Shown: one piece after another, positions 1 through 64,000 of the stretch | How positions within the stretch are numbered: the first letter of the stretch is position 1 | How the letters are laid out: each line of letters opens with the position of its first letter | From: Candidatus Iainarchaeum sp. | GTDB taxonomy: Archaea; Iainarchaeota; Iainarchaeia; Iainarchaeales; JAZDDZ01 | Assembly (NCBI GenBank): GCA_043809245.1 | Contig: JAZDDZ010000049.1 | Span: 1 to 64,000 of the forward strand | DNA: 64,000 nt | Direction of reading: 5' to 3' | Program-made: the position numbers and the translations under genes | Notes under the pieces: generated by a model | The model's database searches: none | The model's input: only the letters and a program-made list of their open reading frames with translations | Told to the model about the DNA's origin: nothing

Positions 1-1242
1 ACTTAATGCTTCCCCGCCACTCAAGCCATAACCATAACCCTTGATTAAGCCCCTTGTCGGAGAGCCTAATAATTCCGCGCCAGTTGCAATGGCTTCAGCG
101 CCAAGTCCGCCAATGTCGCCGATTACTTGCTTTGTTTTCACTGCGCCAAATTGTAGCGGGTAAACAGTGTAGCCGATTTGTTTTTCTCCAGTTAAAAGGT
201 TTTGGGTTTGCCCAAGCTGACTGAATGCCCTGTCTTTTTTTGGCGGTTCGTAAGAGTAACCTAAATAAGAAACATTTGCATTGTAAGCGCCAAGCACGGG
301 CATTGTGGCTCGGCTTACATTAATTGAATGCACCCCATAAAATTCTCTGTCGACTGCCCTGTTAAAAGATTCAGCGTATTCATCCGAAACCAGTGCTGGC
401 AAAGCATTGTATTGGCTTTGGAGTTTTGCGGTTTCAAGCTGTATAGAGCCAGCTCTTGAAACTTTGGCGCTTTCATCTTCAAAGCCAGTTAGTGGTTGAA
501 GGGCTTGGCGTGTTCCCAAAACTGACATTTGTTTTCCTTCGCTTTCATAGCCTTCAACAATGCCTGCTTTTTTGTTGTATTCGTCAATCAATTTGTTCAG
601 TTTTTGTGCTTGCTGCAAGGTAATCCATTGCCCGTCCTCCAGTTGAACCATTGAACCGCCTTTCTTTTTCACGGTTTGCGTTCCCCCTGAAGTTGTTCGG
701 GTTATTGTGTTCGCAGTGTCAAAGTCTTTTTTTGCTTGTTCAATTGCTTTCCTTGCCCTGTCAGCTTCGTTAAAAGAACTGGAGTAGTCTTTAACCCTTT
801 GGCTGTATTGTGCGCCCAAGCGGTTCAAAAGGTTTTCTTGTTGGACTATTGTTTGCCCTGCTTTTTGCCCTGCGCTGGTTCGGCTTGGCGTTGGTGCTGG
901 TGCTTGCGGTGCAGGCGCTGGGCTTGACGGCTCGCCTGACCTGTTGCCCCCGCTAATTCCCCCAGAAGCGTAAAACTGTTCAATGGAAACATACCCGCTT
1001 GGTGTCCTAACAACCCCGCCTGTTCCGCTTCCTGCTGGGGGGGCATAAATTGGTGTTGCCAATCCTTGTGCTGCAAGTCTTTGCCCTTCAGGGCTATCCG
1101 CAGTATAGGAAGCGTTTTGACCTGAATAGCCAACGATTTGTTGTTGTGAAGAATTAGAGCCACCGCTTGAACCACCAGACGAACCACTGGTTCTGTTTTG
1201 TGTTAATCCCCCAGCGGGCTTGAAGGGATTATATGCTGCCAT
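1..1242 (-). CDS. Large hypothetical protein, partial (runs off the left edge); G/S/Q/P-rich N-terminus
   Basis: Hand translation from ATG at 1242 (MAAYNPFKPAGG...) stays open to position 1 (>414 aa). It is missing from the ORF track because no stop lies in the window. The start overlaps the end of the upstream gene. Confidence 0.8.
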   Translation of the reverse strand, partial: MAAYNPFKPAGGLTQNRTSGSSGGSSGGSNSSQQQIVGYSGQNASYTADSPEGQRLAAQGLATPIYAPPAGSGTGGVVRTPSGYVSIEQFYASGGISGGNRSGEPSSPAPAPQAPAPTPSRTSAGQKAGQTIVQQENLLNRLGAQYSQRVKDYSSSFNEADRARKAIEQAKKDFDTANTITRTTSGGTQTVKKKGGSMVQLEDGQWITLQQAQKLNKLIDEYNKKAGIVEGYESEGKQMSVLGTRQALQPLTGFEDESAKVSRAGSIQLETAKLQSQYNALPALVSDEYAESFNRAVDREFYGVHSINVSRATMPVLGAYNANVSYLGYSYEPPKKDRAFSQLGQTQNLLTGEKQIGYTVYPLQFGAVKTKQVIGDIGGLGAEAIATGAELLGSPTRGLIKGYGYGLSGGEALS

Positions 1243-1537
1243 TCTTTGCCCACTCCGCTTTTAGAAACTGGTAAAATGATTCAATCGGCAGATAACCCGA
1301 ACAGGTTTTCACCGCCCCTTTTGTTCCGCTTCCTTCAGGTGCTTCAAAGACTGCAAGGGCTTTTCCTTCAAAATAAAGCGCTTCACCTTCAAGCGAATCC
1401 CCTGTATAGGCTGCGTTTTCGGAGAGGTAGCCGATTATTTTTGGTTCGGGGTTTTGCGCTTGAACGCCTATGAGCAGTGCCGAGGCTATAATTAAAACCC
1501 CAGCCAATGCAAGCAAAACCTTTGTATATTTCACCAT
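1229..1537 (-). CDS. Small secreted or membrane-anchored hypothetical protein
   Basis: N-terminal hydrophobic signal segment; shares a 56-aa domain with the downstream ORF. Confidence 0.75.
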   Translation of the reverse strand: MVKYTKVLLALAGVLIIASALLIGVQAQNPEPKIIGYLSENAAYTGDSLEGEALYFEGKALAVFEAPEGSGTKGAVKTCSGYLPIESFYQFLKAEWAKNGSI

Positions 1538-1576
1538 GCAGAGATTGGGGTGTTTCTAAATTTTATGTTAAGGGGG

Positions 1577-1726
1577 TTAATCGGTTGGTTTTGCTTCTTT
1601 GATTAGCAGGTCGCCTTTTTCTCCAAGCAAAACCAGAAGCTCTTGCCCTTTTTTCCAGCCCTTGTGCTTAACGTATTCTTTTGGAATGGTCAGGAAGAAA
1701 AAGTTTTTTGATTGCTGTAGTTTCAT
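1577..1726 (-). CDS. AbrB/MazE/SpoVT-like DNA-binding protein (49 aa)
   Basis: Hand translation MKLQQSKNFFFLTIPKEYVKHKGWKKGQELLV...; TIPK...GWKKG pattern; GGTGG RBS upstream. Confidence 0.75.
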   Translation of the reverse strand: MKLQQSKNFFFLTIPKEYVKHKGWKKGQELLVLLGEKGDLLIKEAKPTD

Positions 1727-1864
1727 TTTACCACCTTAAAGTTAGTTATAAAAATACTTATGCCTTTCCAATATTTAAGTTATGGGGTAATACTAAAGTT
1801 AGTGGTGCATTTAACTAATTAGGAAAAGCGCCCGAGGGAGGACTTGAACCTCCGACCTGCCGGT

Positions 1865-1879
1865 TTCTGCCTGAACAGG
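1865..1879 (-). other. 15-nt canonical 37/38 tRNA intron
   Basis: Intron CCTGTTCAGGCAGAA; helix CTGT/GCAG with bulges TA^C and AA^A. Confidence 0.85.
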
Positions 1880-1886
1880 TAACAGC

Positions 1887-2176
1887 TACGCCTGGTTAAA
1901 GATTGTCGTGGAGTTCCCGGTGGCAGTTTGCGCAAACCAACAAAGTTTTGTCAGCCTCTTTCAATATTCTTTTCCAGCCCCTGTTGTAAATCAGGGAAAT
2001 CTTTTTCTCTTTTTCATCTTTGTGATGAAATTCAAGTGCCGCAATGCATTTGCTGTAACCGCAAATCTGGCATTTGCCGCCCTTTAGCTCCACCAGTTTC
2101 TTTTTGTATTTTCTCCGCCTTTCGGAGATATACTCTGCCACCTTCTTTTTGTCTTTCCAGACCATCTTAAAACCAA
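1887..2176 (-). other. 290-nt BHB tRNA intron at position 30/31 containing an ORF
   Basis: Central helix CGTC/GGCG, 3-nt bulges CG^T and TA^G, flanking helices AG/CT and TGGTT/AACCA. Confidence 0.85.
1896..2165 (-). CDS. HNH endonuclease (zinc-binding), tRNA-intron encoded
   Basis: CQICG...LEFHH...LVCANCHRELH motifs; basic N-terminal helix. Confidence 0.9.
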   Translation of the reverse strand: MVWKDKKKVAEYISERRRKYKKKLVELKGGKCQICGYSKCIAALEFHHKDEKEKKISLIYNRGWKRILKEADKTLLVCANCHRELHDNL

Positions 2177-2509
2177 CGGACGCTCTACCTGCTGAGCTAC
2201 TCGGGCATCCGCTGTCAAAGAATTAACTTTCAATACCTTTAAAACACTTTCACAAAATGAAAAAATCCAATAAAAAATTTTTCTGAAGAAACAAGATTTA
2301 ATAGAAAAAAAAATCAATTCTTAAAAAAGAAAAAGCACCCAAGAAAGGATATGAACCTTAAGGCAAGTTGCTACATAAGTTAATGTGTTTTTTCGCGATT
2401 TAAAACCCCCTTCCCCATTAACAATAGCTTTCCCTAAACCTTAATTAACCCCATTTTAACGAAAATAAGCCTTAATTAACCTTATTTTCAGAATTAGCTG
2501 CTTGTTAAG

Positions 2510-2782
2510 TGTGGGCGCGCTGAAAGTGGAGCGCATTGCTTTAAAGGAATTGAAGCACTGCTTTTTCTTGCTTCCGCAACCCCTTTAAGCATTGATTGCG
2601 CAGGTTACCGTTGCTTTCTTCCGAACCTGGCGGGTTTCGCCCATACAAGCAATCTTAAGGGACAGAAGGTCATGGTCCAAGCAGTGGATTCCTCCAGAGA
2701 ATGAACCCGCCCCTCAGCTTCGGTTCCGGCTGAAGCGGATGTCCGGCAACAGGGGACCGCTAACCCCCCAACCTAGCCCACA
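2510..2782 (-). ncRNA. ffs: Archaeal SRP (7S) RNA
   Basis: Minus strand begins GTGGGCTAGGTTGGGGGGTTAGCGGTCCCCTGT (Alu-like), contains helix-8 motif CCGCCAGGTTCGGAAGAAAGCAACGG, and its ends pair (GTGGGC/GCCCAC). Confidence 0.9.
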
Positions 2783-2993
2783 AAGAAATAGCGTTTTAGG
2801 TGTTTTTAACCATATCGCCTTAAGGGAAGAACACAAATTTCCGAAAAACAAGGTTAAATCAGCCTTTATACATAAAAAGGAATGTATTAAAAGGAGTTTA
2901 GGTGCAAGTGTATATGAATACTTTCTTTTTACAAATCAGCAGCCAAGTTGTTGTTTTTTGTTGGTTTGTGGGAAAAAACTAAGGGGTGAAAAA

Positions 2994-4076
2994 ATGAAGT
3001 CTTTAATCGAAGAAGCAATGGTGAAAACCGAAAAAGCCGAGGACAAACTCGAGGAATTCGGAACACCAAAAATAATGGTTATCGGAACAGGCGGGGCAGG
3101 ATGCAACGCAGTTAACCGACTGGCCAACATGGGAATCTCGGGAGCACAGCTTGTAGCGGTGAACACTGACAAGCAGCATCTCGCAATCATCAACGACGAA
3201 CTCACAAAAATCTTAATCGGAAAAAGCGTCACGCGCGGATTAGGCGCAGGCGGCTATCCTGAAATCGGCGCAAAAGCAGCAGAGGTAAGCAGGGGCGCTT
3301 TGGAAGAAGTGCTTCACGGCGTTGACATGCTGTTCGTTTCAGCGGGAATGGGCGGCGGAACAGGAACAGGCTCTGCACCGGTAATCGCTGAAATAGCAAA
3401 AGAGCAGGGAGCAATAGTAATCGCAATGGTTACATACCCCTTCGCTTTGGAAAAAGCAAGATTGATAAAGGCAGAAGCGGGAATCGAATCACTGAGAGAC
3501 GTAACAGACACGGTTGTTGTCATTGACAACAACAGGCTTGTTGAATTGGTTCCGAATTTGCCGATACAGGACGCATTCAAAGTCGCAGACGAAGTCACGG
3601 CAAGGACTGTTCGCGGAATAACAGAGACAATCACGCAGCCATCACTGATAAACCTTGACTTTGCAGATGTTCGCTCAGTAATGAGCAACAAGGGCTTAAG
3701 CGTTATCGCTGTCGGTGAAAGCAAGTCAGTAAACAAAGTGGATGAAGTTGTTGAAGACACTTTGAAGAACGCATTGCTTGACGTTGACATCGGAGGGGCA
3801 ACAGGCGCATTGATTCACATTACAGGCGGCCCGGAGCTCACACTCGGAGAAGCAAACGCTGTCGGGGAAATGCTCACAGAACACATTGACCCAAAAGCAA
3901 TTGTAATCTGGGGCGCAAGGGTCGATCCAACATTTGAAAACAAAATCGAGGTAATCAGCATCTTCACAGGCGTGCACTCTCCCTACATCAGGGGGCCGAA
4001 TGCACCCGAGTCCTCTTCAAGAGGCGGCTTAAGCAGCCACAGGGGAAGAAAAGACCTTGATTTGGCACACATCTAA
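2994..4076 (+). CDS. ftsZ: Cell division protein FtsZ
   Basis: GGAGCN, GMGGGTGTG tubulin signature, NLDFAD; start reassigned to ATG 2994 after the GGGGTGA RBS. Confidence 0.97.
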   Translation: MKSLIEEAMVKTEKAEDKLEEFGTPKIMVIGTGGAGCNAVNRLANMGISGAQLVAVNTDKQHLAIINDELTKILIGKSVTRGLGAGGYPEIGAKAAEVSRGALEEVLHGVDMLFVSAGMGGGTGTGSAPVIAEIAKEQGAIVIAMVTYPFALEKARLIKAEAGIESLRDVTDTVVVIDNNRLVELVPNLPIQDAFKVADEVTARTVRGITETITQPSLINLDFADVRSVMSNKGLSVIAVGESKSVNKVDEVVEDTLKNALLDVDIGGATGALIHITGGPELTLGEANAVGEMLTEHIDPKAIVIWGARVDPTFENKIEVISIFTGVHSPYIRGPNAPESSSRGGLSSHRGRKDLDLAHI

Positions 4077-4094
4077 AAAACGCAAAACTTTTTT

Positions 4095-4135
4095 GAAAGA
4101 AGCGGCAACGCTTCTTTTCTTTTTCTATTTTTTTT
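4095..4135 (+). terminator. Hairpin plus T-tract terminator
   Basis: AAAGAAGCG-GCAA-CGCTTCTTT followed by T runs, between convergent genes. Confidence 0.6.
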
Positions 4136-4141
4136 ATTTCA

Positions 4142-5563
4142 CTAAAAGAACAAGGGCAAAGCGTTCAGCGCAATAAGAATAAGCACAAGCCAGAGCATCA
4201 GCCTTCCGATGAATTTCTCCGTGTCCTCTTTCGGCATTTTCAGGAATGCAAAATAGGGCAGGAAAAGCATTTTCGCAATCCTTCCGCCGTCAAATGGGTC
4301 AAGGGGAAGGAAGTTGCCGATTGCCACCAAAAAATTCAACAGCAAGAACCAGAAGAGGAAGCTGCCAAGCCAGTCAATTGCAGTTGAAAGAATGTTGTAG
4401 AGCGGTGGCGGGGTGAATGCCTCGTTTTTTATTTCCTTGACTTTAAATCCCAATGACCATTCGCTTGAAACAAAAAAGCCTTCGGTCAGGGTTGTTCCGT
4501 TCCTGTCAAAAGTGATTGAAGCCTCTTTTCCCTTCCTTTCCTCTACAAGCGAAACAAAACCCGAAGCAGAGTAAACGCTTTGGCCATCTATTTTTTCAAT
4601 GAGGTCGCCTTTCTGAATCTTTCCATACAACGGGCTTTCAAAGGTTTCCCCGCAGATTTCAATGCTTTGGTTCAGGTCCTTTACCTCAATTCCTTTCACT
4701 GACTGCATTTTTATCGGCGCTGCCCAGGGCGAATAAGTGAATGCAAGCACTGAGGCGATTCCAAGAATCAATAGCAGCGTCAGGAAGAATGCTGCAACGT
4801 TTGCCATTGGGCCAGCGGCAAAAAGCCTTAACGCTTGCCTTGGCTCGGCTTTTGCAACCTGTTTTTCATCCGGTTCAACGAAAGCGCCAATCGGCAAAAA
4901 CCCTAGGAGCAACAGCCCGGTTGACTTCAATGAGAAACCGTTTTTTCTTGCGGTAACGCCGTGCATTCCCTCGTGAATTATGAGAATGATGAGGATTGAA
5001 ATCCAGGCATGCAATGGCACGACAATTGGAATGTTGGGTATCTCCACCCCTGGAATCAATGGTCCAACGCCTGGACAGGGCTGTTTTCCCGCAAGCATCT
5101 TTACAATTATGTCAAAGGCGTTTAATCCCAGCCAGAAAACCACGAAACCCGCAAAGCCAAATAGCCAGAAGAAAAGGTAAAAGAGAGCGGTGTAATTTCT
5201 TGTCAATGGGTTTGAGGAAATGAATCCGTTCAATGAAAAGTCAATTATGAACAGCACTGCACTCAAAAAAACGAATGAAATGAGGAAAACGAGCAGCCTT
5301 TTTTTGGCGCCCTTGCCTCTTCCGTAAAGATAGTCCGCTGCTATTGCGCCGAAGCCCAAAATCAGGCCAATGTCAGCGAAAGCGTCAAGCACTGGCGACA
5401 GTTTTTTCGCCAAAGCGTCAATCCACTTCAGCGGACGCGTGGTGCGATAAATCGTTCCCACAACGAATGTCTGCTGCTTATAGCGGCGCTTTAGGATATA
5501 TGTTATGATAACGGATACAATAAGGAAGCCTGCAAGCCAGTAAAGCCATTCAAATTCAGCCAA
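4142..5563 (-). CDS. Site-2 (M50) intramembrane metalloprotease with PDZ-like insert
   Basis: HEGMH, GAFVEPD, AGPMAN, NFLPLDPFDGG; multiple transmembrane segments. Confidence 0.92.
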   Translation of the reverse strand: MAEFEWLYWLAGFLIVSVIITYILKRRYKQQTFVVGTIYRTTRPLKWIDALAKKLSPVLDAFADIGLILGFGAIAADYLYGRGKGAKKRLLVFLISFVFLSAVLFIIDFSLNGFISSNPLTRNYTALFYLFFWLFGFAGFVVFWLGLNAFDIIVKMLAGKQPCPGVGPLIPGVEIPNIPIVVPLHAWISILIILIIHEGMHGVTARKNGFSLKSTGLLLLGFLPIGAFVEPDEKQVAKAEPRQALRLFAAGPMANVAAFFLTLLLILGIASVLAFTYSPWAAPIKMQSVKGIEVKDLNQSIEICGETFESPLYGKIQKGDLIEKIDGQSVYSASGFVSLVEERKGKEASITFDRNGTTLTEGFFVSSEWSLGFKVKEIKNEAFTPPPLYNILSTAIDWLGSFLFWFLLLNFLVAIGNFLPLDPFDGGRIAKMLFLPYFAFLKMPKEDTEKFIGRLMLWLVLILIALNALPLFF

Positions 5564-5569
5564 ATTATA

Positions 5570-6031
5570 TCAGCTCTTTTTCCCGTTTTTTCTAAGCAGC
5601 CTTAATTCTTTTTCAATTTTTTCATTGAATTTTTCAGCCAATGAAAGCGCCTGTTCAGCCATGCCTAATGAAACAATGTCCGGCTCGTCGTAAACCGCTG
5701 TGTGCCTTTTTCTCCTGAGCTTGTCCAAAAGGAAGAGGAGCCCTTTGTCTTCGTCTTCTGCGAAATATGCCTGAATGAATTTTACAACCGCCAAATGCGC
5801 TGACTCGCCTGCGGGAATGAAGCCCAATTCAAACATCAAGGCGCGGCTTGATTGAACCACGGAATTGTATGCTATCGCGAGCGCCCATTCAAGGTTTTTC
5901 TTCGCAATGTTGTCTTCCGCCGCCTTTAAGTCCCTTTTTGCCATCACAAGGGATTTATCCGCTTTTTCCCTGCTTTTTTCTATTTTTTTTAGCAGCCCCT
6001 GATTCAACAATTCGCTTAAATTCCCCGGCAT
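5570..6031 (-). CDS. HEPN domain protein (toxin of MNT-HEPN pair)
   Basis: AYNS...SRALM, SAH, RRKRHTAVY; overlaps the MNT gene. Confidence 0.85.
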   Translation of the reverse strand: MPGNLSELLNQGLLKKIEKSREKADKSLVMAKRDLKAAEDNIAKKNLEWALAIAYNSVVQSSRALMFELGFIPAGESAHLAVVKFIQAYFAEDEDKGLLFLLDKLRRKRHTAVYDEPDIVSLGMAEQALSLAEKFNEKIEKELRLLRKNGKKS

Positions 6032-6593
6032 CCCCGATCACTGCACTGAATTTCCCTGCAACAATTTCTTTAAGCAAATGGTTTTCTTCCTTTGCTTTTT
6101 CAAAGAATTCTTCCTCACTCCACACAATGTAATTGATTTCCCTTAAAAGCCTTGCCTCAAAAGAAATCAATTCCTCTGCAAATTCCCTTTCATTAATCTT
6201 GCCGACTAAAAGCAAATCAATGTCGCTGCTTTTTGTTTCAATTCCCTTGGCAAAACTCCCAAACAAAACAGCAAACCTCACGCTGAATTTTTCCAATGCC
6301 TTCCTTAACTCGTCGCCCAAAAAATAGGTTTTAAGGAAAAGCCCCTTCAGCTCCGAAAGAAAAGGGCATTCGTTGTTCAGCCAGAAAAAACGCAGGTTTC
6401 CTGCCCCGCCTTTAGGACTGGAGCGGATAACCCCTGCCTCAACAAGCTTTTCCAGCTCCCCCGCTGCATGGGAAGCCGCAACCCCGTTTAGTTTGGCTGC
6501 CTCACGCAAATGAAACCTTTTGCCGCCGCTGAACAAAAAAAAAGCCAAAAGCCTGACTCTCGCCCTAGAGGAAAACAACACATCAGCAAACAT
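5955..6593 (-). CDS. wHTH-fused minimal nucleotidyltransferase (MNT antitoxin)
   Basis: LFGSFAKG...SDIDLLLVG; N-terminal wHTH; start reassigned to ATG 6593. Confidence 0.88.
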   Translation of the reverse strand: MFADVLFSSRARVRLLAFFLFSGGKRFHLREAAKLNGVAASHAAGELEKLVEAGVIRSSPKGGAGNLRFFWLNNECPFLSELKGLFLKTYFLGDELRKALEKFSVRFAVLFGSFAKGIETKSSDIDLLLVGKINEREFAEELISFEARLLREINYIVWSEEEFFEKAKEENHLLKEIVAGKFSAVIGDAGEFKRIVESGAAKKNRKKQGKSG

Positions 6594-6720
6594 GTTAAAA
6601 AAAATAGAACAATTGTTAATAAAAATAGAACACTTAAAGGAAAAACAGCTGGAAAGGGATTTAATTGTTGGGGTAATGGAAGGAAAAATGCAAAGAAAGG
6701 CTGTTAACAAAAATAGAACA
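6593..6720. promoter_or_regulatory. Three 19-bp operator-like repeats TGTTAANAAAAATAGAACA
   Basis: Copies at 6593-6611, 6614-6632 and 6702-6720, each TGTT-N11-AACA, directly upstream of the wHTH-MNT gene. Confidence 0.65.
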
Positions 6721-6771
6721 GTTGTTCAAAAAAAGTTAGCATCTCCCCCAATGAAAAAACGGTTGGAAGAA

Positions 6772-8799
6772 TTATTCTTCGCCTGTCGGCGATCTATTAA
6801 GCCCCAAAGTATGCGGGTCTTGACTGGGTGCAACACCAGTTAATACTGCATTTGCATAGGCGTGCACTTTCTCTACGTATTCCCTGTCATAATTGACATT
6901 TGTGCATGCAAGCCCTTGATAGCGCCTTAAAGCAGCATCCCAGCCAGCGTAAGGCGTTAATGAACTGTCAGAGAAAAAATATTGTTTTTGATTGCTGATT
7001 CGGTTAAGATATTTGTTTTCAGGGATTTGCGCCCCGCAGCCTGTTGTCGGCAAAGCCCTGTAACTATATTTTGTTATCATCCAATACAAGCCGCAGGCAA
7101 TATTGTATTTCCATTTTTCTTTATCTGTGCTTGCATAATCTGCCGCAGCATCAATCCCTGCAGTGCTTGGAATGATTCCTCTATCTTTGCACTCCTTAAA
7201 TTCTCCACTAATACCGTCCGCATTTGCATTGATTTGCATTAAACCATAAGACGTGCCTTTTATTTCTGCTGGACGACAGCTGCTTTCCTGAATCATCAGG
7301 CCAAGCATCAGCGCCTTAACCTCGGTTGAAAAAGTTGCTTGCCTCATTAGCTCTTCACTGTACTGCTTGCCGCACAAGCCAAGGGCTGCTGCATTGTCAA
7401 TAAGTTTTTGCTCGCCCGCAGTAAACTCGCTTGTTGCAACTGGCGCGCCAGTTATTATAACTTTGGACTCGCATTCGAAGAGAGTTTCATCATTTTCTTT
7501 GTTTAAGGCAGTAGCCCGAACAATGCCTTCGCCTTCCGTTGCCCCTGCAGTTAGAGTTGATGACTCCGCATGGAACACAGGATTAACTGAAGCGCCCCCT
7601 ATAAAAGTAAGCCAAACCAATTCAGGGCAGGCGACATTTACGCCGCTTGAATCATGGCATATTGCCTCTAATTTCTGTTCTCCATTTGGGGCGATTTCAA
7701 CTGGATTAGGAGACAATTCACAGGAAGCTGCCTCTCCCGCTGTTACAGTTGGCTCTGCAGCCGCTGTTCCCGGCGCGGTCTCAACAACCGCTGCGGCTAT
7801 TGCAGGCTCTTCAGCTGCCGGGGGCGTGGTCGGCTCTTCTGCAACTGGTTCCACTTGCGGCTGCCCTGGTTGTGGCGCGGCTGCTGCTGCAGAGCAATTC
7901 AGGTTTTTGCCAAAAATTGCGTTAACGAACTTGCAGTCAATTCGCGCCATGCATTCAAGCAGGCTTGAACAGCTGATTTCTGGAACTCCACCAAACTTAA
8001 TGTCTATTCTTGCCTGATTAGGCTTTTGCGTTGCACTTGGTTTCTGGCAGGCAAAAAAGCTTACTGTTCTGTCCCATTCTGCGGCGGGTTTTCCTTCCAC
8101 TTGCATAACACGGAGATACATTTCTTTGCTCAGCATTTCTTTTGGAATAAAAAAAGACTTGTTTAAGGGGATATTTTCCTCTGCGTTAAGTGAAATGTAT
8201 GCCGAATTCTGTTTTGTTGGCAGAACTTGAAGTTCTTTCAACTGGTCAACGGAAGCTGTTTTAGTTTCTTCACTGTTTAAGCCCTGCCAAACACCGGAAA
8301 TAAACCCGCTAGCCACACTCCAGGCGCTGCTCAGGCCTTCTCCAGTATACTCGCCAGTAATTCTTCCAGCTGCCGTTGCATTTTCGGTAAAAGTTCCTTT
8401 AAAGTTCGTCAGGGTTGAATCCAGCAGGTATTCTATCTTATCACAGGATAATGCGCCGCTTGAAATGTAAAGTGGCTTTGTTGGGTCTATTCCTTGAATT
8501 TTCAGCATAAATGGCTCAGGATTTGAAAAATGATAAGTGGGGTTTGCCTGCGTAAAGGTTTGAATGGATGTGCCGTCTGCTTTAAGTATTTCAGAGAAAT
8601 AAAAATAATTTGTCGGCGCTGGCTGCGGGCTTACAGGCAGGGGCGTGACAATTGCGGGCGTAGAAGTTGCAGCCGAACTAACTGGAAGCGTTATTGTTTT
8701 TCCTGTTGTTGTTACGCCGGAAACAGCCCCTGATGCCGGGGCGTAAGCAGCCACTGAAAAGAAAAGCAGCAAAGCTAAAAACATAACTGCTTTCTTCAT
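6772..8799 (-). CDS. Secreted protein with Ig-like region and C-terminal lytic transglycosylase (SLT) domain
   Basis: Signal peptide; P/A/E/T linkers; LMIQESS, YGLMQI, NIACGLYWM, ALRRYQG and YVEKV motifs. Confidence 0.85.
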   Translation of the reverse strand: MKKAVMFLALLLFFSVAAYAPASGAVSGVTTTGKTITLPVSSAATSTPAIVTPLPVSPQPAPTNYFYFSEILKADGTSIQTFTQANPTYHFSNPEPFMLKIQGIDPTKPLYISSGALSCDKIEYLLDSTLTNFKGTFTENATAAGRITGEYTGEGLSSAWSVASGFISGVWQGLNSEETKTASVDQLKELQVLPTKQNSAYISLNAEENIPLNKSFFIPKEMLSKEMYLRVMQVEGKPAAEWDRTVSFFACQKPSATQKPNQARIDIKFGGVPEISCSSLLECMARIDCKFVNAIFGKNLNCSAAAAAPQPGQPQVEPVAEEPTTPPAAEEPAIAAAVVETAPGTAAAEPTVTAGEAASCELSPNPVEIAPNGEQKLEAICHDSSGVNVACPELVWLTFIGGASVNPVFHAESSTLTAGATEGEGIVRATALNKENDETLFECESKVIITGAPVATSEFTAGEQKLIDNAAALGLCGKQYSEELMRQATFSTEVKALMLGLMIQESSCRPAEIKGTSYGLMQINANADGISGEFKECKDRGIIPSTAGIDAAADYASTDKEKWKYNIACGLYWMITKYSYRALPTTGCGAQIPENKYLNRISNQKQYFFSDSSLTPYAGWDAALRRYQGLACTNVNYDREYVEKVHAYANAVLTGVAPSQDPHTLGLNRSPTGEE

Positions 8800-9791
8800 T
8801 TTGCCACCTCATAGATTGTTCCGCTTGCTTCTACAACCAAATCGTAAGGCACATTAAAAATTTTTTGCGCGCGGTCAGTTTTATCAGTGTAGTTTAACTT
8901 CAAAGTATATTTTACTCCATTGCCTGCAGGAAACTGGAGGAGATAGTCTTCCTGATTTGCGCTTGACTGCTCTGCTGTTATGGAAGGGTCTTCCTCAAAT
9001 GCATTTTTAGATTCATTGAACTTCAATACCTTCACAGAGATGTCGGAAACCTTGCTTAAGTCACTAATGGTTAAAGTGTAAACACTTGGTTTTTCCAAAG
9101 CAGCACTTGATGTGGCTTGCTGAATCAATGCCGCGGTTTGTGCGTAGGAAATATCCCTGATTTGGTCATTTATCGCGGCTACTTGTTGTTCTGCAGCAGT
9201 CATCGCCCTCAACAAAACCCCATTATTAGGATTAGCATCAACAATTTTGCCCCCCGTAAAATCTTGCTGGGCAGAAGCATAATTGTTTCTTTTAAAAAAA
9301 CCTCCATAACCCCCGGTTTCGTCTGGTTTCCACTTGCGGGTTGATTCATCATAAAACCTAACGCTAAATTCAACGCCTTTGGAGGCAAAGTTAGTGACCC
9401 AAAAACCAAATATGTTGACATTAGAACCCGGCTGATTTCTTTCGCAGTCTTCTACACCCCTGTCTTGAGGGGTTGCTGTGAATTCCACGCCCGGCCAGCC
9501 AGAGCAGTCAAGAGTTACTGGCTGGGCAAAAGGCTCCCCTATCCTTGCAACAGATTCTTTAACTTTTATATTTAATTCGGCATTTTGCGGCCCAAGAAAA
9601 TTGTAACCCGTATTTTCAACAACAAATTTATGCACCACTTGCGGGTTAGAACTCGCCTCAACAGCAATTATTTCAGTTAAACTGCCAGGTGTACCATTAA
9701 GCCAGAATGCCTGTGCGCTTGACACAATTAGAAGAAAAACAAACAGGGCGAGAAGAAGTCCTGCTTTCACGCCAATCCCCCGCTTAAGCAA
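8796..9791 (-). CDS. Secreted hypothetical protein
   Basis: Signal peptide ending AQA; overlaps both neighbours. Confidence 0.8.
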   Translation of the reverse strand: MLKRGIGVKAGLLLALFVFLLIVSSAQAFWLNGTPGSLTEIIAVEASSNPQVVHKFVVENTGYNFLGPQNAELNIKVKESVARIGEPFAQPVTLDCSGWPGVEFTATPQDRGVEDCERNQPGSNVNIFGFWVTNFASKGVEFSVRFYDESTRKWKPDETGGYGGFFKRNNYASAQQDFTGGKIVDANPNNGVLLRAMTAAEQQVAAINDQIRDISYAQTAALIQQATSSAALEKPSVYTLTISDLSKVSDISVKVLKFNESKNAFEEDPSITAEQSSANQEDYLLQFPAGNGVKYTLKLNYTDKTDRAQKIFNVPYDLVVEASGTIYEVAK

Positions 9792-10375
9792 AGAGCCGAT
9801 AGCTGTTCAATCTGGCTGTCAATGCCGCCTGAAGAAGAACTAATCTGTTGTTCGGGTGCTTCTCCAGCGTATTCAGGGAATGAATCCCTGAATTCCTTGC
9901 CCTGCGCAGCAAGTTCTATGTTTACCTTGTTCAATTCTTTAAGGTTTGAGGAAAGCGATTCAAGCGATTCAATGTTTTGGCAGGTTGCATCAAAGTCACC
10001 ACTAAATTGCAGGAAAAGCACGTAATCTTCATCCATTTCATTGAATGCAATCATTCCATCTACAATCTTGAGCTGAATGTCAGAATATTTCAGCAAGGCA
10101 TCTTTTTCCCTGCTTTGGGGCTTTGAGTTAAGTTCCTGCTTGTATTGCGTGAGACCTGATTTGAGTGCGTTCAGTTTTGATGTTTCCGCCAAGGGGTTTG
10201 AAGAATCAAATGAAACGCCGTTTTTCTGCCAGATGCCAGCAATGTCGCTTTTGCCTTCCTCAAAAGTCAGTTTGCTTTCAGTTGGCACAGTTATCGGAAT
10301 ATTGCCGTTCAGAATTAAAAAAATTGCAACGGCAACAACTGCAACAACCACTAAAACCCAAAGTGATTTCCCCAT
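9767..10375 (-). CDS. Membrane-anchored helical hypothetical protein
   Basis: N-terminal transmembrane segment; GGGTGAAGG RBS. Confidence 0.8.
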   Translation of the reverse strand: MGKSLWVLVVVAVVAVAIFLILNGNIPITVPTESKLTFEEGKSDIAGIWQKNGVSFDSSNPLAETSKLNALKSGLTQYKQELNSKPQSREKDALLKYSDIQLKIVDGMIAFNEMDEDYVLFLQFSGDFDATCQNIESLESLSSNLKELNKVNIELAAQGKEFRDSFPEYAGEAPEQQISSSSGGIDSQIEQLSALCLSGGLA

Positions 10376-10507
10376 CCCTTCACCCTTTAACCGTGCAGAG
10401 TCCTTTATAGTATATAATTCAGTTTAGTAAATATAAATCCTTTCAGGTTTTTAAGGGTTTTGGTGGCTGTGTTCGGTTGTCTTATTTTTTCTTGGCATTA
10501 AATTCAA

Positions 10508-11305
10508 TCAATTTCCCGGTGCCGTTGAAACCCCTGCATAAGCCGGCTGTTTTTGCTTAGTGGAAACAGCGGTTGCCCTTAGCCCGGTTTTTCTTTTGCT
10601 TGCTTTAGCAATGTCTTCGCGGAGTTCTCTGCTTCTCCGGTTAATCTTCCTTTTAGTCAAATAAGATTTAACCCTGTGCACTAATCCTTTTTTTGCAACA
10701 GGTTTTTTTGCGCCGATAACGCGCTGCAGATTAACTTCTATCTTGTTCAGCCTCTGCAGCTCGGCGTACAATTCAGCGGTTTTCGCCTTGGCAGCATTAT
10801 AGTCACGCAGCGCTTGCTTTCCCTTAACCGACAGCGTTTTCAGCCTTTTACGTTCGCTTCCCTTTTTCTTTACATAATCAAATTCGGTTTTCAGTTTACG
10901 CACACCAGCCAACAATTCAACTGTCTGCGTTTTTGCAGTGCCAAGGCCCTGCAATAGCTGGTTTCTTTTAATTGACAGGTTTTTGAGTCTTAATTTTGCG
11001 CGCTCAGGAGTAACTGCCGCTTTTCTTTTTTCAAGGGGCTGCCTGCTTTTGGCGCGTTTAGCCAAAGCAGCATCCCTTGTTTTTTTTGCTTGCAGGTCTT
11101 TTACCCTAATCCGCTCCGCGGCAGCCTTTCGATTTCTGACATCCCAAAAAAAGTTTTCCCTTCTTGCAGCACGTTCAAGAATTTTTCCACTAACCTTTCC
11201 ACGAACCAACTTCAAATACTGCTGTTTCCTCTGCTCAAATCCCCCTTGCTTGATACGTGCCCTATCGGCTTTTATTACATGGCCTAATTTTACTGACATA
11301 GACAA
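10508..11305 (-). CDS. Highly basic coiled-coil hypothetical protein
   Basis: 265-aa ORF, very K/R rich. Confidence 0.7.
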   Translation of the reverse strand: MSMSVKLGHVIKADRARIKQGGFEQRKQQYLKLVRGKVSGKILERAARRENFFWDVRNRKAAAERIRVKDLQAKKTRDAALAKRAKSRQPLEKRKAAVTPERAKLRLKNLSIKRNQLLQGLGTAKTQTVELLAGVRKLKTEFDYVKKKGSERKRLKTLSVKGKQALRDYNAAKAKTAELYAELQRLNKIEVNLQRVIGAKKPVAKKGLVHRVKSYLTKRKINRRSRELREDIAKASKRKTGLRATAVSTKQKQPAYAGVSTAPGN

Positions 11306-11410
11306 AAACCTTTAACCGCATTAAAGTAACGCCAAGCCGGTATTTAATGCTTTTGCAAGGGGTTCAGGCGCCCAGCTAACAATTTTAAGCTTTAACCACT
11401 ATAAGCTTTT

Positions 11411-13222
11411 ATGGCTTTAACTGAAAAAATACTGGTTCTGGATTTTGGCAGCCAATACACGCATCTTTTGGCGCGAAGGATAAGGCAATTAGGCGTTTAC
11501 TCTGAGATAATGCTGCCAACCGCTTCAGAGAAAGAACTTTGCGAGGCGAAAGGCATAATTTTGAGCGGCGGGCCGGCATCGGTTTACGATTCGGGTGCAC
11601 CGGAATTCAATCCAAAAATATTCAGGCAAAAAATGCCAATTCTCGGGCTTTGCTATGGCCACCAGTTAATGGCGCAAGAATTAGAAGGAAAAGTGAAAGC
11701 GGGAACAGTAAAAGAATACGGTTTGGCTGAATTGGATGTACGCGAAAAAAAAGGCTTGTTCGCGGGTTTAGGGGAAAAGGAAACTGTTTGGATGAGCCAC
11801 GGTGACACTGTAACGGAAATGCCTAAAGGATTCAAAGCCATTGGGTCAACGGTTGACTGCCCTTTTGCTGCAATGGCAAACGATGAAGCGAAAAATTATG
11901 GCTTGCAGTTCCATCCAGAAGTAACGCACACAAAAAACGGAATGAAAGTATTGGAGAATTTTGCGCTGAAAATCTGCGGCTGTGAAAAAAACTGGAAGAT
12001 GAAGAACTTCCTCGAAGAAAAATTAGCGGAAATTGAAAAAAAAGCCGAGGGAAAAAATGTTTTCATGCTCGCATCAGGGGGAGTGGACAGCACTGTGGCG
12101 CTTGCCCTGCTTGGAAAGGCCTTGAAGGACAGCCGCGTGGTTGCATTGCATGTGGACACTGGTTTCATGCGCAAAAACGAAAGCAAAGAAGTTGAAAAGG
12201 CATTGAAAAAATTCGGCATAAGGTTGCATGTGGTTGACGCGTCAAAAGAATTCTTTGAAAGGCTTTCAGGGATAACTGAGCCGGAAGAGAAAAGGAAAAT
12301 TATAGGCGAATTGTTCATTGAAATTGCGAACCGCGAACTGCAAAGACTTGAATTGAAGGCAGACGAATGGCTTTTGGGGCAGGGAACAATCTATCCTGAC
12401 ACAATTGAAAGCGCCGGCACCAAAAATGCTGAAAAAATAAAAACACACCACAATCGCGTGGAAAGCATCAAACAGTTAATGGAGGAAGGGAAAATCATTG
12501 AGCCATTGAACGAATTATACAAGGATGAAGTGCGCGAACTTGGAAAAAAACTGGGTTTGTCAAAAGCGTTGATTGACCGGCACCCCTTCCCAGGGCCTGG
12601 CCTGGCAATCAGGGCTTTGTGCGCGAAAAAAGGGGAAGCGAATGAAGTGAAACTGAATGAAATTGAAATGCTTGCGGACAGGCTTGCGGGAAAAGCGGGT
12701 TTTGAAGCGCATGCATTGCCGGTTAAAGGCGTTGGAGTCCAGGGAGACGGAAGGACTTACAGGAACGCGGTTGCCTTGACAGGAGAACTTGACTGGAAAA
12801 AAATTGAAGAGGTTTCCGTGAGGCTTACAAACGAGTTAAAGGAAATTAACCGGGTTTTGTTCGCGTGCTATCCTGCGAAAATAAGCTCAATTGAATTGCT
12901 GGAAGCGACTCTGGCAAAGGAAAGGATTGAATTGCTCAGGCAAGCTGATGCAATCGTAATGGAGTCACTGCAGGAGTTCGGCATTTACAATGAAATCTGG
13001 CAGTGCCCGACTGTATTGCTTCCGCTGAAAGTGAACGGAGCGCAGGGAGAAGCAATTGTTTTGCGGCCAGTGGAATCAACAGAGGCAATGACAGCGTCAT
13101 TCTATAAAATGCAGAAAACGCATTTGGACAAACTGGTTAAACGGCTCATGGAACTAAATGGAATCAACGCTGTGTTTTACGACTGCACGAACAAGCCGCC
13201 TGCGACGATTGAATGGGAATAG
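11411..13222 (+). CDS. guaA: GMP synthase (glutamine-hydrolysing), fused GATase and synthetase
   Basis: LDFGSQY, GLCYGHQ, QFHPEV, SGGVDS, KTHHN, KPPATIEWE. Confidence 0.97.
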   Translation: MALTEKILVLDFGSQYTHLLARRIRQLGVYSEIMLPTASEKELCEAKGIILSGGPASVYDSGAPEFNPKIFRQKMPILGLCYGHQLMAQELEGKVKAGTVKEYGLAELDVREKKGLFAGLGEKETVWMSHGDTVTEMPKGFKAIGSTVDCPFAAMANDEAKNYGLQFHPEVTHTKNGMKVLENFALKICGCEKNWKMKNFLEEKLAEIEKKAEGKNVFMLASGGVDSTVALALLGKALKDSRVVALHVDTGFMRKNESKEVEKALKKFGIRLHVVDASKEFFERLSGITEPEEKRKIIGELFIEIANRELQRLELKADEWLLGQGTIYPDTIESAGTKNAEKIKTHHNRVESIKQLMEEGKIIEPLNELYKDEVRELGKKLGLSKALIDRHPFPGPGLAIRALCAKKGEANEVKLNEIEMLADRLAGKAGFEAHALPVKGVGVQGDGRTYRNAVALTGELDWKKIEEVSVRLTNELKEINRVLFACYPAKISSIELLEATLAKERIELLRQADAIVMESLQEFGIYNEIWQCPTVLLPLKVNGAQGEAIVLRPVESTEAMTASFYKMQKTHLDKLVKRLMELNGINAVFYDCTNKPPATIEWE

Positions 13223-13295
13223 AATTTTCACTACTTTTTCATTACAAAAACATATATTTAAATAAAGTGCCAAGCATAAGTTTTTCAGTGGTTTT

Positions 13296-13583
13296 GTGGC
13301 AGAGGTAATCTGGACAGTGCATGCGCTGGAAAGGTTTACCGAGCGCGCTTTGCTTTACGGGCTTTCAAGAACAGAACTGGAGCAAATAATCAGAAAGCAG
13401 GCGGTCAGGATTGACTGCGGTTTTGATGAAAAATACCGGAAGAGAAAATTTGAGACAGTCGGCCCTGTTGCAAACAAGTTTTTTACGGTTGAAAAAGCAG
13501 AGGACAAAAAAACCATCATTGTAATCACATTATGGGAATCGGGTAAAAAGGAGGTTGATTTATGGCTTTCAAGGCAAAAATGA
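13296..13583 (+). CDS. DUF4258/RelE-fold toxin-like protein
   Basis: WTVHALERF...IIVITLW pattern; coupled to the downstream Zn-finger gene. Confidence 0.65.
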   Translation: MAEVIWTVHALERFTERALLYGLSRTELEQIIRKQAVRIDCGFDEKYRKRKFETVGPVANKFFTVEKAEDKKTIIVITLWESGKKEVDLWLSRQK

Positions 13584-13900
13584 AATGCCCTGTGTGCGAA
13601 GGCGAGGCGGTTATTTCCAAAAACACTTTAAGGCTGTTCAAAGGAATGATTACACTGAAAGAAAACCCGATTTATAAGTGCATTAAGTGCGGAGAGGAAT
13701 TCGCCACCGGAAAAATGGTTGACGAAACCCTTGGCAGGGCAAAAAAGCAATTGAGCTTCAAAAGGCAGATTATCTCCACGGGCGGCTCACTTGCAATAAC
13801 TTTCCCGAGCGATTTGTCGGAATATTATGGCCTGGAGAAAGGCGAAAAGGTAAGGCTTATCCCGGAATCAGCAAAAGAGATAAGGCTAGTAATAGGTTAG
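13562..13900 (+). CDS. YgiT/MqsA-type zinc finger fused to AbrB domain (antitoxin-like)
   Basis: CPVC...CIKCGEEF, then GGSLAITFP...GLEKGEKV. Confidence 0.75.
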   Translation: MAFKAKMKCPVCEGEAVISKNTLRLFKGMITLKENPIYKCIKCGEEFATGKMVDETLGRAKKQLSFKRQIISTGGSLAITFPSDLSEYYGLEKGEKVRLIPESAKEIRLVIG

Positions 13901-13988
13901 CCTAAGCCCGCGACGATTGAATGGGAGTAAAGCGATTTACTTTAAGTAAACATTATGTTTATAAATAGTAAACATTTAAACTACCATT

Positions 13989-14558
13989 ATGAGTGTATTG
14001 CCGAAACTGTTGGGCCCATTTAACCTTCAAATGGTTGAAGTGCTGGTTGATGAGAATGTTTCTGCAAGGGCTTTGGCTGGCAAAGTCGGGTGTTCGCCTG
14101 CAAAGGTGACGCAGTTCATCAAACTTTTCAGGAGAAACGGCTTGATTGAAATCATTAAGGAGAAAAACAGGAAAATTGTCGCACTTAACAGGCATAACCC
14201 GTTGATACGGGAGATTATTTCATTGCTGTTTGTTTACAAAATAATTGGCGCAAGGGCTTTTTCCGAGCTAAGGGGAAAATCGGGTTCAGTGGGGCTTTAT
14301 GGCAGCGCCGCAGAGGGCACAGTGGACAAAAAAAGCGACATAGATTTATGGGTGGTCAGCGACAAAAAGTTTTCCCTTGAAAAAGCAGGCGAGTTAAGGA
14401 TGCGGATAAGCAAGGAGCTTGGAAGGGAAGTTAGCTTAAAATTCTTCACGGAAAAAGACGTTGAAAACCTCAGGCAAAAGGACGCGATTTTTTTCAACGA
14501 GCTTGAATACAAGTCAAAGATTCTGGCGGGTGAAGGGTTTGGGCAAAAGCAAAGTTGA
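13989..14558 (+). CDS. wHTH-fused minimal nucleotidyltransferase
   Basis: LYGSAAEG...SDIDLWVV. Confidence 0.85.
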   Translation: MSVLPKLLGPFNLQMVEVLVDENVSARALAGKVGCSPAKVTQFIKLFRRNGLIEIIKEKNRKIVALNRHNPLIREIISLLFVYKIIGARAFSELRGKSGSVGLYGSAAEGTVDKKSDIDLWVVSDKKFSLEKAGELRMRISKELGREVSLKFFTEKDVENLRQKDAIFFNELEYKSKILAGEGFGQKQS

Positions 14559-14939
14559 GGAATGCTTTGAGCAGGGGCTGCTTAAAAAAATTCGGCCGAA
14601 CCTCCGCTATTCCGAGCACAGAGCATTAAGCAGGCAGAGCACTTTCTGGATGAAGCATATGATTTAATAGAGGGCAAGATAAATGACATGGCATTCATTG
14701 CTTTGTATAACGCCTCGTTTCATGCGGCAAGGGCGATTCTTTTCAGGGACGGGGTAAAGGAAAGAAGCCATTACTGCGTCAGCAAATACATTGAGGAAAA
14801 ATACCAAGAAAAAGAGCTGATAACTTTGCGCCAGGCAGTGATTCTTGATTCTCTCAGGGAAAAACGCAACAGCATCCAGTACTCGCTTGAACCGCCTGAA
14901 ACCGGGGAAGACCTAAACGAAATCTATGACGAAGTGTAA
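14539..14939 (+). pseudogene. HEPN toxin pseudogene (frameshift plus probable premature stop)
   Basis: N-terminal VEECFEQGLLKKI (like the 6031 HEPN start) is in a different frame from ALYNASFHAARAIL...RSH...KRNSIQY; helical sequence continues past TAA at 14937. Confidence 0.7.
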
Positions 14940-15109
14940 AAACTAATTGAACGAGTGAAAGAAATAATCAAAAAAGGAAAAAAACCCGCGCATTAGGCAT
15001 ATGCCTTTTGCCCCAATTTTGTATGCCTAACCTGTTAGGCGGGCGGACTCTATATTGCGCGCGCGAACCGAAACGCTTTAAAAGTTTAGTATATACTGTA
15101 GTATATACT

Positions 15110-15943
15110 ATGATAAAGCGTTTTGATGTCTTTGAGGAGGTTGTAAAGGAGGTTGTTCCTTTCGGCAACGGCAGCATTGTTTACACCCCGAAAAAATGGG
15201 TTGGCCAGACTGTAAGGGTTATTCTTGAAGGCGAGCCGCTTAACTTAAGGGAAAGCATTATGGAACCGCTTCAGCCTTTTTTGGAGCACGTTAAAGGCGT
15301 TTTCCTTCACGGGAGTTTTGCGAGGAACGAGCAATCAAGAGAGTCGGACATTGACGTGCTAGTGGTTGCTGATGAAAAATTCGTGCCGGAGAAAAAAGGC
15401 CGGCTTGATTTTACCGTGATTAGCGAGGCTGTTTTACGGAAAGAATTGGCGGGAAAAGACCCCTTCTATGTTTACAATATTTTGCAGGAAGCCAGGCCAA
15501 TTTTAAACGAAAGCCTGTTAAAAGAGTTGAAGGGAATTAAAATTGACAAGCGGAACTTTAAGTGGCTTTTGGATGAAAGCGAAAGCGCGTTAAAGATAGC
15601 CAAGGAATTCCTGGAATTGGACAGGCAGCAGAAAAGGGAAACGCTTGACTCAACAGCGATAATTTACACAATGGTTTTAAGGCTTAAAAGGCTTTTCATG
15701 GTTCAACGCGTTTTGGAAAACAAGAAATACTCAAACAAGGGTTTTAAGGAATTCATGGAAAGCAAGGGCTTGGCAAAAGAACTGGTTGAACGCACCCATA
15801 AAATCTACGGGGCGGAAAGGGATGAAAGAAAAGCCGCTGAAAGCATTTCCATTCAGGAAACCGGACAACTTTATGAAGTGGTTGAAAACGAGTTAAAGAA
15901 AATGAAAGGGGAATACAGGTGCCGTCAAAAAAGAAAAAACTGA
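15110..15943 (+). CDS. DUF2080-like domain fused to nucleotidyltransferase
   Basis: N-terminal PFGNGSIVYTPKKWVGQTVRV; LHGSFARNEQSRESDIDVLVV. Confidence 0.8.
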   Translation: MIKRFDVFEEVVKEVVPFGNGSIVYTPKKWVGQTVRVILEGEPLNLRESIMEPLQPFLEHVKGVFLHGSFARNEQSRESDIDVLVVADEKFVPEKKGRLDFTVISEAVLRKELAGKDPFYVYNILQEARPILNESLLKELKGIKIDKRNFKWLLDESESALKIAKEFLELDRQQKRETLDSTAIIYTMVLRLKRLFMVQRVLENKKYSNKGFKEFMESKGLAKELVERTHKIYGAERDERKAAESISIQETGQLYEVVENELKKMKGEYRCRQKRKN

Positions 15944-16086
15944 AAGGAATAGCATCAATTGAAAAAAGGATAAAAGAGCACGAATTGAAGCTGGCGCAGG
16001 CAATCTCCGAAGAAGGAAGGCAATATTTGGTTAAGGATATCAACCGCCTTAAAAAACAAAAAGAAAGAAAAGAAAGCCAAATTTAG
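15919..16086 (+). CDS. Small basic coiled-coil protein (55 aa)
   Basis: Hand translation MPSKKKKLKGIASIEKRIKEHELK...; overlaps the end of the MNT gene. Confidence 0.55.
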   Translation: MPSKKKKLKGIASIEKRIKEHELKLAQAISEEGRQYLVKDINRLKKQKERKESQI

Positions 16087-16162
16087 CGCGGGCAAGCGAA
16101 AACCCCCTTAAAGGCAAAGGTTCATTAAATTAACTTCCCTTAAATTTAGCGAGGTGTGGTTA

Positions 16163-16297
16163 ATGGACTACGATGAGGCCAAAGGGATTCTTGGCGAGTA
16201 CAGGAGGGGCACGACTTTCCCGAGAAGCGTTTTAGAGGAAGCAAGGGAAACAATCCGTAAAAAAGAATCGCTTGGCTCGGTAATGGGAAGAATCTGA
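16163..16297 (+). CDS. Small hypothetical protein (44 aa)
   Basis: GAGGTG RBS, then MDYDEAKGILGEYRRG... Confidence 0.5.
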   Translation: MDYDEAKGILGEYRRGTTFPRSVLEEARETIRKKESLGSVMGRI

Positions 16298-16298
16298 A

Positions 16299-17663
16299 TC
16301 AGCACAATTCCAAGCAAAACTTTTTCGCTTCGGAAAGCTTATCCATCAAATCGTCCGCGTTAAACATTTCGCCTTTTTCTTCCAACAACAAATCACCTGC
16401 AAAGCCGTTCAAAAACGCAGCAGCCAAAGCGCTATGCAACAAATCATTCTTTGCGGCAAAGCCAACCAGCAAGCCGGCAAGCACATCGCCTGTTCCGCCA
16501 GAAGTCATCATAGCGTTGCCTGAAAAATTCCTGTAAACGCGTTTTCCGTCGCTGACCAAATCCACTTCGCCCTTCAGCAGAATCGCGCAGCCGAATTTCT
16601 TCGCCATCGCCTTCACATTCGCCTCGGTTGCGGCAACTCCAAACAATACCTTGAACTCGCCTGCATGAGGCGTCAGGCAGCAATTCTTCGTCAACAATTT
16701 TTTGTCCAGCAGGTGAAGCGCGGAGGCATCCAAAACGAATTTTTTAGAGGCGCCAAATTTTTTTAACAAGCCGTTAACAGTTTTCTTGGTTTTTTTATCC
16801 AAGGGAAGCCCGGGACCGACCAAAACAGCATCCGCTCCCTTTGCGATTTTTTCAGCTTCTTTCAGTTCCGAGACAATGAATTCAGGGGAAAACTTTTTCA
16901 CAACCGAAACATTTTCTTTTTCCGTTGCAAAGAAAACCAAATCCACCAAGCGCGAGGCCGTGATTCCCGAGAAAAGCGCTGCACCGTGCCATTTTTTGGA
17001 GCCTGCAACAATCAGCACTTTTCCGTTTTCACCCTTATGGCTTCCCGCTTTCCTTTGCGCCAAAAACTTCACATACCCTGGACCTGCAATGGATTCCAGT
17101 TCCTTGGGAATGCCAATGCCAACAACCACTGCGCCCTGCACTTTTTTTTCATGCAGCGAAATAACCAAATCCGCATTGAAGCCAGGCGCTGGGGCGTCCA
17201 CTGCTATTTTTTTTGCGCGCAAGGAATTAATTCGCTTGATGATTGAATTAAATGGTTCTTTCAGTTTTCCTTTCACGCCAACGCCAAACAATGCTTCAAC
17301 AACCAAATCAGCTTTCACTGCCTTTGGACTATCCGCCGCGTTTATTAAAACAATTTTTTTCACTTTCTTTATTTTTTTAAGGCGTTCCCAATTGCTTCGC
17401 GCTTCAATTGTCTTTATTTCAGAAGGTTTTCCCGCCAAAAAAACCGTCACCCTATTTTTTCCGCTTAAATATCGCGCTGCAACGAATCCGTCGCCTCCGT
17501 TGTTTCCCAAGCCGCAGAAAATCGCGATGCTTTTGCCTGAGCCGAACCTTTTTTCAATCTCTCGCGCAATGCCTTTGCCTGCGTTATCCATCAATTGCTC
17601 AACAGGATAGCCGTAGAACTGCGCATTGCAGTCAAGGATTTTGGTTGAAAGCAATAGGTTCAA
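16299..17663 (-). CDS. nnr: Bifunctional NAD(P)H-hydrate epimerase/dehydratase
   Basis: GNNGGDGF (YjeF_N), HKGENG, TPHAGEF, GGTGDVLAG. Confidence 0.93.
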   Translation of the reverse strand: MNLLLSTKILDCNAQFYGYPVEQLMDNAGKGIAREIEKRFGSGKSIAIFCGLGNNGGDGFVAARYLSGKNRVTVFLAGKPSEIKTIEARSNWERLKKIKKVKKIVLINAADSPKAVKADLVVEALFGVGVKGKLKEPFNSIIKRINSLRAKKIAVDAPAPGFNADLVISLHEKKVQGAVVVGIGIPKELESIAGPGYVKFLAQRKAGSHKGENGKVLIVAGSKKWHGAALFSGITASRLVDLVFFATEKENVSVVKKFSPEFIVSELKEAEKIAKGADAVLVGPGLPLDKKTKKTVNGLLKKFGASKKFVLDASALHLLDKKLLTKNCCLTPHAGEFKVLFGVAATEANVKAMAKKFGCAILLKGEVDLVSDGKRVYRNFSGNAMMTSGGTGDVLAGLLVGFAAKNDLLHSALAAAFLNGFAGDLLLEEKGEMFNADDLMDKLSEAKKFCLELC

Positions 17664-17775
17664 GTTTTTTCACCCGCAGTAAGTAGATTAGCGTAATAAA
17701 TTGAATAAAAAGCCTTGCCTTAAAGGGGAGTAAAAAGCAATATCTTTATAATAACATTTCGTGTTACATTGTGTT

Positions 17776-18069
17776 ATGGAGTACGTTTCGTTCAAGCTGG
17801 AAAAAAACGTTTTGGAGCAGATTGACAGGGACATGAAGGCGTTTCATTACAGCACGCGCTCGGATTTTTTCAGGGAAGCCGTAAGGGAAAAGCTGAAAAG
17901 CCTTGGCGAGGACAAGGAAAGGAAAAAGGCATTTAAGGCGCTTTACGCTACAAGAGGCATTTTCAAAGGAAAGGGCAAGTCAAAAACAGACGAGGAATTC
18001 AGGGCTTTAAGGGAAGAGGCTGGAAAGGAATTCATGGAGATTCTTGGCAAAAGATTCAATCAAAAATGA
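17776..18069 (+). CDS. Ribbon-helix-helix (CopG) antitoxin-like protein
   Basis: VSFKL...ID...YSTRSDFFREAVRE. Confidence 0.8.
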   Translation: MEYVSFKLEKNVLEQIDRDMKAFHYSTRSDFFREAVREKLKSLGEDKERKKAFKALYATRGIFKGKGKSKTDEEFRALREEAGKEFMEILGKRFNQK

Positions 18070-18478
18070 CTTCTTCCGGAGCCAAAACGCCAATCAAATC
18101 ATTCAAGCACTCAAAATGCCTGTCCCTCGTGACAAGAACTGCGTTATTGTCCCTTGCAAGTATTGCGTGAAGCGCGTCAGATTCATGCGTTTCCCTTCTT
18201 TTAGCGGCAATCAGTTTTGCCTCCCTGTATTGTTTGGGATAAATGCTTACACACTCGAGGAATGCGCTGAAAAAAGAAAAGGCATCTTTTATCCTTTCGG
18301 CAGAATACTCTTTCCTTAGCTCGAAAACTACAAGCTCGGAATAAAGCGCCCTGCACCCGAACATTTCACAGTTCTTCAGGAACCTGAATGCGAATTCCCC
18401 CAAAGGCCTTAACCCGTCGCTTCTGCCCTCAAAGTAATCCCGCCAGATTGCAGTATCCAAATAAAACTTTTTAGCCAT
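18056..18478 (-). CDS. PIN-domain (VapC) toxin
   Basis: YLDT...E...DALHAILA...LVTRDRHF. Confidence 0.9.
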   Translation of the reverse strand: MAKKFYLDTAIWRDYFEGRSDGLRPLGEFAFRFLKNCEMFGCRALYSELVVFELRKEYSAERIKDAFSFFSAFLECVSIYPKQYREAKLIAAKRRETHESDALHAILARDNNAVLVTRDRHFECLNDLIGVLAPEEVIFD

Positions 18479-18554
18479 GAAAAAACTGCTGCAATCACGC
18501 GCTTAAAAACCTCTCTAGACAGTGCGTTGCCGGTGCGAAAAGAGAAAATACAAT

Positions 18555-19382
18555 TCAAATCTCCGCAAAAACATTCGCGCCTTCAAACACGCTTTCAGGG
18601 TTATAGCCCCCCTCCAAAACCATGAAGTGCGGGTATTTTGCCAGAATTTCTTTTATTTTTTCATAAGAGCGTTTTGTGAGTTCAAAGCCAGTGTTCGGGC
18701 CTAAAACTCCTTTGTCCTTGTAATAGGAGTCAAAGCCAGCGCTGACTGCGACAATGTCAGGCGCGAATTCCTTTAACGCAGGCGCAAGCTTTTGCTCCAA
18801 GAGGCGAACATAGGTTACGTCAAGGACTGTTCCATGCAAAGGGTAATTGGAGAAATTTTTTCCGGATTCAGTGCCTGTTCCGGGAAAAGCATCAGCCTGG
18901 TGGATGGAAAAATAATGGCAGTTCTCCTCGGATTCAAGGATTGCCTGTGTTCCGTTGCCGTGATGCAAGTCAAAGTCAAAAACAAAAACCCTTTTGCCTT
19001 TTTTCAGAAGATATTTTGCGGCAATCGCAATGTTGTTGAATAAGCAGAAGCCCATGCCGTTGTTTTCCGAGGCGTGGTGGCCTGGGGGGCGCACCAAAGC
19101 AAATGACTGGGTTTCAGCCGCGCCAATTGCAGCGCCAACCGCATAACATGCGACTTCAAAGCTTTTCTCGCTTAACGGAGTGTCCTGGCTCAAAGAGCCC
19201 TTTTCTTTCGCGGTTTTTTTCACGTATTCAATGTAGGCGTCAGAGTGCGTGAGCTTGAGGTAGCCTTCGCCGTTCACTATCCTTGAATCCTTCAAATGGG
19301 AAAACATTGAAAGGCGAGCGGGGTTCTCTGGATGAGAGCCTGTGTCGTGCTGGAGGAAAATGGAGTTATAGATGATGCGCAT
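18555..19382 (-). CDS. Histone deacetylase family protein
   Basis: HPENPARL, RPPGHHA, GFCLFNN, DFDLHHGNGTQ, SAGFD, LEGGY. Confidence 0.95.
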   Translation of the reverse strand: MRIIYNSIFLQHDTGSHPENPARLSMFSHLKDSRIVNGEGYLKLTHSDAYIEYVKKTAKEKGSLSQDTPLSEKSFEVACYAVGAAIGAAETQSFALVRPPGHHASENNGMGFCLFNNIAIAAKYLLKKGKRVFVFDFDLHHGNGTQAILESEENCHYFSIHQADAFPGTGTESGKNFSNYPLHGTVLDVTYVRLLEQKLAPALKEFAPDIVAVSAGFDSYYKDKGVLGPNTGFELTKRSYEKIKEILAKYPHFMVLEGGYNPESVFEGANVFAEI

Positions 19383-19460
19383 GAGAAAAGAAAGGGATTA
19401 ATTGAATAAAAAACTATCCTGAAGTGCCATCAGAAAAATAGGTGTGTTTTTTGCAAAGCA

Positions 19461-19814
19461 TTATGCAAATAAATTAACATTACTTGTAATCACCCAAATA
19501 GAAACCATAACGGCGAGTAAATGGAATATTACGGCAATAAAAAAATATAACAGCTGCTTTTTTCTGTCAACATAAATTGGGGGAATCAACGGCTCCCAAA
19601 TGTTCAAATCTAAAATTCCAGTCTTAATACTTTTAATCAGGCTATAGGAAAAAAACAGCAAAAGAATTATGCCAACAAAAAAGGAGATATTTGACCCATG
19701 CGGCTTAAAGAAAGGGATTACAAAAATAACAAGAAAAAAGGAAATAGCCGAAACCAAAACAAGGATAACCGTGCCGGAAATTGAAGGCCTTAAGTCCGCT
19801 AAGTCCGCTGTCAT
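19461..19814 (-). CDS. Small membrane protein
   Basis: Three hydrophobic segments. Confidence 0.65.
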   Translation of the reverse strand: MTADLADLRPSISGTVILVLVSAISFFLVIFVIPFFKPHGSNISFFVGIILLLFFSYSLIKSIKTGILDLNIWEPLIPPIYVDRKKQLLYFFIAVIFHLLAVMVSIWVITSNVNLFA

Positions 19815-19853
19815 AGCAAATTAAATGGAAAAAAGGGGATAAAAAGGCTTTTG

Positions 19854-20075
19854 CTAGCCGCGCTTCTCTTCCTTTATGGCTTTCCCTTCCTTTGTATAAA
19901 TTCGTCTCACAGCCATTCCTTTTTCAGGGTGCTTTGGGTGCATGCTTTCAGCCCTGAATGCAACAAGGCCGCTTCCAGGGAATTGCCGATAGGTTATTCT
20001 TCCAACCTTGACTCCTTCAGGCGAAGAAGCAATTTTTTTAATGAAACGACTGGACAAACGGCGCTTAACCCACAT
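19854..20075 (-). CDS. Small basic hypothetical protein
   Basis: ORF from MWVKRRLSSRF, divergent from the 20133 gene. Confidence 0.4.
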   Translation of the reverse strand: MWVKRRLSSRFIKKIASSPEGVKVGRITYRQFPGSGLVAFRAESMHPKHPEKGMAVRRIYTKEGKAIKEEKRG

Positions 20076-20132
20076 GAAAAAATCAAGCGCAAACCAATAT
20101 TTATTGCTTTTGCCACAGGCATATCTTATATT

Positions 20133-20732
20133 ATGCCTGAACGCGGAAACCCTGTTCACGGGATAAAAATGGTTCCATTAACCACCCTAGAGAAAAAAGG
20201 CGAGCTAAAAATTTCTTTTGAAATTGCGAAAGGCAGCAGGCCAAGCAATTCTTTCCTGACAAGCCCCTGGCTTTCGGGCTTGATTGAAAAAACATGCCTT
20301 GCAGAGGGAACAAAAGTCGGCTTCGTAGAATTGAAAAACACTGGCTACAAGCTTTATTCCTTGGACATCCACCCTTTCGTTTACGCACCCGAGGAAGCGC
20401 AGGACCTTTTAATGGGTAAAAGGTTCGGTGAAAAACTCAGCGAAATGGCTTTGGTTGAGGCAAGAAAAAGATTGGGAGAAGTTAAAATCAGCCCCTACCA
20501 CGCGGGAACCTCGGGGCCAATGCAAAAGCTTCTCAAAAGATGGGGTGTAAAAGTCAGGCCAAGCGGTTCATTTGAAGCGGGCATCACAGGCATGATTGAA
20601 GGCGCAAGAAAATCGTTAAACGAATTCAAAAGCAAGCGCAGCCAAATTCAAAAAATGGCCAACGCACTAACCAATTTAAAGCAAAAAAAAGCAGGCTTTT
20701 CTTACGTGAAAAGAAAAGCGCCGAGAAAGTAG
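20133..20732 (+). CDS. Basic hypothetical protein
   Basis: Start reassigned to MPERGN; followed by hairpin CCCAAGCC-GTA-GGCTTGGG and a T run (20741-20766). Confidence 0.65.
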   Translation: MPERGNPVHGIKMVPLTTLEKKGELKISFEIAKGSRPSNSFLTSPWLSGLIEKTCLAEGTKVGFVELKNTGYKLYSLDIHPFVYAPEEAQDLLMGKRFGEKLSEMALVEARKRLGEVKISPYHAGTSGPMQKLLKRWGVKVRPSGSFEAGITGMIEGARKSLNEFKSKRSQIQKMANALTNLKQKKAGFSYVKRKAPRK

Positions 20733-20789
20733 CTACATTTCCCAAGCCGTAGGCTTGGGCTTTTTTGATAAACCTTTTTTTAAAAAGGT

Positions 20790-20883
20790 TTGGACCCAGC
20801 GGGAATTGAACCCGGTCATTTTCGGTAGTTTGTAGGCAGTTCACGGGTTCGGTTTTTTGAGATGTTTTAGTTATTTTATTCAT
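20790..20883 (-). CDS. Integrase N-terminal fragment (intN) ending in the att repeat
   Basis: GGAGGT RBS, then MNKITKTSQKTEPVNCLQTTEND-RVQFPLGP; att is read in the same frame as in intC. Confidence 0.8.
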
Positions 20884-20896
20884 TTTTACCTACCTC

Positions 20897-21727
20897 CTAA
20901 TTTTCTTTTACTTTTTTATTTCCTTCATCATCCCAGCATTTGTCCCTAGTTTTTTCCAGTTCAAAGTGGAGTTCTACTAATGATTTGTTAAATCCAGGTT
21001 TTTTAACAATGAAATCAGCGAAAATTGGTACGAATGCCCCCAAGGTTTTGTCCATCAAGTCTAATGTAAAATATATACAATCAGCAGCCATTTCTTTGTC
21101 GAATGTGTTAGTTCGCAATCCTGTTAAGGAAGGATGAGAGTAACTACCTGAGAGCCCATGGTAAACCGATTCAAAATTCTTGCCTATGTCTACTTCATAG
21201 AGTTCTTTGATTATGTATGAGTGCCAAAATTGTTTTTCCTTTAGCTTCCCGGTTTTCATGAACACATTTATTTCCTCTTTCGAGTATTTGTTTTTTCTTA
21301 ACCATTCTTCAACTTTACCTGGATTTTTTCTTAGGTATTCCATTGTTACAAATACTTCATAAGCAAGCCGCAGATTGTTGTAACAAGCTCCGTAGTGTGC
21401 ATCGCATAACGCACGATATATTGCTAAAAAAAGGTCGGCATTTTTACTTAACAAAAGTTGGCTTGTCTGTAAAAGAAGATTTTCCTTAAATATTTCAATA
21501 TCTAAGCTAGGGAGATGCGTAGCCTGGTAAATATGTGCCAACGCCTTCTTGAACAAAAACGATTCTTTAGGGAAGGTATTTTCAAATGTTGTCTGTTCCG
21601 TCTCTAACCTTCGTAAAATACTTTGGAAATTTTTATTGAAGTTAAGGGGGCTTAGGCCATCCCAGTATGTGGCGAGTAGAACATTAGATTCTTCTTTAGA
21701 GCACTGCTTTGAATTCCCGTTCTTCAT
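20897..21727 (-). CDS. Helical hypothetical protein, possible HEPN-like nuclease
   Basis: LRLAYE...YHGLSGSYSHPS pattern. Confidence 0.5.
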   Translation of the reverse strand: MKNGNSKQCSKEESNVLLATYWDGLSPLNFNKNFQSILRRLETEQTTFENTFPKESFLFKKALAHIYQATHLPSLDIEIFKENLLLQTSQLLLSKNADLFLAIYRALCDAHYGACYNNLRLAYEVFVTMEYLRKNPGKVEEWLRKNKYSKEEINVFMKTGKLKEKQFWHSYIIKELYEVDIGKNFESVYHGLSGSYSHPSLTGLRTNTFDKEMAADCIYFTLDLMDKTLGAFVPIFADFIVKKPGFNKSLVELHFELEKTRDKCWDDEGNKKVKEN

Positions 21728-21731
21728 CTTG

Positions 21732-22475
21732 TTACCTTCTCTTTTTTTCTATCAAATAGTTTACATTAAAATTGATGAATGAGCAGACGTTCTCTTTTGT
21801 TTCTCTGATAAAACTATCTAATGGTTTTCCGTCAATTTGCATCGGTATGCAATCTATTCTTGTTGGCGAGCCAACTTCTTTTTCCATGCAGCTCCAAAAA
21901 GCAGTCGCTTTTACTTCATATTTGTTCATTATGAAGTAATGCACTATGTCAACTCTTTTTTTGTTGAGTCCTTCAACCCAGGTTTGCCATTGTTCAATAT
22001 AATATTTCTTAAGTTCTGGTTCTTGTTTTTCGAGCCTTTCAGATATAGCATTATATTTCTCAGTGTTCTCAATTAGTGCCTTCATTAGTTTTTGTAATGA
22101 TTCAACCTCATCGCCAAGTAATACTTCCAATGAAAGTTTTATCTGATATCGAACAGCTCTAATGCAAGTTTCAATAAAAGAATCAAACGAAAAAGCGAAG
22201 TCGGTGAATACTCTCACATGGCCTGAATGTACTACTTTGTGTTGTACTGCGGTGCTAAACTTAAAATCGTCTTTATTTTTTTGTAATCTACGCATCATGT
22301 CGTTAATTGCATTTTCTTTAATCTTTTCAAAAACAAAGTTATGGGTTGCTAAGCATTGCTTTTCCAAAAATTTTGTTTTTTCCAGCAGAAAATTAATGTC
22401 ATCTACTTTATAGGAATATTCCTGCGTGCCTAACCTTGCCTTTAGTTCGGGGAAAAAGATTGTTTCTTCTGTCAT
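21732..22475 (-). CDS. Probable HEPN-domain protein
   Basis: Helical protein with R-x4-H motif (RVDIVH). Confidence 0.55.
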   Translation of the reverse strand: MTEETIFFPELKARLGTQEYSYKVDDINFLLEKTKFLEKQCLATHNFVFEKIKENAINDMMRRLQKNKDDFKFSTAVQHKVVHSGHVRVFTDFAFSFDSFIETCIRAVRYQIKLSLEVLLGDEVESLQKLMKALIENTEKYNAISERLEKQEPELKKYYIEQWQTWVEGLNKKRVDIVHYFIMNKYEVKATAFWSCMEKEVGSPTRIDCIPMQIDGKPLDSFIRETKENVCSFINFNVNYLIEKKRR

Positions 22476-23065
22476 CCTTTGCTCACCACTGCTTTGATAT
22501 GGATTCCAACAACGTCTCTTAATTTGAAATAAGTATTTACTTCCATTGCTTTCCTGAGCAGTGCCTTAATTTTCTTGAACTTTTTTTCATCATCTTCTTC
22601 GTGCACACCAAGCGGATAACTTTCCATAATAAGCTGGTAAAACATGTTCCTTATGGTCTTCTGTACTAAAACTTCATGCCTTTTTGTATAGTGTCTAATA
22701 TATGCTTCGAATTCTTCGGCTTCTTTGTCTGAAAATTCTTCCATCAGCAGTTTCCATTTTCCCCATATCTTAATATAGCGAAATTCCTCAAACAAAAAGT
22801 GCGAAAAGTATACTGCAAGTCGGCTATAGTCTATATAGTAGCGATTTTCTTTTTGCCCCGGCACTTTTTCAATGCTTACAATGCCACGACTTTCAAGATT
22901 GTTCATTTTTCTTAGAATATTTTTCCTTTCAACAGTTTTTTTACTTTTTAACAAATCCGAAGTTGTAATTTGTTTTTTCTCGAGGACTGTTTTAAACAGG
23001 ATTGCGTATTCTGGGTTGTCATTCAGATTTGGCCTTGTCATATCTTCCCACTTATAATAAGACAA
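22472..23065 (-). CDS. wHTH transcriptional regulator (repressor-like)
   Basis: TTSDLLK...NILRKMNNLESRGIV...RYYI. Confidence 0.7.
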   Translation of the reverse strand: MSYYKWEDMTRPNLNDNPEYAILFKTVLEKKQITTSDLLKSKKTVERKNILRKMNNLESRGIVSIEKVPGQKENRYYIDYSRLAVYFSHFLFEEFRYIKIWGKWKLLMEEFSDKEAEEFEAYIRHYTKRHEVLVQKTIRNMFYQLIMESYPLGVHEEDDEKKFKKIKALLRKAMEVNTYFKLRDVVGIHIKAVVSKG

Positions 23066-23110
23066 AGTGAGAACCTATTAAAAAAGGTATCCTTTGATTC
23101 ATACTTTTCT

Positions 23111-23239
23111 ATGGACATAACAACAATAAAGATTCATAGAGAGACCTTGGGACTTCTAAAAGAACATAAACCTGTCGGGTGCAGTTATGACTATTTTTTG
23201 AAGCAGTTGCTGCGTCTTTGTGAAAAGAAAGGTGATTAG
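23111..23239 (+). CDS. Small RHH/antitoxin-like DNA-binding protein (42 aa)
   Basis: TTIKIHRET...LK...SYD..LKQLL. Confidence 0.65.
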   Translation: MDITTIKIHRETLGLLKEHKPVGCSYDYFLKQLLRLCEKKGD

Positions 23240-23398
23240 GTGCTCATTCAAGACCATGAAAAGACTTCATTCAAATGTTGTCGCTGTGGCAAAAAAGCAG
23301 TCTTGGACTTTGACCTGAATTTCTATTGCAAGTGCTGTGTTCTGCAATTGCTTTCCGCTATTATCCACGACTTGCAGAGGCTGGAGCATGAAAAATGA
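23240..23398 (+). CDS. Small zinc-finger protein (52 aa)
   Basis: Hand translation ...CCRCGKKA...FYCKCC...; GGTGA RBS; stop overlaps the next start. Confidence 0.6.
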   Translation: MLIQDHEKTSFKCCRCGKKAVLDFDLNFYCKCCVLQLLSAIIHDLQRLEHEK

Positions 23399-24251
23399 TA
23401 CATTTTTGCCCGAACAAAAAAGCCGAACAGCCCCAATACGCAGAGCAGACTTGCGAGTCCTTTTTACTATCAGAAAGGGAATAAATTCGGTAACGATGAT
23501 TTCAAAGGAGATTGGGCGAGGCAAGTCTTCCGTGTCTGAACGGCTGGGAAAGCTTGTTAAGCAGGAGCTCGTAAAAAAGAAAGATTCGCTCTTTTACCTT
23601 ACTACACCCGGCAAAATGGCTTGTTCGGCTTTGGCAGGACTACCTTGCAATAAACCTATTGTTTTCCGTTTGCATAAGTATACTTCCTCTGCTCCTTTTT
23701 TGAGGAAGTCTGCTGAATTGGAGGCACAGTTAGCTTCAGATAAGCGATTCTCAAGGAATTATTGTTTTGATAGAGCTAAGTTTAATGCAAAGTACGATTC
23801 TGTTACCGTTCAGTTTCATCCAAATTCTGTTAGCTTTGTATTGCCCCCTGTTTATTCCCCTGATTTAATTATCGCTGAAGCTTATGCTGTTAGGTTGTTG
23901 AATGCGGTTATTGATTTGCTTGAGCAGGATTTTCCCGGGACTAAGATTGGAGTTCCTAAGGTAACTTCACATCTTGATGATAACCATATTGCTGTTGTTA
24001 ATCATCCTCTTTCTATTGAATTTGCCAAGTTTCGTGAGAATTTTGGTGAGACATACTGCTTCAAAGGGGATAAAATCGAAGTTGATTTTTCCGATGGCTC
24101 TGTTGAATTGGAGTGTGTTGACAAGCTCAATGCGAAGGAGGATTGCTATAAATTGGCAAGATTTTGTAATCTTCTAGTAACTGGGGATAATTTCAAGAAG
24201 TTTGAGGCATTGCTCCAGAACCTTGATTCTTTTGGTAATATTGAGAAGTAA
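23388..24251 (+). CDS. wHTH protein with uncharacterised C-terminal domain (candidate replication protein)
   Basis: N-terminal wHTH (SKEIGRGKSSVSERLGKL); RLH, HIA and DFSDGSVELE motifs; replication role is inference from position. Confidence 0.55.
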   Translation: MKNDTFLPEQKSRTAPIRRADLRVLFTIRKGINSVTMISKEIGRGKSSVSERLGKLVKQELVKKKDSLFYLTTPGKMACSALAGLPCNKPIVFRLHKYTSSAPFLRKSAELEAQLASDKRFSRNYCFDRAKFNAKYDSVTVQFHPNSVSFVLPPVYSPDLIIAEAYAVRLLNAVIDLLEQDFPGTKIGVPKVTSHLDDNHIAVVNHPLSIEFAKFRENFGETYCFKGDKIEVDFSDGSVELECVDKLNAKEDCYKLARFCNLLVTGDNFKKFEALLQNLDSFGNIEK

Positions 24252-24260
24252 TAGGTAACA

Positions 24261-25811
24261 GTGATTTTCGTGGACTGGACTCCTGAGCGAATTGACAAAT
24301 TCTCGGAGCTGTTGGCCGAGGGCAAGGATTTGAGTTACGTTGCTGATTATTTTGGCGTAAGTTATGTTGCTGCAAAGCAAGCCAAGTACTTCCATAGCTT
24401 GAAGGATAGGTTAAAGCCTGGAAGAAAGAATGTCAAATTGAAACAGGCCAAGGAGCTTAATAAGTGTGATTTGGCTACTCGAATTCGCGTGCTCCGTGGC
24501 GAGGAAGTGCGAAAAGAAGAGGCGGTTTTTGGTTTTTCAGATGACCAGTTAAAGGAATGGTTTGACGGAGCAAGTGGAGTAGCTAAATTCTGTCAGGACG
24601 TTCTTGGATTAGAATTGCAGCCTTATCAGCTTGAAATGATTGAATTAATGCTTTCCCATAAGCGTTGTTGTTTTGTTCTTGGAAGGCAGTCGGGGAAGGA
24701 TTTCACTATTTCGTGTTTTGTTTTGTGGTTGGCTTTAGTGCATTCCAATCAAAGAATTTTATTGGTTTCCGCGGCTCAAAGGCAGAGCGATTTGTTGTTT
24801 AACCGAATAATGCAGTTTATTGCCAATTCAACCGAGTTGTTTGACTCCGTGCAAAAATCAAACATGGAAGTAATCCAGTTCACTAATGCATCAGAGGTTT
24901 ATTCTCTTCCAAGCACTACCTTTATTCGCGGTTTTACAGAGGTAACCCATGTTTTTCTCAACGAAGCAGCTCATGGAATCACAGAGGAAGCGCTTCAGGC
25001 CGTTGAACCAATGCTTGCAATCAAGCACGGCGCGCTGATAATGATGAGCTCTCCTTTGGGCACTTCTGGCGTGCTCTGGGATGCCTTCAATAACCCAATG
25101 TACGCAAAATTAAAGCTCCCCAGCTCCGTTAACAAGTATATTTCTAAAGAATGGCTTGAAGAGCAAAGAAAAACCATGTCATCAATTGCCTACGAATGCG
25201 AAATAGAGGCTAATTTCTCCCAAGCAATCGACTCTTTCTTTAAAATTGAAACAATCAAAGCTTGCTCTCAAGAGTACGCACTACGAAGCACTTGCCCAAA
25301 AGAAGACGGCAAAAACTATTTCGCCGGCATTGACTGGGGTCGAATACAAGATTCAAGCGCTATAACCATTATTTCTAAATACCAAGAAGACCAGTTAAAA
25401 GTTGAAGCAATAATTGAAATGTTCAACACTCCGTTTAAAGCCCAAGAAGAAAGAATCAAATCACTCTACAAAGAATGGGGCTTGGAAAGAATAGTATCCG
25501 AATACGCCGGTTTAAGCATTAATTCCTGTGAAAACCTAAAAACTGCTGGCCTAAGTGTAGAATTCTTCAAACCCACAATTGATTCCAAAGCCGAAGCCTA
25601 CAATTACTTACTCAACAAAATGGAAAACGGGGCAATAACAATCCCCCTGCACGACAAACTCCAATACGAGTTAAGAGTATTCAAATTCCAGTTAACCATG
25701 CAAGGAAAAATGAAACTCCACCACACAGAAGGCGGGTCAGACGACTTCGTAGACTCCTTATGCTATGCTGTTTGGGCAACTAAATCAAAATTTATTTGTG
25801 CACTGGTGTGA
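24261..25811 (+). CDS. Terminase large subunit-like protein with N-terminal HTH
   Basis: LQPYQ, GRQSGKD, VFLNEAA, MSSP, AGIDWGRIQD, SDDFVDSLCYA. Confidence 0.9.
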   Translation: MIFVDWTPERIDKFSELLAEGKDLSYVADYFGVSYVAAKQAKYFHSLKDRLKPGRKNVKLKQAKELNKCDLATRIRVLRGEEVRKEEAVFGFSDDQLKEWFDGASGVAKFCQDVLGLELQPYQLEMIELMLSHKRCCFVLGRQSGKDFTISCFVLWLALVHSNQRILLVSAAQRQSDLLFNRIMQFIANSTELFDSVQKSNMEVIQFTNASEVYSLPSTTFIRGFTEVTHVFLNEAAHGITEEALQAVEPMLAIKHGALIMMSSPLGTSGVLWDAFNNPMYAKLKLPSSVNKYISKEWLEEQRKTMSSIAYECEIEANFSQAIDSFFKIETIKACSQEYALRSTCPKEDGKNYFAGIDWGRIQDSSAITIISKYQEDQLKVEAIIEMFNTPFKAQEERIKSLYKEWGLERIVSEYAGLSINSCENLKTAGLSVEFFKPTIDSKAEAYNYLLNKMENGAITIPLHDKLQYELRVFKFQLTMQGKMKLHHTEGGSDDFVDSLCYAVWATKSKFICALV

Positions 25812-25814
25812 GGA

Positions 25815-26165
25815 ATGCAAGATTTCAAGCGATTAGAAGTTTGGAAGAGGGCCCATAATTTTGTTTTGGATATTTATAAAGCCACTGAATTTTTTCCAAA
25901 AAGCGAAAAATTTGGCATGATTTCACAAATTAGGCGAGCCTCTGCTTCAATTGTTGCAAACATTTGTGAAGGCTGCGGCCGGGAAAGCAAAAGAGAATTT
26001 CAGAGATTTCTTTTCATTTCACTTGGATCTGCAAAAGAAACAGAAGGATTTCTACTATTAGCTGAAGATTTAGGTTATTGCAAAGAAAAAAGGTTGATTG
26101 AAGAATTACAAATTATAAGCAGAATGCTTAGCGGACTCATTAAGAGTCTTAACCAAAACAGTTAA
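25815..26165 (+). CDS. Four-helix-bundle protein (S23 IVP/bAvd-like)
   Basis: LEVWKRA...FPKSEKFGMISQIRRAS.SI.ANI.EG..R. Confidence 0.9.
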   Translation: MQDFKRLEVWKRAHNFVLDIYKATEFFPKSEKFGMISQIRRASASIVANICEGCGRESKREFQRFLFISLGSAKETEGFLLLAEDLGYCKEKRLIEELQIISRMLSGLIKSLNQNS

Positions 26166-26255
26166 AGAAAATTGCACGCGATTGAAATGAGCGGGGATCC
26201 TTCTTGTTAAGCCAGTAGAAGGCCGCTTATTAAAAACGTCTAAAAAGATGCCAGT

Positions 26256-28856
26256 TCATTTATAGCCTAACTTTTTCTTTACCTTTGCTAAATTACCCCA
26301 ATATGAAAAGCAGGCGGATACTAACGAACCAAAACCATTTTTGATTAATTTTTTAGCAGTTAATCTTCCCTTGATTTCTTTACTTGCTTTTTTAAATTCT
26401 TTCTTTACGTTCGCCCATTTTTTCCAATAATTGGCCTCTTTATGTAACACTCCTTTTTTACCAAATCGGCCATATTTCAAACCACACATTTTTGCAACAA
26501 CCCCAAAACCACCAAACTTCAATATTGCGGACTCTAAATCTTGCTGTCCAGATTTTCTTAATTCCCTGGATGTCGGCATAATCCTGGCTTTTGCAATTTT
26601 TTTTATTTCCTTAATTAGTTCCTTCTTTGTCCAAATTCTCCGTACTATTGGGCAACCTATTATCCTTCTTGCCTCATTAACGCTGCCAAAAAACCGATAG
26701 ATCTTTGGGTAGAGTCCGCTTTTACCTGACTTCCTTGCTTCTTCTTGTGTTATAAAATGGCCTTGCTTGTCGTAAAACGCCTTTAATTCTGCGACAACTT
26801 CTTCCTTTGCCCAATGCTTTCTTATAATTGGATAACCCATTTTTTCTCGTACTGTATTAATGCTGCCATAATGTTTTACTGCATGAGCGTATAACTTATA
26901 TTTGCCTAATTTTTTGAACTCAGTTTCTTTTGGAAAATGTTTTATTTCCTTTATAATTTTATTGAAATCTCTCTCAATATTTTCCCAAATAGCATAACTA
27001 CCTCTCTTTGTGTAATATGTGATGGGATAACCGCACTTATCTGAAAAATAAAATGGCCCTCCATTTCTATCAATAGCAACTATAAGGTCAAACCGTTTAG
27101 CTTCTTCCAAGTGCTTTCTTGATGGGAAACGCCCTAACCTTTTACAAATCGGGGTTAGCCCCTCAATTATCTCCTGCTCTGTCCACCCATCAGATTTTAT
27201 TAAGTGCTTTTTCAGGAATGCCATTTCTTCAAGGAATGATTTTTTCTTATACAATTTTTCGTTGTGTTTTACTCTCTTACCCGCTTGATAGAAATCTAAT
27301 TCCAATGGCTCAAGTAAACCAGTTTCTTTATGTATTTTACCTTTATGAATGTTGGATAGTTTTTTTTCTTTCTCGACCTTTTCAACAAAGTCTTGAATTA
27401 TTAATAGGTGCCCGAATGCATTAATTACTTTTTTAATCTTGGTTACAGTTCCAACGAAATCTAAAACCCGCAAATAATTTTTTCCAGAAGCTTTTCTTAA
27501 TCCCCGACCCAATTGCTGGAAAAAAATTGTGGGGCTATAAGTTGTCCGTAAGAAAACAACCAAGTTGGCACCAGGAATGTCAATGCCTTCATTGAATAAA
27601 TCGACCACTAAAATTGTTCTTATTTTTCCCGTTTTAAACCTGTGAAAAATTATCTCTCGTTTTTGATCATCCATATTGGAATGATAAACTTCCGCGTCTG
27701 AAAACAAACCAATTGATTTAACGGAGTTAATATACTTTATTGTTGGGCAAAAAACAATTGTTTTTGGGTTATCAATTTTGTTCATCTCCCCGTAAATTAT
27801 TTTTTCAATATCTTCGTCTTTTGTGGGAATAAAAAATTGTTTATTCAACTGCTCCACGGAAAGCTTTTTGTTTATCGTTTTGAGTTTAGCATAGTCGATG
27901 TTGTCAGAAAAAACAGAAAATTTTACAGGAGACAAATAACCTCTAATTAATGATTCAGCTAAACCCAAATCAACTAATGGTTTTCCGAAAATACTTTCAA
28001 TGAATTCATTGTCTTTTCGTGCAGCTCTAAGCGGAGTTGCAGTAATTCCGAGAATAAATTTCGGCTTGAAATAGGATAATATGTTAGCATAAGTTTGCGC
28101 AGGAGAATGGTGTGCTTCATCGATTATGATATAATCAAAATAATCTTTCGAGATTTTTTTGTAATGTCTTTTCATTGTCTGGAATGTTGAGAAAACAATA
28201 TCCTCTTTCCGGAACTTTTTTCCCCCAAAATAAACGCCGAATTTGAACTTTCCTTTTTTCTCATTTAGTATGAAGTTAAATTTTTCAGCATTATCAACAA
28301 GAATGTCAGTTCGGTGAACCAAAAACAAGGCCTTTTGTCCTTTCTTAATTTGGCTTTTTAAATCCCAGGCCGCAACCAATGTTTTACCTAAACCTGTTGC
28401 CAAAACCAATAATGCTGCTTTGTTGCCTTTTTCTCTGTGTTCAATAAGGCAGTTTAAAATCTTTTGTTGATATGGAAACGGCCTATACTTTACAGATTTG
28501 GATTTAAATTTTTTCCATTCTTTTAATTCTTCCAAGCCGATTAAATCGATAGGTTTATCGAATTTATTTTTTGCCTTGTAAACGGCTTTGGAAAAAACAG
28601 TGTCACAGACCAACATTCCTCTATCTGCTTTATAAAAATCCATTGCAGCTGAAACATCCTTTAACGCGCTATATCCCACAGTTCCTTTGTATTTTTTGCA
28701 TTGAACAACATATTCTAAACCATCCTTTAAAGCTAAAATATCGGCACCATAATCGCTTGAAGCCTTTGTAACCTTAACGTGGTAAAAGCCCTGAGCCTTC
28801 AGCTTCTCAGCTACATACTTTTCGAAATCAAAACCAGCCTTCTGTGCTGTCGTCAT
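26256..28856 (-). CDS. Mrr-type endonuclease, SF2 helicase and five C-terminal helical repeats
   Basis: DYGADI...QCK; TGLGKT, DEAHH, TATP, QQLGRGLR; repeats W..e.i....k.......P...........GG/GS. Confidence 0.88.
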   Translation of the reverse strand: MTTAQKAGFDFEKYVAEKLKAQGFYHVKVTKASSDYGADILALKDGLEYVVQCKKYKGTVGYSALKDVSAAMDFYKADRGMLVCDTVFSKAVYKAKNKFDKPIDLIGLEELKEWKKFKSKSVKYRPFPYQQKILNCLIEHREKGNKAALLVLATGLGKTLVAAWDLKSQIKKGQKALFLVHRTDILVDNAEKFNFILNEKKGKFKFGVYFGGKKFRKEDIVFSTFQTMKRHYKKISKDYFDYIIIDEAHHSPAQTYANILSYFKPKFILGITATPLRAARKDNEFIESIFGKPLVDLGLAESLIRGYLSPVKFSVFSDNIDYAKLKTINKKLSVEQLNKQFFIPTKDEDIEKIIYGEMNKIDNPKTIVFCPTIKYINSVKSIGLFSDAEVYHSNMDDQKREIIFHRFKTGKIRTILVVDLFNEGIDIPGANLVVFLRTTYSPTIFFQQLGRGLRKASGKNYLRVLDFVGTVTKIKKVINAFGHLLIIQDFVEKVEKEKKLSNIHKGKIHKETGLLEPLELDFYQAGKRVKHNEKLYKKKSFLEEMAFLKKHLIKSDGWTEQEIIEGLTPICKRLGRFPSRKHLEEAKRFDLIVAIDRNGGPFYFSDKCGYPITYYTKRGSYAIWENIERDFNKIIKEIKHFPKETEFKKLGKYKLYAHAVKHYGSINTVREKMGYPIIRKHWAKEEVVAELKAFYDKQGHFITQEEARKSGKSGLYPKIYRFFGSVNEARRIIGCPIVRRIWTKKELIKEIKKIAKARIMPTSRELRKSGQQDLESAILKFGGFGVVAKMCGLKYGRFGKKGVLHKEANYWKKWANVKKEFKKASKEIKGRLTAKKLIKNGFGSLVSACFSYWGNLAKVKKKLGYK

Positions 28857-29011
28857 CTTAAAGCAAATTTCATCAAAAACGAGTTTAAAATGATTTGTTA
28901 TTGACTGTTCTCCCGCCTTAAAAAAGCCTAAATACGAGCCTCAATTCATAGATGGCAAAGAGCGGAAAGATAATTAAATTCAACAAAAAGCAGCAGCATT
29001 ATTATTTTTGT

Positions 29012-29776
29012 TTAATTTTGCCTGCTGCCTAAATTTTTTCTAAGGCTATCTTCTATTATTTTTTTAGAAACGCGTTTTCTCATCTCAACAGTCAGGCGTT
29101 CCGAGTCGACGCCATTATCACTCATGAACTCCAAAATGCCCTTGGAAGTAAATTCCCCATATTTATTAATGAGCTCTGACTCGGAGATACCTTGAGCACA
29201 TTCAATCAATTTACTTTCTTTTAATCTGCCTAAAAAACCAACAAGGACTTTGCTTGAATTCATATATTGGTTTATAGGAATAAGCTGATCCCAGAAAAAT
29301 AAGGCGGAAAATTTTTTATCGCTAAAATATTCTTCATCAAGACCTTTCAATGCAGTACACCATCTGCTTTTTTTAAAATCTGGTTCGCATGGCGTAAGTG
29401 GCCACGCTTTACATAACAAAGGCCGGTATTTATAGATTCCACACTTATTATTTGACAAAGCAGGACATGGCTGACCTAAAAGCTTCCAAAGTTGAACAAT
29501 TCTTGTTTTACTTTTTAAGTCAAAAAGGTATACTTCTGGGATTAATTCGGCTTTAATGGAATTTTCGTTTAATCCTTTTTTTACGGTTTCTCTTTCAAAA
29601 TCAGTCAGTATAGTGCCAGGCTTAATGGCTGGCGGCATATAAACTGGGCCATACTGAAATTTTTTTATTTTTTCATCATCTTCTTGTTCGGTTTTCAAAA
29701 TATCTTCGTTGCAACAGCGCCCGCATTTTACACAGGAAAATCGCGCTAAATTCTTGGCCATATAAAATACTCGCAA
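29012..29776 (-). CDS. YkgJ-family cysteine cluster protein
   Basis: CVKCGRCC...CPAL...CGIYKYRPLLCKAWP. Confidence 0.85.
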   Translation of the reverse strand: MRVFYMAKNLARFSCVKCGRCCNEDILKTEQEDDEKIKKFQYGPVYMPPAIKPGTILTDFERETVKKGLNENSIKAELIPEVYLFDLKSKTRIVQLWKLLGQPCPALSNNKCGIYKYRPLLCKAWPLTPCEPDFKKSRWCTALKGLDEEYFSDKKFSALFFWDQLIPINQYMNSSKVLVGFLGRLKESKLIECAQGISESELINKYGEFTSKGILEFMSDNGVDSERLTVEMRKRVSKKIIEDSLRKNLGSRQN

Positions 29777-29813
29777 GAAAAAGGTTAAAATCTGTTGTAC
29801 AATTAATTCACAG

Positions 29814-30890
29814 TTATCTTAATGTGACTGTTTTGCTTGTTGAAGCCACTGCTTGAATTGCTACGCCAGATTTTAAATTAACCTTCAAAGTATACGTTCC
29901 GGGCGAGATTTCTGTTTTGTTATCATACCCAATATAAGTTGCCTTGTAAATTCCATCATAACCTACTGGAATTTCAGATAAAGCATAGCTTTGTTCATCC
30001 ACATCTCTGCTCAGTACTTGGTCGCCTTCATATATATAAAAATCAAACATAGGATTTTGAAGAATGGCTTCTCCGTTATTTTTTATTCCAATCTTTACGT
30101 AATCTAAAAAGCATTCATTGTTGTAACATGTCGGGTTATAATCTACTATGCTCAATTCTATCTGGAATCCTTCTTTTACCAATTCTAAGGCTTTTTCTTC
30201 TTTTGGAATATCCATCTCTAAGTAGCTCTGCCTTTCCAAAATATCATATTCGAACTTAGAGTTGATTTGCTTAATATCCTCTTCAGAAAAACCTTTAAGG
30301 CGCTCAAGTTCTTGTTTATCCAAATTTATAATTTGCTGATACAATTCTATAAATTTTTCTTCATCATTTTCTACTGCGGTTTTTTCAACCAACGCGTTTC
30401 TATTTACATTCCATTCTCTTCTATCGCGCCTATACTTAACATAGGTTTTCTCTAAATTAACATCAAAGCTACCTTCTAATTCCGAAACAGCTCTTTCCAT
30501 CTGCTCAATCTTAGTCAGTATGAAATCATAGTCAATTAAAGCGCTCTCTTTATCGTATTCCGCAGATTCTGCGTCTAAAAACTTTATAATATCCTTGTAC
30601 TGCTTGGTTTCCTCCAACTTCTGCTTAGCACAAGTATTTACTTTTTGTCCTCCTGATTCTAATTCTTTACAATCAAAAAATTGCGGGCATGCAACATCCA
30701 AACAACAATTTTCGGCAATCTCCCCGGGCTCTGCAATTCCATTACCGCAAATAGCGTTCGCGCTTAGGTCTGATGAAGGCAAACTATTATCGCTGTTAGA
30801 CAATGCAGCCGGCGAGCCTACATCTTGTGTGCACCCGCTGAGAATCAACAATAAAATAAATGCCGGAACAACTAATTTCAGGCCAAGCAT
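29814..30890 (-). CDS. Secreted lipoprotein-like protein
   Basis: LSGC lipobox; CGNGIAEPGE..ENCCLD cysteine-rich motif. Confidence 0.8.
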   Translation of the reverse strand: MLGLKLVVPAFILLLILSGCTQDVGSPAALSNSDNSLPSSDLSANAICGNGIAEPGEIAENCCLDVACPQFFDCKELESGGQKVNTCAKQKLEETKQYKDIIKFLDAESAEYDKESALIDYDFILTKIEQMERAVSELEGSFDVNLEKTYVKYRRDRREWNVNRNALVEKTAVENDEEKFIELYQQIINLDKQELERLKGFSEEDIKQINSKFEYDILERQSYLEMDIPKEEKALELVKEGFQIELSIVDYNPTCYNNECFLDYVKIGIKNNGEAILQNPMFDFYIYEGDQVLSRDVDEQSYALSEIPVGYDGIYKATYIGYDNKTEISPGTYTLKVNLKSGVAIQAVASTSKTVTLR

Positions 30891-30977
30891 AATAGCAAGT
30901 TATTGCTACGAAAATCATATAAATATGTTATGAGCGTGTTATGATAGTATTTGAATGGGCCTGCAGCCTCTATTTTA

Positions 30978-31223
30978 ATGTACGAAGAAATAGCTGGCCT
31001 CAAACGGAGCAAGACAAAAATAGACATTCTCAAAAGGCTTGCATCAAAGCCCATGACGCCAACGGAGCTATCAAAAGAGCTTAAGCTCCACCAGTCAAGC
31101 ATCTCACGGAGCATTAAACAGCTTGAACAGCAAAAACTAGTGGAATGCTTAACGCCAAAACAATACAACTATAGGCATTATCAGGCAACAGAGAAAGGAA
31201 AAAAAATTCTGAAACAAATTTAA
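30978..31223 (+). CDS. ArsR/MarR-like wHTH regulator
   Basis: PMTPTELSKEL...SSISRSIKQL...Y.ATEKGK. Confidence 0.85.
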   Translation: MYEEIAGLKRSKTKIDILKRLASKPMTPTELSKELKLHQSSISRSIKQLEQQKLVECLTPKQYNYRHYQATEKGKKILKQI

Positions 31224-31227
31224 TTTG

Positions 31228-32856
31228 TTATCCTTTTAATCTTTCTCCACAAGAAGTGCAGAAATTTACTGTTGCTTTTTGTTGCGAGTTACATTTCGGG
31301 CAAATTATAGCGTTAACATTTGTTGGCGCTTGTTGTGGTTTCAAATAAAAGAAATAAGCTGCTACTCCCACTAATCCGACTATAATTAAAACAATAATAA
31401 TCGGCAATGCGGAAGATAGCGAGTTCTCAGAGCTTAGAACCGCCGATCCAGTATTAGGCAGTGCTGAAGCTTCAGATCCTTCAGCAATAACTTTTACCGG
31501 TTCACAGCTATCCTTGCATTGACCCACATAACTTCCTTCTGCTTTACAGCATTCTTGCCCAGATGCACAATCTTGTGCTTTATAATTTCTGCCTTCAGAG
31601 CAACAACTGCTATAAGGACAATCCTGCAAGGTATAACGTGCCTTACAGCCTTCAGTTCTATTGCAAACCTCGTTAGGCCCACATTCTGAATCTGAACAAC
31701 ATAACACTTTATTTGTTGATTTAGTACATGAGCCATTTTTACTGGGCCAAATTTTATGAGTTAAATCACAACTCCAGATTGTTTCAGTATTATTTAGACA
31801 TGTCACTTGTCCTGGAACTTGACAATCTATATCTGTGTCACAAGGTTTTGAATCAGTACATGAAAAAGTATTTGGATCGCATAATAATGCTCCTGTGGGG
31901 TCTTTCCACTTACAATCTTCATTATAACAGCATTCAACAACACTTTTGACGCTTGTGGGAATTAAATAGCACGCCCCCGACACAGTATCTATTTTAGAAA
32001 AGGACATCAAATTCCTATTCCCTGGAGAGCCGCCCATACAATAGCCATTTGGCATATTATCTTTATCATAAATAATTCCTATATCCGGTATTATTTTCCA
32101 GCCAGATAAAAAGGTATAAGTTTCACCAGCATGTAAATTTGTTGGATTATTCGCGAATGAATATGAAATCTGATTTATTGATTTATACTGGCCACTTAGA
32201 CTTTTTGTAGTGGTAGAAGTCTCAAAATAAGTAGTAGGTAAATTTTCTGAAACTGCTTTTTGCGGATAATATTTTGAAACAAAATCGGTTGGGACACAAC
32301 CCACAGTACCTGGCATCATAACGAAATTTGTAGTATTGTCTGGATTTTCATACAAATAGATTTTTCTGGTATCAACTTTTATTTTAGATCCTGATCTGAG
32401 TGGGTGTTCATCTCCCAGAACTCCAATGCAAGTTCCGACTATTTTCAAAGTTTTCGGGTATCCAAAGGTTATTGGGAAGCCGCCAATCTGTTTTTCCTTT
32501 AAATCTTTGTAGTATCTTCTCCATACAATATTATCTCCGTCTAAAATTCTTAAGTCAAGCCGCCATAAAAAATCTTCACAAAATTTATTATTGGGATCAT
32601 TCAAAGAACGACCTTCTGGATCTGTTATTGATGAGCGGTCTGATATATTGCATTGTGACACGCAAGGAAGGTCCACTACAGATGAAGTTGCACCAGTTTG
32701 AATTTCATATTCTGGATAGTCGTATTGTTCAGTATTCGCAGAATCACACAATACCACCCCGAAGACTGGTGCAGCGATTGAACAGTGCTCATTCTCTGCT
32801 AAAACTAAAAAATTGAATATCAAAATAAAAATAAGCAAAATCAATAATTTTTTCAT
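31228..32856 (-). CDS. Cysteine-rich surface protein with C-terminal TM and zinc ribbon
   Basis: Signal peptide, CC..D..C repeats, transmembrane segment, CPKC...FCTSCG. Confidence 0.8.
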   Translation of the reverse strand: MKKLLILLIFILIFNFLVLAENEHCSIAAPVFGVVLCDSANTEQYDYPEYEIQTGATSSVVDLPCVSQCNISDRSSITDPEGRSLNDPNNKFCEDFLWRLDLRILDGDNIVWRRYYKDLKEKQIGGFPITFGYPKTLKIVGTCIGVLGDEHPLRSGSKIKVDTRKIYLYENPDNTTNFVMMPGTVGCVPTDFVSKYYPQKAVSENLPTTYFETSTTTKSLSGQYKSINQISYSFANNPTNLHAGETYTFLSGWKIIPDIGIIYDKDNMPNGYCMGGSPGNRNLMSFSKIDTVSGACYLIPTSVKSVVECCYNEDCKWKDPTGALLCDPNTFSCTDSKPCDTDIDCQVPGQVTCLNNTETIWSCDLTHKIWPSKNGSCTKSTNKVLCCSDSECGPNEVCNRTEGCKARYTLQDCPYSSCCSEGRNYKAQDCASGQECCKAEGSYVGQCKDSCEPVKVIAEGSEASALPNTGSAVLSSENSLSSALPIIIVLIIVGLVGVAAYFFYLKPQQAPTNVNAIICPKCNSQQKATVNFCTSCGERLKG

Positions 32857-33367
32857 ATTTTTTCCCCGCATTTCTCGCAGAATTTTGAATTCTGGCTATT
32901 TTTTGCTCCGCATGCTCTACAAAATATTGCTTTTTCATTTGGTTGAGTAGCCTGAATTTGTTGGCTTGGTTTTGAATCAGCTTTAATCATAAACAAGCCA
33001 ATAACAAATAGAATCGCAAATACTATTGTTGCAATGAGTGAAACGTCTGTGAAAAATTTTATTAAAGTTAAAACGTTTTTTAAAGAAGCCGAGCTGTCTT
33101 TAACCATGGCCATAATTCGCCAATACTGCCGCCCCATCCCGCGGCCTCTCCAATCACTGGAACCCAGTTAAGGCCTTTAACTGTTTGCAAAAAAGAAGTA
33201 GCAGAAGTATACCAATCCGAATGCGATATTGAATAGATTTGCTCATTAGCCTGGTACGCGCTGTTAATAGTTCCGGAGAGAGGAGTTAGATAAATAAAGA
33301 AGGTTAAGAAAATGATTAACATGGCTAAGGAAAAGCCCGCTAAGAACGCCCCACCCACTTTTCCCAT
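32853..33367 (-). pseudogene. Membrane protein with zinc ribbon, apparently split by a 1-nt frameshift
   Basis: Overlapping ORFs 33080-33367 and 32853-33137 join as ...GGSIGE-IMAMVKD... if one A is restored near 33115. Confidence 0.55.
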
Positions 33368-33457
33368 AGTACTATTTTTGGCCTTGAAATGCCTTTAAAA
33401 TCTATCGTAATGGCAAAATGGCTTTAGTTGAAAAAGGCTTTGTTTGAGTACTATTTA

Positions 33458-34087
33458 ATGGATAACAACTATCAGAACCGAACGCGGGTCAATGATATTC
33501 AAGCTAGAATAAGTCACGAGATATACTTAGAGGTAAGTGAAAAAATTAAAGAAGGAGATATTTCTAAAGCAAAAGAACTTTTTTTAGAAAATTTTAGACT
33601 AATTATCCATGAGATAAGTCAATTTGGCGGTATTAAAGAAAGAAAGCATTTATTTGGAAGAGTAGCTCAAGGAATTAATTTTTTAAAGGACACGTATTTT
33701 TTTGACATTAAATATGGAGAAATTAATGATGCAAAGAAAGAATTATTTACAATATTTAATGAACATTTGGTAGTGGTAATTGCGCTAATATTAAAAGATG
33801 AGGAAGATTTTGGGGCAATAGAATATATTGACAGAATGATTCACCCATTATTTTATATTGAAAAGAGAGATGCTCCAGATTATGCGGGCTTTACTGTATC
33901 CCGAGTTGATGAAAAATATTTTTTCGATGTTTTCAGATTTCGTTTTAAAAATGCGTCAAAAGATTATGACGAACTAAAGTTTGAAATTGAAAAATACAAA
34001 AACTGGGTTGAAGAAAAAAACAAAAAGTTTGCTGATTTACTTAAAAATCGTGGTATAAATGCCGAGTATAAAAAAGCGAAAGAATAA
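33458..34087 (+). CDS. Hypothetical protein
   Basis: Long AT-rich ORF. Confidence 0.65.
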   Translation: MDNNYQNRTRVNDIQARISHEIYLEVSEKIKEGDISKAKELFLENFRLIIHEISQFGGIKERKHLFGRVAQGINFLKDTYFFDIKYGEINDAKKELFTIFNEHLVVVIALILKDEEDFGAIEYIDRMIHPLFYIEKRDAPDYAGFTVSRVDEKYFFDVFRFRFKNASKDYDELKFEIEKYKNWVEEKNKKFADLLKNRGINAEYKKAKE

Positions 34088-34706
34088 ACAAAGGTATCTA
34101 GAGCTAAAAAAGCTTGACGATTATTTAGCCTCTTGGATAGAACAAAAAAATAAAGAATTCAGAGAGTTCACAGACCAGAACGTAGCGTTGATGCGAGAAG
34201 AAAACATTCGCTTAAGAAAAGATGCTGCAGAAGTTTACCAAAAAGCTGAAAAGAAACTTGACGAACAGCAAATAAGACTAGTAGAAGTATTGGGAATATT
34301 TACTGCAATACTTGCTTTTGTTATAACATTTGTCCAAATCTCTGTAAGTTTTTCGGCTATAGAAGCATTTGGCTTAATTATTGCCATTGGCATCATCTTG
34401 ATAATATTTATATTTTTGTTAAAGAAAATAATAGAACCTAAAGCGCAAAATGAGAAAATGATTAGTATCCCGAAAGAAAAAAAATTCGATTGGCCCCGAG
34501 AAATAAGGCGCATTTTAAATCCTTTTCTTACAGTATTTATTTCTATATCTATATCGATTTTGGTTTATTCAGAAGTAATAATAAGAAATGAAATAGATGC
34601 TAACTTTTGGATTTTACTTTTTTTCGGTACTTTAGCAATTTTTATTTTAATTAATTCTCCGATTTTCTATTTAATATCTTGGCAAAACAAAGGGCTACTC
34701 AAATGA
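34059..34706 (+). CDS. Coiled-coil membrane protein
   Basis: VEVLGIFTAILAF and three further transmembrane segments. Confidence 0.65.
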   Translation: MPSIKKRKNKQRYLELKKLDDYLASWIEQKNKEFREFTDQNVALMREENIRLRKDAAEVYQKAEKKLDEQQIRLVEVLGIFTAILAFVITFVQISVSFSAIEAFGLIIAIGIILIIFIFLLKKIIEPKAQNEKMISIPKEKKFDWPREIRRILNPFLTVFISISISILVYSEVIIRNEIDANFWILLFFGTLAIFILINSPIFYLISWQNKGLLK

Positions 34707-34712
34707 ACTGAT

Positions 34713-35864
34713 CTAAGTTGGAGTTTGAGGAGTTTTTTTATTAATGGCTTCATACAATTTGCTAAACTTTTTTTCTTGCCAGTCATAAAATATTTTTCCG
34801 AAAACACGCACCAGAATAGCGTGTAAAATTATACCTATAAAAAAAGCAAGGGCAAAAGCAAAAATTAATTGCATAGAAAGTAATATCTGAACCGCCATTG
34901 AATTAGCATAAATGCTAGGCAGGTTCTGCACAATGGCGTTTATGGAATACTGTATTAATAAAATATAGAATATTACAAGAAACAAAATTGTGGAAATTGC
35001 CCACACAATCCAGGAAGTCCAGTGCCTTTGAAAATGAATAAGCGGGACCATTCTTTCTAAAGGCCAAAATTTTTCATTAGGAATATTTTTGATTATTTTT
35101 ACTTCTTCAATAGCGTTTAGCTGGTTTTTTAAAGCTGCTTTAATTATCTCCTTGTCATCTTTCCAATCTGCAAGTATTTTTTTCATAGTTTCAAGATTTA
35201 TTAGGTTTGGGAAATAGGAAATAAGTCGAATAGTATCTTTCTTACTTAACTTTAGTTTATATAATTCATCTATTGCATCCGGGTTTAATTCTTGTTGAGT
35301 AAGCAGAGAATCAATTAGCACGGGGCTGTTCCAACTATTTTTAACTAATAGAGATATTGTTTTAGTTAGCTCTATACCAATAATATTGTAACTATCTATT
35401 TCTTGTATTATACTTGTTTGGGCCTCTTTTTTTATTTCCGCAAAAATTTTTTCCTTCCTTAATTTCCTAGCTATTGCGCCCCAATTCTCAATTGCTATAT
35501 CGATGACCGTTAAAACTGCAAGCACTGCAACAATAATAACAAAAATAGTATTCTGTAGGTCTCCGCTTTTCCAAAGCACCATTAAAAAGGCAATTGCTAA
35601 AATACTTTTCCAAGCAGTATCCGAAATTTTCAAAAAACGTGTCAAGACTGATCGTAGTAATTCAGTAATTGTTTCTAAAAAATCGAAAAATTTTGTGATT
35701 GGTCGATTATCCTCGGGTCTTCTGAAAATTCTGCTGCCGATATCAACACTAACGTCAGGCAACGTAAATAAGTCATTAGGCATTAATCTTGTAGGTATTT
35801 TCTCTTTTCCCATAGCTATATATCGCATAATAATCTTTTTATAGTGCAAAGATAGCTGCTTCAC
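34713..35864 (-). CDS. Membrane protein (4 TM)
   Basis: Two transmembrane pairs flanking a soluble helical region; start uncertain. Confidence 0.65.
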   Translation of the reverse strand: MKQLSLHYKKIIMRYIAMGKEKIPTRLMPNDLFTLPDVSVDIGSRIFRRPEDNRPITKFFDFLETITELLRSVLTRFLKISDTAWKSILAIAFLMVLWKSGDLQNTIFVIIVAVLAVLTVIDIAIENWGAIARKLRKEKIFAEIKKEAQTSIIQEIDSYNIIGIELTKTISLLVKNSWNSPVLIDSLLTQQELNPDAIDELYKLKLSKKDTIRLISYFPNLINLETMKKILADWKDDKEIIKAALKNQLNAIEEVKIIKNIPNEKFWPLERMVPLIHFQRHWTSWIVWAISTILFLVIFYILLIQYSINAIVQNLPSIYANSMAVQILLSMQLIFAFALAFFIGIILHAILVRVFGKIFYDWQEKKFSKLYEAINKKTPQTPT

Positions 35865-36751
35865 ATCTTCTCAATCAACTCCTTTGCAATCGATTCATAC
35901 GATTCTGAGTTGAAGACCTTGTTAACCAACTCGAGCTGCTCTTGGTGTGAGAAGAAAATGTATTGGTCAGTTGTGTCTTCTTTTTTGTGCCTGGCCAGAA
36001 CTTTGACTAATTCTTTTTGCTTGCAGAATTGATATAGCCTTGTCAGATAGGTTCGCCTAAAGGAGTGAGTTGATAGCTTGAATAGCTTCTTTTTGCATGG
36101 GTTTTCGTGGCTTGGAGTGAAAGCCTCTGCGTAAATGTTTGTTAGGCCGGCTTTCTGCCTGCATTTGCCGAAAAAGTTTCTCAAGTGGTCGACTGAGATT
36201 CTTTCTCTTTTCTGGAATGGATTCAACGAAAAGAAAAGAAAGCCATTGGCCTGCTTTATCTCTTCTTTATAGCGCTCCGCATACATTTGAATGCACTCTA
36301 ATGCTATTTGAGGCATTGGTTGGTCGGATGGCAGTTCTGCTTTCTCTGTGAGAAGAGAGATTACGCCTCTTTCAAAGTCACAGTCTTGCAGCCTTATTTT
36401 CACTACTTCTCCGACTCTGAAGCCGCCTGTGAGCATTAAGAACATTGCAAGGCCTTGCTTTGCTCTTTTAGCGGGAATCGCTGAAAACAGTTTCATTAAG
36501 TCAAGGTCAGAGAATACTCTGTAGACGTTTCTGCTTTTAGGCGAAGAACGCTTTTTAATAGACGGAAATTTTTCCTTTAACACTTCGCCAGTTATTTTTC
36601 GCAGCATTTTCAAATCAGATGCTGCAAGCTGTGTCAGGAATTCGCTCCATTGTTTTTCGAAGCCAACAATCGACCTTGGCTTCCTTCTGCTAACCGAAAA
36701 CCGATTGCCTGCTTCCAGACCCGAAATTGGACCCAGCGGGAATTGAACCCG
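35861..36751 (-). CDS. Tyrosine integrase, C-terminal part (intC)
   Basis: GFRVGE, TEK, HSFRR, ARH and TTDQY catalytic motifs; frame begins within att. Confidence 0.92.
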   Translation of the reverse strand, partial: RVQFPLGPISGLEAGNRFSVSRRKPRSIVGFEKQWSEFLTQLAASDLKMLRKITGEVLKEKFPSIKKRSSPKSRNVYRVFSDLDLMKLFSAIPAKRAKQGLAMFLMLTGGFRVGEVVKIRLQDCDFERGVISLLTEKAELPSDQPMPQIALECIQMYAERYKEEIKQANGFLFFSLNPFQKRERISVDHLRNFFGKCRQKAGLTNIYAEAFTPSHENPCKKKLFKLSTHSFRRTYLTRLYQFCKQKELVKVLARHKKEDTTDQYIFFSHQEQLELVNKVFNSESYESIAKELIEKM

Positions 36752-36799
36752 CGACCTCATCCTTGCGAAGGATGCGTCCTACCACTAGACTATGGGCCC
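36728..36799 (-). tRNA. tRNA-Ala(CGC)
   Basis: Cloverleaf GGGCCCA...TGGGTCCA with G3:U70; anticodon arm CATCC-TTCGCAA-GGATG. Confidence 0.95.
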
Positions 36800-36863
36800 T
36801 TTTTTTGGCGCTTATTGATTTTTTGATGGCTTAACTGTTAAATATCTTTTCATTGGCTGTATT

Positions 36864-37535
36864 TTATTGCTTATCAAAGTGCAGGTCAAAGGCAAGCATT
36901 ATTTTTCTTCGGGGATCATAAAAGCAGTTATGGTTCTCCAAGTCAGCAATTCCTAATGCTTCTAGTTTTTTGCACGCACGCGCCCTTCTTTTATCAAGTG
37001 CATCAAACAATCCCTCGTCAGAATATTGTATTTCTTCAACGGTTTTAAAGCTGTAAAACCTTGATACTAGGAAAGATTGTTTGCCTGATTTGAAAGCAAA
37101 TTCGTACTGGATTGGCTCAATGCCTTGTTTTAACAAAATTTTTTCCGCCTTATGCATTGCAGCTATTTGCTGGGGCGCATAATGCATGGGCCTATCGCCA
37201 GGAAAGACAACATTGCCAGGCAATTGAGTAAATTCTTTTACGAATAATCTTTTTCCTCCGCGGCGAAGAAGAAATCCATTCGTATCACCTATTTCCCGTT
37301 TAAATTTCACAGTTGTTTCACCGACAGTAATGGAAGCGCCTTTGCCTTCAACTAAAAGTCTTGCCCATGCCTGAAGAAAATCCTTAATTACCCCTGGGTT
37401 CTGCCTGATAAATTTCCTTGCCCTTTCAGTGTAAGCAAAGCTTCTTCCGCTCTTCTTCCCCTCAACAAAAGTCAAAGGCAGCAGGCTTCTTGGTTTTCCT
37501 GGAATGCGGGGCTTGTTTCCCTTGCCTATAGCCAT
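36864..37535 (-). CDS. Basic hypothetical protein, possible minimal kinase-like fold
   Basis: LFVK...DLENHN...AFD spacing resembles the kinase K, DxxxxN and D motifs. Confidence 0.55.
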   Translation of the reverse strand: MAIGKGNKPRIPGKPRSLLPLTFVEGKKSGRSFAYTERARKFIRQNPGVIKDFLQAWARLLVEGKGASITVGETTVKFKREIGDTNGFLLRRGGKRLFVKEFTQLPGNVVFPGDRPMHYAPQQIAAMHKAEKILLKQGIEPIQYEFAFKSGKQSFLVSRFYSFKTVEEIQYSDEGLFDALDKRRARACKKLEALGIADLENHNCFYDPRRKIMLAFDLHFDKQ

Positions 37536-37599
37536 GAAATGAATTATTGCCACAATAAATTAATATAATTGTTTACTGTAATAATATCGGGCGCTATTT

Positions 37600-40500
37600 A
37601 TGGCTGAAGAGACCGCGGAAAAAGAGGAAGAGGAAAGGCCTTTCGGGGCAGAGGAACGTGTCAAGGTTTTGAAGAATTCCTCTGAGAAAGACTTGTTTGA
37701 GGAAATGCTCGGCGAAGAAAAAAAAGCAAAGCCAAAAGAGGCAAAAGTAGAAATCACGCAGAACAAGGAAGCGGGTTTCATTGCGATAAAAGAGCATAAA
37801 AAGCCGCGCAAGAAAAGGGCGGAGAAAAGCGTGTTAAAGGACGCCGAAAAGATTGATGAAAAATCTATGGAGGAGGGGGGTCAGGAAGAACCAGTAACTG
37901 GGGGGGAAACTAGGTTCCCCCGCGGTTCGGAAGAAGAATCAGGCGGTGATGAATGGGGCGAGCACCACGATGCCTTGGCTGAATTGGCTGTTGAGAACGG
38001 AACAAGGGAGATTGGCACAAAGGAAAAGGACTGGGATTTATACGAAAAGCCTGAAAGGGAAAAAATAAGGCAGACTCTGATTGAAAAAGCGAAAAAAGCA
38101 GGCGAAGAGGATTCAAGCAGTGGCGGAGGAGCGATTGCATTAAAGTTTTTGGACGATGTGGAAAAAAACTCAGTTTTCATCGGCAGAAAAAAATCAGTGC
38201 ACAAAAAATTCGGGTACGAGGGCGCGCTGATGGTTGGCAAGGTCAACGAAGACGATTACAAGGAATCAAAAGTGCATTTGGATTCACTGAACCCGCACGT
38301 GATATTCGTTTGCGGCGCGAGGGGAAGCGGCAAATGCCTTACAGGGGGCACGCTGATAACGCTTGAATCAGGCGAAGTAATCCCAATAAAAGAACTGGAA
38401 GAAAGGAACGAAAAACTGTTTGCATTAAACCATGAACTAAAAATAGGGGCAACTAACAGAACGGAATTCTTTAAGAGAACCGTTAACCGCACACTTTCTT
38501 TAAGATTGAAAAGCGGAAAAGAAATAGAGTTAACGCCCGAACACCCCCTTTTCACAATCAACGGGTGGCTGCCTGCGGAAGAACTGGGAAAAGGCGACAG
38601 GATTGCCACGCCGAGGGTTTTGCCCGCATTCGGAAGCAGGAAAATGAAGGAATGCGACGTAAAATTATTGGCTTATCTGTTGGCTGAAGGGCATTTGAGC
38701 AACCACTTTGTGCTGTTCAGCAACATGGATGAAAAAATCATCTCCGATTTCATGTTAGGCGTTAGGGAATTTGATGAGGGATTGAAAATAGAGGGTCACG
38801 GAGCGCTAGGCTGTTTTAGGGTTGCACAGAAAAAGAAAAAAGTGGACACAAGCCACATTGTAAGGAATGAACAAGGGCAGTTCACTGATAAGGGATTCAT
38901 TGTTGCGCAGAAAAGCTCTTTGATGCAGTGGCTTGAAAGCATAGGAATTTACGGCAAGCTGTCTGCGGAAAAATTCATCCCAAAAGAAGTAATGGAACTG
39001 GAGAAAGCACAGCTGGCTTTGTTCTTGAACAGGCTTTTCAGCTGCGATGGAACAATTCACAGGGTCAGCAGGACAACTAACTGGAGCATTTCAATCGGGT
39101 TCAGTTCCGAGAAAATGACAAGGCAGGTGCAGCATCTGCTGTTAAGGTTTGGGATTCTTTCTAGGTTCAGGAAAAAACAAAGCAAGTTAAAAGGAAAAAT
39201 ATTCAAAAGCTTTGAAACAGTTTTATACGCTGAAAACGTAATTAAGTACCTTAACGAAATTGGTTTTTACGGCGAAAAAGAAGAAAGGGCTGCAATTGCC
39301 TTGCCTGAAATGAATGCAAAGAAAAGGAACCCGAATTTTGACACGGTTCCAAAAGACGTTTGGGAAAGGTTTCCGTCAGGCAACTGGAAAACAATCGGGA
39401 GAGAGTTAGGCTATGCGCCCCAGTCATTCCACAATACAAAACTTTATGCGCCTTCAAGGGAAAAATTGCTAAAAATTGCCACAATAGCGCAAAACAAGGG
39501 CGCACAAATGCTTGCAGAGGCTGACATTTACTGGGATACAATTGAAGAAATCAAGGAAAACCTTGAAGAAAAAGAAGTATTCGATATTTCCGTGCCCGAG
39601 TTCCATAATTTTGTAGCAAATGATATAATTGTGCACAATTCGTACATCCTTGGAGTGATAGCGGAGGAAATAGCAAAGCACAATCCGAATATAGGTGCTG
39701 TTGTGATTGACCCTGTTGGTGTTTTTTGGAGCATGAAATTTCCGAACAAGGAAGAAAAAGAACTCCAGATTTTAAGCGAATGGGGATTGCAGGCAAACGG
39801 ATTGGATAACTTGAAAGTGTTCATCCCTGAGGGAATGAAAAGCGAAACACCGAAAAACACTTATGATGGAACCTTTTCGATTCCGCCTTCCTTGCTGACG
39901 CCGGATGACTGGTGCTTAACGTACGGAATTGAAAGGTTTTCGCCGACTGGATTGCTGCTTGACAAAGTGATTAAAAAAGTCGGCCACGGGCATAAGACCC
40001 TTGACGGAAAATATGTGAAAGGAAAAGACAAGGCATTCGGCTTGAATGACTTGATTAATTGCCTTGAATTTGACGCGGAACTGAATTCACGCGAGAAAGG
40101 ATACAAGCAGGACTCAATCCGTGCCTTGACCACGAGGTTTGAGGCAGCAAAGACCTGGGGAATTTTTTCTGACAGGGGAACTCCTTTGGCGGAACTTTCA
40201 AGGGAAGGGCAGCTGACAGTAATTGACACTAGCTTTTTGGAGGACAATGTGACTGCATTGGTGATTGGAATTTTGGCGAGAAGGATTCTTGCTGCGAGAA
40301 AAATCACGACAAGAAAGGAAGCCGCAAGCCAGTTTAAGTCAGAGGGGGGCATGAAGGAAATTTTGGAGTTGGAGATTCCGCCGACATGGCTTTTCATTGA
40401 CGAAGCCCATACGCTTATGCCGAGCGGGAACCAGAAGACTGCGGCAACCGATTCACTGGTTGAATATGTGAAGCAGGGAAGAAGGCCGGGCTGTTCCTTG

Positions 40501-41841
40501 GTTGCGGCAACACAGCAGCCGAGCGCAATTGACACGAAAGTTTTAAGCCAGCTGGACATTTTGATTGCGCATAAATTGATTTTTGACGACGACATAAAAG
40601 CGGTGTTCAAGCGCGCGCCGACAATTGTGCCTTCAAGGTACAAGAAAGGCAATTTCATCAAAACGCTTCCGGTTGGAACTGCATTGGTTGCAGACAGGAG
40701 TGAGGAAACAAGCCGCGCATTCATTATGAAAATCAGGCCGAGGATGAGCCAGCATGAGGGAAGGGAAGCCGAGGCAACAGACAGGGACATCACCTTGAAG
40801 CCCGAGCAAGTGGAAAAATTCGCTTCCGAGGCGATTCTGAGGCAGCTGGAAAGCGATGGAACAGTTGAGATAAGGGAAATTGATAGAGTTGTTGCCACAA
40901 TGAGCGCAAAATACAAGGCAAAGGCGCAGCTGTCAAAGGTATTGGATTTATTGGAGAAGAAAGGCGCAATAGTGGAGAAAGACATTGTGAGGCTGCCTGG
41001 AGTGCAGGCGGAAAAAGAAGAAGAGGAAAAAGAGGAAATGAAAAGGGAAGCCGGGGAAGAGGCACCTGCAGAGAAAGAGGCACCGCAGAAAGTCGCTGAA
41101 GCCGTTGAGATTCTCGCGTTCCAGAACCGATTGGGGGAGAAAGAGGCAAAGACAGCTGTTGACAGGTTCAGGAAAAAGAAGGTTTTGGGATTCCTTGGCT
41201 CGGAAGAGGAAGTGAAGGCGTTAAGGCTGAAGCATGCAACTGTTTGGAAGGTTTACTTTGAGGAATTCGGGCCAAAAAACGAGTTCTACCCAAGGGAGTG
41301 CTACATAAATTCTTTGGATGGGGAAATGCTGCACTTTGATGGAAAGAAGTTCGTTGAATCAAAGGGCTTCAGCTTGTTTTATGATTTGGGCGAAGAGCAG
41401 TTAAAGGTTGCAAGGGAGTTAAGGGGCAACGTGAAGTACTCCTTGCCGCAGATTGTGGAGAAAACAGGCGTTGAGGAGTCAAAAGTGAAGAGGTCATTGG
41501 ATAACCTCATTTCATTGAAGCTGGCTGGAACAGGCAAGGACCAGAAATCTGGAAAAAATTATTATTTCCTTAAAGCGGAAATGGATTTGCCTCCGCGCTC
41601 AGACCATGAAATGGTTTCATCGCCGAAAAAAGTTCCATTGGTGAGAAGCGAGGCGGTTGAAAAGGAAAGGGAGAATATTTCAAGGGAAAAACTGCCTGAA
41701 GTGCTGAGAAGGCTTTGGCCAAATGCGCTTGTGAAAAAGGTTTCCGAGATTCACAGGCCTTTCTGGGAGGCAACGCTTGCTGAAAAAGGAAAGGAAAGGA
41801 AGATATGGGTTGACGCGGTCAGCGGGGAAAGGATAAAGTGA
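37600..41841 (+). CDS. HerA/DUF87-like ATPase containing an intein
   Basis: GARGSGK|SY Walker A, IDPVG, FIDEAH, GRRPG, ATQQP; acidic N-terminus, C-terminal wHTH. Confidence 0.9.
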   Translation: MAEETAEKEEEERPFGAEERVKVLKNSSEKDLFEEMLGEEKKAKPKEAKVEITQNKEAGFIAIKEHKKPRKKRAEKSVLKDAEKIDEKSMEEGGQEEPVTGGETRFPRGSEEESGGDEWGEHHDALAELAVENGTREIGTKEKDWDLYEKPEREKIRQTLIEKAKKAGEEDSSSGGGAIALKFLDDVEKNSVFIGRKKSVHKKFGYEGALMVGKVNEDDYKESKVHLDSLNPHVIFVCGARGSGKCLTGGTLITLESGEVIPIKELEERNEKLFALNHELKIGATNRTEFFKRTVNRTLSLRLKSGKEIELTPEHPLFTINGWLPAEELGKGDRIATPRVLPAFGSRKMKECDVKLLAYLLAEGHLSNHFVLFSNMDEKIISDFMLGVREFDEGLKIEGHGALGCFRVAQKKKKVDTSHIVRNEQGQFTDKGFIVAQKSSLMQWLESIGIYGKLSAEKFIPKEVMELEKAQLALFLNRLFSCDGTIHRVSRTTNWSISIGFSSEKMTRQVQHLLLRFGILSRFRKKQSKLKGKIFKSFETVLYAENVIKYLNEIGFYGEKEERAAIALPEMNAKKRNPNFDTVPKDVWERFPSGNWKTIGRELGYAPQSFHNTKLYAPSREKLLKIATIAQNKGAQMLAEADIYWDTIEEIKENLEEKEVFDISVPEFHNFVANDIIVHNSYILGVIAEEIAKHNPNIGAVVIDPVGVFWSMKFPNKEEKELQILSEWGLQANGLDNLKVFIPEGMKSETPKNTYDGTFSIPPSLLTPDDWCLTYGIERFSPTGLLLDKVIKKVGHGHKTLDGKYVKGKDKAFGLNDLINCLEFDAELNSREKGYKQDSIRALTTRFEAAKTWGIFSDRGTPLAELSREGQLTVIDTSFLEDNVTALVIGILARRILAARKITTRKEAASQFKSEGGMKEILELEIPPTWLFIDEAHTLMPSGNQKTAATDSLVEYVKQGRRPGCSLVAATQQPSAIDTKVLSQLDILIAHKLIFDDDIKAVFKRAPTIVPSRYKKGNFIKTLPVGTALVADRSEETSRAFIMKIRPRMSQHEGREAEATDRDITLKPEQVEKFASEAILRQLESDGTVEIREIDRVVATMSAKYKAKAQLSKVLDLLEKKGAIVEKDIVRLPGVQAEKEEEEKEEMKREAGEEAPAEKEAPQKVAEAVEILAFQNRLGEKEAKTAVDRFRKKKVLGFLGSEEEVKALRLKHATVWKVYFEEFGPKNEFYPRECYINSLDGEMLHFDGKKFVESKGFSLFYDLGEEQLKVARELRGNVKYSLPQIVEKTGVEESKVKRSLDNLISLKLAGTGKDQKSGKNYYFLKAEMDLPPRSDHEMVSSPKKVPLVRSEAVEKERENISREKLPEVLRRLWPNALVKKVSEIHRPFWEATLAEKGKERKIWVDAVSGERIK
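38335..39639 (+). mobile_element. Intein (435 aa) with LAGLIDADG-type endonuclease
   Basis: Starts CLTGGT, TPEHP block B, LAYLLAEG and LNRLFSCDG blocks, ends VHN followed by S. Confidence 0.95.
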
Positions 41842-41848
41842 GCGCGGT

Positions 41849-42130
41849 TTACCTTTTGTAAATCTCGTCGTGATGGTCAAAGTCAATGAATAAAATGAAT
41901 TTTTTTTCCCTGTCGAATTTGAATGTTAAAACAAAGCTTTTGTCTATGTGGACTCTTTTCCTGTCGCTTAAGCCGTGCTTAAGGTTCTTGAAATGCCCAA
42001 TTGTAAATTCATCCGATTCTATAACGCTTTCAATTTTTTTCATTAAAATTTCATAGCGTCTTCGGTCAGCCCTGAAAAGCTTTTTCAGTTTTACCTTTAA
42101 CTCTTCTGAAAAATCGTGGGCTAATGGCAT
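41849..42130 (-). CDS. RelE/StbE-family toxin
   Basis: FKNL...KRVHI..SFVLTF...FDHHDEIY. Confidence 0.85.
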   Translation of the reverse strand: MPLAHDFSEELKVKLKKLFRADRRRYEILMKKIESVIESDEFTIGHFKNLKHGLSDRKRVHIDKSFVLTFKFDREKKFILFIDFDHHDEIYKR

Positions 42131-42385
42131 TCAGTCGCCTTCAATTTCTTTCCTTAAGTCTTTAATGCTTGTGTGCCTATAGCCGTATTTTTTGAAGTGT
42201 TCTTGCTCTATTTTGAGGATTTTCCTGATATAACTTTCCTTTACTTCGGGCTCAACCTCGTTTTCGCCGTAATCCCCAATGAATTTGTTCAAAGCCTCGC
42301 TTTTGTCCTTTAGGTCATACTTTGCCTTTACAACAGTCAAAACCCTATTAGAATATTTGTTCAAGCTAACCCTTGCATCAACCAT
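42131..42385 (-). CDS. DUF2683-like antitoxin
   Basis: NRVL.VVKAKYDLKDKSEAL; directly upstream of the toxin. Confidence 0.8.
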   Translation of the reverse strand: MVDARVSLNKYSNRVLTVVKAKYDLKDKSEALNKFIGDYGENEVEPEVKESYIRKILKIEQEHFKKYGYRHTSIKDLRKEIEGD

Positions 42386-42466
42386 AAATACACCTCAATG
42401 CACATTATATGCATGTGGTGTGCATCAATTAATTTAAACCTTTCCATTAGCATATTATTAGTGTAA

Positions 42467-42664
42467 ATGATGGACTGCCGCAAGGAAGCAAACTTAAAGA
42501 ACTGCAATTGCACTTACTCCAATTGTTCAAGGAAAGGAATCTGCTGCGAGTGCATCGCCTTCCACAGGAAAAGCGGCGAGCTTCCCGCGTGCTTTTTTGA
42601 CGCGAAAACGGAAAGAAGCTACGACAGAAGTGTTGAGAAGTTCATTGAAATGAAGTCAGGTTAA
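42467..42664 (+). CDS. Small cysteine-rich protein (DUF6485-like)
   Basis: CNCTY..CSRKGICCECI..H...ELPACFF...E..YDRS. Confidence 0.75.
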   Translation: MMDCRKEANLKNCNCTYSNCSRKGICCECIAFHRKSGELPACFFDAKTERSYDRSVEKFIEMKSG

Positions 42665-42883
42665 GTGCTTCAAATAATCCTTTGAATTGTCTTCCGATTG
42701 AAGCGCATTCAACGAAGATTCTTTCAACTGCTTTTCAAGGCGAGCGGATTTTTCCCCAACGAAATGCTCTTTTCCAAAATGCGTTATCGCCAGGCGAATG
42801 GCTTCGGACAGGGAATTAGCATAGCCTGCCTCAATCATCAATTCAAGGGTTTCCTTGGATTTGCCGCGCAAAATCACATTCAA
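42656..42883 (-). CDS. RHH-like small protein
   Basis: MIEAGYANSLSEAIRLAI. Confidence 0.6.
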   Translation of the reverse strand: MNVILRGKSKETLELMIEAGYANSLSEAIRLAITHFGKEHFVGEKSARLEKQLKESSLNALQSEDNSKDYLKHLT

Positions 42884-42989
42884 TTAAATCAACTCCTGAA
42901 AAACTGCACAAATAAAGGCATTAAGTGATTAATATATGTATCTATTAGGGTTATCTAATGATTCAAATTGAAGCAAAAAAAGAGCAGGT

Positions 42990-43520
42990 TCAGCGGCGCA
43001 ATAGCCCTGATTCAAAGTTAAGGATATTTGGGTAGATTTTTCTCACGGCAATTTTGTGAATCTCTTCAATAAGCAAATTGTGTGCACTTTCAGTCAGTTG
43101 CTTTGGATCCGCGGAGAATTCAGGCTCGTTTCCGCTGTGAAGACCAAGATCATAATCACAAACCCTAACACCCATTATTTTGAAATTTTCCTTTTTCTCA
43201 TGCGGCCCAGTTAGAGTGAAAGTGATATACAAATCGTACGCCTTGTTACCTTCTTTTCCGGTTACATGTGTAATCAGCGTGCCTTTTTCCCCAGGCATTA
43301 TCAGAGTCCAAGGGCATTTCATTTTATGCTCAACTAGCAACTCACCACACCATTTATTCCCAGCTGCAACCTCTTTCTCTTGAGCTGAAAATCTGGAAAC
43401 AACTCTGGCTCGTTTGAGTTTTTCTATTGTTTCAATTGGCAGGGAGCCACCAATTGTGAAGCTACAAGGCTGTTTTATTCTTCCGCTAAATCTTCCCCTT
43501 CGCTTATTTGGCCGGACCAT
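42990..43520 (-). CDS. Hypothetical protein with basic N-terminus
   Basis: 176-aa ORF. Confidence 0.6.
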   Translation of the reverse strand: MVRPNKRRGRFSGRIKQPCSFTIGGSLPIETIEKLKRARVVSRFSAQEKEVAAGNKWCGELLVEHKMKCPWTLIMPGEKGTLITHVTGKEGNKAYDLYITFTLTGPHEKKENFKIMGVRVCDYDLGLHSGNEPEFSADPKQLTESAHNLLIEEIHKIAVRKIYPNILNFESGLLRR

Positions 43521-43563
43521 GATAGAAATTACTTCAATACTTTTTTATTGATTCCCATCAACT

Positions 43564-44214
43564 TCATCGGTTCTTTTTCACGAATTCGCCCGGAAGCACG
43601 CAGGAATTGTTTGAAAGAATTACGCCGCAGTTAATGGATGCGTTTATTCCGATTTTCACGCTGTTCCCAATGCATGCCCCTAATTTTCGCCTGCCTGAAC
43701 TGGTTTTGACTCCGCGCAATTCAACTTTCACGCTTGAATTGTCGTGGCGAAGGTTAGCGATTTTTGTTCCAGCACCAAGGTTAACGTTTTCCCCGAGGAT
43801 TGAGTCTCCGACGTAAGAAAAATGCGGCACATTTGAGTCACTGAGAATAATTGAATTCTTTACCTCGGAGTTCGCAATATGGGAACCGCAGGCAACAAGC
43901 GTTGTGCCTCTCAGGTAAGCATTCGGGCCAATTGTGCAGTCCGCGCCGATGTAATTGTTTCCCTCCAAGTAAGAGCCTGATTTGATTACAGAGTTTTTGC
44001 CGAGGAAAAGCTTTCCCTTGATTACAACATTTTTTTCAATTAAGCCAAAGCGCGCGTCAGGAATCTTTTTTCCCAAAGCATCAAGGCGGTTAATGAAATA
44101 CCAGAACCTGAAGCGTTTTCCAGAGGCAAGCATTTCCTTTAATTCGCAAAAAAAATCAATGAAAGGCTGGATCTGCTTTCTCGCCTTTTCCTTCCTCGCC
44201 TTTAATGAAGCCAT
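43564..44214 (-). CDS. GlmU-like left-handed beta-helix acetyltransferase (no nucleotidyltransferase domain)
   Basis: Hexapeptide repeats, HFSYVGDS.LG..VNLGAGT..ANLR, RRKLG; in the glm operon. Confidence 0.85.
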   Translation of the reverse strand: MASLKARKEKARKQIQPFIDFFCELKEMLASGKRFRFWYFINRLDALGKKIPDARFGLIEKNVVIKGKLFLGKNSVIKSGSYLEGNNYIGADCTIGPNAYLRGTTLVACGSHIANSEVKNSIILSDSNVPHFSYVGDSILGENVNLGAGTKIANLRHDNSSVKVELRGVKTSSGRRKLGACIGNSVKIGINASINCGVILSNNSCVLPGEFVKKNR

Positions 44215-44222
44215 GAAAACAC

Positions 44223-45566
44223 CTAAGCGCCAATCTCCTTTTTTATTTCATTTAATATATCGTGCATTAAGGCATTAATTTGCTTTTTATTTTTGCCTTC
44301 AACCATCACGCGGGCAAGGTTTTCCGTGCCAGAATACCGCACAAGAAGCCTGCCTTTTCCCTTAAGTTTTTTCTCTGCTTTGGATATTTTTGCCTTAACC
44401 GAATGCATTTTTTCGAAAGGAATCTTTTCGCGTACCTTGACATTGCCCAATAGCTGAGGCACTGGAGAAAAAACATTGCTTAAATCGCTTAATTTTTTAC
44501 CGCTTTTCTTGAGTATCCGCAAAAGCTGCAAAGCGGAAATAATGCCATCGCCTGCTGTTGAAAACTCGGAAAAAATAATGTGGCCTGACTGCTCTCCGCC
44601 CAAAACCGCGCCGGATTTCCTCATCTCCTGAATCACTGGAATATCGCCGACAGCGGTGCGTAGAAGCCTGATTCCTTTTTTCTTTAACGCCAATTCAAAG
44701 CCGTAATTGCTCATGACTGTTGCGACAACCTTTTTTCCCTTCAGCTTTCCCTTTGAAAGCAAATCAAAGGCGAATAATGCCATTAGCCTGTCGCCGTCCA
44801 AAACATTTCCTTTCTCATCGCAGACAATTAAGCGGTCTGCGTCGCCGTCCAGGGCAATCCCGGCATCAGCGTGAAATTTTTTCACCGCGGCGCTTATGAC
44901 CTCTGGGTGAAGCGCGCCGGAATTTTTGTTGATGTTCAGCCCATCAGGGGAAAGGTTCAATGCAATTACTTCCGCGCCGAGTTCCTTGAAAACCCATTTC
45001 GCTATATCATAGGCGGCTCCGTTTGCGCAGTCAACAACAAGCTTTAATCCCTCAAGGCCCTGGTTTTCAATGCTTGATTTCACGAATTCAATGTACCTTC
45101 CTTTTGCATCGTCAATGCGGAAAGCCTTGCCTATCTGCGCTCCGTTTGCGGGAATTGCATCAGACTCAAGGAGCGCCTCAATTTCCCTCTCAGTCCTGTC
45201 ATCCAGCTTGAAGCCATCAGAATCAAAAATTTTTATGCCGTTATCCTCCGCAGGATTATGCGAGGCGCTGATTACAATGCCAGCGCATGCGTCAAAGGAA
45301 CGCGTCAAGTGAGCGATTGCGGGAGTGGGCATTGGCCCCAAAAGCAATACATCGGCGCCAATTGAAACAAGGCCAGAGGTCAGGGCGGTTTCAAACATGT
45401 AGCCGCTCAATCGCGTGTCCTTTCCGATAACGATTTTCGCGTTCTTTTTTTTCTCGCGCTTCAAAACAATTGCAATGGCTTTGCCGAGCTTCAATGCAAC
45501 CTCAGGAGTCATAGGGTAAACGTTCGCCCTGCCGCGAATTCCGTCGGTTCCGAAAAATTTTTTCAT
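44223..45566 (-). CDS. glmM: Phosphoglucosamine mutase
   Basis: FGTDGIRG, SASHNP, DGDADR, GEQSGH, RYSGTE. Confidence 0.95.
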   Translation of the reverse strand: MKKFFGTDGIRGRANVYPMTPEVALKLGKAIAIVLKREKKKNAKIVIGKDTRLSGYMFETALTSGLVSIGADVLLLGPMPTPAIAHLTRSFDACAGIVISASHNPAEDNGIKIFDSDGFKLDDRTEREIEALLESDAIPANGAQIGKAFRIDDAKGRYIEFVKSSIENQGLEGLKLVVDCANGAAYDIAKWVFKELGAEVIALNLSPDGLNINKNSGALHPEVISAAVKKFHADAGIALDGDADRLIVCDEKGNVLDGDRLMALFAFDLLSKGKLKGKKVVATVMSNYGFELALKKKGIRLLRTAVGDIPVIQEMRKSGAVLGGEQSGHIIFSEFSTAGDGIISALQLLRILKKSGKKLSDLSNVFSPVPQLLGNVKVREKIPFEKMHSVKAKISKAEKKLKGKGRLLVRYSGTENLARVMVEGKNKKQINALMHDILNEIKKEIGA

Positions 45567-45571
45567 AAAAA

Positions 45572-46318
45572 TCATATTTTCTGTAAAATCATTATACCAT
45601 CATAAAGTATATGTTTTGTTTTAAGTATAGTTTTTGGAACCAAAATCCTGAAACCCGCTTTTCTCAGCATAGCCTCATCAAAGTTTAGGTGCGCAGTACT
45701 TGATGAAAGAACCAAAAAACCCCCCTTGTTTAGTTTACCATGAAGTGTTTTAGCCGTGAAAAGATTAAGATCAGGATAGCCCCTTGCAGAGGTAATGCAG
45801 TCTTTAGAATAAATAACATCAAAGCGGCCTTTAAAACTTTTGTTTAATCCATCTGCATAACCCCACTCAGCCCTTAATCCTTTAACTTGTTTTTGCTGAC
45901 TTGGGCTCTCGTCAATGCCAAACATTTTTGCCCCCTGCTCTTTTAATAGTTCCATGAATTCAGTTGAACCAAAACCAATCTCACAGATTTTTTTACCTTT
46001 TAGATTGCCTTTGTAAATGCTTCTAATAAAAGCCATTATAGGGCCATAACCGCGGAGGCTATACGGCTCTCCAGAGTTCAGGGTTTTTGATTCCGGCATC
46101 ATCTCGTAGAATTTTTTCGCCCAATAATCAATTTTTTCTCGGGCCAGTCCCAAACGGTTCATCTCCCGCTCATATCTGACAACCTGCTTATCAGTTAAAA
46201 CAAGTTGTCCATTTCTGGCTTTTGCGCCTCCACGCATTAAAGCCCGCGTTGAAAGTTTTGCTTCTTTCGGCACTGAAAAATGAAATGCTTTTTTCTCAAA
46301 ACTGGTCCTGGCAGGCAT
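45572..46318 (-). CDS. Class I SAM-dependent methyltransferase-like protein
   Basis: ICEIGFGS, GID, FDVI, LNKGG. Confidence 0.7.
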   Translation of the reverse strand: MPARTSFEKKAFHFSVPKEAKLSTRALMRGGAKARNGQLVLTDKQVVRYEREMNRLGLAREKIDYWAKKFYEMMPESKTLNSGEPYSLRGYGPIMAFIRSIYKGNLKGKKICEIGFGSTEFMELLKEQGAKMFGIDESPSQQKQVKGLRAEWGYADGLNKSFKGRFDVIYSKDCITSARGYPDLNLFTAKTLHGKLNKGGFLVLSSSTAHLNFDEAMLRKAGFRILVPKTILKTKHILYDGIMILQKI

Positions 46319-46325
46319 TAAAAAA

Positions 46326-48092
46326 TCACTTCACCGTAACGCTTTTAGCGAGATTGCGCGGCTTGTCTGGATTGCATTTGCGTTCAACCGCAAGGTAATA
46401 GGATAGGAGCTGTATGGGAATGATGTCAACAATCGGGCTGGCGTCAAGAAATTCCTTTACCTTGATGAATTCGTGGAAAACCTCGTTTGGCTTGGAGTCA
46501 ATTCCGATGATGAATGCGCCGCGGCTTTTGAGTTCGGTTGCGTTGCTTAGAATGAGTTCGCGAGTCCTGTCAGTTGAGATAACAATGCACGGCGTTCCCT
46601 TTTCAATTAAAGCGATTGTGCCGTGCTTTAATTCCGCGCCCGCAAAGCCTTCGGCGTGAATGTAGCAGATTTCCTTGACCTTCAATGCCCCTTCAAGCGC
46701 TGTGGGAAAAGCGAGGTCTCGGCCGATCAAAAACATGTGACCCGCGCGCTTTATTTTTTTCGCAAGTCGCCTGATGCCAGGCTCGGTTGACCTGATAATC
46801 GATGGAACTGCAGCCGATGCAGATGAAACCAGTTTTTTTCCCTGCTGTTTTTTTCCGGCAACAGCGTAAGCCAAAAGCAAAAGAATTGCAAGCTGTGCGG
46901 TGTAGCTTTTCGTTGAGACAACCCCTATTTCAGGCCCTGAGTTCATCAAAAGTGTTTTTTCGCTTAAGCGCATCAGGCTGGAGCCCATCACGTTTACAAT
47001 GGAAATCACTTTGCAGCGCTTTTTTTTCGCGAACTTGACAGCGTCAAGCAAGTCAGCGGTTTCACCGCTCTGCGAAACCGCTACAACAAGTGTTTTTGGC
47101 GTCAAAAAATGCTCGTAGTTGCGGAATTCCGAGGCAATTACAACATTAACGTGTTTTTTCGCAACCTTGGAGAAAACATATGAAGCGGAAACACAGGAAT
47201 GATAGCTTGTTCCGCAGCCCACAAAGAAAACGCCGAAAGCCGAGCGGATGCTTTTTGCTACATCGTCAACCAAGCCAGTGGGCTGCTCCAATGCCTCTTT
47301 TATGGTGAAAGCCTGCTCGTTGATTTCCTTAAGCGTGAAATGCTTGTATTTTCCCTTTTTTGCCTGCTCAACAGACCACTTGATGCTTTGGATTTTTTTG
47401 CTTACTTTTTTGTTTTTTTTGAGGCCAATAATCTTTGTTCCTTCCGCTCCAACGATTGCCATTTCATTGTCATCCAAAAAAATTGTTTTATGGGTGAATT
47501 CAAGGAATGCAGTGACGTCGGATGCGAGGAAAAATTCGCTGTTTCCGATGCCTAAAACAAGCGGGCTGCCGTTCCTGGCACCAATTAAGCCGGAAAAGTT
47601 TTTTTGCATTGCGACAACCGCGTAATAGCCCTTCATTTTTTTCAGGGAAAGCTTTACTGCTTCGGGAAAATTTTTTCCGCGCGATTTCATGAAGAACTGA
47701 ATCATGTTTGGAATGACTTCAGTATCTGTTTCGCTGCGGAATCGGTAGCCTTTTTTCTTCAGGAATTTTTTGAGTTCCAAATAATTTTCAACTATCCCGT
47801 TGTGGACAACTGCAATGCTTTTGTCGTTTGAGAGGTGGGGATGTGCGTTTTTTTCCGAGACCCCGCCGTGCGTGGCCCAGCGCGTGTGAGCCAAGGCAAG
47901 CGAGGAAGGGGAAAGCCTTCCCTTAAAGTTTTCAATTGCACCCACTTTTTTTAAAACCGTGAACTGAGCACCGGTTTTTTTTTGGAGGGCAAAGCCAAAG
48001 GAGTCATAACCCCTGTATTCAAGGCGCCTTAATCCTTTCAATGCGATTTCCGAGGCGTTTTTTCCGCCGAAATAGCCGATTATTCCGCACAT
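46326..48092 (-). CDS. glmS: Glutamine-fructose-6-phosphate transaminase
   Basis: MCGIIG, EYRGYDS, HTRWATHG, SQSGETAD, PRNLAKSVT. Confidence 0.97.
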   Translation of the reverse strand: MCGIIGYFGGKNASEIALKGLRRLEYRGYDSFGFALQKKTGAQFTVLKKVGAIENFKGRLSPSSLALAHTRWATHGGVSEKNAHPHLSNDKSIAVVHNGIVENYLELKKFLKKKGYRFRSETDTEVIPNMIQFFMKSRGKNFPEAVKLSLKKMKGYYAVVAMQKNFSGLIGARNGSPLVLGIGNSEFFLASDVTAFLEFTHKTIFLDDNEMAIVGAEGTKIIGLKKNKKVSKKIQSIKWSVEQAKKGKYKHFTLKEINEQAFTIKEALEQPTGLVDDVAKSIRSAFGVFFVGCGTSYHSCVSASYVFSKVAKKHVNVVIASEFRNYEHFLTPKTLVVAVSQSGETADLLDAVKFAKKKRCKVISIVNVMGSSLMRLSEKTLLMNSGPEIGVVSTKSYTAQLAILLLLAYAVAGKKQQGKKLVSSASAAVPSIIRSTEPGIRRLAKKIKRAGHMFLIGRDLAFPTALEGALKVKEICYIHAEGFAGAELKHGTIALIEKGTPCIVISTDRTRELILSNATELKSRGAFIIGIDSKPNEVFHEFIKVKEFLDASPIVDIIPIQLLSYYLAVERKCNPDKPRNLAKSVTVK

Positions 48093-48207
48093 GGATTACT
48101 ATTTTCTGGAGTTAAGGCTATTTAACTTTTACCTTGTATTCGGATAATGCACCAGAAAAAAAGCGCGAAAACAAGGTTTAATATTGTTCACTGCGGAAAT
48201 TAGTTTT

Positions 48208-48849
48208 ATGGCGCAAAAAATTCTCTCACTCATCTCAGGAGGCATTGACAGCCCTGCGGCAACCGCGCTTGCGTTGGATGCAGGCGCGGAGGTTGTGTGC
48301 CTGCATTTTGACAACAGGCCTTTCAGCGATGAAAAAAGCCTTGAAAAGGTGAAAAAAATTGTGAGGCATTTAAGCGAAAGCTTCGGGAAAAAAATCAGGC
48401 TCATTGTGGCGGAGCACGGGGAAGCACAGAAGCATATAGCGCAAAAAGTGGAGAGAAAGTTTCAATGCGTTTTGTGCAGGAGATTCATGCTGCGCGTTGC
48501 CTCGAAAGTTGCGGAAAAAGAAAAAGCCGCTGCACTGCTTACAGGCGAGAGTTTAGGGCAGGTTGCATCGCAGACATTAAGCAACATTGCCGCGGAATAC
48601 GATGCGGCCTCAGTGCCGATTGCAAGGCCCTTGCTTGGAATGGACAAGCTTGAAATAGAGGCGCTTGCGAAAAAATTCGGAACCTATGCAACCTCAATAG
48701 AGCCTGGAATGTGCTGCGGTTTGGCGCCTGAAAGGCCAGCGACAAAGGCAACGAAAGAAAAATTATTGGAAGAGGAGAAAAGGCTTGAAGTGGAAAAATT
48801 GGTTGAACGGGAAATTGATAGCGTGAAGGTGTTTGAGTTTGGAGCTTAG
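48208..48849 (+). CDS. ThiI-like PP-loop sulfurtransferase lacking THUMP domain
   Basis: SGGIDS, CVLCRR, TGESLGQVASQT, RPL.G.DK. Confidence 0.85.
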   Translation: MAQKILSLISGGIDSPAATALALDAGAEVVCLHFDNRPFSDEKSLEKVKKIVRHLSESFGKKIRLIVAEHGEAQKHIAQKVERKFQCVLCRRFMLRVASKVAEKEKAAALLTGESLGQVASQTLSNIAAEYDAASVPIARPLLGMDKLEIEALAKKFGTYATSIEPGMCCGLAPERPATKATKEKLLEEEKRLEVEKLVEREIDSVKVFEFGA

Positions 48850-49114
48850 CGATTTTGTCGGAAAGCCGTGCAAAAGCAGAACGGCATTTGAATTTATTCC
48901 GAAAAAAAAGCAGTCACTTGACCTGCAGGCAGTTGCAAAAAAAATGCACGCAAACGGCGTGTACTTAGAGCTTGATTCCCCTTACCTTGTGATGGCGAAA
49001 ATTGACGGAGCAAATGTCTCGCTTTTCAAGAGCGGGAAAATTGTCGTAAAAGAAATCCGCGAGGAAAAAAAAGCAAGGGAAACCGCGGAAAAACTGATTG
49101 GGAAAATGAAGTGA
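48833..49114 (+). CDS. Small hypothetical protein
   Basis: Overlaps the ThiI-like gene; SLFKSGKIVV. Confidence 0.65.
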   Translation: MSLELSDFVGKPCKSRTAFEFIPKKKQSLDLQAVAKKMHANGVYLELDSPYLVMAKIDGANVSLFKSGKIVVKEIREEKKARETAEKLIGKMK

Positions 49115-49464
49115 AGCGCAATTCAGTAAACGTATTTGATTCTGTATTTTTGCAGTATTGCGCGAATGCGCGCCTCTGCGCCGATTCCGTCTGTTGCCCC
49201 CATTGTGCGGTCCAGTTTTTTGCGGCGGCTTATTATCGCGCTTATTTCTGCCCTGTCATTTTTAGCAACGCCCCCTTGACCTTAAAACATTGGTAAAACT
49301 GCCTGTGTTTTTATAGGCGAGAATAGCCAAGGGAAGCCTTTTCATTGCGGGAGGCATAAGCGTCAAATAACAATGAAAAGAATGGTTTAAATTGCATTTC
49401 GTAGAGGAAATGCAGGCGTTGCGGGCAATAACTATTAAAATTGATTTTTGCTAATATTTTCCTT

Positions 49465-50034
49465 ATGCCTTACCATCATTTCAAGGGCCGGGATTTAAAC
49501 AGGAGCGATAAAATTCAGGTTCTGGTTTTAAGGGAACTCATTGATTCAAGGATTCCGAACTCAAAAAGGGAAAGCTCCGTTGAATGGGAGATAAAGCACA
49601 GCAGCAGCTGCATTCAGATTGCAAGGATTCTGGCTGAAAAAAGGGGGCTGGATGTGGAGTTGGCGGAAATAATCGCGGCACTGCACGATATCTCAGTCAT
49701 TGAAACAGGCAGTTATTCGAACCACGCGAAAGAAAGCTCAAAAATCGCGAAAAAAATTCTGGAAAAATCGCATGATTTCTCCGGCAAAGAAATAGAATTG
49801 GTTGCGGCAGCAATCGCGGAGCACAGCAGCAAGCAGGATTATTCGAAGAATGCTTACGCGGAGCTGATTAAAGACGCGGACACTCTGGATTGCTTTTTGT
49901 ACGACAAGAGCAGGAACATTTACGATGAAAAGCCGCCGAAAATAAGGAAAGAGTATTTCAAAAGGGTTGTGAAAGTCAGGAAAGAGCTTGGTTTGCCTGT
50001 AAACAAATATTTTTTGGAGCAAGCGGGCGAATGA
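49465..50034 (+). CDS. HD-domain protein
   Basis: H...LHD...H...H...DAD. Confidence 0.88.
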   Translation: MPYHHFKGRDLNRSDKIQVLVLRELIDSRIPNSKRESSVEWEIKHSSSCIQIARILAEKRGLDVELAEIIAALHDISVIETGSYSNHAKESSKIAKKILEKSHDFSGKEIELVAAAIAEHSSKQDYSKNAYAELIKDADTLDCFLYDKSRNIYDEKPPKIRKEYFKRVVKVRKELGLPVNKYFLEQAGE

Positions 50035-50035
50035 A

Positions 50036-51469
50036 ATGAAAGGCGAATGGTTTGAGTGGGAAAGGGAAAGCACTATCCACCCCCTGTTTATTCCCTTGGA
50101 AGCTGCAATGAAGCCCTTGCGCGACTATTTCGGCACAAGCTGGCCTGACTCCATCCTGGTTTACAGGGGAAACATCGTTTTATGGTGCGGCAAAAATGAG
50201 AGCCTGCAAAGCCTCGGAAAAAAAATGCTGGAATTTTACCTTGTGGAAAAAAACAAGAACCAGTTATTGAAAGACATTGAAAATGCGACGCAAAAACTGA
50301 AGCTGGTTTCAGGGAAAATTGAGGCAACAAATTTGAATGCATTGGGCAATAACGAATTGCTGCCGCTCTACAGCGAATTAAGGCTGGATTACATTGACTG
50401 GTACAAGCTTGGCTGGACCACTGAGCCGATCGGCCTGCATGGCGAGCAATTAATCAAAAAAATTGTGGAAGGTCAAAAGCAAAAGGTTTTTTCCATTCTC
50501 ACTTCAACCACGAGAAAAAGTTTCAGTAGGAGAGCCGAAGAAGAATTGCTGGAAATTGCCGAAAATAAAAAATCCGGAGAAGACATTTCAAAAGGCATTG
50601 AAGAATATTCGGCAAACTATTACTGGCTGCATAACAGTTATTTCAAAACAGCGGTTTTAGGCAAAGCGTTTTTCGAAAAAGAGCTGGATTCAATGCTGAA
50701 AGAGCACCCAAATCCAAAGCAGTACCTGCAAGAATTGGCTGTTTTGTCGGAAAACCAGGCTAAAGAAAAACAGCGGACAATAAAAGAACTGGGATTAGAG
50801 GCGCACAGGAACCTCATTGAATTGCTTGACTTGTTTGCCTGGCTGCAGGACTTCAGAAAAGAACACATAATGCGGACATGCCATTTCCTTGATTTGCTGC
50901 TTGGGGAAATCGGCAAAAGAGCGGGTTTTTCGTTATGGGAAATGAAATACACTTTGCCAAACGATTTGCCTTTGGTGTTGGAGGGGCGCTTTGAAAAAAA
51001 AGAAATCGCCGCACGGCAAAAAAACTGCATCATCATATGGAAAGAATTCAGCGACAATTACGAATTGTTCACAGGAGAAGAAGCAATAGCAAAGGAAAAA
51101 ACAATTTTTGTAGAAAAAGAAAAAACAATTGAAATTGTGGAGATAGACGGAATGTCCGCTTCGCAGGGAAGGGTTAAAGGAGAAGCATTTGTTTCAATGA
51201 GCGCAGAGGAAGCGAAAGGCATGAAAGCAGGACAGATTCTTGTAACATCTATGACCTCTCCGGACTTTGTCATTGCAATCAAAAAAGCCGCGGCAATCGT
51301 TACAAATGAGGGGGGCATAACAAGCCATGCCGCAATCATTGCAAGGGAATTCGGGGTACCGTGCGTTGTGGGCACCAAAATCGCGACAAAGGCCCTGAAA
51401 ACAGGCGACTACATTGAAGTGGACGGAATACACGGAAAAGTAAGAAAACTAACCGCCCGTGCAGAATAA
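50036..51469 (+). CDS. PEP-utilising mobile (His-swivel) domain protein with large helical N-terminus
   Basis: GGITSHAAIIAREFGVPCVVG. Confidence 0.9.
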   Translation: MKGEWFEWERESTIHPLFIPLEAAMKPLRDYFGTSWPDSILVYRGNIVLWCGKNESLQSLGKKMLEFYLVEKNKNQLLKDIENATQKLKLVSGKIEATNLNALGNNELLPLYSELRLDYIDWYKLGWTTEPIGLHGEQLIKKIVEGQKQKVFSILTSTTRKSFSRRAEEELLEIAENKKSGEDISKGIEEYSANYYWLHNSYFKTAVLGKAFFEKELDSMLKEHPNPKQYLQELAVLSENQAKEKQRTIKELGLEAHRNLIELLDLFAWLQDFRKEHIMRTCHFLDLLLGEIGKRAGFSLWEMKYTLPNDLPLVLEGRFEKKEIAARQKNCIIIWKEFSDNYELFTGEEAIAKEKTIFVEKEKTIEIVEIDGMSASQGRVKGEAFVSMSAEEAKGMKAGQILVTSMTSPDFVIAIKKAAAIVTNEGGITSHAAIIAREFGVPCVVGTKIATKALKTGDYIEVDGIHGKVRKLTARAE

Positions 51470-51550
51470 GCAGGGAATACTGCATCCACAAACTGCAAAA
51501 ACACCAGTTTTTAAATGGTTTTTCATTCATTTATGTTATAAGGTGACTGA

Positions 51551-52333
51551 TTGGCGTTAAGGCGTAAAAAACCTGTGGGAAAGCCGAAAAAGAGGCCTGC
51601 AAAGCCCGTGGTAAAAAGAGCCAAAAAGGAAGTGAAAGCCAAAGAGATAATCATCAGAGCGCAGGACCTTTTTAAGATTTACCAAATGGGTGAAATGCAG
51701 TTAAATGCGTTGAATGGCGTTTCATTGGAGTTAGAGAAGGGCAGGTTTTATTCCATTATGGGGCCAAGCGGTTCGGGAAAAACAACGCTTCTGGATGTTT
51801 TAAGCGCAATGCAGAAGCCCACAAAAGGAGAGGTTTTCATCGGGGGAAAAGCGATAAGCAAAATGAGCAACAACGAGCTTGCAAGGCTGAGGGGCAAAAA
51901 AATCGGCTTTGTATTCCAGACATTCAACCTCATACCGAAATTGTCTGCATTGGAGAACGTTATGATGCCTTTATGGTTTAATGGTGTGCCGAAAAACAAG
52001 AGAGCTGAGATTGCAAAGGCACGCCTTGCGGAAATGGGTTTGGAGGGACGGGAGAACTCAAAGCCAGGGCAGCTTTCAGGAGGCCAAAGGCAAAGGGTTG
52101 CGATCGCAAGGGCATTGGCAGTTGACCCCGAAATAATTGTAGCGGATGAGCCAACGGGAAACCTTGACTCTGTTTCAGGTGAACAGGTGCTTAAAATAAT
52201 CCGGGACCTTCACAGGGAAAAGGGAAAAACAATCATTATGGTCACGCATGAAAAATTCGTAGCGGAAATGGCTCAGGAAATAATTTGCATTAAGGATGGA
52301 AAAATTTCAAGCAATGAAAAAATTTGCATTTAA
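51551..52333 (+). CDS. ABC transporter ATP-binding protein (LolD/MacB type)
   Basis: GPSGSGKT, LSGGQRQR, DEPTGNLD. Confidence 0.95.
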   Translation: MALRRKKPVGKPKKRPAKPVVKRAKKEVKAKEIIIRAQDLFKIYQMGEMQLNALNGVSLELEKGRFYSIMGPSGSGKTTLLDVLSAMQKPTKGEVFIGGKAISKMSNNELARLRGKKIGFVFQTFNLIPKLSALENVMMPLWFNGVPKNKRAEIAKARLAEMGLEGRENSKPGQLSGGQRQRVAIARALAVDPEIIVADEPTGNLDSVSGEQVLKIIRDLHREKGKTIIMVTHEKFVAEMAQEIICIKDGKISSNEKICI

Positions 52334-52351
52334 TGGAGGAGGTATCAAACA

Positions 52352-53554
52352 ATGAAGAAAATAATTCTGGTTTTGGCTGTACTGGCCTTGTTTGCAGTGC
52401 AGGCATGGGCTGTAAGCCTTGACGTCAGCTCAGTCAACTATGATCCTGTGCCAGTGGTGCCGGGAAAACTATTCAGCGTATGGGTGCAGGTGAAAAACAC
52501 AAGCAAGGCTGAAGCCGAAAACGTTGTATTCAACCTTGACCTGAAATACCCTTTCAGCGTAAAGGACGGGGAAGCAAAGAAGTCAATTGGCTCGATTGCC
52601 GCGGACCAAACAGCACTGGTAAAATATGATGTGCTAGTCGCTGGAGACGCCCCGGGCGGAAGCTACGAGGTAAAATTCCAGTTCGGCGACAACAGCGGAT
52701 TGGACAAGGAAATAAAGTACACCATTGACGTACAGGAAAGGGCACCACAAATAGAGGTTGTAAACAGCTCTGTTGAAAGCGCTTCCCCTGGAAAAGACAT
52801 TGACATTGCGTTAACGCTTGAAAACACAGGAAAAGGAAAAGCGACAGACGTAACCGTAACTATTGGAAGCGGAACCCAAGCTGGCGCGGTTGCAGCAGAC
52901 ATACTCCCGCTTGGTTCCCCCACAAGGCATGTTGATGAAATAGAGGCAGGGGAAATGGCATTGGTTTCATTCAGGCTCAATGTATCGGACAATGCAGACC
53001 TTGCAACATACACTGTTCCGGTGAGCATTTCATTCAGCGATTATGCCTCGCAAAACCAGTTCACTGCGCAGACATTCATCGGCTTAAAGGTCGCGGATTC
53101 GCCTGACCTTGGATTGGTGATAAGCTCTATCTCACCAGCAGCAGCTGCAGGAAAGACTTCAACCGTAACCTTTGACATCTACAATACAGGCAACGGCGCC
53201 GCAAGATACCTTGTCATAGGCCTGGAAAGCAATAACGCGCAAATAAAGGACAGCGAAGTATTCATCGGCACCTTGCAGGCAGACGACTTTGACTCGTTCA
53301 AAACCGATTTCACCTTTGACAGGAATTTCTCTGCGGACAACAAAATCACGGTGAAAATGATTTACAGGGGCCAGGACAACGAGGTAAAGGAAATAGTGAA
53401 GGAACTGCCAGTTGAAGTGCAGAGCCTTTCCTCGGCAACAACAGGCTTTGCCGCTCTTTCAGGGGTTGCAGTGCCGATTGCAGCAGTAATCATAGTAATA
53501 GTGATTGCTGGGTTCTTCCTGTTGCGCGGAAGGAAAAAGAAAAGCCAGGAATGA
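52352..53554 (+). CDS. COG1361-type S-layer/Ig-like protein
   Basis: Signal peptide, three CARDB-like repeats, C-terminal transmembrane segment. Confidence 0.85.
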   Translation: MKKIILVLAVLALFAVQAWAVSLDVSSVNYDPVPVVPGKLFSVWVQVKNTSKAEAENVVFNLDLKYPFSVKDGEAKKSIGSIAADQTALVKYDVLVAGDAPGGSYEVKFQFGDNSGLDKEIKYTIDVQERAPQIEVVNSSVESASPGKDIDIALTLENTGKGKATDVTVTIGSGTQAGAVAADILPLGSPTRHVDEIEAGEMALVSFRLNVSDNADLATYTVPVSISFSDYASQNQFTAQTFIGLKVADSPDLGLVISSISPAAAAGKTSTVTFDIYNTGNGAARYLVIGLESNNAQIKDSEVFIGTLQADDFDSFKTDFTFDRNFSADNKITVKMIYRGQDNEVKEIVKELPVEVQSLSSATTGFAALSGVAVPIAAVIIVIVIAGFFLLRGRKKKSQE

Positions 53555-53558
53555 TTGA

Positions 53559-54764
53559 ATGCCTGACTTTGAAATATTCGCGGTGGCGCTCCGCAACCTG
53601 AGATACCAGGGCCTGCGGAGCTACCTTACTCTTCTCGGAGTAATCATCGGAATAGCCGCGATAGTTGCATTGCTTTCAATCAGCAACGGCTTCACGGCAT
53701 CAATCTCAAACGAGATTGAATCCCTGGGAAGCAACACGATTTTCCTGATTCCCCTTGCAACGCAGACAGGGATTAGCTCTGCGGAAAACCTGCAGTTAAG
53801 GGACCCTGACCTTAGCAGGATTGAATCATTCACTGGGGTAAGCGCAGTTATCCCGCTTTACAGCACAAGGATGACCGTGGAACGGGGAACGGAAAAAATT
53901 ACTGCGACAATTTTGGCAGGAGACCCTGATAAAACTGCGGAACTTTCAGACAGCGGCTACAATCAAATTGCTGATGGAAGGGACCTGCAGGAAAGCGATG
54001 TTTTTTCCGTTGTAATAGGCTATGACTTTGCAAACAATGCGTTCAGCAGGGCGCTCTCAAACAAAACCTCTCTTACTATTGATGAAAAAAAATTCAGGGT
54101 TGTTGGCATACTGGAAGAAAGTTCGACTTCAATCGGCGGAGGCCCGAACTTCAACAACAGCATTGTGATGACTGAAAAGGCATTCAAGCAGATAAGCAGC
54201 GTCACTTCACCCGCAATTGTCTTCATTAAAACCTTTTCCCCTGAGGACGTCAATTCGGTTCAGGAAAGGACGCAAAGATACTTCGACAGGAAATTCGGCG
54301 AAGGCAATTTTTTGGTGCAAAGCTCCACGCAAATACTTGAAGCAGTTAACTCTATTCTCGGGCTTGTATCACTTTTCCTTTTAGGCATTGCCGCAATCTC
54401 ATTGGTGGTTGGCGGCGTTGGAATAATGAATTCAATGGTCACAGCGGCACTTGAAAGGACAAGGGAGATAGGCATAATGAAGGCAGTTGGTGCAACGGAA
54501 AACACAATAATGGGCTTGTTCCTCATAGAAGCAGGCATGATTGGATTGGTTGGAGGAATAATCGGCCTGGGCTTGGGTTACTTTGCATCGCTTTTGGTTG
54601 CGGCAATAGCGCAGTCCGCAAATTTCAGCCTAACCGCAGACCTGCCCATAGAACTGGCGCTCGGAGTGCTTGCCTTTGCAATGGTTGTGGGAATGGTTTC
54701 AGGCCTCTACCCCGCGAGAAGAGCCGCGAAATTAGACCCGGTTGAAGCGCTGAGATACGAATAG
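53559..54764 (+). CDS. ABC transporter permease (MacB/FtsX type)
   Basis: RSYLTLLGVIIG, ERTREIG.MKAVGA, PARRAAKLDPVEALRYE. Confidence 0.95.
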   Translation: MPDFEIFAVALRNLRYQGLRSYLTLLGVIIGIAAIVALLSISNGFTASISNEIESLGSNTIFLIPLATQTGISSAENLQLRDPDLSRIESFTGVSAVIPLYSTRMTVERGTEKITATILAGDPDKTAELSDSGYNQIADGRDLQESDVFSVVIGYDFANNAFSRALSNKTSLTIDEKKFRVVGILEESSTSIGGGPNFNNSIVMTEKAFKQISSVTSPAIVFIKTFSPEDVNSVQERTQRYFDRKFGEGNFLVQSSTQILEAVNSILGLVSLFLLGIAAISLVVGGVGIMNSMVTAALERTREIGIMKAVGATENTIMGLFLIEAGMIGLVGGIIGLGLGYFASLLVAAIAQSANFSLTADLPIELALGVLAFAMVVGMVSGLYPARRAAKLDPVEALRYE

Positions 54765-54782
54765 TGCAAGCGGCAAACAGGC

Positions 54783-54998
54783 TTAAATCAAAATATCACC
54801 ATCACTCGAAACAATCGCATTCAGCCAGCCCTCCCTGATGATTCTCGGATAGCCAACCACTGCAATCACACGGTTAAAATTACCGTTAACCTTAATGCAA
54901 TCCACTTCATTCTCAACAAAAGAAGGCTTAATCAGCTGAGGCAACAAATTCTTCTGAACATCGCTATGCTTAGCGGCATTACCATTAAAACCGAACAT
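54783..54998 (-). pseudogene. Truncated fragment resembling the N-terminus of VirB4-like conjugation ATPases
   Basis: LIKPS..E.....IKVN..F.R.I.V.GYPR....GWL..I pattern; ends after 71 aa. Confidence 0.5.
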
Positions 54999-55091
54999 AA
55001 AGAATAAGCGCAAACCCAAATATATAACGCTATTGGGACTATAGGTACGGATAAAGAGTAAAAATATATTATGCGCCGCCAACCGTAAGTG

Positions 55092-56396
55092 CTAACCGCT
55101 TATGGCTTTTTTGAGGGTTGGGTAGAGGGGTTTGCCTTGTTGTTTCCATGTGGCGAACATGGAGGCGATTGTTTCGAATGTTCGTGCGCCGGTTTCGCGG
55201 CGCAGTCCGCCAATGATTTTTCTGATTACTATAAGTTCGCGTAGTGCTCTTTCTGCAATGTTGTTTGTTGGTTCTACAAACAAGTGAATGAGGCATGTGA
55301 AAAGTGAAGGTATTGCGTTTCGCAGTTTGACTGCGAATGTTCGGTATTCTTTGTGCCCGTCAAGCGCGTCAGCTATTTGTGTTGTCTTTGTTTCGAGTTC
55401 TTGTTTGAGTTGCAGTCTTTTTTGTAGTGGCGGCGGATTTGCGCGTATGCGTTTTATTGTTTTGAATATGTTGTCGAGGTTGGCGTGGTGGCATTTGTAT
55501 AGGGTGTAGTTGTCGTTGAGTTCTTTTGATTCTCTGATAATGTGTGCCCAGCAGCGTTGTTGTCCTGAACCGATTTTTTTGTAGGCTGTGTGCCCGTCAC
55601 TGCCCATTATTCCTGTGTAATTGTTGCCTAAGATTTCTTTTGGAATAGAATCGTTTCTGTGTTTGCGAATAACGTAAATGGTTTGTTGTTCGCCTACAAA
55701 AGTCCATAGCCAATGGGTTTTGCCGTTGATTTTGATTTCTGTTTCATCTCCGTTTACAACTCTTGATGCACGTAGTAACAGTATCTGCTTTTGGTATTCT
55801 GGTGTGAGGGCGCTTGCTGTTCTTTTGGAAATGTTGTGCACGCAGACATTTGTCAGGTTCAATCCCTGGCGTTGCAGTGCAGTCACTGTTTTGCGCAGTG
55901 GCAATCTGTCTTCAAATCGAAACAAAACCGTAAGCGTTTCTGCATTGTGTCCAAACATGCCTTTTGGCAAACCGGTTTTGGCTCTGGCTTTTTTGTGGCA
56001 GTGAGGGCACGCGTAATGTGAAATCAAATGTTCAGTGGCTTGTATTGGTTGTGGCTTTGGAATCTCCTCAATGATGCGGCGCTCTATTTTGAACGGTTTT
56101 TTCAGTTTGTGACTGCAGTGCGGGCAGGCATCGAGTTTGTGCTCAACGGTTTTTGTTGGTTCTGGTTGTTCACGCGCATACTTTGGATGCCCTTCGGGTG
56201 CACCGAGTTTTCCACTTGGTTCTTTTGGCTCGCGCTTTTTTTTGCTCAGGCTGGGGGGCGTGTGTGCATTCTCGTATGCAAGTAATCTGCGTTCAAGTCC
56301 TATTATTTTTTTCTGCATTGCCAAAAGTTGCTTTCTCAGTTCCAAGTTCTCCGCTTCAAGCTGCTCTATCCTTTTGTAGAGTGCTTCCTCGTTCAT
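55092..56396 (-). CDS. IS66 transposase
   Basis: Coiled coil, PPS, CPHC zinc finger, DET, SDG, QRCWAH, PTNN.AER. Confidence 0.95.
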   Translation of the reverse strand: MNEEALYKRIEQLEAENLELRKQLLAMQKKIIGLERRLLAYENAHTPPSLSKKKREPKEPSGKLGAPEGHPKYAREQPEPTKTVEHKLDACPHCSHKLKKPFKIERRIIEEIPKPQPIQATEHLISHYACPHCHKKARAKTGLPKGMFGHNAETLTVLFRFEDRLPLRKTVTALQRQGLNLTNVCVHNISKRTASALTPEYQKQILLLRASRVVNGDETEIKINGKTHWLWTFVGEQQTIYVIRKHRNDSIPKEILGNNYTGIMGSDGHTAYKKIGSGQQRCWAHIIRESKELNDNYTLYKCHHANLDNIFKTIKRIRANPPPLQKRLQLKQELETKTTQIADALDGHKEYRTFAVKLRNAIPSLFTCLIHLFVEPTNNIAERALRELIVIRKIIGGLRRETGARTFETIASMFATWKQQGKPLYPTLKKAISG

Positions 56397-56530
56397 TCTA
56401 TCAACACCGCCCGCACTCTCTTGCCAATCCACTTTTTTGGAACGTAAATCCTGCCGCTGTTGCCGCTGGACTCGGCAACCTTTTCAAGAACCTCAAAACC
56501 CTCCATGCGCAGAGAAATTGTCTTTTTCAT
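56393..56530 (-). CDS. DUF2080-like transposase-associated protein (45 aa)
   Basis: Hand translation ...SGNSGRIYVPKKWIGKRVRAVLIE; ATGA overlap with the transposase start. Confidence 0.8.
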   Translation of the reverse strand: MKKTISLRMEGFEVLEKVAESSGNSGRIYVPKKWIGKRVRAVLIE

Positions 56531-56661
56531 GGTAGCTACTTTGTAGCTACAATATGCGTTTAAACATATCTATCAGCCAAAACAACCAAAAGGAAGTCAA
56601 AAATCGTTAGCAGTTACCGCCAACCCAAAAAAATATTAATGGCATTAGTCATTGTTTTATC

Positions 56662-57651
56662 ATGGGACTAGCAAAAAATCGCGTAAGGGAACTTTATGGC
56701 AAATTAAGGCAAGGCGCAGCGGTTCATTCAAGGGCAGTAAGGCTCTTTGGCGAAACCCCCAGAAAACCAGTAAAAGAGCTTTTCAGGGAAGCGGTTTCCG
56801 GAACACAGTTGACACCAAACCAGAGGGCATATCTGCTGAATACTTTTAAACATTTAAAAGAAAACCACCGTTTGGTTGAAAAAACCCGCAAAGAAGTATC
56901 CGCCGAAGAATTGCTGGCAATGTGCTTCAGGGGCCTTGGATTAAAACCGGAAAGCGTTGAAAACCCTTTGAATGACTTAAAAATCAAAGAGCTTTTAGAA
57001 AGAAGCAAAGGAAAATCCGGCTTAATTCTTGTATCTGGCGAACAGTTAAGAAATAAGCCGAAAAGGTCAACAGACGCATTCGGGCTTACACTGACAATCG
57101 ACAACCCAACGTATGAAAGATTGAAAAGCCGTGCACAGGAAATCGGCTTAATGACTGAAGGCTATGTCGGGGCTTTCTGTTCGCCCCTGGTTTTTATGGA
57201 CCCAATAACAAAAGAAGTCAATAAAGTGTTGCTGACAATAATGCCTGAAAAAATGGTGGTGCCTGAAGCAAGGTCTGAAGTAGAAGAACATGAAAGAATC
57301 CACAGGGAAAACGTTGCATTAGGAATCGGAAGAAAAAGCATAGGCGCGCCAAAAAACCGAACAGAAGCAAGGGAATGGGTAAGCAATCAACTGAAACAGG
57401 AATTCATAGCCTCAGCCAACGACGGGCACACGGCACCAGTCAGAGAAATAATGAGGCAATTATTCGCCCAACAAGAAGACATTATCAGGGAATCACTAAG
57501 TGAACAAGAAATCCGGGATTTTTTGGAAATTCCCCGTTTGATTGACGAATCCTTCATTAAAATACCCAGAAACGAATTAGTGTCAATAATCAGGACAACG
57601 CCATTAACAAAACTACGGAAAAGGCTGCAGGGCGTATTAACTTACACCTAA
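56662..57651 (+). CDS. Hypothetical protein with HExxH motif
   Basis: HERIH followed about 25 residues later by E. Confidence 0.7.
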   Translation: MGLAKNRVRELYGKLRQGAAVHSRAVRLFGETPRKPVKELFREAVSGTQLTPNQRAYLLNTFKHLKENHRLVEKTRKEVSAEELLAMCFRGLGLKPESVENPLNDLKIKELLERSKGKSGLILVSGEQLRNKPKRSTDAFGLTLTIDNPTYERLKSRAQEIGLMTEGYVGAFCSPLVFMDPITKEVNKVLLTIMPEKMVVPEARSEVEEHERIHRENVALGIGRKSIGAPKNRTEAREWVSNQLKQEFIASANDGHTAPVREIMRQLFAQQEDIIRESLSEQEIRDFLEIPRLIDESFIKIPRNELVSIIRTTPLTKLRKRLQGVLTYT

Positions 57652-57959
57652 ATCCTCTTTTTTCTGTTAACCAGTTCATTGAAATCCTCCTTATCCTGCC
57701 TTAACCTGTCAATTTTTACGTTCATTAACCCGTCGCCTATAACCGCGATGATTTTGTTCAGTTTTTTCAGCTCTACGGGAATCTCCTGTATTGCCTTCTT
57801 TGTTTTGCCATTAATTTTGCCCACTTTTCTTAGCCTCCGAAAATTTTTCAAGCAATGTAACAAGAAACACGCAGCCTTGTGAGAAAAACAAGCACCCTTA
57901 TTCCTATCGGAATATTTAATTCAATAATTATTATTAAGCTTGGCTGCGTTTATTGCTTC

Positions 57960-59141
57960 ATGCCAAAGACTTTTTCTGAAATAAATGAACGCATAAGGAA
58001 AGGCGAAGCCATTGTCTTGACGGCGGAGGAAGCGATTGAAGCAGTTGAAAGAGATGGCTTGGAGAAGGCAGCTAAAGAAATTGATGTTGTAACCACTGCC
58101 ACTTTTGGCCCGATGTGCAGCAGCGGAGCTTTTTTGAACACTGGGCACAGCAACCCGAGGATGAAGATTCAGTACGCTTGGCTGAATGACGTGAACGCTT
58201 ACGCTGGAATTGCAGCAGTCGACCTGTACATTGGCGCAACGGAGCTGCAGAGGAATGATCCCGCGAACAGCAAGTATCCCGGCGAATTCCGTTACGGCGG
58301 CGGGCATGTAATCGAGGACTTGATTGCGGGAAAGGATGTTTTGCTGAAGGCGACTTCTTATGGAACGGATTGTTATCCGAGAAAAGAATTGGAGACATGG
58401 ATTAACTTAAAGGATTTGAACGAGGCAGTGCTGGTCAATCCAAGGAATGCTTACCAGAACTATAATGTCGCGGTGAATGTTTCAGGCAAAACGATTTACA
58501 CTTACATGGGAAAGCTTTTGCCGAATTTAGGCAATGCGAATTATTGTTCCGCGGGGCAGTTGAGCCCTTTGCTTAAGGACCCTTATTACAAGACAATCGG
58601 GATTGGTTCAAGGATTTTTTTAGGCGGAGCGCAGGGATATGTTTACTGGCAGGGAACACAGCATAATCCTGTAACGGAGAGAAACGAGAAAGGAATTCCA
58701 ATTGGGGGCGCGGGAACAATTGCTGTTGCAGGAAACTTAAAGGAAATGAGTACAAAATTCATTCGCGGAGTGAGCATGACAGGATATGGAGTGAGCCTTG
58801 CAGTCGGAATAGGCTTGCCGATTCCAATCCTTGATGTGGAGATTTTGAAATCAGCTGCGGCAAAAGACGAGGACATTTTTGCGCCGGTCGTTGATTACAG
58901 CGGCGATTACCCAAACAACGTGAACAACATTCTTGGAAAGGTCAGTTACGCTGAACTAAAATCTGGGAGCATTGAGGTTAAGGGAAAAAAATTGCCTGTC
59001 GGCTGCCTGAGCAGCTATAAGAAGGCGCGCGAAATTGCCTTGTTGCTGAAGCGGCAGGTTTCAAAAGGGGATTTTTTGCTTTCAGAGCCAGTGCAGAAAC
59101 TGCCTTTGGATTCCAAGTTCAAGGCATTGAAGCCGAGGTAA
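57960..59141 (+). CDS. DUF39 homocysteine biosynthesis protein (aspartate-semialdehyde sulfurtransferase, MA1821-like, no CBS domains)
   Basis: DVVTTATFGPMCSSG, YGGGHVI, YGTDCYP, NPRNAYQNY, GQLSPL. Confidence 0.9.
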   Translation: MPKTFSEINERIRKGEAIVLTAEEAIEAVERDGLEKAAKEIDVVTTATFGPMCSSGAFLNTGHSNPRMKIQYAWLNDVNAYAGIAAVDLYIGATELQRNDPANSKYPGEFRYGGGHVIEDLIAGKDVLLKATSYGTDCYPRKELETWINLKDLNEAVLVNPRNAYQNYNVAVNVSGKTIYTYMGKLLPNLGNANYCSAGQLSPLLKDPYYKTIGIGSRIFLGGAQGYVYWQGTQHNPVTERNEKGIPIGGAGTIAVAGNLKEMSTKFIRGVSMTGYGVSLAVGIGLPIPILDVEILKSAAAKDEDIFAPVVDYSGDYPNNVNNILGKVSYAELKSGSIEVKGKKLPVGCLSSYKKAREIALLLKRQVSKGDFLLSEPVQKLPLDSKFKALKPR

Positions 59142-59207
59142 GCTTGGTGAATGGGTGAAAATGATATGTTTATTTATTTGTTCAACAAGCTTAGGGGCGT
59201 GAAATGA

Positions 59208-59615
59208 ATGGCGAAAAAAAAACTTTTGCTTGATTTTCCACAGGACGTTGTTTCAAAGCCAATCACTTACAGGCTGATAAAGGACTATGGCTTGATTGTC
59301 AACATCTTCAAGGCAAGGTTTACTCCGGAAGAAAAAGGGGAACTGGGCCTGGAGGTCGAAGGCGATTCGGGGAAAATAAGCGAAGCGCTTGAGTTTTTGA
59401 AGAAAGAAGGAGTGAAGGTCACGCCGCTTGAAAAACGCGTTGAGCAGTTGAAGGAATTATGCACTGACTGCGGCGCCTGCTTAAGCCTCTGCCCGATAAA
59501 GGCAATTTCAAGGGACCCTAAAAGCTTTGACGTGAAGCTTGACAGCGAAAAATGCATTGCCTGCGAGTTATGCGTTGACGCATGCCCTTTGAACGCGATT
59601 AAGGTAAATTTTTAG
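59208..59615 (+). CDS. NIL-domain 4Fe-4S ferredoxin (MA1822-like)
   Basis: NIL-type N-terminus; two CxxCxxCxxxCP motifs. Confidence 0.92.
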   Translation: MAKKKLLLDFPQDVVSKPITYRLIKDYGLIVNIFKARFTPEEKGELGLEVEGDSGKISEALEFLKKEGVKVTPLEKRVEQLKELCTDCGACLSLCPIKAISRDPKSFDVKLDSEKCIACELCVDACPLNAIKVNF

Positions 59616-59620
59616 GTGCA

Positions 59621-60352
59621 TTGATGCCTGAACTGCTGCGTGAAGAATTCACTTTAAGGGAAACGAAAGTGAAAATAATCAGCGATTCGCAGCAGGGAAT
59701 AACCGCTGCAAAAGAGAAGATTTTTTCGGAAAGGAAAGCACTTGAAGCATACACCAAAATTCACCCTGAATTCCTTTCATCGCTTAAGCCATTGAAATTA
59801 AAAAAAGGCGCGCCGAAAATCGCAAAAGAAATGGCTTCCGCTGCCTTGCTTGCGGGCGTTGGCCCAATGGCAGCGGTTGCAGGCGCAATAGCGGAGCACG
59901 CGTGCAAGGCAATGGTTGAAGCAGGAGCAAAAACCGCGCTGGTTGAAAATGGCGGAGACTGCTTTGCGGTTGCAAATCAACCAATTACTGTTGGGCTTTT
60001 TGCAGGAAACAATTTGTTGAAGGACAGGCTTGCGTTCAGGCTGGAGAAAGGAACGCGGATTTCTTTTTGTTCCAGCAGCGGAACAATGGGCCACAGCTTT
60101 AGCCTCGGAAAATGCGACTTGGCGACTGTTTTCGCAAAAAAAGGCGCGGTGGCTGACGCTTTCGCCACAGCGCTTGCAAACAGGATTAAAGGAGAAGAAG
60201 ACATCGCTAAAGCGCTGCGCTGGCTGAAAAAAAGCAAAAAAGTAGCAGGCGCGATTGCGGTCAAGGCAGGAAAAATCGGTTTCTGCGGAAAAATTCCGCG
60301 CCTGGTGAAAAACGCTGACACCGCGCTTTCAGCAAAAATAACCTCGTTTTAA
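59621..60352 (+). CDS. UPF0280/ApbE-like protein (MA1715-like)
   Basis: GPMAAVAG, ENGGD, SSGTMGHS.SLG, ADAFAT. Confidence 0.9.
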   Translation: MMPELLREEFTLRETKVKIISDSQQGITAAKEKIFSERKALEAYTKIHPEFLSSLKPLKLKKGAPKIAKEMASAALLAGVGPMAAVAGAIAEHACKAMVEAGAKTALVENGGDCFAVANQPITVGLFAGNNLLKDRLAFRLEKGTRISFCSSSGTMGHSFSLGKCDLATVFAKKGAVADAFATALANRIKGEEDIAKALRWLKKSKKVAGAIAVKAGKIGFCGKIPRLVKNADTALSAKITSF

Positions 60353-60427
60353 GCGGGTGAAAAGCTTTAAATAGCACTAAAGCGTTTATCTTTTCAGTTA
60401 AATGCAAAATTAAAGGAGGTGAAATGA

Positions 60428-60733
60428 ATGCAAACTGTTAAAAAAATTGACCCAATGTCTTTGGCGAAGCTTGAAGCAGCAGTGATGGCGATAATCTACC
60501 TTATAGTTGGAATACTTTTCACGCTTTTCGCTGGCTTGCTTGGAGGGCTGATTTCAGTTCTGCCCGGGGCAAACGCAGGCGCTTTCGCAGGAGGCATTAT
60601 TGGCGGATTGATTACGACTGTATTGCTGGTTATCTTCGGCTTGATTGCCGGGTTCATTGGCGGATACATCGTGGCATTGATTTACAATTTCGCGGCAGAC
60701 AAAGTGGGCGGGGTTCAGATAGAACTCGCCTGA
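60428..60733 (+). CDS. DUF3566-like small membrane protein
   Basis: KKIDPMSLAK...IYN......GG; GGAGGTGA RBS. Confidence 0.75.
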   Translation: MQTVKKIDPMSLAKLEAAVMAIIYLIVGILFTLFAGLLGGLISVLPGANAGAFAGGIIGGLITTVLLVIFGLIAGFIGGYIVALIYNFAADKVGGVQIELA

Positions 60734-60751
60734 TTTTTATTGAAGCTAGCA

Positions 60752-60785
60752 AAAAGGGCTTTTGCCCTTTTCTTTTTCTTTTTTT
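60752..60785 (+). terminator. Hairpin plus T-tract terminator
   Basis: AAAAGGGC-TTTT-GCCCTTTT followed by T runs. Confidence 0.6.
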
Positions 60786-60822
60786 CAATTGTTTTTTAAA
60801 CATCTCACTGCCAAATTGATTT

Positions 60823-61923
60823 ATGCGCATTGCAAGGGTTTTCGGCATTTCCATTGAACTGCACCAGACATTCATCTGGCTTATTGTTTTGGCTGCAGTG
60901 CTGCTCGCGGTTTTATCCCCTGAAATGTTCTTTTCAACAATGCTGCTTTTGTTTTTCCTATTCGCAAGCGTTTTGGTGCACGAATTGTTCCATTCCTTTG
61001 TGGCAATCGCAAGGGGAGGGAAAATTCAGAGAATCGTTTTGCTTCCAATTGGCGGGATATCCATGGCGGATGAAATGCCTGACAAGCCATTGGATGAATT
61101 CCTTATAGCAATTGCAGGGCCATTGTTCAATTTCCTTGTGGTCATTGCAATCCTTTTGCTTGTTGCGATTTTTCCCCAACTGCCTTTCCCGCAAAACCTT
61201 TTCTCCGACCTTGCAGGAACAGGTTTGGAGGACGCGGTTTTCCAGTTCCCCTTGTTTGCATTGCTTTGGGTGAACCTGATTCTGGGGGCATTCAATTTGT
61301 TCCTTCCGGCTTTCCCTTTGGACGGCGGAAGGGTGTTAAGGGCAATTCTTGCAGCATTCCTCGGCAATGTCAAGGCGACAAGAATTGCCTCTATTATCGG
61401 ACGGTTTCTTGCTGGCGTGCTTTTCATTGCGGGCTTTTTAATAGGCGACTTCATTGTTTTGATAATCGCGGTCTTCATTTTTTTGGGCGCGGGGCAGGAA
61501 AACGAATTCGTTGAATTAAGGGAATTAATGAAGGGCATTGAACTGGAGCCAGTCATAAACAAAAGGCCACTGGTTTTGAACGGCAACACAAACCTTGAGG
61601 ACGCATCCAAGTTAATGCAGCAAATGAACAAGCCTTTTCTTCTCGTTGACATGGGTGACGCATTGGGCTTCATAAGCAGCGGAACGCTTTCATCGATTAA
61701 GAAAAGCGCCTGGTGGGAAACAAAGGCAATGGATGCATCCAAGAGGATTCCCATAATTGACCTCAAAAAGGACGCGAAAAAAATCGCCTTAAACCTGTTT
61801 GCAAAAAACTTTCCCGCGCTAGCGGTTGTTGGCGAAAAAAGCCATTTCATCGGAATAATAGAGGCCGAAGCGCTCCAGAACCTGATTGCACTGGCAAGGT
61901 TAAAAAACAAAACAGCGCAATAA
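60823..61923 (+). CDS. Site-2 protease (SpoIVFB-like) with CBS-like domains
   Basis: HELFH, AGP, NLFLPAFPLDGGR. Confidence 0.92.
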   Translation: MRIARVFGISIELHQTFIWLIVLAAVLLAVLSPEMFFSTMLLLFFLFASVLVHELFHSFVAIARGGKIQRIVLLPIGGISMADEMPDKPLDEFLIAIAGPLFNFLVVIAILLLVAIFPQLPFPQNLFSDLAGTGLEDAVFQFPLFALLWVNLILGAFNLFLPAFPLDGGRVLRAILAAFLGNVKATRIASIIGRFLAGVLFIAGFLIGDFIVLIIAVFIFLGAGQENEFVELRELMKGIELEPVINKRPLVLNGNTNLEDASKLMQQMNKPFLLVDMGDALGFISSGTLSSIKKSAWWETKAMDASKRIPIIDLKKDAKKIALNLFAKNFPALAVVGEKSHFIGIIEAEALQNLIALARLKNKTAQ

Positions 61924-61949
61924 ATTGTTGCATAAGAGAGGCTAAAAGA

Positions 61950-62609
61950 ATGAGGCTATCAAGCAGAACTGGTAAGCTAAGAAAGATTAATATACGTGGA
62001 GAACACGCAAAAGTAAAGTCAGTCGGCTGGTTCAAACGCAGAAAAATAGGCGGGTTCCCGCCCATTGAGCTTGTTAGGAGAAATGCTTTCGCAAAAAATC
62101 ATCCCGCATACAGTGCGGCAATGTGCATCGCACATCTGCTTTACCCTGAAAATTTTATCGAATTGATTTCAAGCGGCTTGGATAAAAAAACAACTTATTC
62201 CAAGAAAGTCGAGCTTAAGGAAGAAAGCCAGAAAGGAATAGAAGATGCATACCGTTTTTTAGGGAGCAAAGAAATATTTTACAAGCATTCCGAAGAAGTC
62301 AAAACAGAGGCAGAGGAATTGTCTAAAAAAATATTCAATAAAAGCGGAATCTTAGCAAATTTTAATGAAATTAACGTTGGCCGCAGAAAAGAAGGGAGGG
62401 CTTTAATTTTTTTTGAAGTGGAAGTAGTATACGTGCCCCGCTTGGGGAGAAAAATTAATTCAATGCCAAATGGGCTAAAAAAGAAACAAGCACTCGCTTT
62501 GTTTGAATTAATTAAAAAAGAGGCTGGCTCTAAAGAATTAATTCAAGTGCATGCTGTCGGAGAAGGTGAGGTTTTAATATCGGAACTTAAACGCGAAGGG
62601 TTTTTATAA
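61950..62609 (+). CDS. Hypothetical protein with basic N-terminus
   Basis: 219-aa ORF. Confidence 0.65.
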   Translation: MRLSSRTGKLRKINIRGEHAKVKSVGWFKRRKIGGFPPIELVRRNAFAKNHPAYSAAMCIAHLLYPENFIELISSGLDKKTTYSKKVELKEESQKGIEDAYRFLGSKEIFYKHSEEVKTEAEELSKKIFNKSGILANFNEINVGRRKEGRALIFFEVEVVYVPRLGRKINSMPNGLKKKQALALFELIKKEAGSKELIQVHAVGEGEVLISELKREGFL

Positions 62610-62645
62610 AAACAGCACGCAAAACTAGTTATTTAGTGGTTTTTT

Positions 62646-62729
62646 GCCGGGGTAGGAAAGCGGCTTAATCCACCTGCCTCGAGAGCAGGAGTCCGAAAGG
62701 ACACGTGGGTTCGAATCCCACCCCCGGCG
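62646..62729 (+). tRNA. tRNA-Ser(CGA)
   Basis: Acceptor GCCGGGG/CCCCGGC; anticodon arm CCTGC-CTCGAGA-GCAGG; long variable arm; G73. Confidence 0.95.
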
Positions 62730-62785
62730 CAGATTCTCTTTCTTTTGGTCAAGCTTTTCTTTAGAAAAGGTTGCGGGTGGTTTGC

Positions 62786-62802
62786 AATCCCACCCCCGGC
62801 GC
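62786..62802 (+). repeat. Duplicate of the tRNA-Ser 3' end (att-like scar)
   Basis: aatcccacccccggcgc is identical to 62714-62730. Confidence 0.85.
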
Positions 62803-62890
62803 TGAGAAAAACACCTAACTTTTACCTAATCTTACTTATAAGAAATGCTTATATATCCCCTTGCGCAATATTTGTTATGGGGGTGAATCC

Positions 62891-63139
62891 ATGAGGCAAG
62901 TTTTAGAAACCACTAGAATGTCCACTAGGGGGCAGGTTGTAATCCCAAAGGATGCAAGGGAATTCACTAACAGCAAAGAGGATACGATTTTCACTGTTTT
63001 TCCCGTGGACAGGAAAACAATCGTTTTGAAGAAAATTGACAGCCAGAAAATTGTTTCAGAATTCCGCGCATTAAGGGCAAAGGTCAAGAACAAAATTTCA
63101 GAGGCAGAGGTCAATGAAATCACCCATAAGACAAGATAG
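62891..63139 (+). CDS. AbrB/MazE-type antitoxin
   Basis: MSTRGQVVIPKDAR. Confidence 0.88.
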   Translation: MRQVLETTRMSTRGQVVIPKDAREFTNSKEDTIFTVFPVDRKTIVLKKIDSQKIVSEFRALRAKVKNKISEAEVNEITHKTR

Positions 63140-63548
63140 ACGCAGGGTTGTTTTGGATACAAACATAATCGTTTCCGCCTTGATTGCAAAAGAGGGCGCG
63201 CCTGCAAAAACCTTTGAAAAACTGCTTTTAGGAGAGCTGGAAAACTACACAAGCAAGGAATGCATCAAGGAATTAAAGGAAGTTTTAAGCAGGGAAGAAA
63301 TAACCAAAAGAACCACAAAGAAAGCCAGAGAATTCATTTTGAGAAATTACCTGCAAAACTCCATTCAGGTTGCGGCAAAAACACGCGTAAACGTGGTTGA
63401 ACACGAATCAGACAACAAATTCATTGAAACTGCCCTTGACGCAGGGGCCGACTATATAATCACGGGCGACAAGCATTTGCTGGAAATAAACGAATTCAAA
63501 GGAATCAGAATTTTGCGCGCAAAGGAATTTTTGGCTTGGATTGAATAA
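63114..63548 (+). CDS. PIN-domain toxin
   Basis: VVLDTN...E...DNKFIE.A....ADYIITGDKHLL. Confidence 0.9.
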   Translation: MKSPIRQDRRRVVLDTNIIVSALIAKEGAPAKTFEKLLLGELENYTSKECIKELKEVLSREEITKRTTKKAREFILRNYLQNSIQVAAKTRVNVVEHESDNKFIETALDAGADYIITGDKHLLEINEFKGIRILRAKEFLAWIE

Positions 63549-63630
63549 TTATTTAAACCCTTTCCACTTAATCTTAGTGGAATTGTTTTAAGGCAATTGT
63601 CTTCCACATAAAAACTTAGGGGTGAAATGT

Positions 63631-63993
63631 ATGCCGAACATCGCATTAGAGGTCAGCCTTTTTCCAATGAGAATAAGCTTAAGGGAAAGGCAGCCACAGG
63701 AATTAACCATAAAGATAACGAACAACGACGCGCAGGCAAAGGCGCTTGACTTCGAGTTATTGCTTCCGCCGGAAGTCGGCCTGGACAAGGGCGGATTGAA
63801 CCGAGGCGTAAAGAAAAGGCTTGCGGCTCTGAGACCGAATGAAACAATCAAAATGGACTACAATGTCTTTGTATCAAAAATGGCCGGGCCAGGCAATTAC
63901 GAGGGAAGGGCTGTTCTAGCGGAGTGCTCGCCGAACTTTGAGTACACAAGCCATTCATACAAGAAAGAATTGCTGTTCAGGGTCACGGATTAA
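63631..63993 (+). CDS. Hypothetical beta-rich (Ig-like) protein
   Basis: ORF with GGGGTGA RBS; beta-strand pattern. Confidence 0.65.
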   Translation: MPNIALEVSLFPMRISLRERQPQELTIKITNNDAQAKALDFELLLPPEVGLDKGGLNRGVKKRLAALRPNETIKMDYNVFVSKMAGPGNYEGRAVLAECSPNFEYTSHSYKKELLFRVTD

Positions 63994-64000
63994 AGCGCAA

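Follow-up and report, generated by a model that had tools for sequence, protein, structure and literature searches.

A small HNH endonuclease gene inside a predicted BHB intron of an archaeal tRNA-Asn gene, with relatives at tRNA-Asn genes of bacteria and phages

Anatomy of the interrupted tRNA-Asn gene

The window analysed here (the whole stretch of 64,000 nucleotides at positions 1 to 64,000 of contig JAZDDZ010000049.1, Candidatus Iainarchaeum sp.) carries a tRNA-Asn gene that is interrupted twice. The larger interruption lies at a non-canonical position and is mostly taken up by a gene for a small HNH endonuclease, and the other is a short intron at the canonical position. The features of the locus are as follows.

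1829..2206, minus strand: tRNA-Asn(GUU) gene with two introns, 378 nt (read by hand; spliced product via ARAGORN)
2177..2206, minus strand: exon 1 (tRNA nt 1-30), 90-100% identical to exon 1 of relatives
1887..2176, minus strand: intron 1, 290 nt, bulge-helix-bulge (BHB) type, at the non-canonical position 30/31
1896..2165, minus strand: HNH endonuclease ORF, 89 aa plus stop, from intron nt 12 (based on the ORF list, PHROG, conserved residues and an AF2 model)
1880..1886, minus strand: exon 2 (tRNA nt 31-37), 7 nt, with the anticodon GTT
1865..1879, minus strand: intron 2, 15 nt, canonical 37/38 BHB intron (read by hand)
1829..1864, minus strand: exon 3 (tRNA nt 38-73)
2994..4076, plus strand: ftsZ, conserved next to the tRNA gene and evidence that the locus is orthologous in relatives (tblastn)

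The HNH ORF occupies 270 of the 290 nt of intron 1 (93%), which leaves 20 nt non-coding. When the three exons were joined in silico, ARAGORN reported a 73-nt tRNA-Asn(gtt) in which 27:43 is a U-C mismatch. Intron 2 was accepted by the same program as an anticodon-loop intron after intron 1 had been taken out, and in our hand reading it has a central helix CUGU/GCAG and the bulges UA^C and AA^A (^ marks the cut). A preliminary description of this DNA had claimed a 290-nt insert at 30/31 with strict BHB ends, an intact 89-aa HNH gene on 270 of its nucleotides, and a 73-nt tRNA-Asn with one 27:43 mismatch upon removal of two introns; the first claim is confirmed by the coordinates and by the complete motif described below, the second by the ORF list, and with the third ARAGORN agrees. 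As to the question, likewise raised there, of whether this is the sole tRNA-Asn of the genome, no other was found in the assembly (GCA_043809245.1; 91.8% complete, 55 contigs), be it among 38 Rfam tRNA matches, among 25 ARAGORN calls or as a further BLAST match of the joined exons. In a BLAST search with the whole gene, the seven genomes that bear the intron likewise gave no second tRNA-Asn among the matches listed, with 103 more matches outside that list. The unspliced gene itself was detected neither by ARAGORN nor by Rfam, so that metagenome-assembled genomes (MAGs) with such a gene appear to be without tRNA-Asn. A search of sequencing runs with positions 1600-2400 listed two DNA runs from sediment, each with 0.04-0.05 of the words, and no RNA run.

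The ends of intron 1, exon nt 16-28 and the start of intron 2 can form a complete, conserved h-B-H-B-h' motif, which consists of these elements.

2179..2182, minus strand: central helix H, 5' strand (tRNA nt 25-28), pairs with GGCG at 1889-1892
1889..1892, minus strand: central helix H, 3' strand (GGCG near the 3' end of the intron)
2176..2178, minus strand: 5' splice-site bulge (C29, G30, intron U1)
1886..1888, minus strand: 3' splice-site bulge (intron U, A, then G31)
2170..2175, minus strand: inner helix h', 5' strand (intron nt 2-7), pairs with 1893-1897
1893..1897, minus strand: inner helix h', 3' strand (intron nt 280-284), pairs with 2170-2175
2183..2191, minus strand: outer helix h, 5' strand (tRNA nt 16-24), pairs with 1876-1885
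1876..1885, minus strand: outer helix h, 3' strand (exon 2 nt 32-37 and the first 4 nt of intron 2)

All three helices showed changes on both sides (compensatory changes) across eight related sequences, and slid controls were 20-48% paired. The 4-bp central helix was paired in eight of the eight sequences, with pair 27:C' being CG in four, UG in three and AU in one. For the inner helix (at least 5 bp), 100% of the cells of the five pairs counted were paired, and pair 34:321 was AU in five sequences, GC in two and GU in one. The corresponding value for the 8-bp outer helix was 95%, with pair 16:340 found as UA three times and as CG and UG twice each. BHB motifs are cut after the second bulge nucleotide, and the 3-nt bulges CG^U and UA^G thus place both predicted cuts exactly at 30/31. 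Since four nucleotides at the start of intron 2 take part in the outer helix, excision of the large intron probably precedes that of the 15-nt intron. The unconstrained minimum free energy (MFE) fold of the whole pre-tRNA (-129.0 kcal/mol) was without the BHB, with GGCG paired to nt 29-32 instead; the BHB-constrained fold, in which the outer helix was also present, lay 4.1 kcal/mol above it. A group I intron could be ruled out for this locus, since Rfam gave no match to RF00028 at positions 1500-2600 at E up to 10 and the intron has just 20 non-coding nucleotides.

The host must be able to splice, because ARAGORN called at least 10 other intron-bearing tRNAs in the same assembly. RtcB was found there as well. 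The splicing endonuclease EndA was not found in this 91.8%-complete assembly with PF01974, with TIGR00324 or by tblastn with the EndA ORFs of five relatives, which we read as an assembly gap and not as a true absence. Among 61 relatives searched, 53 have EndA as a single ORF, of about 170-200 aa among the matches listed.

The HNH protein and its relatives

The 89-aa protein matches HNH families of PHROG at E-values of 1e-23, 4e-21 and 1e-13. Its scores against Pfam HNH (15.6 bits, gathering cut-off 21.4) and AI2M-like_HNH (15.0, cut-off 23) were both below the cut-off, and there was no match in NCBIfam. Seven residues (C32, C35, H47, H48, N80, C81 and H82) do not vary among 40 homologues, and C78 and H86 are at least 90% conserved. 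Together they spell the motifs CxxC, HH and CxxCH, which we take to be the His-His, Asn and His of an HNH nuclease plus two CxxC zinc pairs. An AF2 model (pLDDT 86, pTM 0.71) gave best Foldseek rows that were mostly HNH nucleases (Cap5, T4 endonuclease VII, Gme HNH, Cas9 HNH and McrA), with E-values of at least 0.3. Among solved structures the closest relative by sequence (PDB profile search, E 0.0013) is a group II intron maturase, through its HNH domain. At 89 aa the protein is without a separate DNA-binding domain, which we counted against a homing function because this requires the recognition of a long site. Codon comparisons indicate that the ORF is under purifying selection, with dN/dS values of 0.08-0.20 in the 9 of 36 archaeal HNH pairs that have unsaturated dS (dS is saturated in the other 27). 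In five of eight archaeal introns the ORF has no stop codon within the intron, from which one would expect the linear excised intron not to be the RNA that is translated. A tblastn search gave no second HNH copy in the assembly at a significant E-value.

Within the Iainarchaeota, 11 of 215 genomes had an HNH match, which lies inside a 30/31 intron in seven, and the remaining 204 had none. All seven intron-bearing genomes carry the intron and its ORF at the same ftsZ-linked locus; FtsZ is 85-91% identical (tblastn) and adjoins tRNA-Asn in genomes with and without the intron. Inspection of 23 loci gave seven intron-less tRNA-Asn genes, six other intron patterns, one 23-nt remnant and nine cases of a different tRNA, and seven further intron-less alleles may be deduced from how far apart the BLAST rows lie. 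Both intron states occur in one genus (g38), and the exon sequence is identical where both are present. The element is also found in states of decay. The HNH ORF of L020 is frameshifted, and L192 has a 23-nt mini-intron without ORF, the two ends of which match those of the HNH-bearing intron in its family. L019 has a 13-nt ORF-less intron at 30/31, and in this archaeal locus, as in L008, an HNH copy stands free directly upstream of tRNA-Asn. Two distant archaeal paralogues of about 130 aa (L009 and L010, family f9) have no tRNA within 1.5 kb and were therefore excluded from the tRNA-linked set. Taken together, these states are best explained by invasion, fixation, decay and loss, that is, by an element that goes through the usual homing cycle.

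The relatives of the protein extend to bacteria and phages. Of 160 loci fetched, 82 are bacterial (mostly CPR) tRNA-Asn genes with a group I intron at position 35/36 that contains a homologue at 45-60% identity, with L124 (Woesebacteria) and L153 (Berkelbacteria) as examples. Another 18 of these loci have the HNH gene just upstream of a tRNA-Asn gene whose group I intron has no ORF, 22 have it within 500 nt of an intact tRNA-Asn gene, and in 6 it lies in archaeal BHB introns. Rfam matched RF00028 in 16 of the 18 bacterial loci tested, and gave no such match in the archaeal loci L019 and L020. Other homologues are found directly beside tRNA-Asn in tRNA arrays, free-standing family members lie 1-70 nt upstream of tRNA-Asn, and in the cultured cyanophage S-WAM2 an 84-aa HNH gene overlaps the start of tRNA-Asn-GTT. 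The wider HNH family is not exclusive to this tRNA, since Asn was the nearest tRNA in just 16 of 36 loci with free-standing relatives. The link of homologous HNH genes to group I introns at 35/36 of bacterial tRNA-Asn and to phage tRNA arrays is new here.

A tree of 152 HNH proteins (106 columns) united the archaeal sequences in one clan (SH-aLRT 97), in which they were grouped roughly by host family and in which the free-standing copies were nested among the intron-borne ones (weak support, 79). The neighbours of this clan are long-branch loci of unclear context and 79 of the 149 inner branches are open, so that no donor can be named for a transfer between domains.

A proposed homing element specialised on tRNA-Asn, and alternatives

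Since bacteria and phages have relatives of the enzyme within this tRNA gene or next to it, the element looks like a selfish one specialised on a single tRNA gene in two domains. We consider it likely, on the strength of these sequence comparisons, that the HNH gene belongs to a lineage of homing endonucleases specialised on the tRNA-Asn gene, which archaea would render harmless through BHB splicing and bacteria through a ribozyme. The pre-tRNA would be transcribed from the tRNA promoter and cut by the archaeal splicing endonuclease in the two 3-nt bulges, after which RtcB would join the exons and probably circularise the intron. Either the precursor or the intron after its excision (by then probably circular) could serve as messenger for the HNH protein. 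The nick or cut made by this protein would then fall near the anticodon arm of tRNA-Asn genes that lack the intron, and the element would spread when a copy with the intron serves as the template for repair, which is what homing means. The lineage would form part of a large family whose small HNH genes are associated with tRNA genes, chiefly tRNA-Asn, and appear in three settings: free-standing upstream of the tRNA (in phage-like arrays and at two archaeal loci), in bacterial group I introns at 35/36, and in the BHB intron of Iainarchaeota.

The preliminary description had arrived at the core of this reading, namely a minimal mobile element that is rendered harmless by BHB splicing and whose HNH nuclease homes into intron-less alleles. 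The comparative evidence supports it, with splicing, circularisation and cleavage as its predicted steps. The check it proposed, on whether homologues lie in tRNA introns with a patchy distribution, gave 82 of 160 loci with the HNH gene in a tRNA-Asn group I intron and 7 of 215 archaeal genomes with the BHB intron. A side idea of the same description, that the nuclease attacks viruses or elements with tRNA-like att sites, drew support from none of our analyses.

More tentatively, one and the same HNH lineage may have kept tRNA-Asn as its target across phages, bacteria and archaea, and may have switched its harbour from free-standing to group I intron to BHB intron. According to this idea, which we put forward as a possibility on the doubtful side, the 30/31 intron was born when the nuclease gene was inserted into the tRNA gene, with the ends of the insert and the pre-existing 37/38 intron by chance forming a BHB.

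Another way to view the locus is as an old, vertically inherited and immobile intron, whose HNH ORF was kept for a use of the host, such as a maturase-like role in the folding of the precursor or the cutting of viral tRNA-Asn genes, and not for homing. Purifying selection that persists despite saturated synonymous sites would fit such a use, as would the group II intron maturase as closest solved relative. The chromosomal locus, which is always beside ftsZ, and the single archaeal clan sorted roughly by host family are also consistent with it; saturation of dS in 27 of 36 pairs together with a tree that roughly tracks host families leaves room for old vertical descent with many losses. However, intron-less tRNA-Asn genes are common and 204 of 215 genomes have no HNH match, both states occur within one genus, and the frameshifted copy and the ORF-deleted remnant show that the ORF is dispensable. 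The homologues moreover occupy classic positions of homing endonucleases (group I introns and phage tRNA arrays), and we regard an immobile intron as unlikely.

Somewhat less probable still is that an HNH gene of the free-standing type was parked in a 30/31 BHB intron that already existed, from where its product would cut elsewhere in or near the tRNA-Asn genes of competitors and spread by co-conversion with the tRNA locus. This differs from our preferred explanation just in the position of the cut and in the order of origin. The ORF-less 30/31 introns of 13 nt (L019) and 23 nt (L192) agree with it, as do the gene positions directly upstream of, and outside, the tRNA in L008, L019 and many bacterial and phage relatives. 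The same holds for the 18 of 160 loci, in bacteria, in which the HNH gene precedes a tRNA-Asn gene with an ORF-less group I intron, and for the insertion points in bacteria (35/36) and archaea (30/31), which are 5 nt apart. Against it, the L192 remnant resembles a deletion derivative of the ORF-bearing intron and not its ancestor, and in the tree the intron-borne archaeal copies enclose the free-standing ones, if with the weak support value of 79.

That the gene is a dead, unspliced tRNA-Asn with a working copy in the unassembled 8% of the genome hardly deserves credit: EndA is indeed missing from an assembly of 91.8% completeness in 55 contigs, but the exons are undamaged and have 90-100% identity to apparently functional tRNA-Asn genes of relatives, the BHB has been kept through compensatory changes in eight genomes, no second tRNA-Asn was seen among the matches listed for the seven intron-bearing genomes, and ARAGORN called at least 10 other intron-bearing tRNAs in the assembly.

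Known systems and implications

The classic protein-coding introns of BHB type are those of archaeal rRNA genes, such as the 23S introns of Desulfurococcus and Pyrobaculum with the enzymes I-DmoI and I-PorI. Many such introns carry LAGLIDADG genes according to passages in PMC4496867 and PMC6125680, with which the preliminary description agrees in calling protein-coding BHB introns classically a matter of rRNA and LAGLIDADG. Like these, the intron described here is a coding, sporadically distributed intron with a BHB, a (here probable) homing endonuclease as cargo and the tRNA splicing endonuclease as its (here predicted) splicing enzyme. Unlike these, it sits in a tRNA gene, its nuclease is a minimal HNH protein of 89 aa whose ORF fills 93% of the intron, and the outer helix of its BHB borrows part of a second intron.

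There are also parallels in bacteria. A bacterial self-splicing tRNA intron with an endonuclease shares with our element the home and the presumed target, both in the anticodon region of one tRNA gene; the nuclease there is of a family other than this HNH, and the present host is an archaeon with predicted BHB splicing. The bacterial tRNA-Asn group I introns reported above are closer, with a homologous protein of 45-58% identity in the same host gene and an insertion point 5 nt away, but they are 520-620 nt long and contain a ribozyme, whereas the intron of the window has no ribozyme and 20 non-coding nucleotides. The free-standing members of the HNH family resemble SegB of phage T4 in having an endonuclease gene among or beside tRNA genes. 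SegB is described in PMC2330249 as a free-standing GIY-YIG homing endonuclease in a phage tRNA cluster that promotes the inheritance of its own tRNA region; it is not intron-borne, unlike the HNH nuclease in the intron of the window. Supplements aside, our literature searches brought up neither a report of a homing endonuclease in a BHB intron of an archaeal tRNA nor one of a group I intron in tRNA-Asn of bacteria. Group I introns are mentioned in passing as frequent in CPR tRNAs in a section of PMC8172020, and HNH genes near archaeal tRNA clusters are listed in part of PMC6333295.

Tocchini-Valentini et al. (2011), as summarised in a passage of PMC6125680, proposed group I introns as the ancestors of archaeal BHB introns. 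[quoted passage not shown] It concerned rRNA, however, and the link found here is a shared nuclease gene and not the intron RNA, so that descent of the BHB intron from a ribozyme is not implied. One selfish gene associated with two unrelated splicing mechanisms would allow a direct experimental comparison of the two and bears on the relationship of BHB and group I introns. If the switch of harbour outlined above did take place, the lineage would offer a present-day system in which to test that relationship.

The common view of archaeal tRNA introns is that of short inserts without coding function, and how they arise and spread lacks an explanation, above all where they lie at non-canonical positions. 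The locus described here offers a tRNA BHB intron with a DNA endonuclease of its own, for which all stages of a homing cycle are visible at one conserved chromosomal site, and with it a concrete and testable mechanism for the gain and loss of introns in archaeal tRNA genes. Had the 30/31 intron arisen by insertion of the nuclease gene, this would amount to a mechanism at the DNA level for the birth of non-canonical archaeal tRNA introns. A site-specific HNH enzyme of 89 aa would, in addition, rank among the smallest homing nucleases.

Anatomy and splicing motif of the interrupted tRNA-Asn gene

The preliminary description placed a nuclease gene inside an intron of a tRNA-Asn gene. Reading of the exons and introns on the minus strand of the window gave a gene in five pieces, with the introns lying between tRNA positions 30 and 31 (intron 1) and 37 and 38 (intron 2).

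Features of the tRNA-Asn locus in the window
2206-1829, minus strand: tRNA-Asn gene in five pieces
Exon 1, minus strand, 30 nt: tRNA positions 1-30
Intron 1, minus strand, 290 nt: between positions 30 and 31
2165-1896, minus strand: HNH open reading frame (ORF), 89 aa, starting at intron nt 12 and leaving 20 non-coding nt in intron 1
Exon 2, minus strand, 7 nt: contains the anticodon GTT
Intron 2, minus strand, 15 nt: canonical 37/38 position
Exon 3, minus strand, 36 nt
2183-2191 and the 1865-1885 region, minus strand: strands of the outer helix h of the intron 1 splicing motif, overlapping the start of intron 2

The split gene was detected neither by ARAGORN over the whole window nor by Rfam over the region. 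When the exons were joined by script, ARAGORN called a 73-nt tRNA-Asn(gtt), which confirms the interrupted gene as first described, and removal of intron 1 alone gave the same tRNA-Asn with a normal anticodon-loop intron. The U-C mismatch at 27:43 of the spliced tRNA is present as noted earlier, and those relatives whose tRNA-Asn was read also have a mismatch at 27:43. As to whether the genome holds another tRNA-Asn, none was found in its assembly (G000; 1.48 Mb, 55 contigs, of which the window is C49, 44% G+C, 91.8% completeness) among 38 Rfam tRNA matches or 25 ARAGORN calls, and BLAST with the joined exons gave, besides the locus itself, only a weak cross-match to tRNA-Ile.

The ends of intron 1 had been described as forming a strict bulge-helix-bulge (BHB). 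Its central helix H consists of 4 bp between exon nt 25-28 and a GGCG located 2 nt from the 3' end of intron 1, with the bulges C29-G30-U and U-A-G31 beside it. BHB motifs are cut after the second bulge nucleotide, so that both cuts would fall exactly at 30/31. The inner (intron-side) helix h' pairs intron nt 2-7 with the 5 nt preceding GGCG, further pairing within intron 1 joins the start-codon region to the stop-codon region, and helix h (exon-side) pairs nt 16-24 (D-loop and 3' strand of the D-stem) with exon 2 and the first four nt of intron 2. In an alignment of eight related precursors, a small sample, standard pairs filled 100% of the cells in H, 100% in h' and 95% in h; all three unpaired h cells belong to one metagenome sequence (L020), where by hand reading a shifted register seems to pair. 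Changes on both sides were seen at pair 27:C' in H (CG4/UG3/AU1), 34:321 in h' (AU5/GC2/GU1) and 16:340 in h (UA3/CG2/UG2). Because all three helices are conserved with such covarying changes, and pairing fell to 20-48% in controls with partners slid by 1-3 columns, the word "strict" holds. Left unconstrained, the minimum free energy structure of the entire precursor (-129.0 kcal/mol) has GGCG paired to nt 29-32 and does not contain the BHB, and the BHB-constrained fold lies 4.1 kcal/mol above it.

By taking the first 4 nt of intron 2, helix h is in competition with that intron's own canonical BHB. Since the intron 1 motif needs intron 2 in place and the two motifs are mutually exclusive, ordered splicing is predicted, with the large intron leaving first. 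A 37/38 intron accompanied every 30/31 intron seen, whether ORF-bearing or ORF-less.

The ORF of intron 1

The 89-aa ORF scored under the cut-offs of the Pfam HNH models and had no match in NCBIfam, and in PHROG seven families annotated as HNH endonuclease matched it (best E 1e-23). Residues C32, C35, H47, H48, N80, C81 and H82 are invariant in 40 homologues, with C78 and H86 near-invariant. An AlphaFold model from the alignment of these homologues reached a pLDDT of 86; the best Foldseek rows for this model were mostly HNH nucleases, at E 0.3 or more, and a PDB profile search matched the HNH domain of a group II intron maturase (E 0.0013) and McrA (E 0.05). We accept the product as a predicted minimal zinc-bearing HNH nuclease, as had been proposed. 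It belongs to a very large family, with 18,926 cluster representatives matched at E 0.001 or below; among the best 150 of these, all but one are longer (144-426 aa) and are matched in two or three stretches.

The nuclease ORF is intact and under selection, with dN/dS of 0.08-0.20 in the 9 of 36 pairs of nine archaeal ORFs that had estimable dS, synonymous sites being saturated in the other 27. In the window, its stop codon lies inside intron 1. Five of the eight archaeal HNH introns (L003, L004, L005, L006 and L007) have no stop for the ORF within the intron, so a linear excised intron would be a non-stop message; these ORFs end 2-12 codons beyond the 3' splice site in unspliced RNA, and 1-3 codons beyond the junction in a circular intron (22 in L007).

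Sporadic presence at one locus in Iainarchaeota

The records of the relatives are assigned to Candidatus Iainarchaeum or Iainarchaeota, a DPANN lineage. HNH protein matches were found in 11 of 215 genomes of this set. In seven (G000, G153, G082, G079, G087, G081 and G163, from families f1, f17, f12, f13 and f22) the gene interrupts tRNA-Asn at 30/31, and each of these tRNA-Asn genes has a 37/38 intron as well. Another genome (G161) has a free-standing copy ~70 nt upstream of a tRNA-Asn with D-loop and 37/38 introns and without a 30/31 intron, and three genomes of family f9 gave more distant matches: two full-length copies of ~130 aa, neither of them near a tRNA, and a third, short match that falls at the end of a contig. 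The ftsZ gene adjoins the tRNA-Asn locus in intron-bearing and intron-free genomes, and one orthologous site is therefore compared across genomes.

Whole-gene BLAST across the 215 genomes gave 23 further loci, which we inspected. Seven hold an intron-less tRNA-Asn of 73 nt (72 nt in one), five have D-loop and 37/38 introns, one has the 37/38 intron only, one (G063, family f12) has a 23-nt 30/31 intron plus a 37/38 intron, and nine hold a different tRNA, with anticodon GTA; seven more genomes are apparently intron-less, judged solely by BLAST row spacing. Compared with the ORF-bearing intron of the same family, the 23-nt intron matches at 7/8 of its first 8 nt and 13/13 of its last 13 nt, and it thus reads as an ORF-bearing intron with the ORF deleted. 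Genus g38 is mixed: G087 has the HNH intron whereas G088 is without any 30/31 intron, and their exons are the same where both are present, the first 6 nt being missing from the G087 contig. As for metagenome relatives, in L020 (65% identity) the intron is present and its ORF is frameshifted, and in L019 (71% identity) the HNH gene overlaps the start of a tRNA-Asn with a 13-nt 30/31 intron. Presence at this locus is sporadic and is accompanied by decayed and deleted forms, in line with the patchy distribution that the preliminary description had asked about.

In six related genomes (loci L186, L187, L189, L198, L207 and L008) the tRNA-Asn has a 40-50-nt D-loop intron (after ~nt 15) and a 37/38 intron, with none at 30/31. 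The D-loop intron is another kind of non-canonical intron in this gene beside ftsZ.

The distribution, the decayed forms, the covarying BHB and the selected ORF support the earlier interpretation of intron 1 and its ORF as a mobile homing element, which we regard as probable. The split gene would be transcribed as a pre-tRNA and cut by the splicing endonuclease EndA, with the exons joined by the ligase RtcB and the large intron leaving before the small one. The HNH protein would be translated from the precursor or from the circularised intron and would cleave intron-less tRNA-Asn DNA, and repair would then copy the intron into the cleaved allele. RtcB is present in the G000 assembly, where at least 10 tRNAs have introns. 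A search of 61 relatives gave EndA in 53 (a single ORF of ~170-200 aa in the rows listed); in the 91.8% complete G000 it was not found by Pfam, NCBIfam or tblastn with the relatives' proteins, and the gene probably lies in the unassembled part.

Homologues beyond the archaea and other tRNA-linked genes

The homologues outside archaea are the main addition to the finding. Ranking by similarity to the window's protein, we took the top 80 loci among metagenome contigs and the top 80 among contigs of a one-genome-per-species set, and classified them by ARAGORN, by a profile of Rfam-found group I cores, and by joining at CTGT/...G/TA followed by ARAGORN.

Context of the HNH gene at the 160 loci
Within a group I intron that interrupts tRNA-Asn(GTT) between 35 and 36: metagenome 32/80, genome 50/80
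Immediately upstream of a tRNA-Asn split by a group I intron that lacks an ORF: metagenome 5/80, genome 13/80
At most 500 nt from an intact tRNA-Asn: metagenome 19/80, genome 3/80
Group I core nearby, exons unresolved (mostly contig ends): metagenome 2/80, genome 6/80
In an archaeal BHB intron: metagenome 1/80, genome 5/80
Archaeal, free-standing upstream of tRNA-Asn: metagenome 1/80, genome 0/80
Other context: metagenome 20/80, genome 3/80

The HNH family is attached to tRNA-Asn genes in three genomic life-styles. RF00028, the Rfam group I intron model, scored above its gathering score in 16 of 18 bacterial loci tried and in neither of the 2 archaeal loci tried. Named bacterial hosts were mostly Patescibacteria/CPR, with some Omnitrophota, Planctomycetota, Bacteroidota and Pseudomonadota MAGs. 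The DNA round both insertion points is alike across domains (GGTAGAGC, five variable bases, R-CTGTTAA-Y-C), in a comparison that leaves out the archaeal HNH-bearing group.

At 18 of the 160 loci (e.g. L075, L112, L124, L148 and L173) a gap of 20-60 nt separates the HNH gene from a downstream bacterial tRNA-Asn, itself split by an ORF-less group I intron that measures ~175-230 nt except at one locus. Judged by position, the upstream gene is a presumptive free-standing endonuclease beside an intron-bearing putative target. Of the 45 loci classed as free-standing or "other", a tRNA lies within 500 nt in 36, mostly on the same strand and downstream of the HNH gene; the nearest is tRNA-Asn(gtt) in 16, and the other 20 show 14 further anticodons, e.g. 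for Cys and Arg. In metagenomes, some close homologues lie 1-15 nt upstream of Arg-CCT, Arg-ACG, Cys and Trp tRNAs (L040, L067, L069, L046, L047 and L097), which suggests that HNH sub-lineages may have specialised on other tRNA genes.

The phage collection held 326 records with a homologue, at identity under 60%. In Synechococcus phage S-WAM2 an annotated 84-aa HNH endonuclease overlaps the start of tRNA-Asn-GTT, and in Klebsiella phage Muenster 65 nt separate a tRNA-Asn from a longer HNH gene downstream of it; one further record inspected had no tRNA-Asn near the homologue.

A tree (IQ-TREE quick, LG+G4) was computed from 152 distinct proteins and 106 kept columns, leaving out duplicates of L002-L006, the fragment L012, the frameshifted L020, identical rows, and rows whose match spanned under 61 query residues. 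One branch (SH-aLRT 97) sets apart the nine archaeal sequences linked to tRNA-Asn, and inside this clan the two free-standing copies pair up (79). Its neighbours are long-branch loci, and 79 of the tree's 149 inner branches are left unresolved.

A cyanobacterial group I intron reportedly encodes an endonuclease aimed at the tRNA anticodon region. Passages in PMC4496867 and PMC6125680 describe archaeal BHB introns with homing endonuclease genes for rRNA, with LAGLIDADG enzymes, and the latter also summarises a proposal of group I introns as the ancestors of BHB introns. For phage tRNA clusters, the abstract of PMC2330249 describes free-standing endonucleases (T4 SegB), and a passing remark in PMC8172020 calls group I introns frequent in CPR tRNAs. 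In the full-text literature within reach, which covers few subscription journals or supplements, we found no description of an archaeal tRNA BHB intron carrying a nuclease gene, nor of a bacterial tRNA-Asn split by a group I intron. The principle of a homing endonuclease hidden in a harmless intron is shared with the known systems, whereas the archaeal rRNA introns differ in host and enzyme (rRNA and LAGLIDADG there, tRNA and HNH here). What appears new is the combination of a tRNA host, an HNH enzyme, BHB splicing interlocked with a second intron, and homologues housed by group I introns of that gene in another domain.

Outside the window, contig C10 of G000 (38843-40121; L209 244-1522) contains a duplicated 5' tRNA fragment followed by an ORF of 304 aa that combines LAGLIDADG motifs (Pfam LAGLIDADG_3, E 1e-5) with an HTH domain. 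About 50 nt beyond this ORF lies a complete tRNA that bears an intron and shares its 5' end with the duplicated fragment, and ARAGORN calls the whole stretch a single tRNA-Gln with a 1186-nt intron. The ORF appears to encode a second homing endonuclease, unrelated to the first, that has settled at a tRNA gene of G000. A few kb away, two partial tRNA-like matches under the Rfam cut-off (C10 42131-42194 and 48095-48147; L210 and L211) have in common their start, a repeated 20-nt stretch, and a T-arm, and could be tRNA fragments left by integrations.

Follow-up and report, generated by a model that had tools for sequence, protein, structure and literature searches.

Introduction

Among the integrases of archaeal mobile elements, the self-splitting enzymes of the SSV type (type I, 'suicidal'; SSV1/SSV2, pTN3, pT26-2) are the closest described systems to the one presented here; their attachment (att) site is described inside the integrase open reading frame, and a tRNA gene serves as target in its 3' part (PMC8371274, PMC7253208). 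Once integrated, such elements are described as carrying int(N) at one end and int(C), which holds the catalytic part, at the other, and related integrases are reported to hit different tRNAs. A 2021 review of archaeal tyrosine recombinases assigns self-splitting integrases to one Pfam family (PF16795, Superfamily 25_02), infers a single origin for them and treats them as an adaptation of hyperthermophiles (PMC8371274). NitEve-E3 of Nitrososphaera is likewise a cryptic integrated element with a split integrase in a non-hyperthermophile, and its integrase, compared here by description only, is SSV1-like according to Krupovic et al. 2019 (PMC6563490). As to DPANN archaea, no literature record was found that joins an SSV-type integrase with them: titles and abstract openings of the papers listed on suicidal integrases in archaea named no DPANN case, and a split integrase was not found in the passages searched of papers on DPANN proviruses and tRNA, including PMC11705971.

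This article describes an integrated element of an Iainarchaeota (DPANN) archaeon, contained in a 64,000-nucleotide stretch of DNA (the window), which shares with the SSV-type systems the embedded att site, the division of the gene over both element ends and the variety of tRNA targets among relatives. The initial annotation had called its integrase SSV1/pTN3-type; this holds for the strategy (att in the int frame, intN/intC split) and not for the protein, which belongs to PF00589 with an HxxR motif and not to PF16795. The coordinates of the features are collected in Table 1.

Table 1. Features of the integrated element and its target gene (window coordinates)
Feature	Position	Strand	Description
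Original host trailer of tRNA-Ala	20741..20789	-	Carries a T-run and a hairpin immediately beyond the att copy
Far-end att copy	20790..20814		Partial copy of the tRNA-Ala 3' end, next to the tRNA's original trailer
intN	20791..20883	-	ATG at 20883; 23 element-specific codons (20883-20815); 8 att codons RVQFPLGP (20814-20791)
Integrated element	20815..36751		Supported by repeats, GC drop and cargo genes; 15,937 bp including one att copy
Shine-Dalgarno-like GGAGGT	20892..20897	-	8 nt ahead of the intN ATG; overlaps the TAG stop of the upstream ORF
Three tightly packed ORFs	20897..23065	-	276, 247 and 197 aa; end 13 nt before the intN ATG
Winged-helix protein	23337..24251	+	Weak Pfam HTH matches; 67% identity to the G090 element
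Terminase large subunit	24261..25811	+	phrog_2 at 2.7e-31; Pfam Terminase_6C at 3.5e-5
23S-rRNA-IVP / Avd-like four-helix protein	25815..26165	+	PF05635 at 1.1e-35; adjoins the terminase
Single protein combining Mrr nuclease, SF2 helicase and HNH-associated repeat	26256..28856	-	Cargo
intC	35861..36751	-	8 att codons, 288 codons and stop; whole folded part and catalytic residues
tRNA-side att copy	36727..36751		Inside the intact tRNA-Ala
tRNA-Ala(CGC), complete	36728..36799	-	Same direction as intC and directly upstream of it

A Terminase-Bearing Element in tRNA-Ala

The element is bounded by an exact 25-bp repeat, TTGGACCCAGCGGGAATTGAACCCG. With up to 3 mismatches allowed, the window contains no match besides these two copies (no shuffled sequence out of 100 had two or more), and with up to 2 allowed neither does the 1.48-Mb assembly. 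The repeat comprises the last 24 nt of the tRNA-Ala gene, that is, part of the T-stem, the T loop, the 3' acceptor strand and the discriminator, plus one nucleotide beyond. The trailer that originally followed the tRNA, and now lies at the far end, probably acts as a terminator, judging by its T-run and hairpin. GC content per 1-kb window is 0.30-0.41 across 21001-36000 and 0.39-0.49 outside the element (1-20000 and 37001-64000). Exactness of the repeats, taken earlier as a sign of recent integration, is a weak argument for it, since one copy is held constant by the tRNA and 25 bp are too short for dating; the 296-codon frame of intC, still intact, fits a recent integration and does not prove it.

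Three ORFs packed tightly ahead of intN are probably co-transcribed, and the integrase would be the last gene of the array in the circular form; the only Pfam match in this array is DUF5677 in the first ORF (3.9e-6). The terminase is 76% identical to that of a related element in genome G090 and 69% to that of another in G146, and the four-helix protein next to it is common to the G146, G018 and G090 elements. Core genes are kept in related elements of three other genera, and the element is a member of a terminase-carrying family spread over several Iainarchaeota genera.

The DPANN lineage guessed from the letters of the DNA was supported: G077, a genome of the same order, is Candidatus Iainarchaeum, and the assembly measures 1.48 Mb at 91.8% completeness. 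An empty attB site was sought by synteny, and the protein of the left flank occurs in none of the 30 other genomes of the order and that of the right flank in two, at no more than 47% identity; because the flanking genes are not conserved in these 30 genomes, they offer no comparable locus. For a free form, a 38-nt exact stretch of intN gave no match in the genome collection and none in the viral contig collection, and a profile scan of viral contigs returned no relative among 578 pattern matches. One public read run (a 0.05 share of sampled words), compared with 18500-38400, is too sparse to bear on attP or attB: of the 24 pieces placed, 21 matched it over part of their length, mostly where the sequence resembles a tRNA or with less than 90% likeness, one piece of 366 nt equalled 18833-19198 with zero differences, and no joints were seen. 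None of these searches revealed an attP junction, a circular contig or an empty attB.

The Integrase Gene Is Divided at Its Own att Site

Read on the minus strand, both copies of the repeat translate in frame as RVQFPLGP, as the initial annotation had observed, and the arrangement that it described on either side was recovered. At the left end the repeat follows a ribosome-binding site (GGAGGT), an ATG and a head of 23 codons, MNKITKTSQKTEPVNCLQTTEND; past RVQFPLGP the integrated frame enters host DNA with NLFKK... and extends to 20626. The right-end copy opens a tyrosine-recombinase frame of 296 codons that contains the catalytic part, reads ..MRSRVQFPLGPISGLEAGN.. and stops at 35861. Joining the two parts in silico across one att copy yields a 960-nt frame of 319 aa in which the sole stop is the terminal one. 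These frames support the view that the integrase ORF contains the att site and that integration leaves intN and intC at opposite ends of the element.

The starts available to intC were also surveyed. An ATG inside the tRNA, at 36760, opens a 299-aa ORF (35861-36760), and the other in-frame starts are codons 50, 52 and 60 only; past the tRNA, no ATG, GTG or TTG occurs in frame until codon 50, which falls within the conserved N-terminal helices.

A Canonical Tyrosine Recombinase Outside the SSV Family

The product of intC is a tyrosine recombinase by domain match, catalytic residues and predicted fold. It matches Pfam Phage_integrase (PF00589) at 1.1e-13 with 51.8 bits (curated cut-off 27.1) and the phrog_216 integrase at 8.1e-20. 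Its catalytic residues, R115, K140, H232xxR235, H258 and Y267 (numbering of the 299-aa ORF), all lie in intC; in an alignment of 76 sequences R115, E118, K140 and H258 never vary, H232, R235 and Y267 are nearly invariant, and this family has the motif HSFRR (HxxR). In the AF2 model (pLDDT 90, pTM 0.80) residues 1-30 score 48-60, the first helix begins at residue 35 and only two short helices precede the catalytic domain, so that the att site is predicted to fall in a disordered leader. The top Foldseek matches are IntI4, XerH, XerA, lambda Int, Tn1549 Int and Cre (E 7e-9 to 1e-5).

We considered placing the protein in the SSV family and decided against it. PF16795 matches none of 14 members of the present family (E <= 10), PF00589 matches all 14, and SSV1 Int, used as control, matches PF16795 at 1.5e-61. 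Profile A1 compared with SSV1 Int by hhalign gave a probability of 0.2% and E 0.33 over 17 columns, with a single-sequence template that limits sensitivity, and none of 16 matches in a PDB profile search (E <= 1) carried the name of an archaeal-virus integrase. The catalytic signature differs too, being R..K..HxxR..H..Y here and R..KxxR..Y in the SSV type, as given in the review (PMC8371274). By the same account the SSV-type att sites span 40-50 bp, whereas they measure 25 bp here and 31 and 18 bp in relatives (PMC8371274). The att site occupies codons 24-31 of 319 within the leader predicted to be disordered, whereas in SSV1 the annotated integration site follows the PF07935 N-terminal domain, at about codons 64-78 of 335. 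The present system also differs in its host, a small-genome archaeon of the Iainarchaeota, and in the terminase that its element carries.

XerA provides the best sequence matches among solved structures (PDB 4a8e at 2.5e-9 and 5hxy at 3.2e-6), is among the best fold matches and has the same canonical catalytic residues. It is described in the review as a chromosomal dimer resolvase with a SAM-like N-terminal domain (PMC8371274). Identity with XerA was rejected, as the Phage_int_SAM family is found in none of the 14 members (E <= 10) and the gene ends a low-GC mobile element at a tRNA, with no chromosomal housekeeping context.

Uninterrupted Homologues and a Second Split Gene

Homologues that started inside intC and lacked any intN-like sequence had been named in the initial annotation as the case against the split; instead, four uninterrupted homologues of 327-343 aa span the rebuilt protein, with heads rich in N, T, Q and K like that of intN. 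By BLASTP, residues 1-319 of the rebuilt protein align with 1-322 of P0012, 2-319 with 10-329 of P0004, 5-319 with 7-320 of P0006 and 4-319 with 28-334 of P0013. The 3' end of tRNA-Ser(GCT) translates to SSNLVPCV, and the corresponding tRNA-coded peptides occur within uninterrupted ORFs as RSNLVPCV in P0012 and YSNLVPRV in P0004, these embedded att sites being read from the proteins only. Peptides encoded by the T-arm are found, over 159 members of the family, 17 times per 9,540 residues in the first 60 aa and 4 times per 33,633 residues in the remainder.

A second divided gene was recognised in another genus, on contig C13 of G146, where the integrase P0005 follows tRNA-Ser in the same reading frame. 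An exact repeat of 31 bp from the tRNA end is found 12.66 kb downstream; ahead of it are GGAG, an ATG and 23 codons, MDEKAIQLEKSEPTNYPLQTSKN, and the frame then reads the att-coded VSSNLVLSV. Both 23-codon heads, that of the window and that of G146, have K[ST]EP.N..LQT. When a profile of the N-terminal heads of the four uninterrupted homologues was run against 2246 stop-to-stop frames of the window and the G146 contig, the two predicted intN frames ranked first and second (E 1.5e-4 and 0.26); the intN of the window is its best match to the profile and weak when taken alone (E 0.26), and part of the likeness may be compositional since the heads are of low complexity.

The close association of integrase and tRNA extends further. 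At six of eight places in the phylum (E <= 1e-45) a tRNA lies directly upstream in the same direction and the integrase frame is open into it (tRNA-Ala, Ser, Arg, Asp, Gly and Ser), and the same is seen at one metagenome locus. The third contig testable for a distant att copy, that of G090, has an 18-bp copy 8.3 kb away, after a HicA-like ORF, with a tandem duplication of att beside the tRNA; no convincing intN was found at the far copy. In G018 no second att copy was found within the 7.9 kb remaining on the contig, and the contigs of G137 (4.5 kb) and G077 (4.2 kb) are too short for such a search.

Proposed Mechanism and Alternative Readings

It is very probable that a mobile element has inserted into tRNA-Ala(CGC) by way of an att site in the 5' end of its own integrase gene, and that the gene was split on integration. 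The circular form would carry a 319-codon gene composed of the Shine-Dalgarno-like sequence, the head rich in N, T, Q and K, the 25-bp att site and the enzyme proper. When this site recombines with the same 25 bp at the tRNA gene's 3' end, the tRNA would be restored and intN parted from intC; the head, together with its start codon, its ribosome-binding site and the promoter side, would come to lie 15.9 kb from intC. By the structural model, the split would take away a disordered leader together with the translation signals and leave the folded domain whole. Because intC has no in-frame start past the tRNA before codon 50, we infer that synthesis of the integrase stops after integration, in the manner of the SSV-type 'suicidal' enzymes, and excision would then require a rebuilt or incoming copy of the enzyme.

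Two other readings accept the split. According to one of them, which we consider improbable, intC would still be made, by read-through from the tRNA promoter and use of the in-tRNA ATG or from some other start, so that the element could excise itself and an att site in the leader would merely swap promoter and start codon. The ATG that opens the 299-aa frame agrees with this, as do the replacement of the T-run trailer by intC sequence (no run of at least five T directly follows the tRNA) and the presence in intC of all folded parts and catalytic residues. In G146, moreover, an in-frame TTG immediately ahead of the conserved core, at the beginning of the P0005 record, would permit a nearly complete IntC from the integrated state. 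Processing of the tRNA 3' end, however, would sever the in-tRNA ATG from the remaining frame.

The other is that the element, once split in this way, has decayed into fixed cargo (terminase, nuclease-helicase) with non-functional integrase parts. No capsid or portal family was recognised among the 17 ORFs and the searches for a free form were empty, as this would predict; we judge it unlikely, however, since intN and the 296-codon intC are free of stops, the repeats are exact and the related elements of three other genera have the same core genes.

That the integrase is of the classical pNOB8/lambda type, whole when integrated and abutting att, with the 23-codon ORF in frame by chance, is very doubtful: the called ORFs do start at or near the tRNA (the 299-aa ORF of the window and P0005, a 286-aa protein named site-specific integrase), the leader, predicted to be disordered, may be dispensable and G090 lacks a clear intN, but the sole in-frame start of the window before codon 50 is the ATG inside the tRNA, which has no Shine-Dalgarno-like sequence at the usual distance by our reading of the sequence, intN aligns with uninterrupted homologues, a homologue of the 23-codon intN stands at the far att copy of an independent element and both intN frames lead the head-profile ranking.

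Origin and Significance of the Split

The split integrase of the window is, on balance, somewhat more readily explained by a second origin of self-splitting, which would have arisen in an HxxR clade of the Iainarchaeota (DPANN) independently of the PF16795 lineage of SSV, pTN3 and pT26-2. The clade would then consist of canonical HxxR tyrosine recombinases on terminase-bearing elements, with the att site placed in a disordered leader and not between folded parts, and integration would act as a switch of promoter and start codon. Such a leader would be freely recodable, which would account for close relatives having switched between tRNA-Ala, Ser, Arg, Asp and Gly and reading them in different frames. 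If true, a second origin contradicts the published inference that suicidal integrases go back to a single event in one monophyletic superfamily.

For genome annotation, it follows that gene callers start such integrases in or just after the tRNA and overlook intN. The system also provides a simpler version of the split for study, in which only an unstructured head of 23 residues and the translation signals are removed, and it raises the questions of whether the split is truly 'suicidal' and whether an att site in a disordered leader eases the switching of tRNA targets. The occurrence of this arrangement in a different integrase family and in a small-genome DPANN archaeon, together with the second element and the uninterrupted homologues, suggests that the design can evolve repeatedly.

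Architecture of the Split Integrase Gene

The element lies between two exact copies of the att repeat, the right one consisting of the final 24 nt of a complete tRNA-Ala(CGC) plus one base, and its integrase gene occurs in two parts, a start with a short head at the left copy (intN) and a catalytic portion beside the tRNA (intC). As the initial annotation had described, the repeat is read as RVQFPLGP in frame at both ends, on the minus strand left and right, and at the left end it follows a ribosome-binding site and 23 codons. The predicted length of the rebuilt integrase was likewise confirmed: the sum 23 + 8 + 288 is correct, and joining intN and intC by script over one att copy gave 960 nt and 319 aa, free of internal stops, the sole stop being terminal. 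The intC frame gave hits to Pfam Phage_integrase (1.1e-13) and to the phrog_216 integrase (8.1e-20).

No third att copy occurs in the window at <=3 mismatches and no further one in the 1.48-Mb assembly at <=2 mismatches, and two matches were obtained in 0 of 100 dinucleotide shuffles. GC content in 1-kb windows is 0.30-0.41 between the repeats vs 0.39-0.49 outside the element. The acceptor stem of the tRNA, as read from the sequence, contains a G3:U70 pair.

Features of the integrated element in the window
Feature	Position	Strand	Remarks
att repeat TTGGACCCAGCGGGAATTGAACCCG	20790-20814 and 36727-36751		exact 25-bp match, two copies
tRNA-Ala(CGC), complete	36728-36799	minus	ARAGORN
GGAGGT	20897-20892	minus	overlaps TAG stop of preceding ORF; 8 bases to intN ATG
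intN: ATG, MNKITKTSQKTEPVNCLQTTEND, RVQFPLGP from repeat	ATG at 20883	minus	frame reads on into host DNA as NLFKK...
intC: same frame at right end, ..MRSRVQFPLGPISGLEAGN...	stop at 35861	minus	
Terminase large subunit			in element; phrog_2 at 2.7e-31
Winged-helix protein (wHTH)			in element
23S-IVP/Avd-like protein			in element
Mrr-type nuclease + SF2/ResIII helicase + homing-endonuclease-associated (HNH) repeat	26256-28856	minus	in element; one 866-aa protein
Zinc-ribbon proteins; several ORFs without family match			in element

Uninterrupted Homologues and the intN Head

A word-based protein search recovered 14 proteins at E <= 1e-3, including the window's own, and four of them (P0004, P0006, P0012 and P0013; uninterrupted homologues of 327-343 aa) carry heads rich in N, T, Q and K, for example MNKTTNQQTTQQKTEP... 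in P0012 vs MNKITKTSQKTEP... in the window. In BLASTP the rebuilt protein aligns with these four almost end to end (1-319 against 1-322 of P0012, 2-319 against 10-329 of P0004, 5-319 against 7-320 of P0006 and 4-319 against 28-334 of P0013), and the alignments with P0007 and P0008 begin only at residues 47 and 49. The homologues thus do not all start inside intC, which supports intN as a genuine part of the gene. P0012 and P0004 contain RSNLVPCV and YSNLVPRV, respectively, and one frame of the 3' end of the tRNA-Ser(GCT) at the metagenome locus L010 gives SSNLVPCV; on this protein-level evidence, both ORFs hold a tRNA-coded stretch, as expected of a gene in the attP form.

A hidden Markov model trained on the heads of P0004, P0006, P0012 and P0013 was scanned against all 2246 stop-to-stop frames, each of at least 20 aa, from the window and 16 kb of contig C13 of G146, a metagenome-assembled genome (MAG) from another family of the same order. 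The top two of the 2246 were the predicted intN frames, first that of G146 at E 1.5e-4, obtained in part through the common Ser-type att, and then that of the window at E 0.26. For the window the match came from the head proper; its value is weak alone and concerns heads of low complexity. What counts for the window intN is its rank together with its position at the att copy.

Probable Consequences of the Split

The conserved catalytic residues (R115, K140, H232xxR235, H258 and Y267) all fall within intC. An AlphaFold2 model of the 299-aa frame, based on 76 sequences, reached pLDDT 90 and pTM 0.80. Residues 1-30 score only 48-60 and the first helix spans residues 35-43, which places the att-coded residues in a leader left unfolded by the model; by extrapolation, the head of 23 residues would be part of this leader too.

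After the tRNA, intC has no in-frame ATG, GTG or TTG before codon 50, which is inside the conserved N-terminal helices, and the only earlier in-frame start is an ATG at 36760, within the tRNA. We infer from the sequence that integration would strip the gene of its promoter side, ribosome-binding site and start codon, with no domain lost. In the circular form the integrase would be the final gene of a three-ORF array at 20897-23065. The original T-run trailer of the tRNA is now at the far end of the element, so that read-through into intC from the tRNA promoter is conceivable.

A Second Split and the Spread of the Arrangement

In G146 a tRNA-Ser runs in frame into P0005, an integrase with 55% identity to that of the window, and the end of this tRNA recurs as an exact 31-bp copy 12.66 kb downstream on C13, a contig identical to locus L002. 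This far copy is directly preceded by GGAG, ATG and 23 codons, MDEKAIQLEKSEPTNYPLQTSKN, followed by the att-coded VSSNLVLSV. The intN parts of G146 and the window are equal in length and have K[ST]EP.N..LQT in common; in G146 a TTG is located just ahead of the conserved core. ARAGORN assigns the G146 target tRNA-Ser (L020/L002 1436-1521) the unusual anticodon ACT, a call that may reflect a one-base error in the anticodon loop.

Using the family profile, integrase relatives were detected both within the order (12 of 196 genomes, E <= 1e-10) and across the phylum (12 of 215 genomes, E <= 1e-25). When tRNAs were searched at these places with introns allowed, six of the eight places at E <= 1e-45 had a co-oriented tRNA immediately upstream, into which the integrase frame stays open: G000 (the window genome; Ala), G146 (Ser), G090 (Arg), G018 (Asp), G137 (Gly) and G077 (Ser). 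The remaining two are G028, where no upstream tRNA was found with introns allowed, and G209, with a reverse-oriented tRNA fragment only. At the latter locus (L039, G209:C14, oriented ~1321-1400) a more distant integrase frame, open throughout, crosses a reverse-oriented tRNA 3'-end fragment (..VAGGGFEPPTS..); there is no complete tRNA at the fragment and the arrangement is unlike that of the window. Target tRNAs for Asp, Gly and Ser at L023 (1356-1469), L025 (1237-1424) and L026 (1317-1473) were found only with introns allowed; default ARAGORN missed such intron-bearing tRNAs, and integrases beside them therefore look tRNA-less.

An adjoining tRNA was present at none of the six weaker places; at three of them (L027, L028, L030) a tRNA is located 430-740 bp upstream in the same direction, not abutting, which may represent the classical arrangement or an additional gene between tRNA and integrase. 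Among metagenome loci, L010 (tRNA-Ser) has the adjoining arrangement and L009 no tRNA. An exhaustive search of representatives gave 63 clusters at E <= 1e-30 and 407 at 1e-10. In 159 proteins, peptides encoded by T-arms (GSNP, VRIP, VQFP, etc.) numbered 17 within residues 1-60 (9,540 residues) and four beyond residue 60 (33,633 residues).

Three contigs, those of G000, G146 and G090, were long enough to be searched for a second att copy, and the split was seen in the first two. In G090 (L034, G090:C88) tRNA-Arg(GCG) is immediately followed by a tandem repeat of its 18-bp end, CAATTCCCGGCGGGGGCA (3120-3156), and a further 18-bp copy lies 8.3 kb downstream (11399-11416), just after a HicA-like ORF, with no convincing intN before it. 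These repeats may have been left behind by tandem or successive integrations.

Host, Gene Content and Related Elements

The proposed DPANN (Iainarchaeota) host is supported by the source of the homologue P0007, named Candidatus Iainarchaeum, and by the assembly, which spans 1.48 Mb and is 91.8% complete. Among the element genes, none was recognised as belonging to a capsid or portal family. The elements of G090, G146 and G018 contain counterparts of the terminase, wHTH and Avd-like genes, with identities of 76% and 69% for the terminase and 67% for the wHTH protein. The integrases of these three elements are 32-55% identical and occupy other tRNAs. The wHTH-terminase-Avd-like block (window 23337-26165, L034 5705-8568, L037 8456-10439) retains 49-76% identity across genera. 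Because these core genes are conserved while the integrases are only 32-55% identical, the elements appear to form one family whose integration modules can be exchanged. Next to the tRNA on its right side, the window encodes a HerA-like ATPase of 1413 aa that contains an intein and a LAGLIDADG domain (37600-41841, plus strand).

Relationship to SSV-Type Integrases and XerA

A review of archaeal tyrosine recombinases takes an att site within the gene as the defining feature of the SSV-type 'suicidal' enzymes, which it infers to have arisen once, inside one monophyletic superfamily; PF16795 is carried by the pTN3-like, pT26-2-like and SSV families alike, the SSV1-type signature is R...KxxR...Y and att length is usually 40-50 bp (PMC8371274). 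Other reports include five mesophilic Methanosarcinales members in the pT26-2 cluster (PMC7253208) and one SSV1-like split integrase from a thaumarchaeon (PMC6563490).

The partitioning of the window integrase had been described as characteristic of the SSV1/pTN3 type. The strategy stands, the mechanism of an att site in the integrase frame and a split gene being common to both, whereas the protein family does not. PF16795 matched none of the 14 integrase family members at E <= 10, and PF00589 matched all 14; in the control, SSV1 Int matched PF16795 at 1.5e-61 and also PF07935. The family motif is HxxR vs KxxR in the SSV1 type, and when the family profile was compared with SSV1 Int in hhalign, the template being a single sequence, the probability was 0.2%. 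PF16795 absence, the HxxR motif and the hhalign result rule out membership of the SSV protein family.

Among solved structures, archaeal XerA is closest in sequence (4a8e at 2.5e-9, then 5hxy), and the closest in fold are IntI4, XerH, XerA, lambda Int, Tn1549 Int and Cre, with no Sulfolobus-virus integrase named among the fold matches listed. Identity with XerA, the archaeal chromosome-dimer resolvase, was rejected, the SAM-like domain being absent and the gene located within a mobile element.

A non-exhaustive literature search found nothing linking DPANN to SSV-type or suicidal integrases. The integration strategy itself is already known; the novel aspect is that it occurs with an integrase of another family, in another host group and with the att site inside a leader predicted to be disordered.
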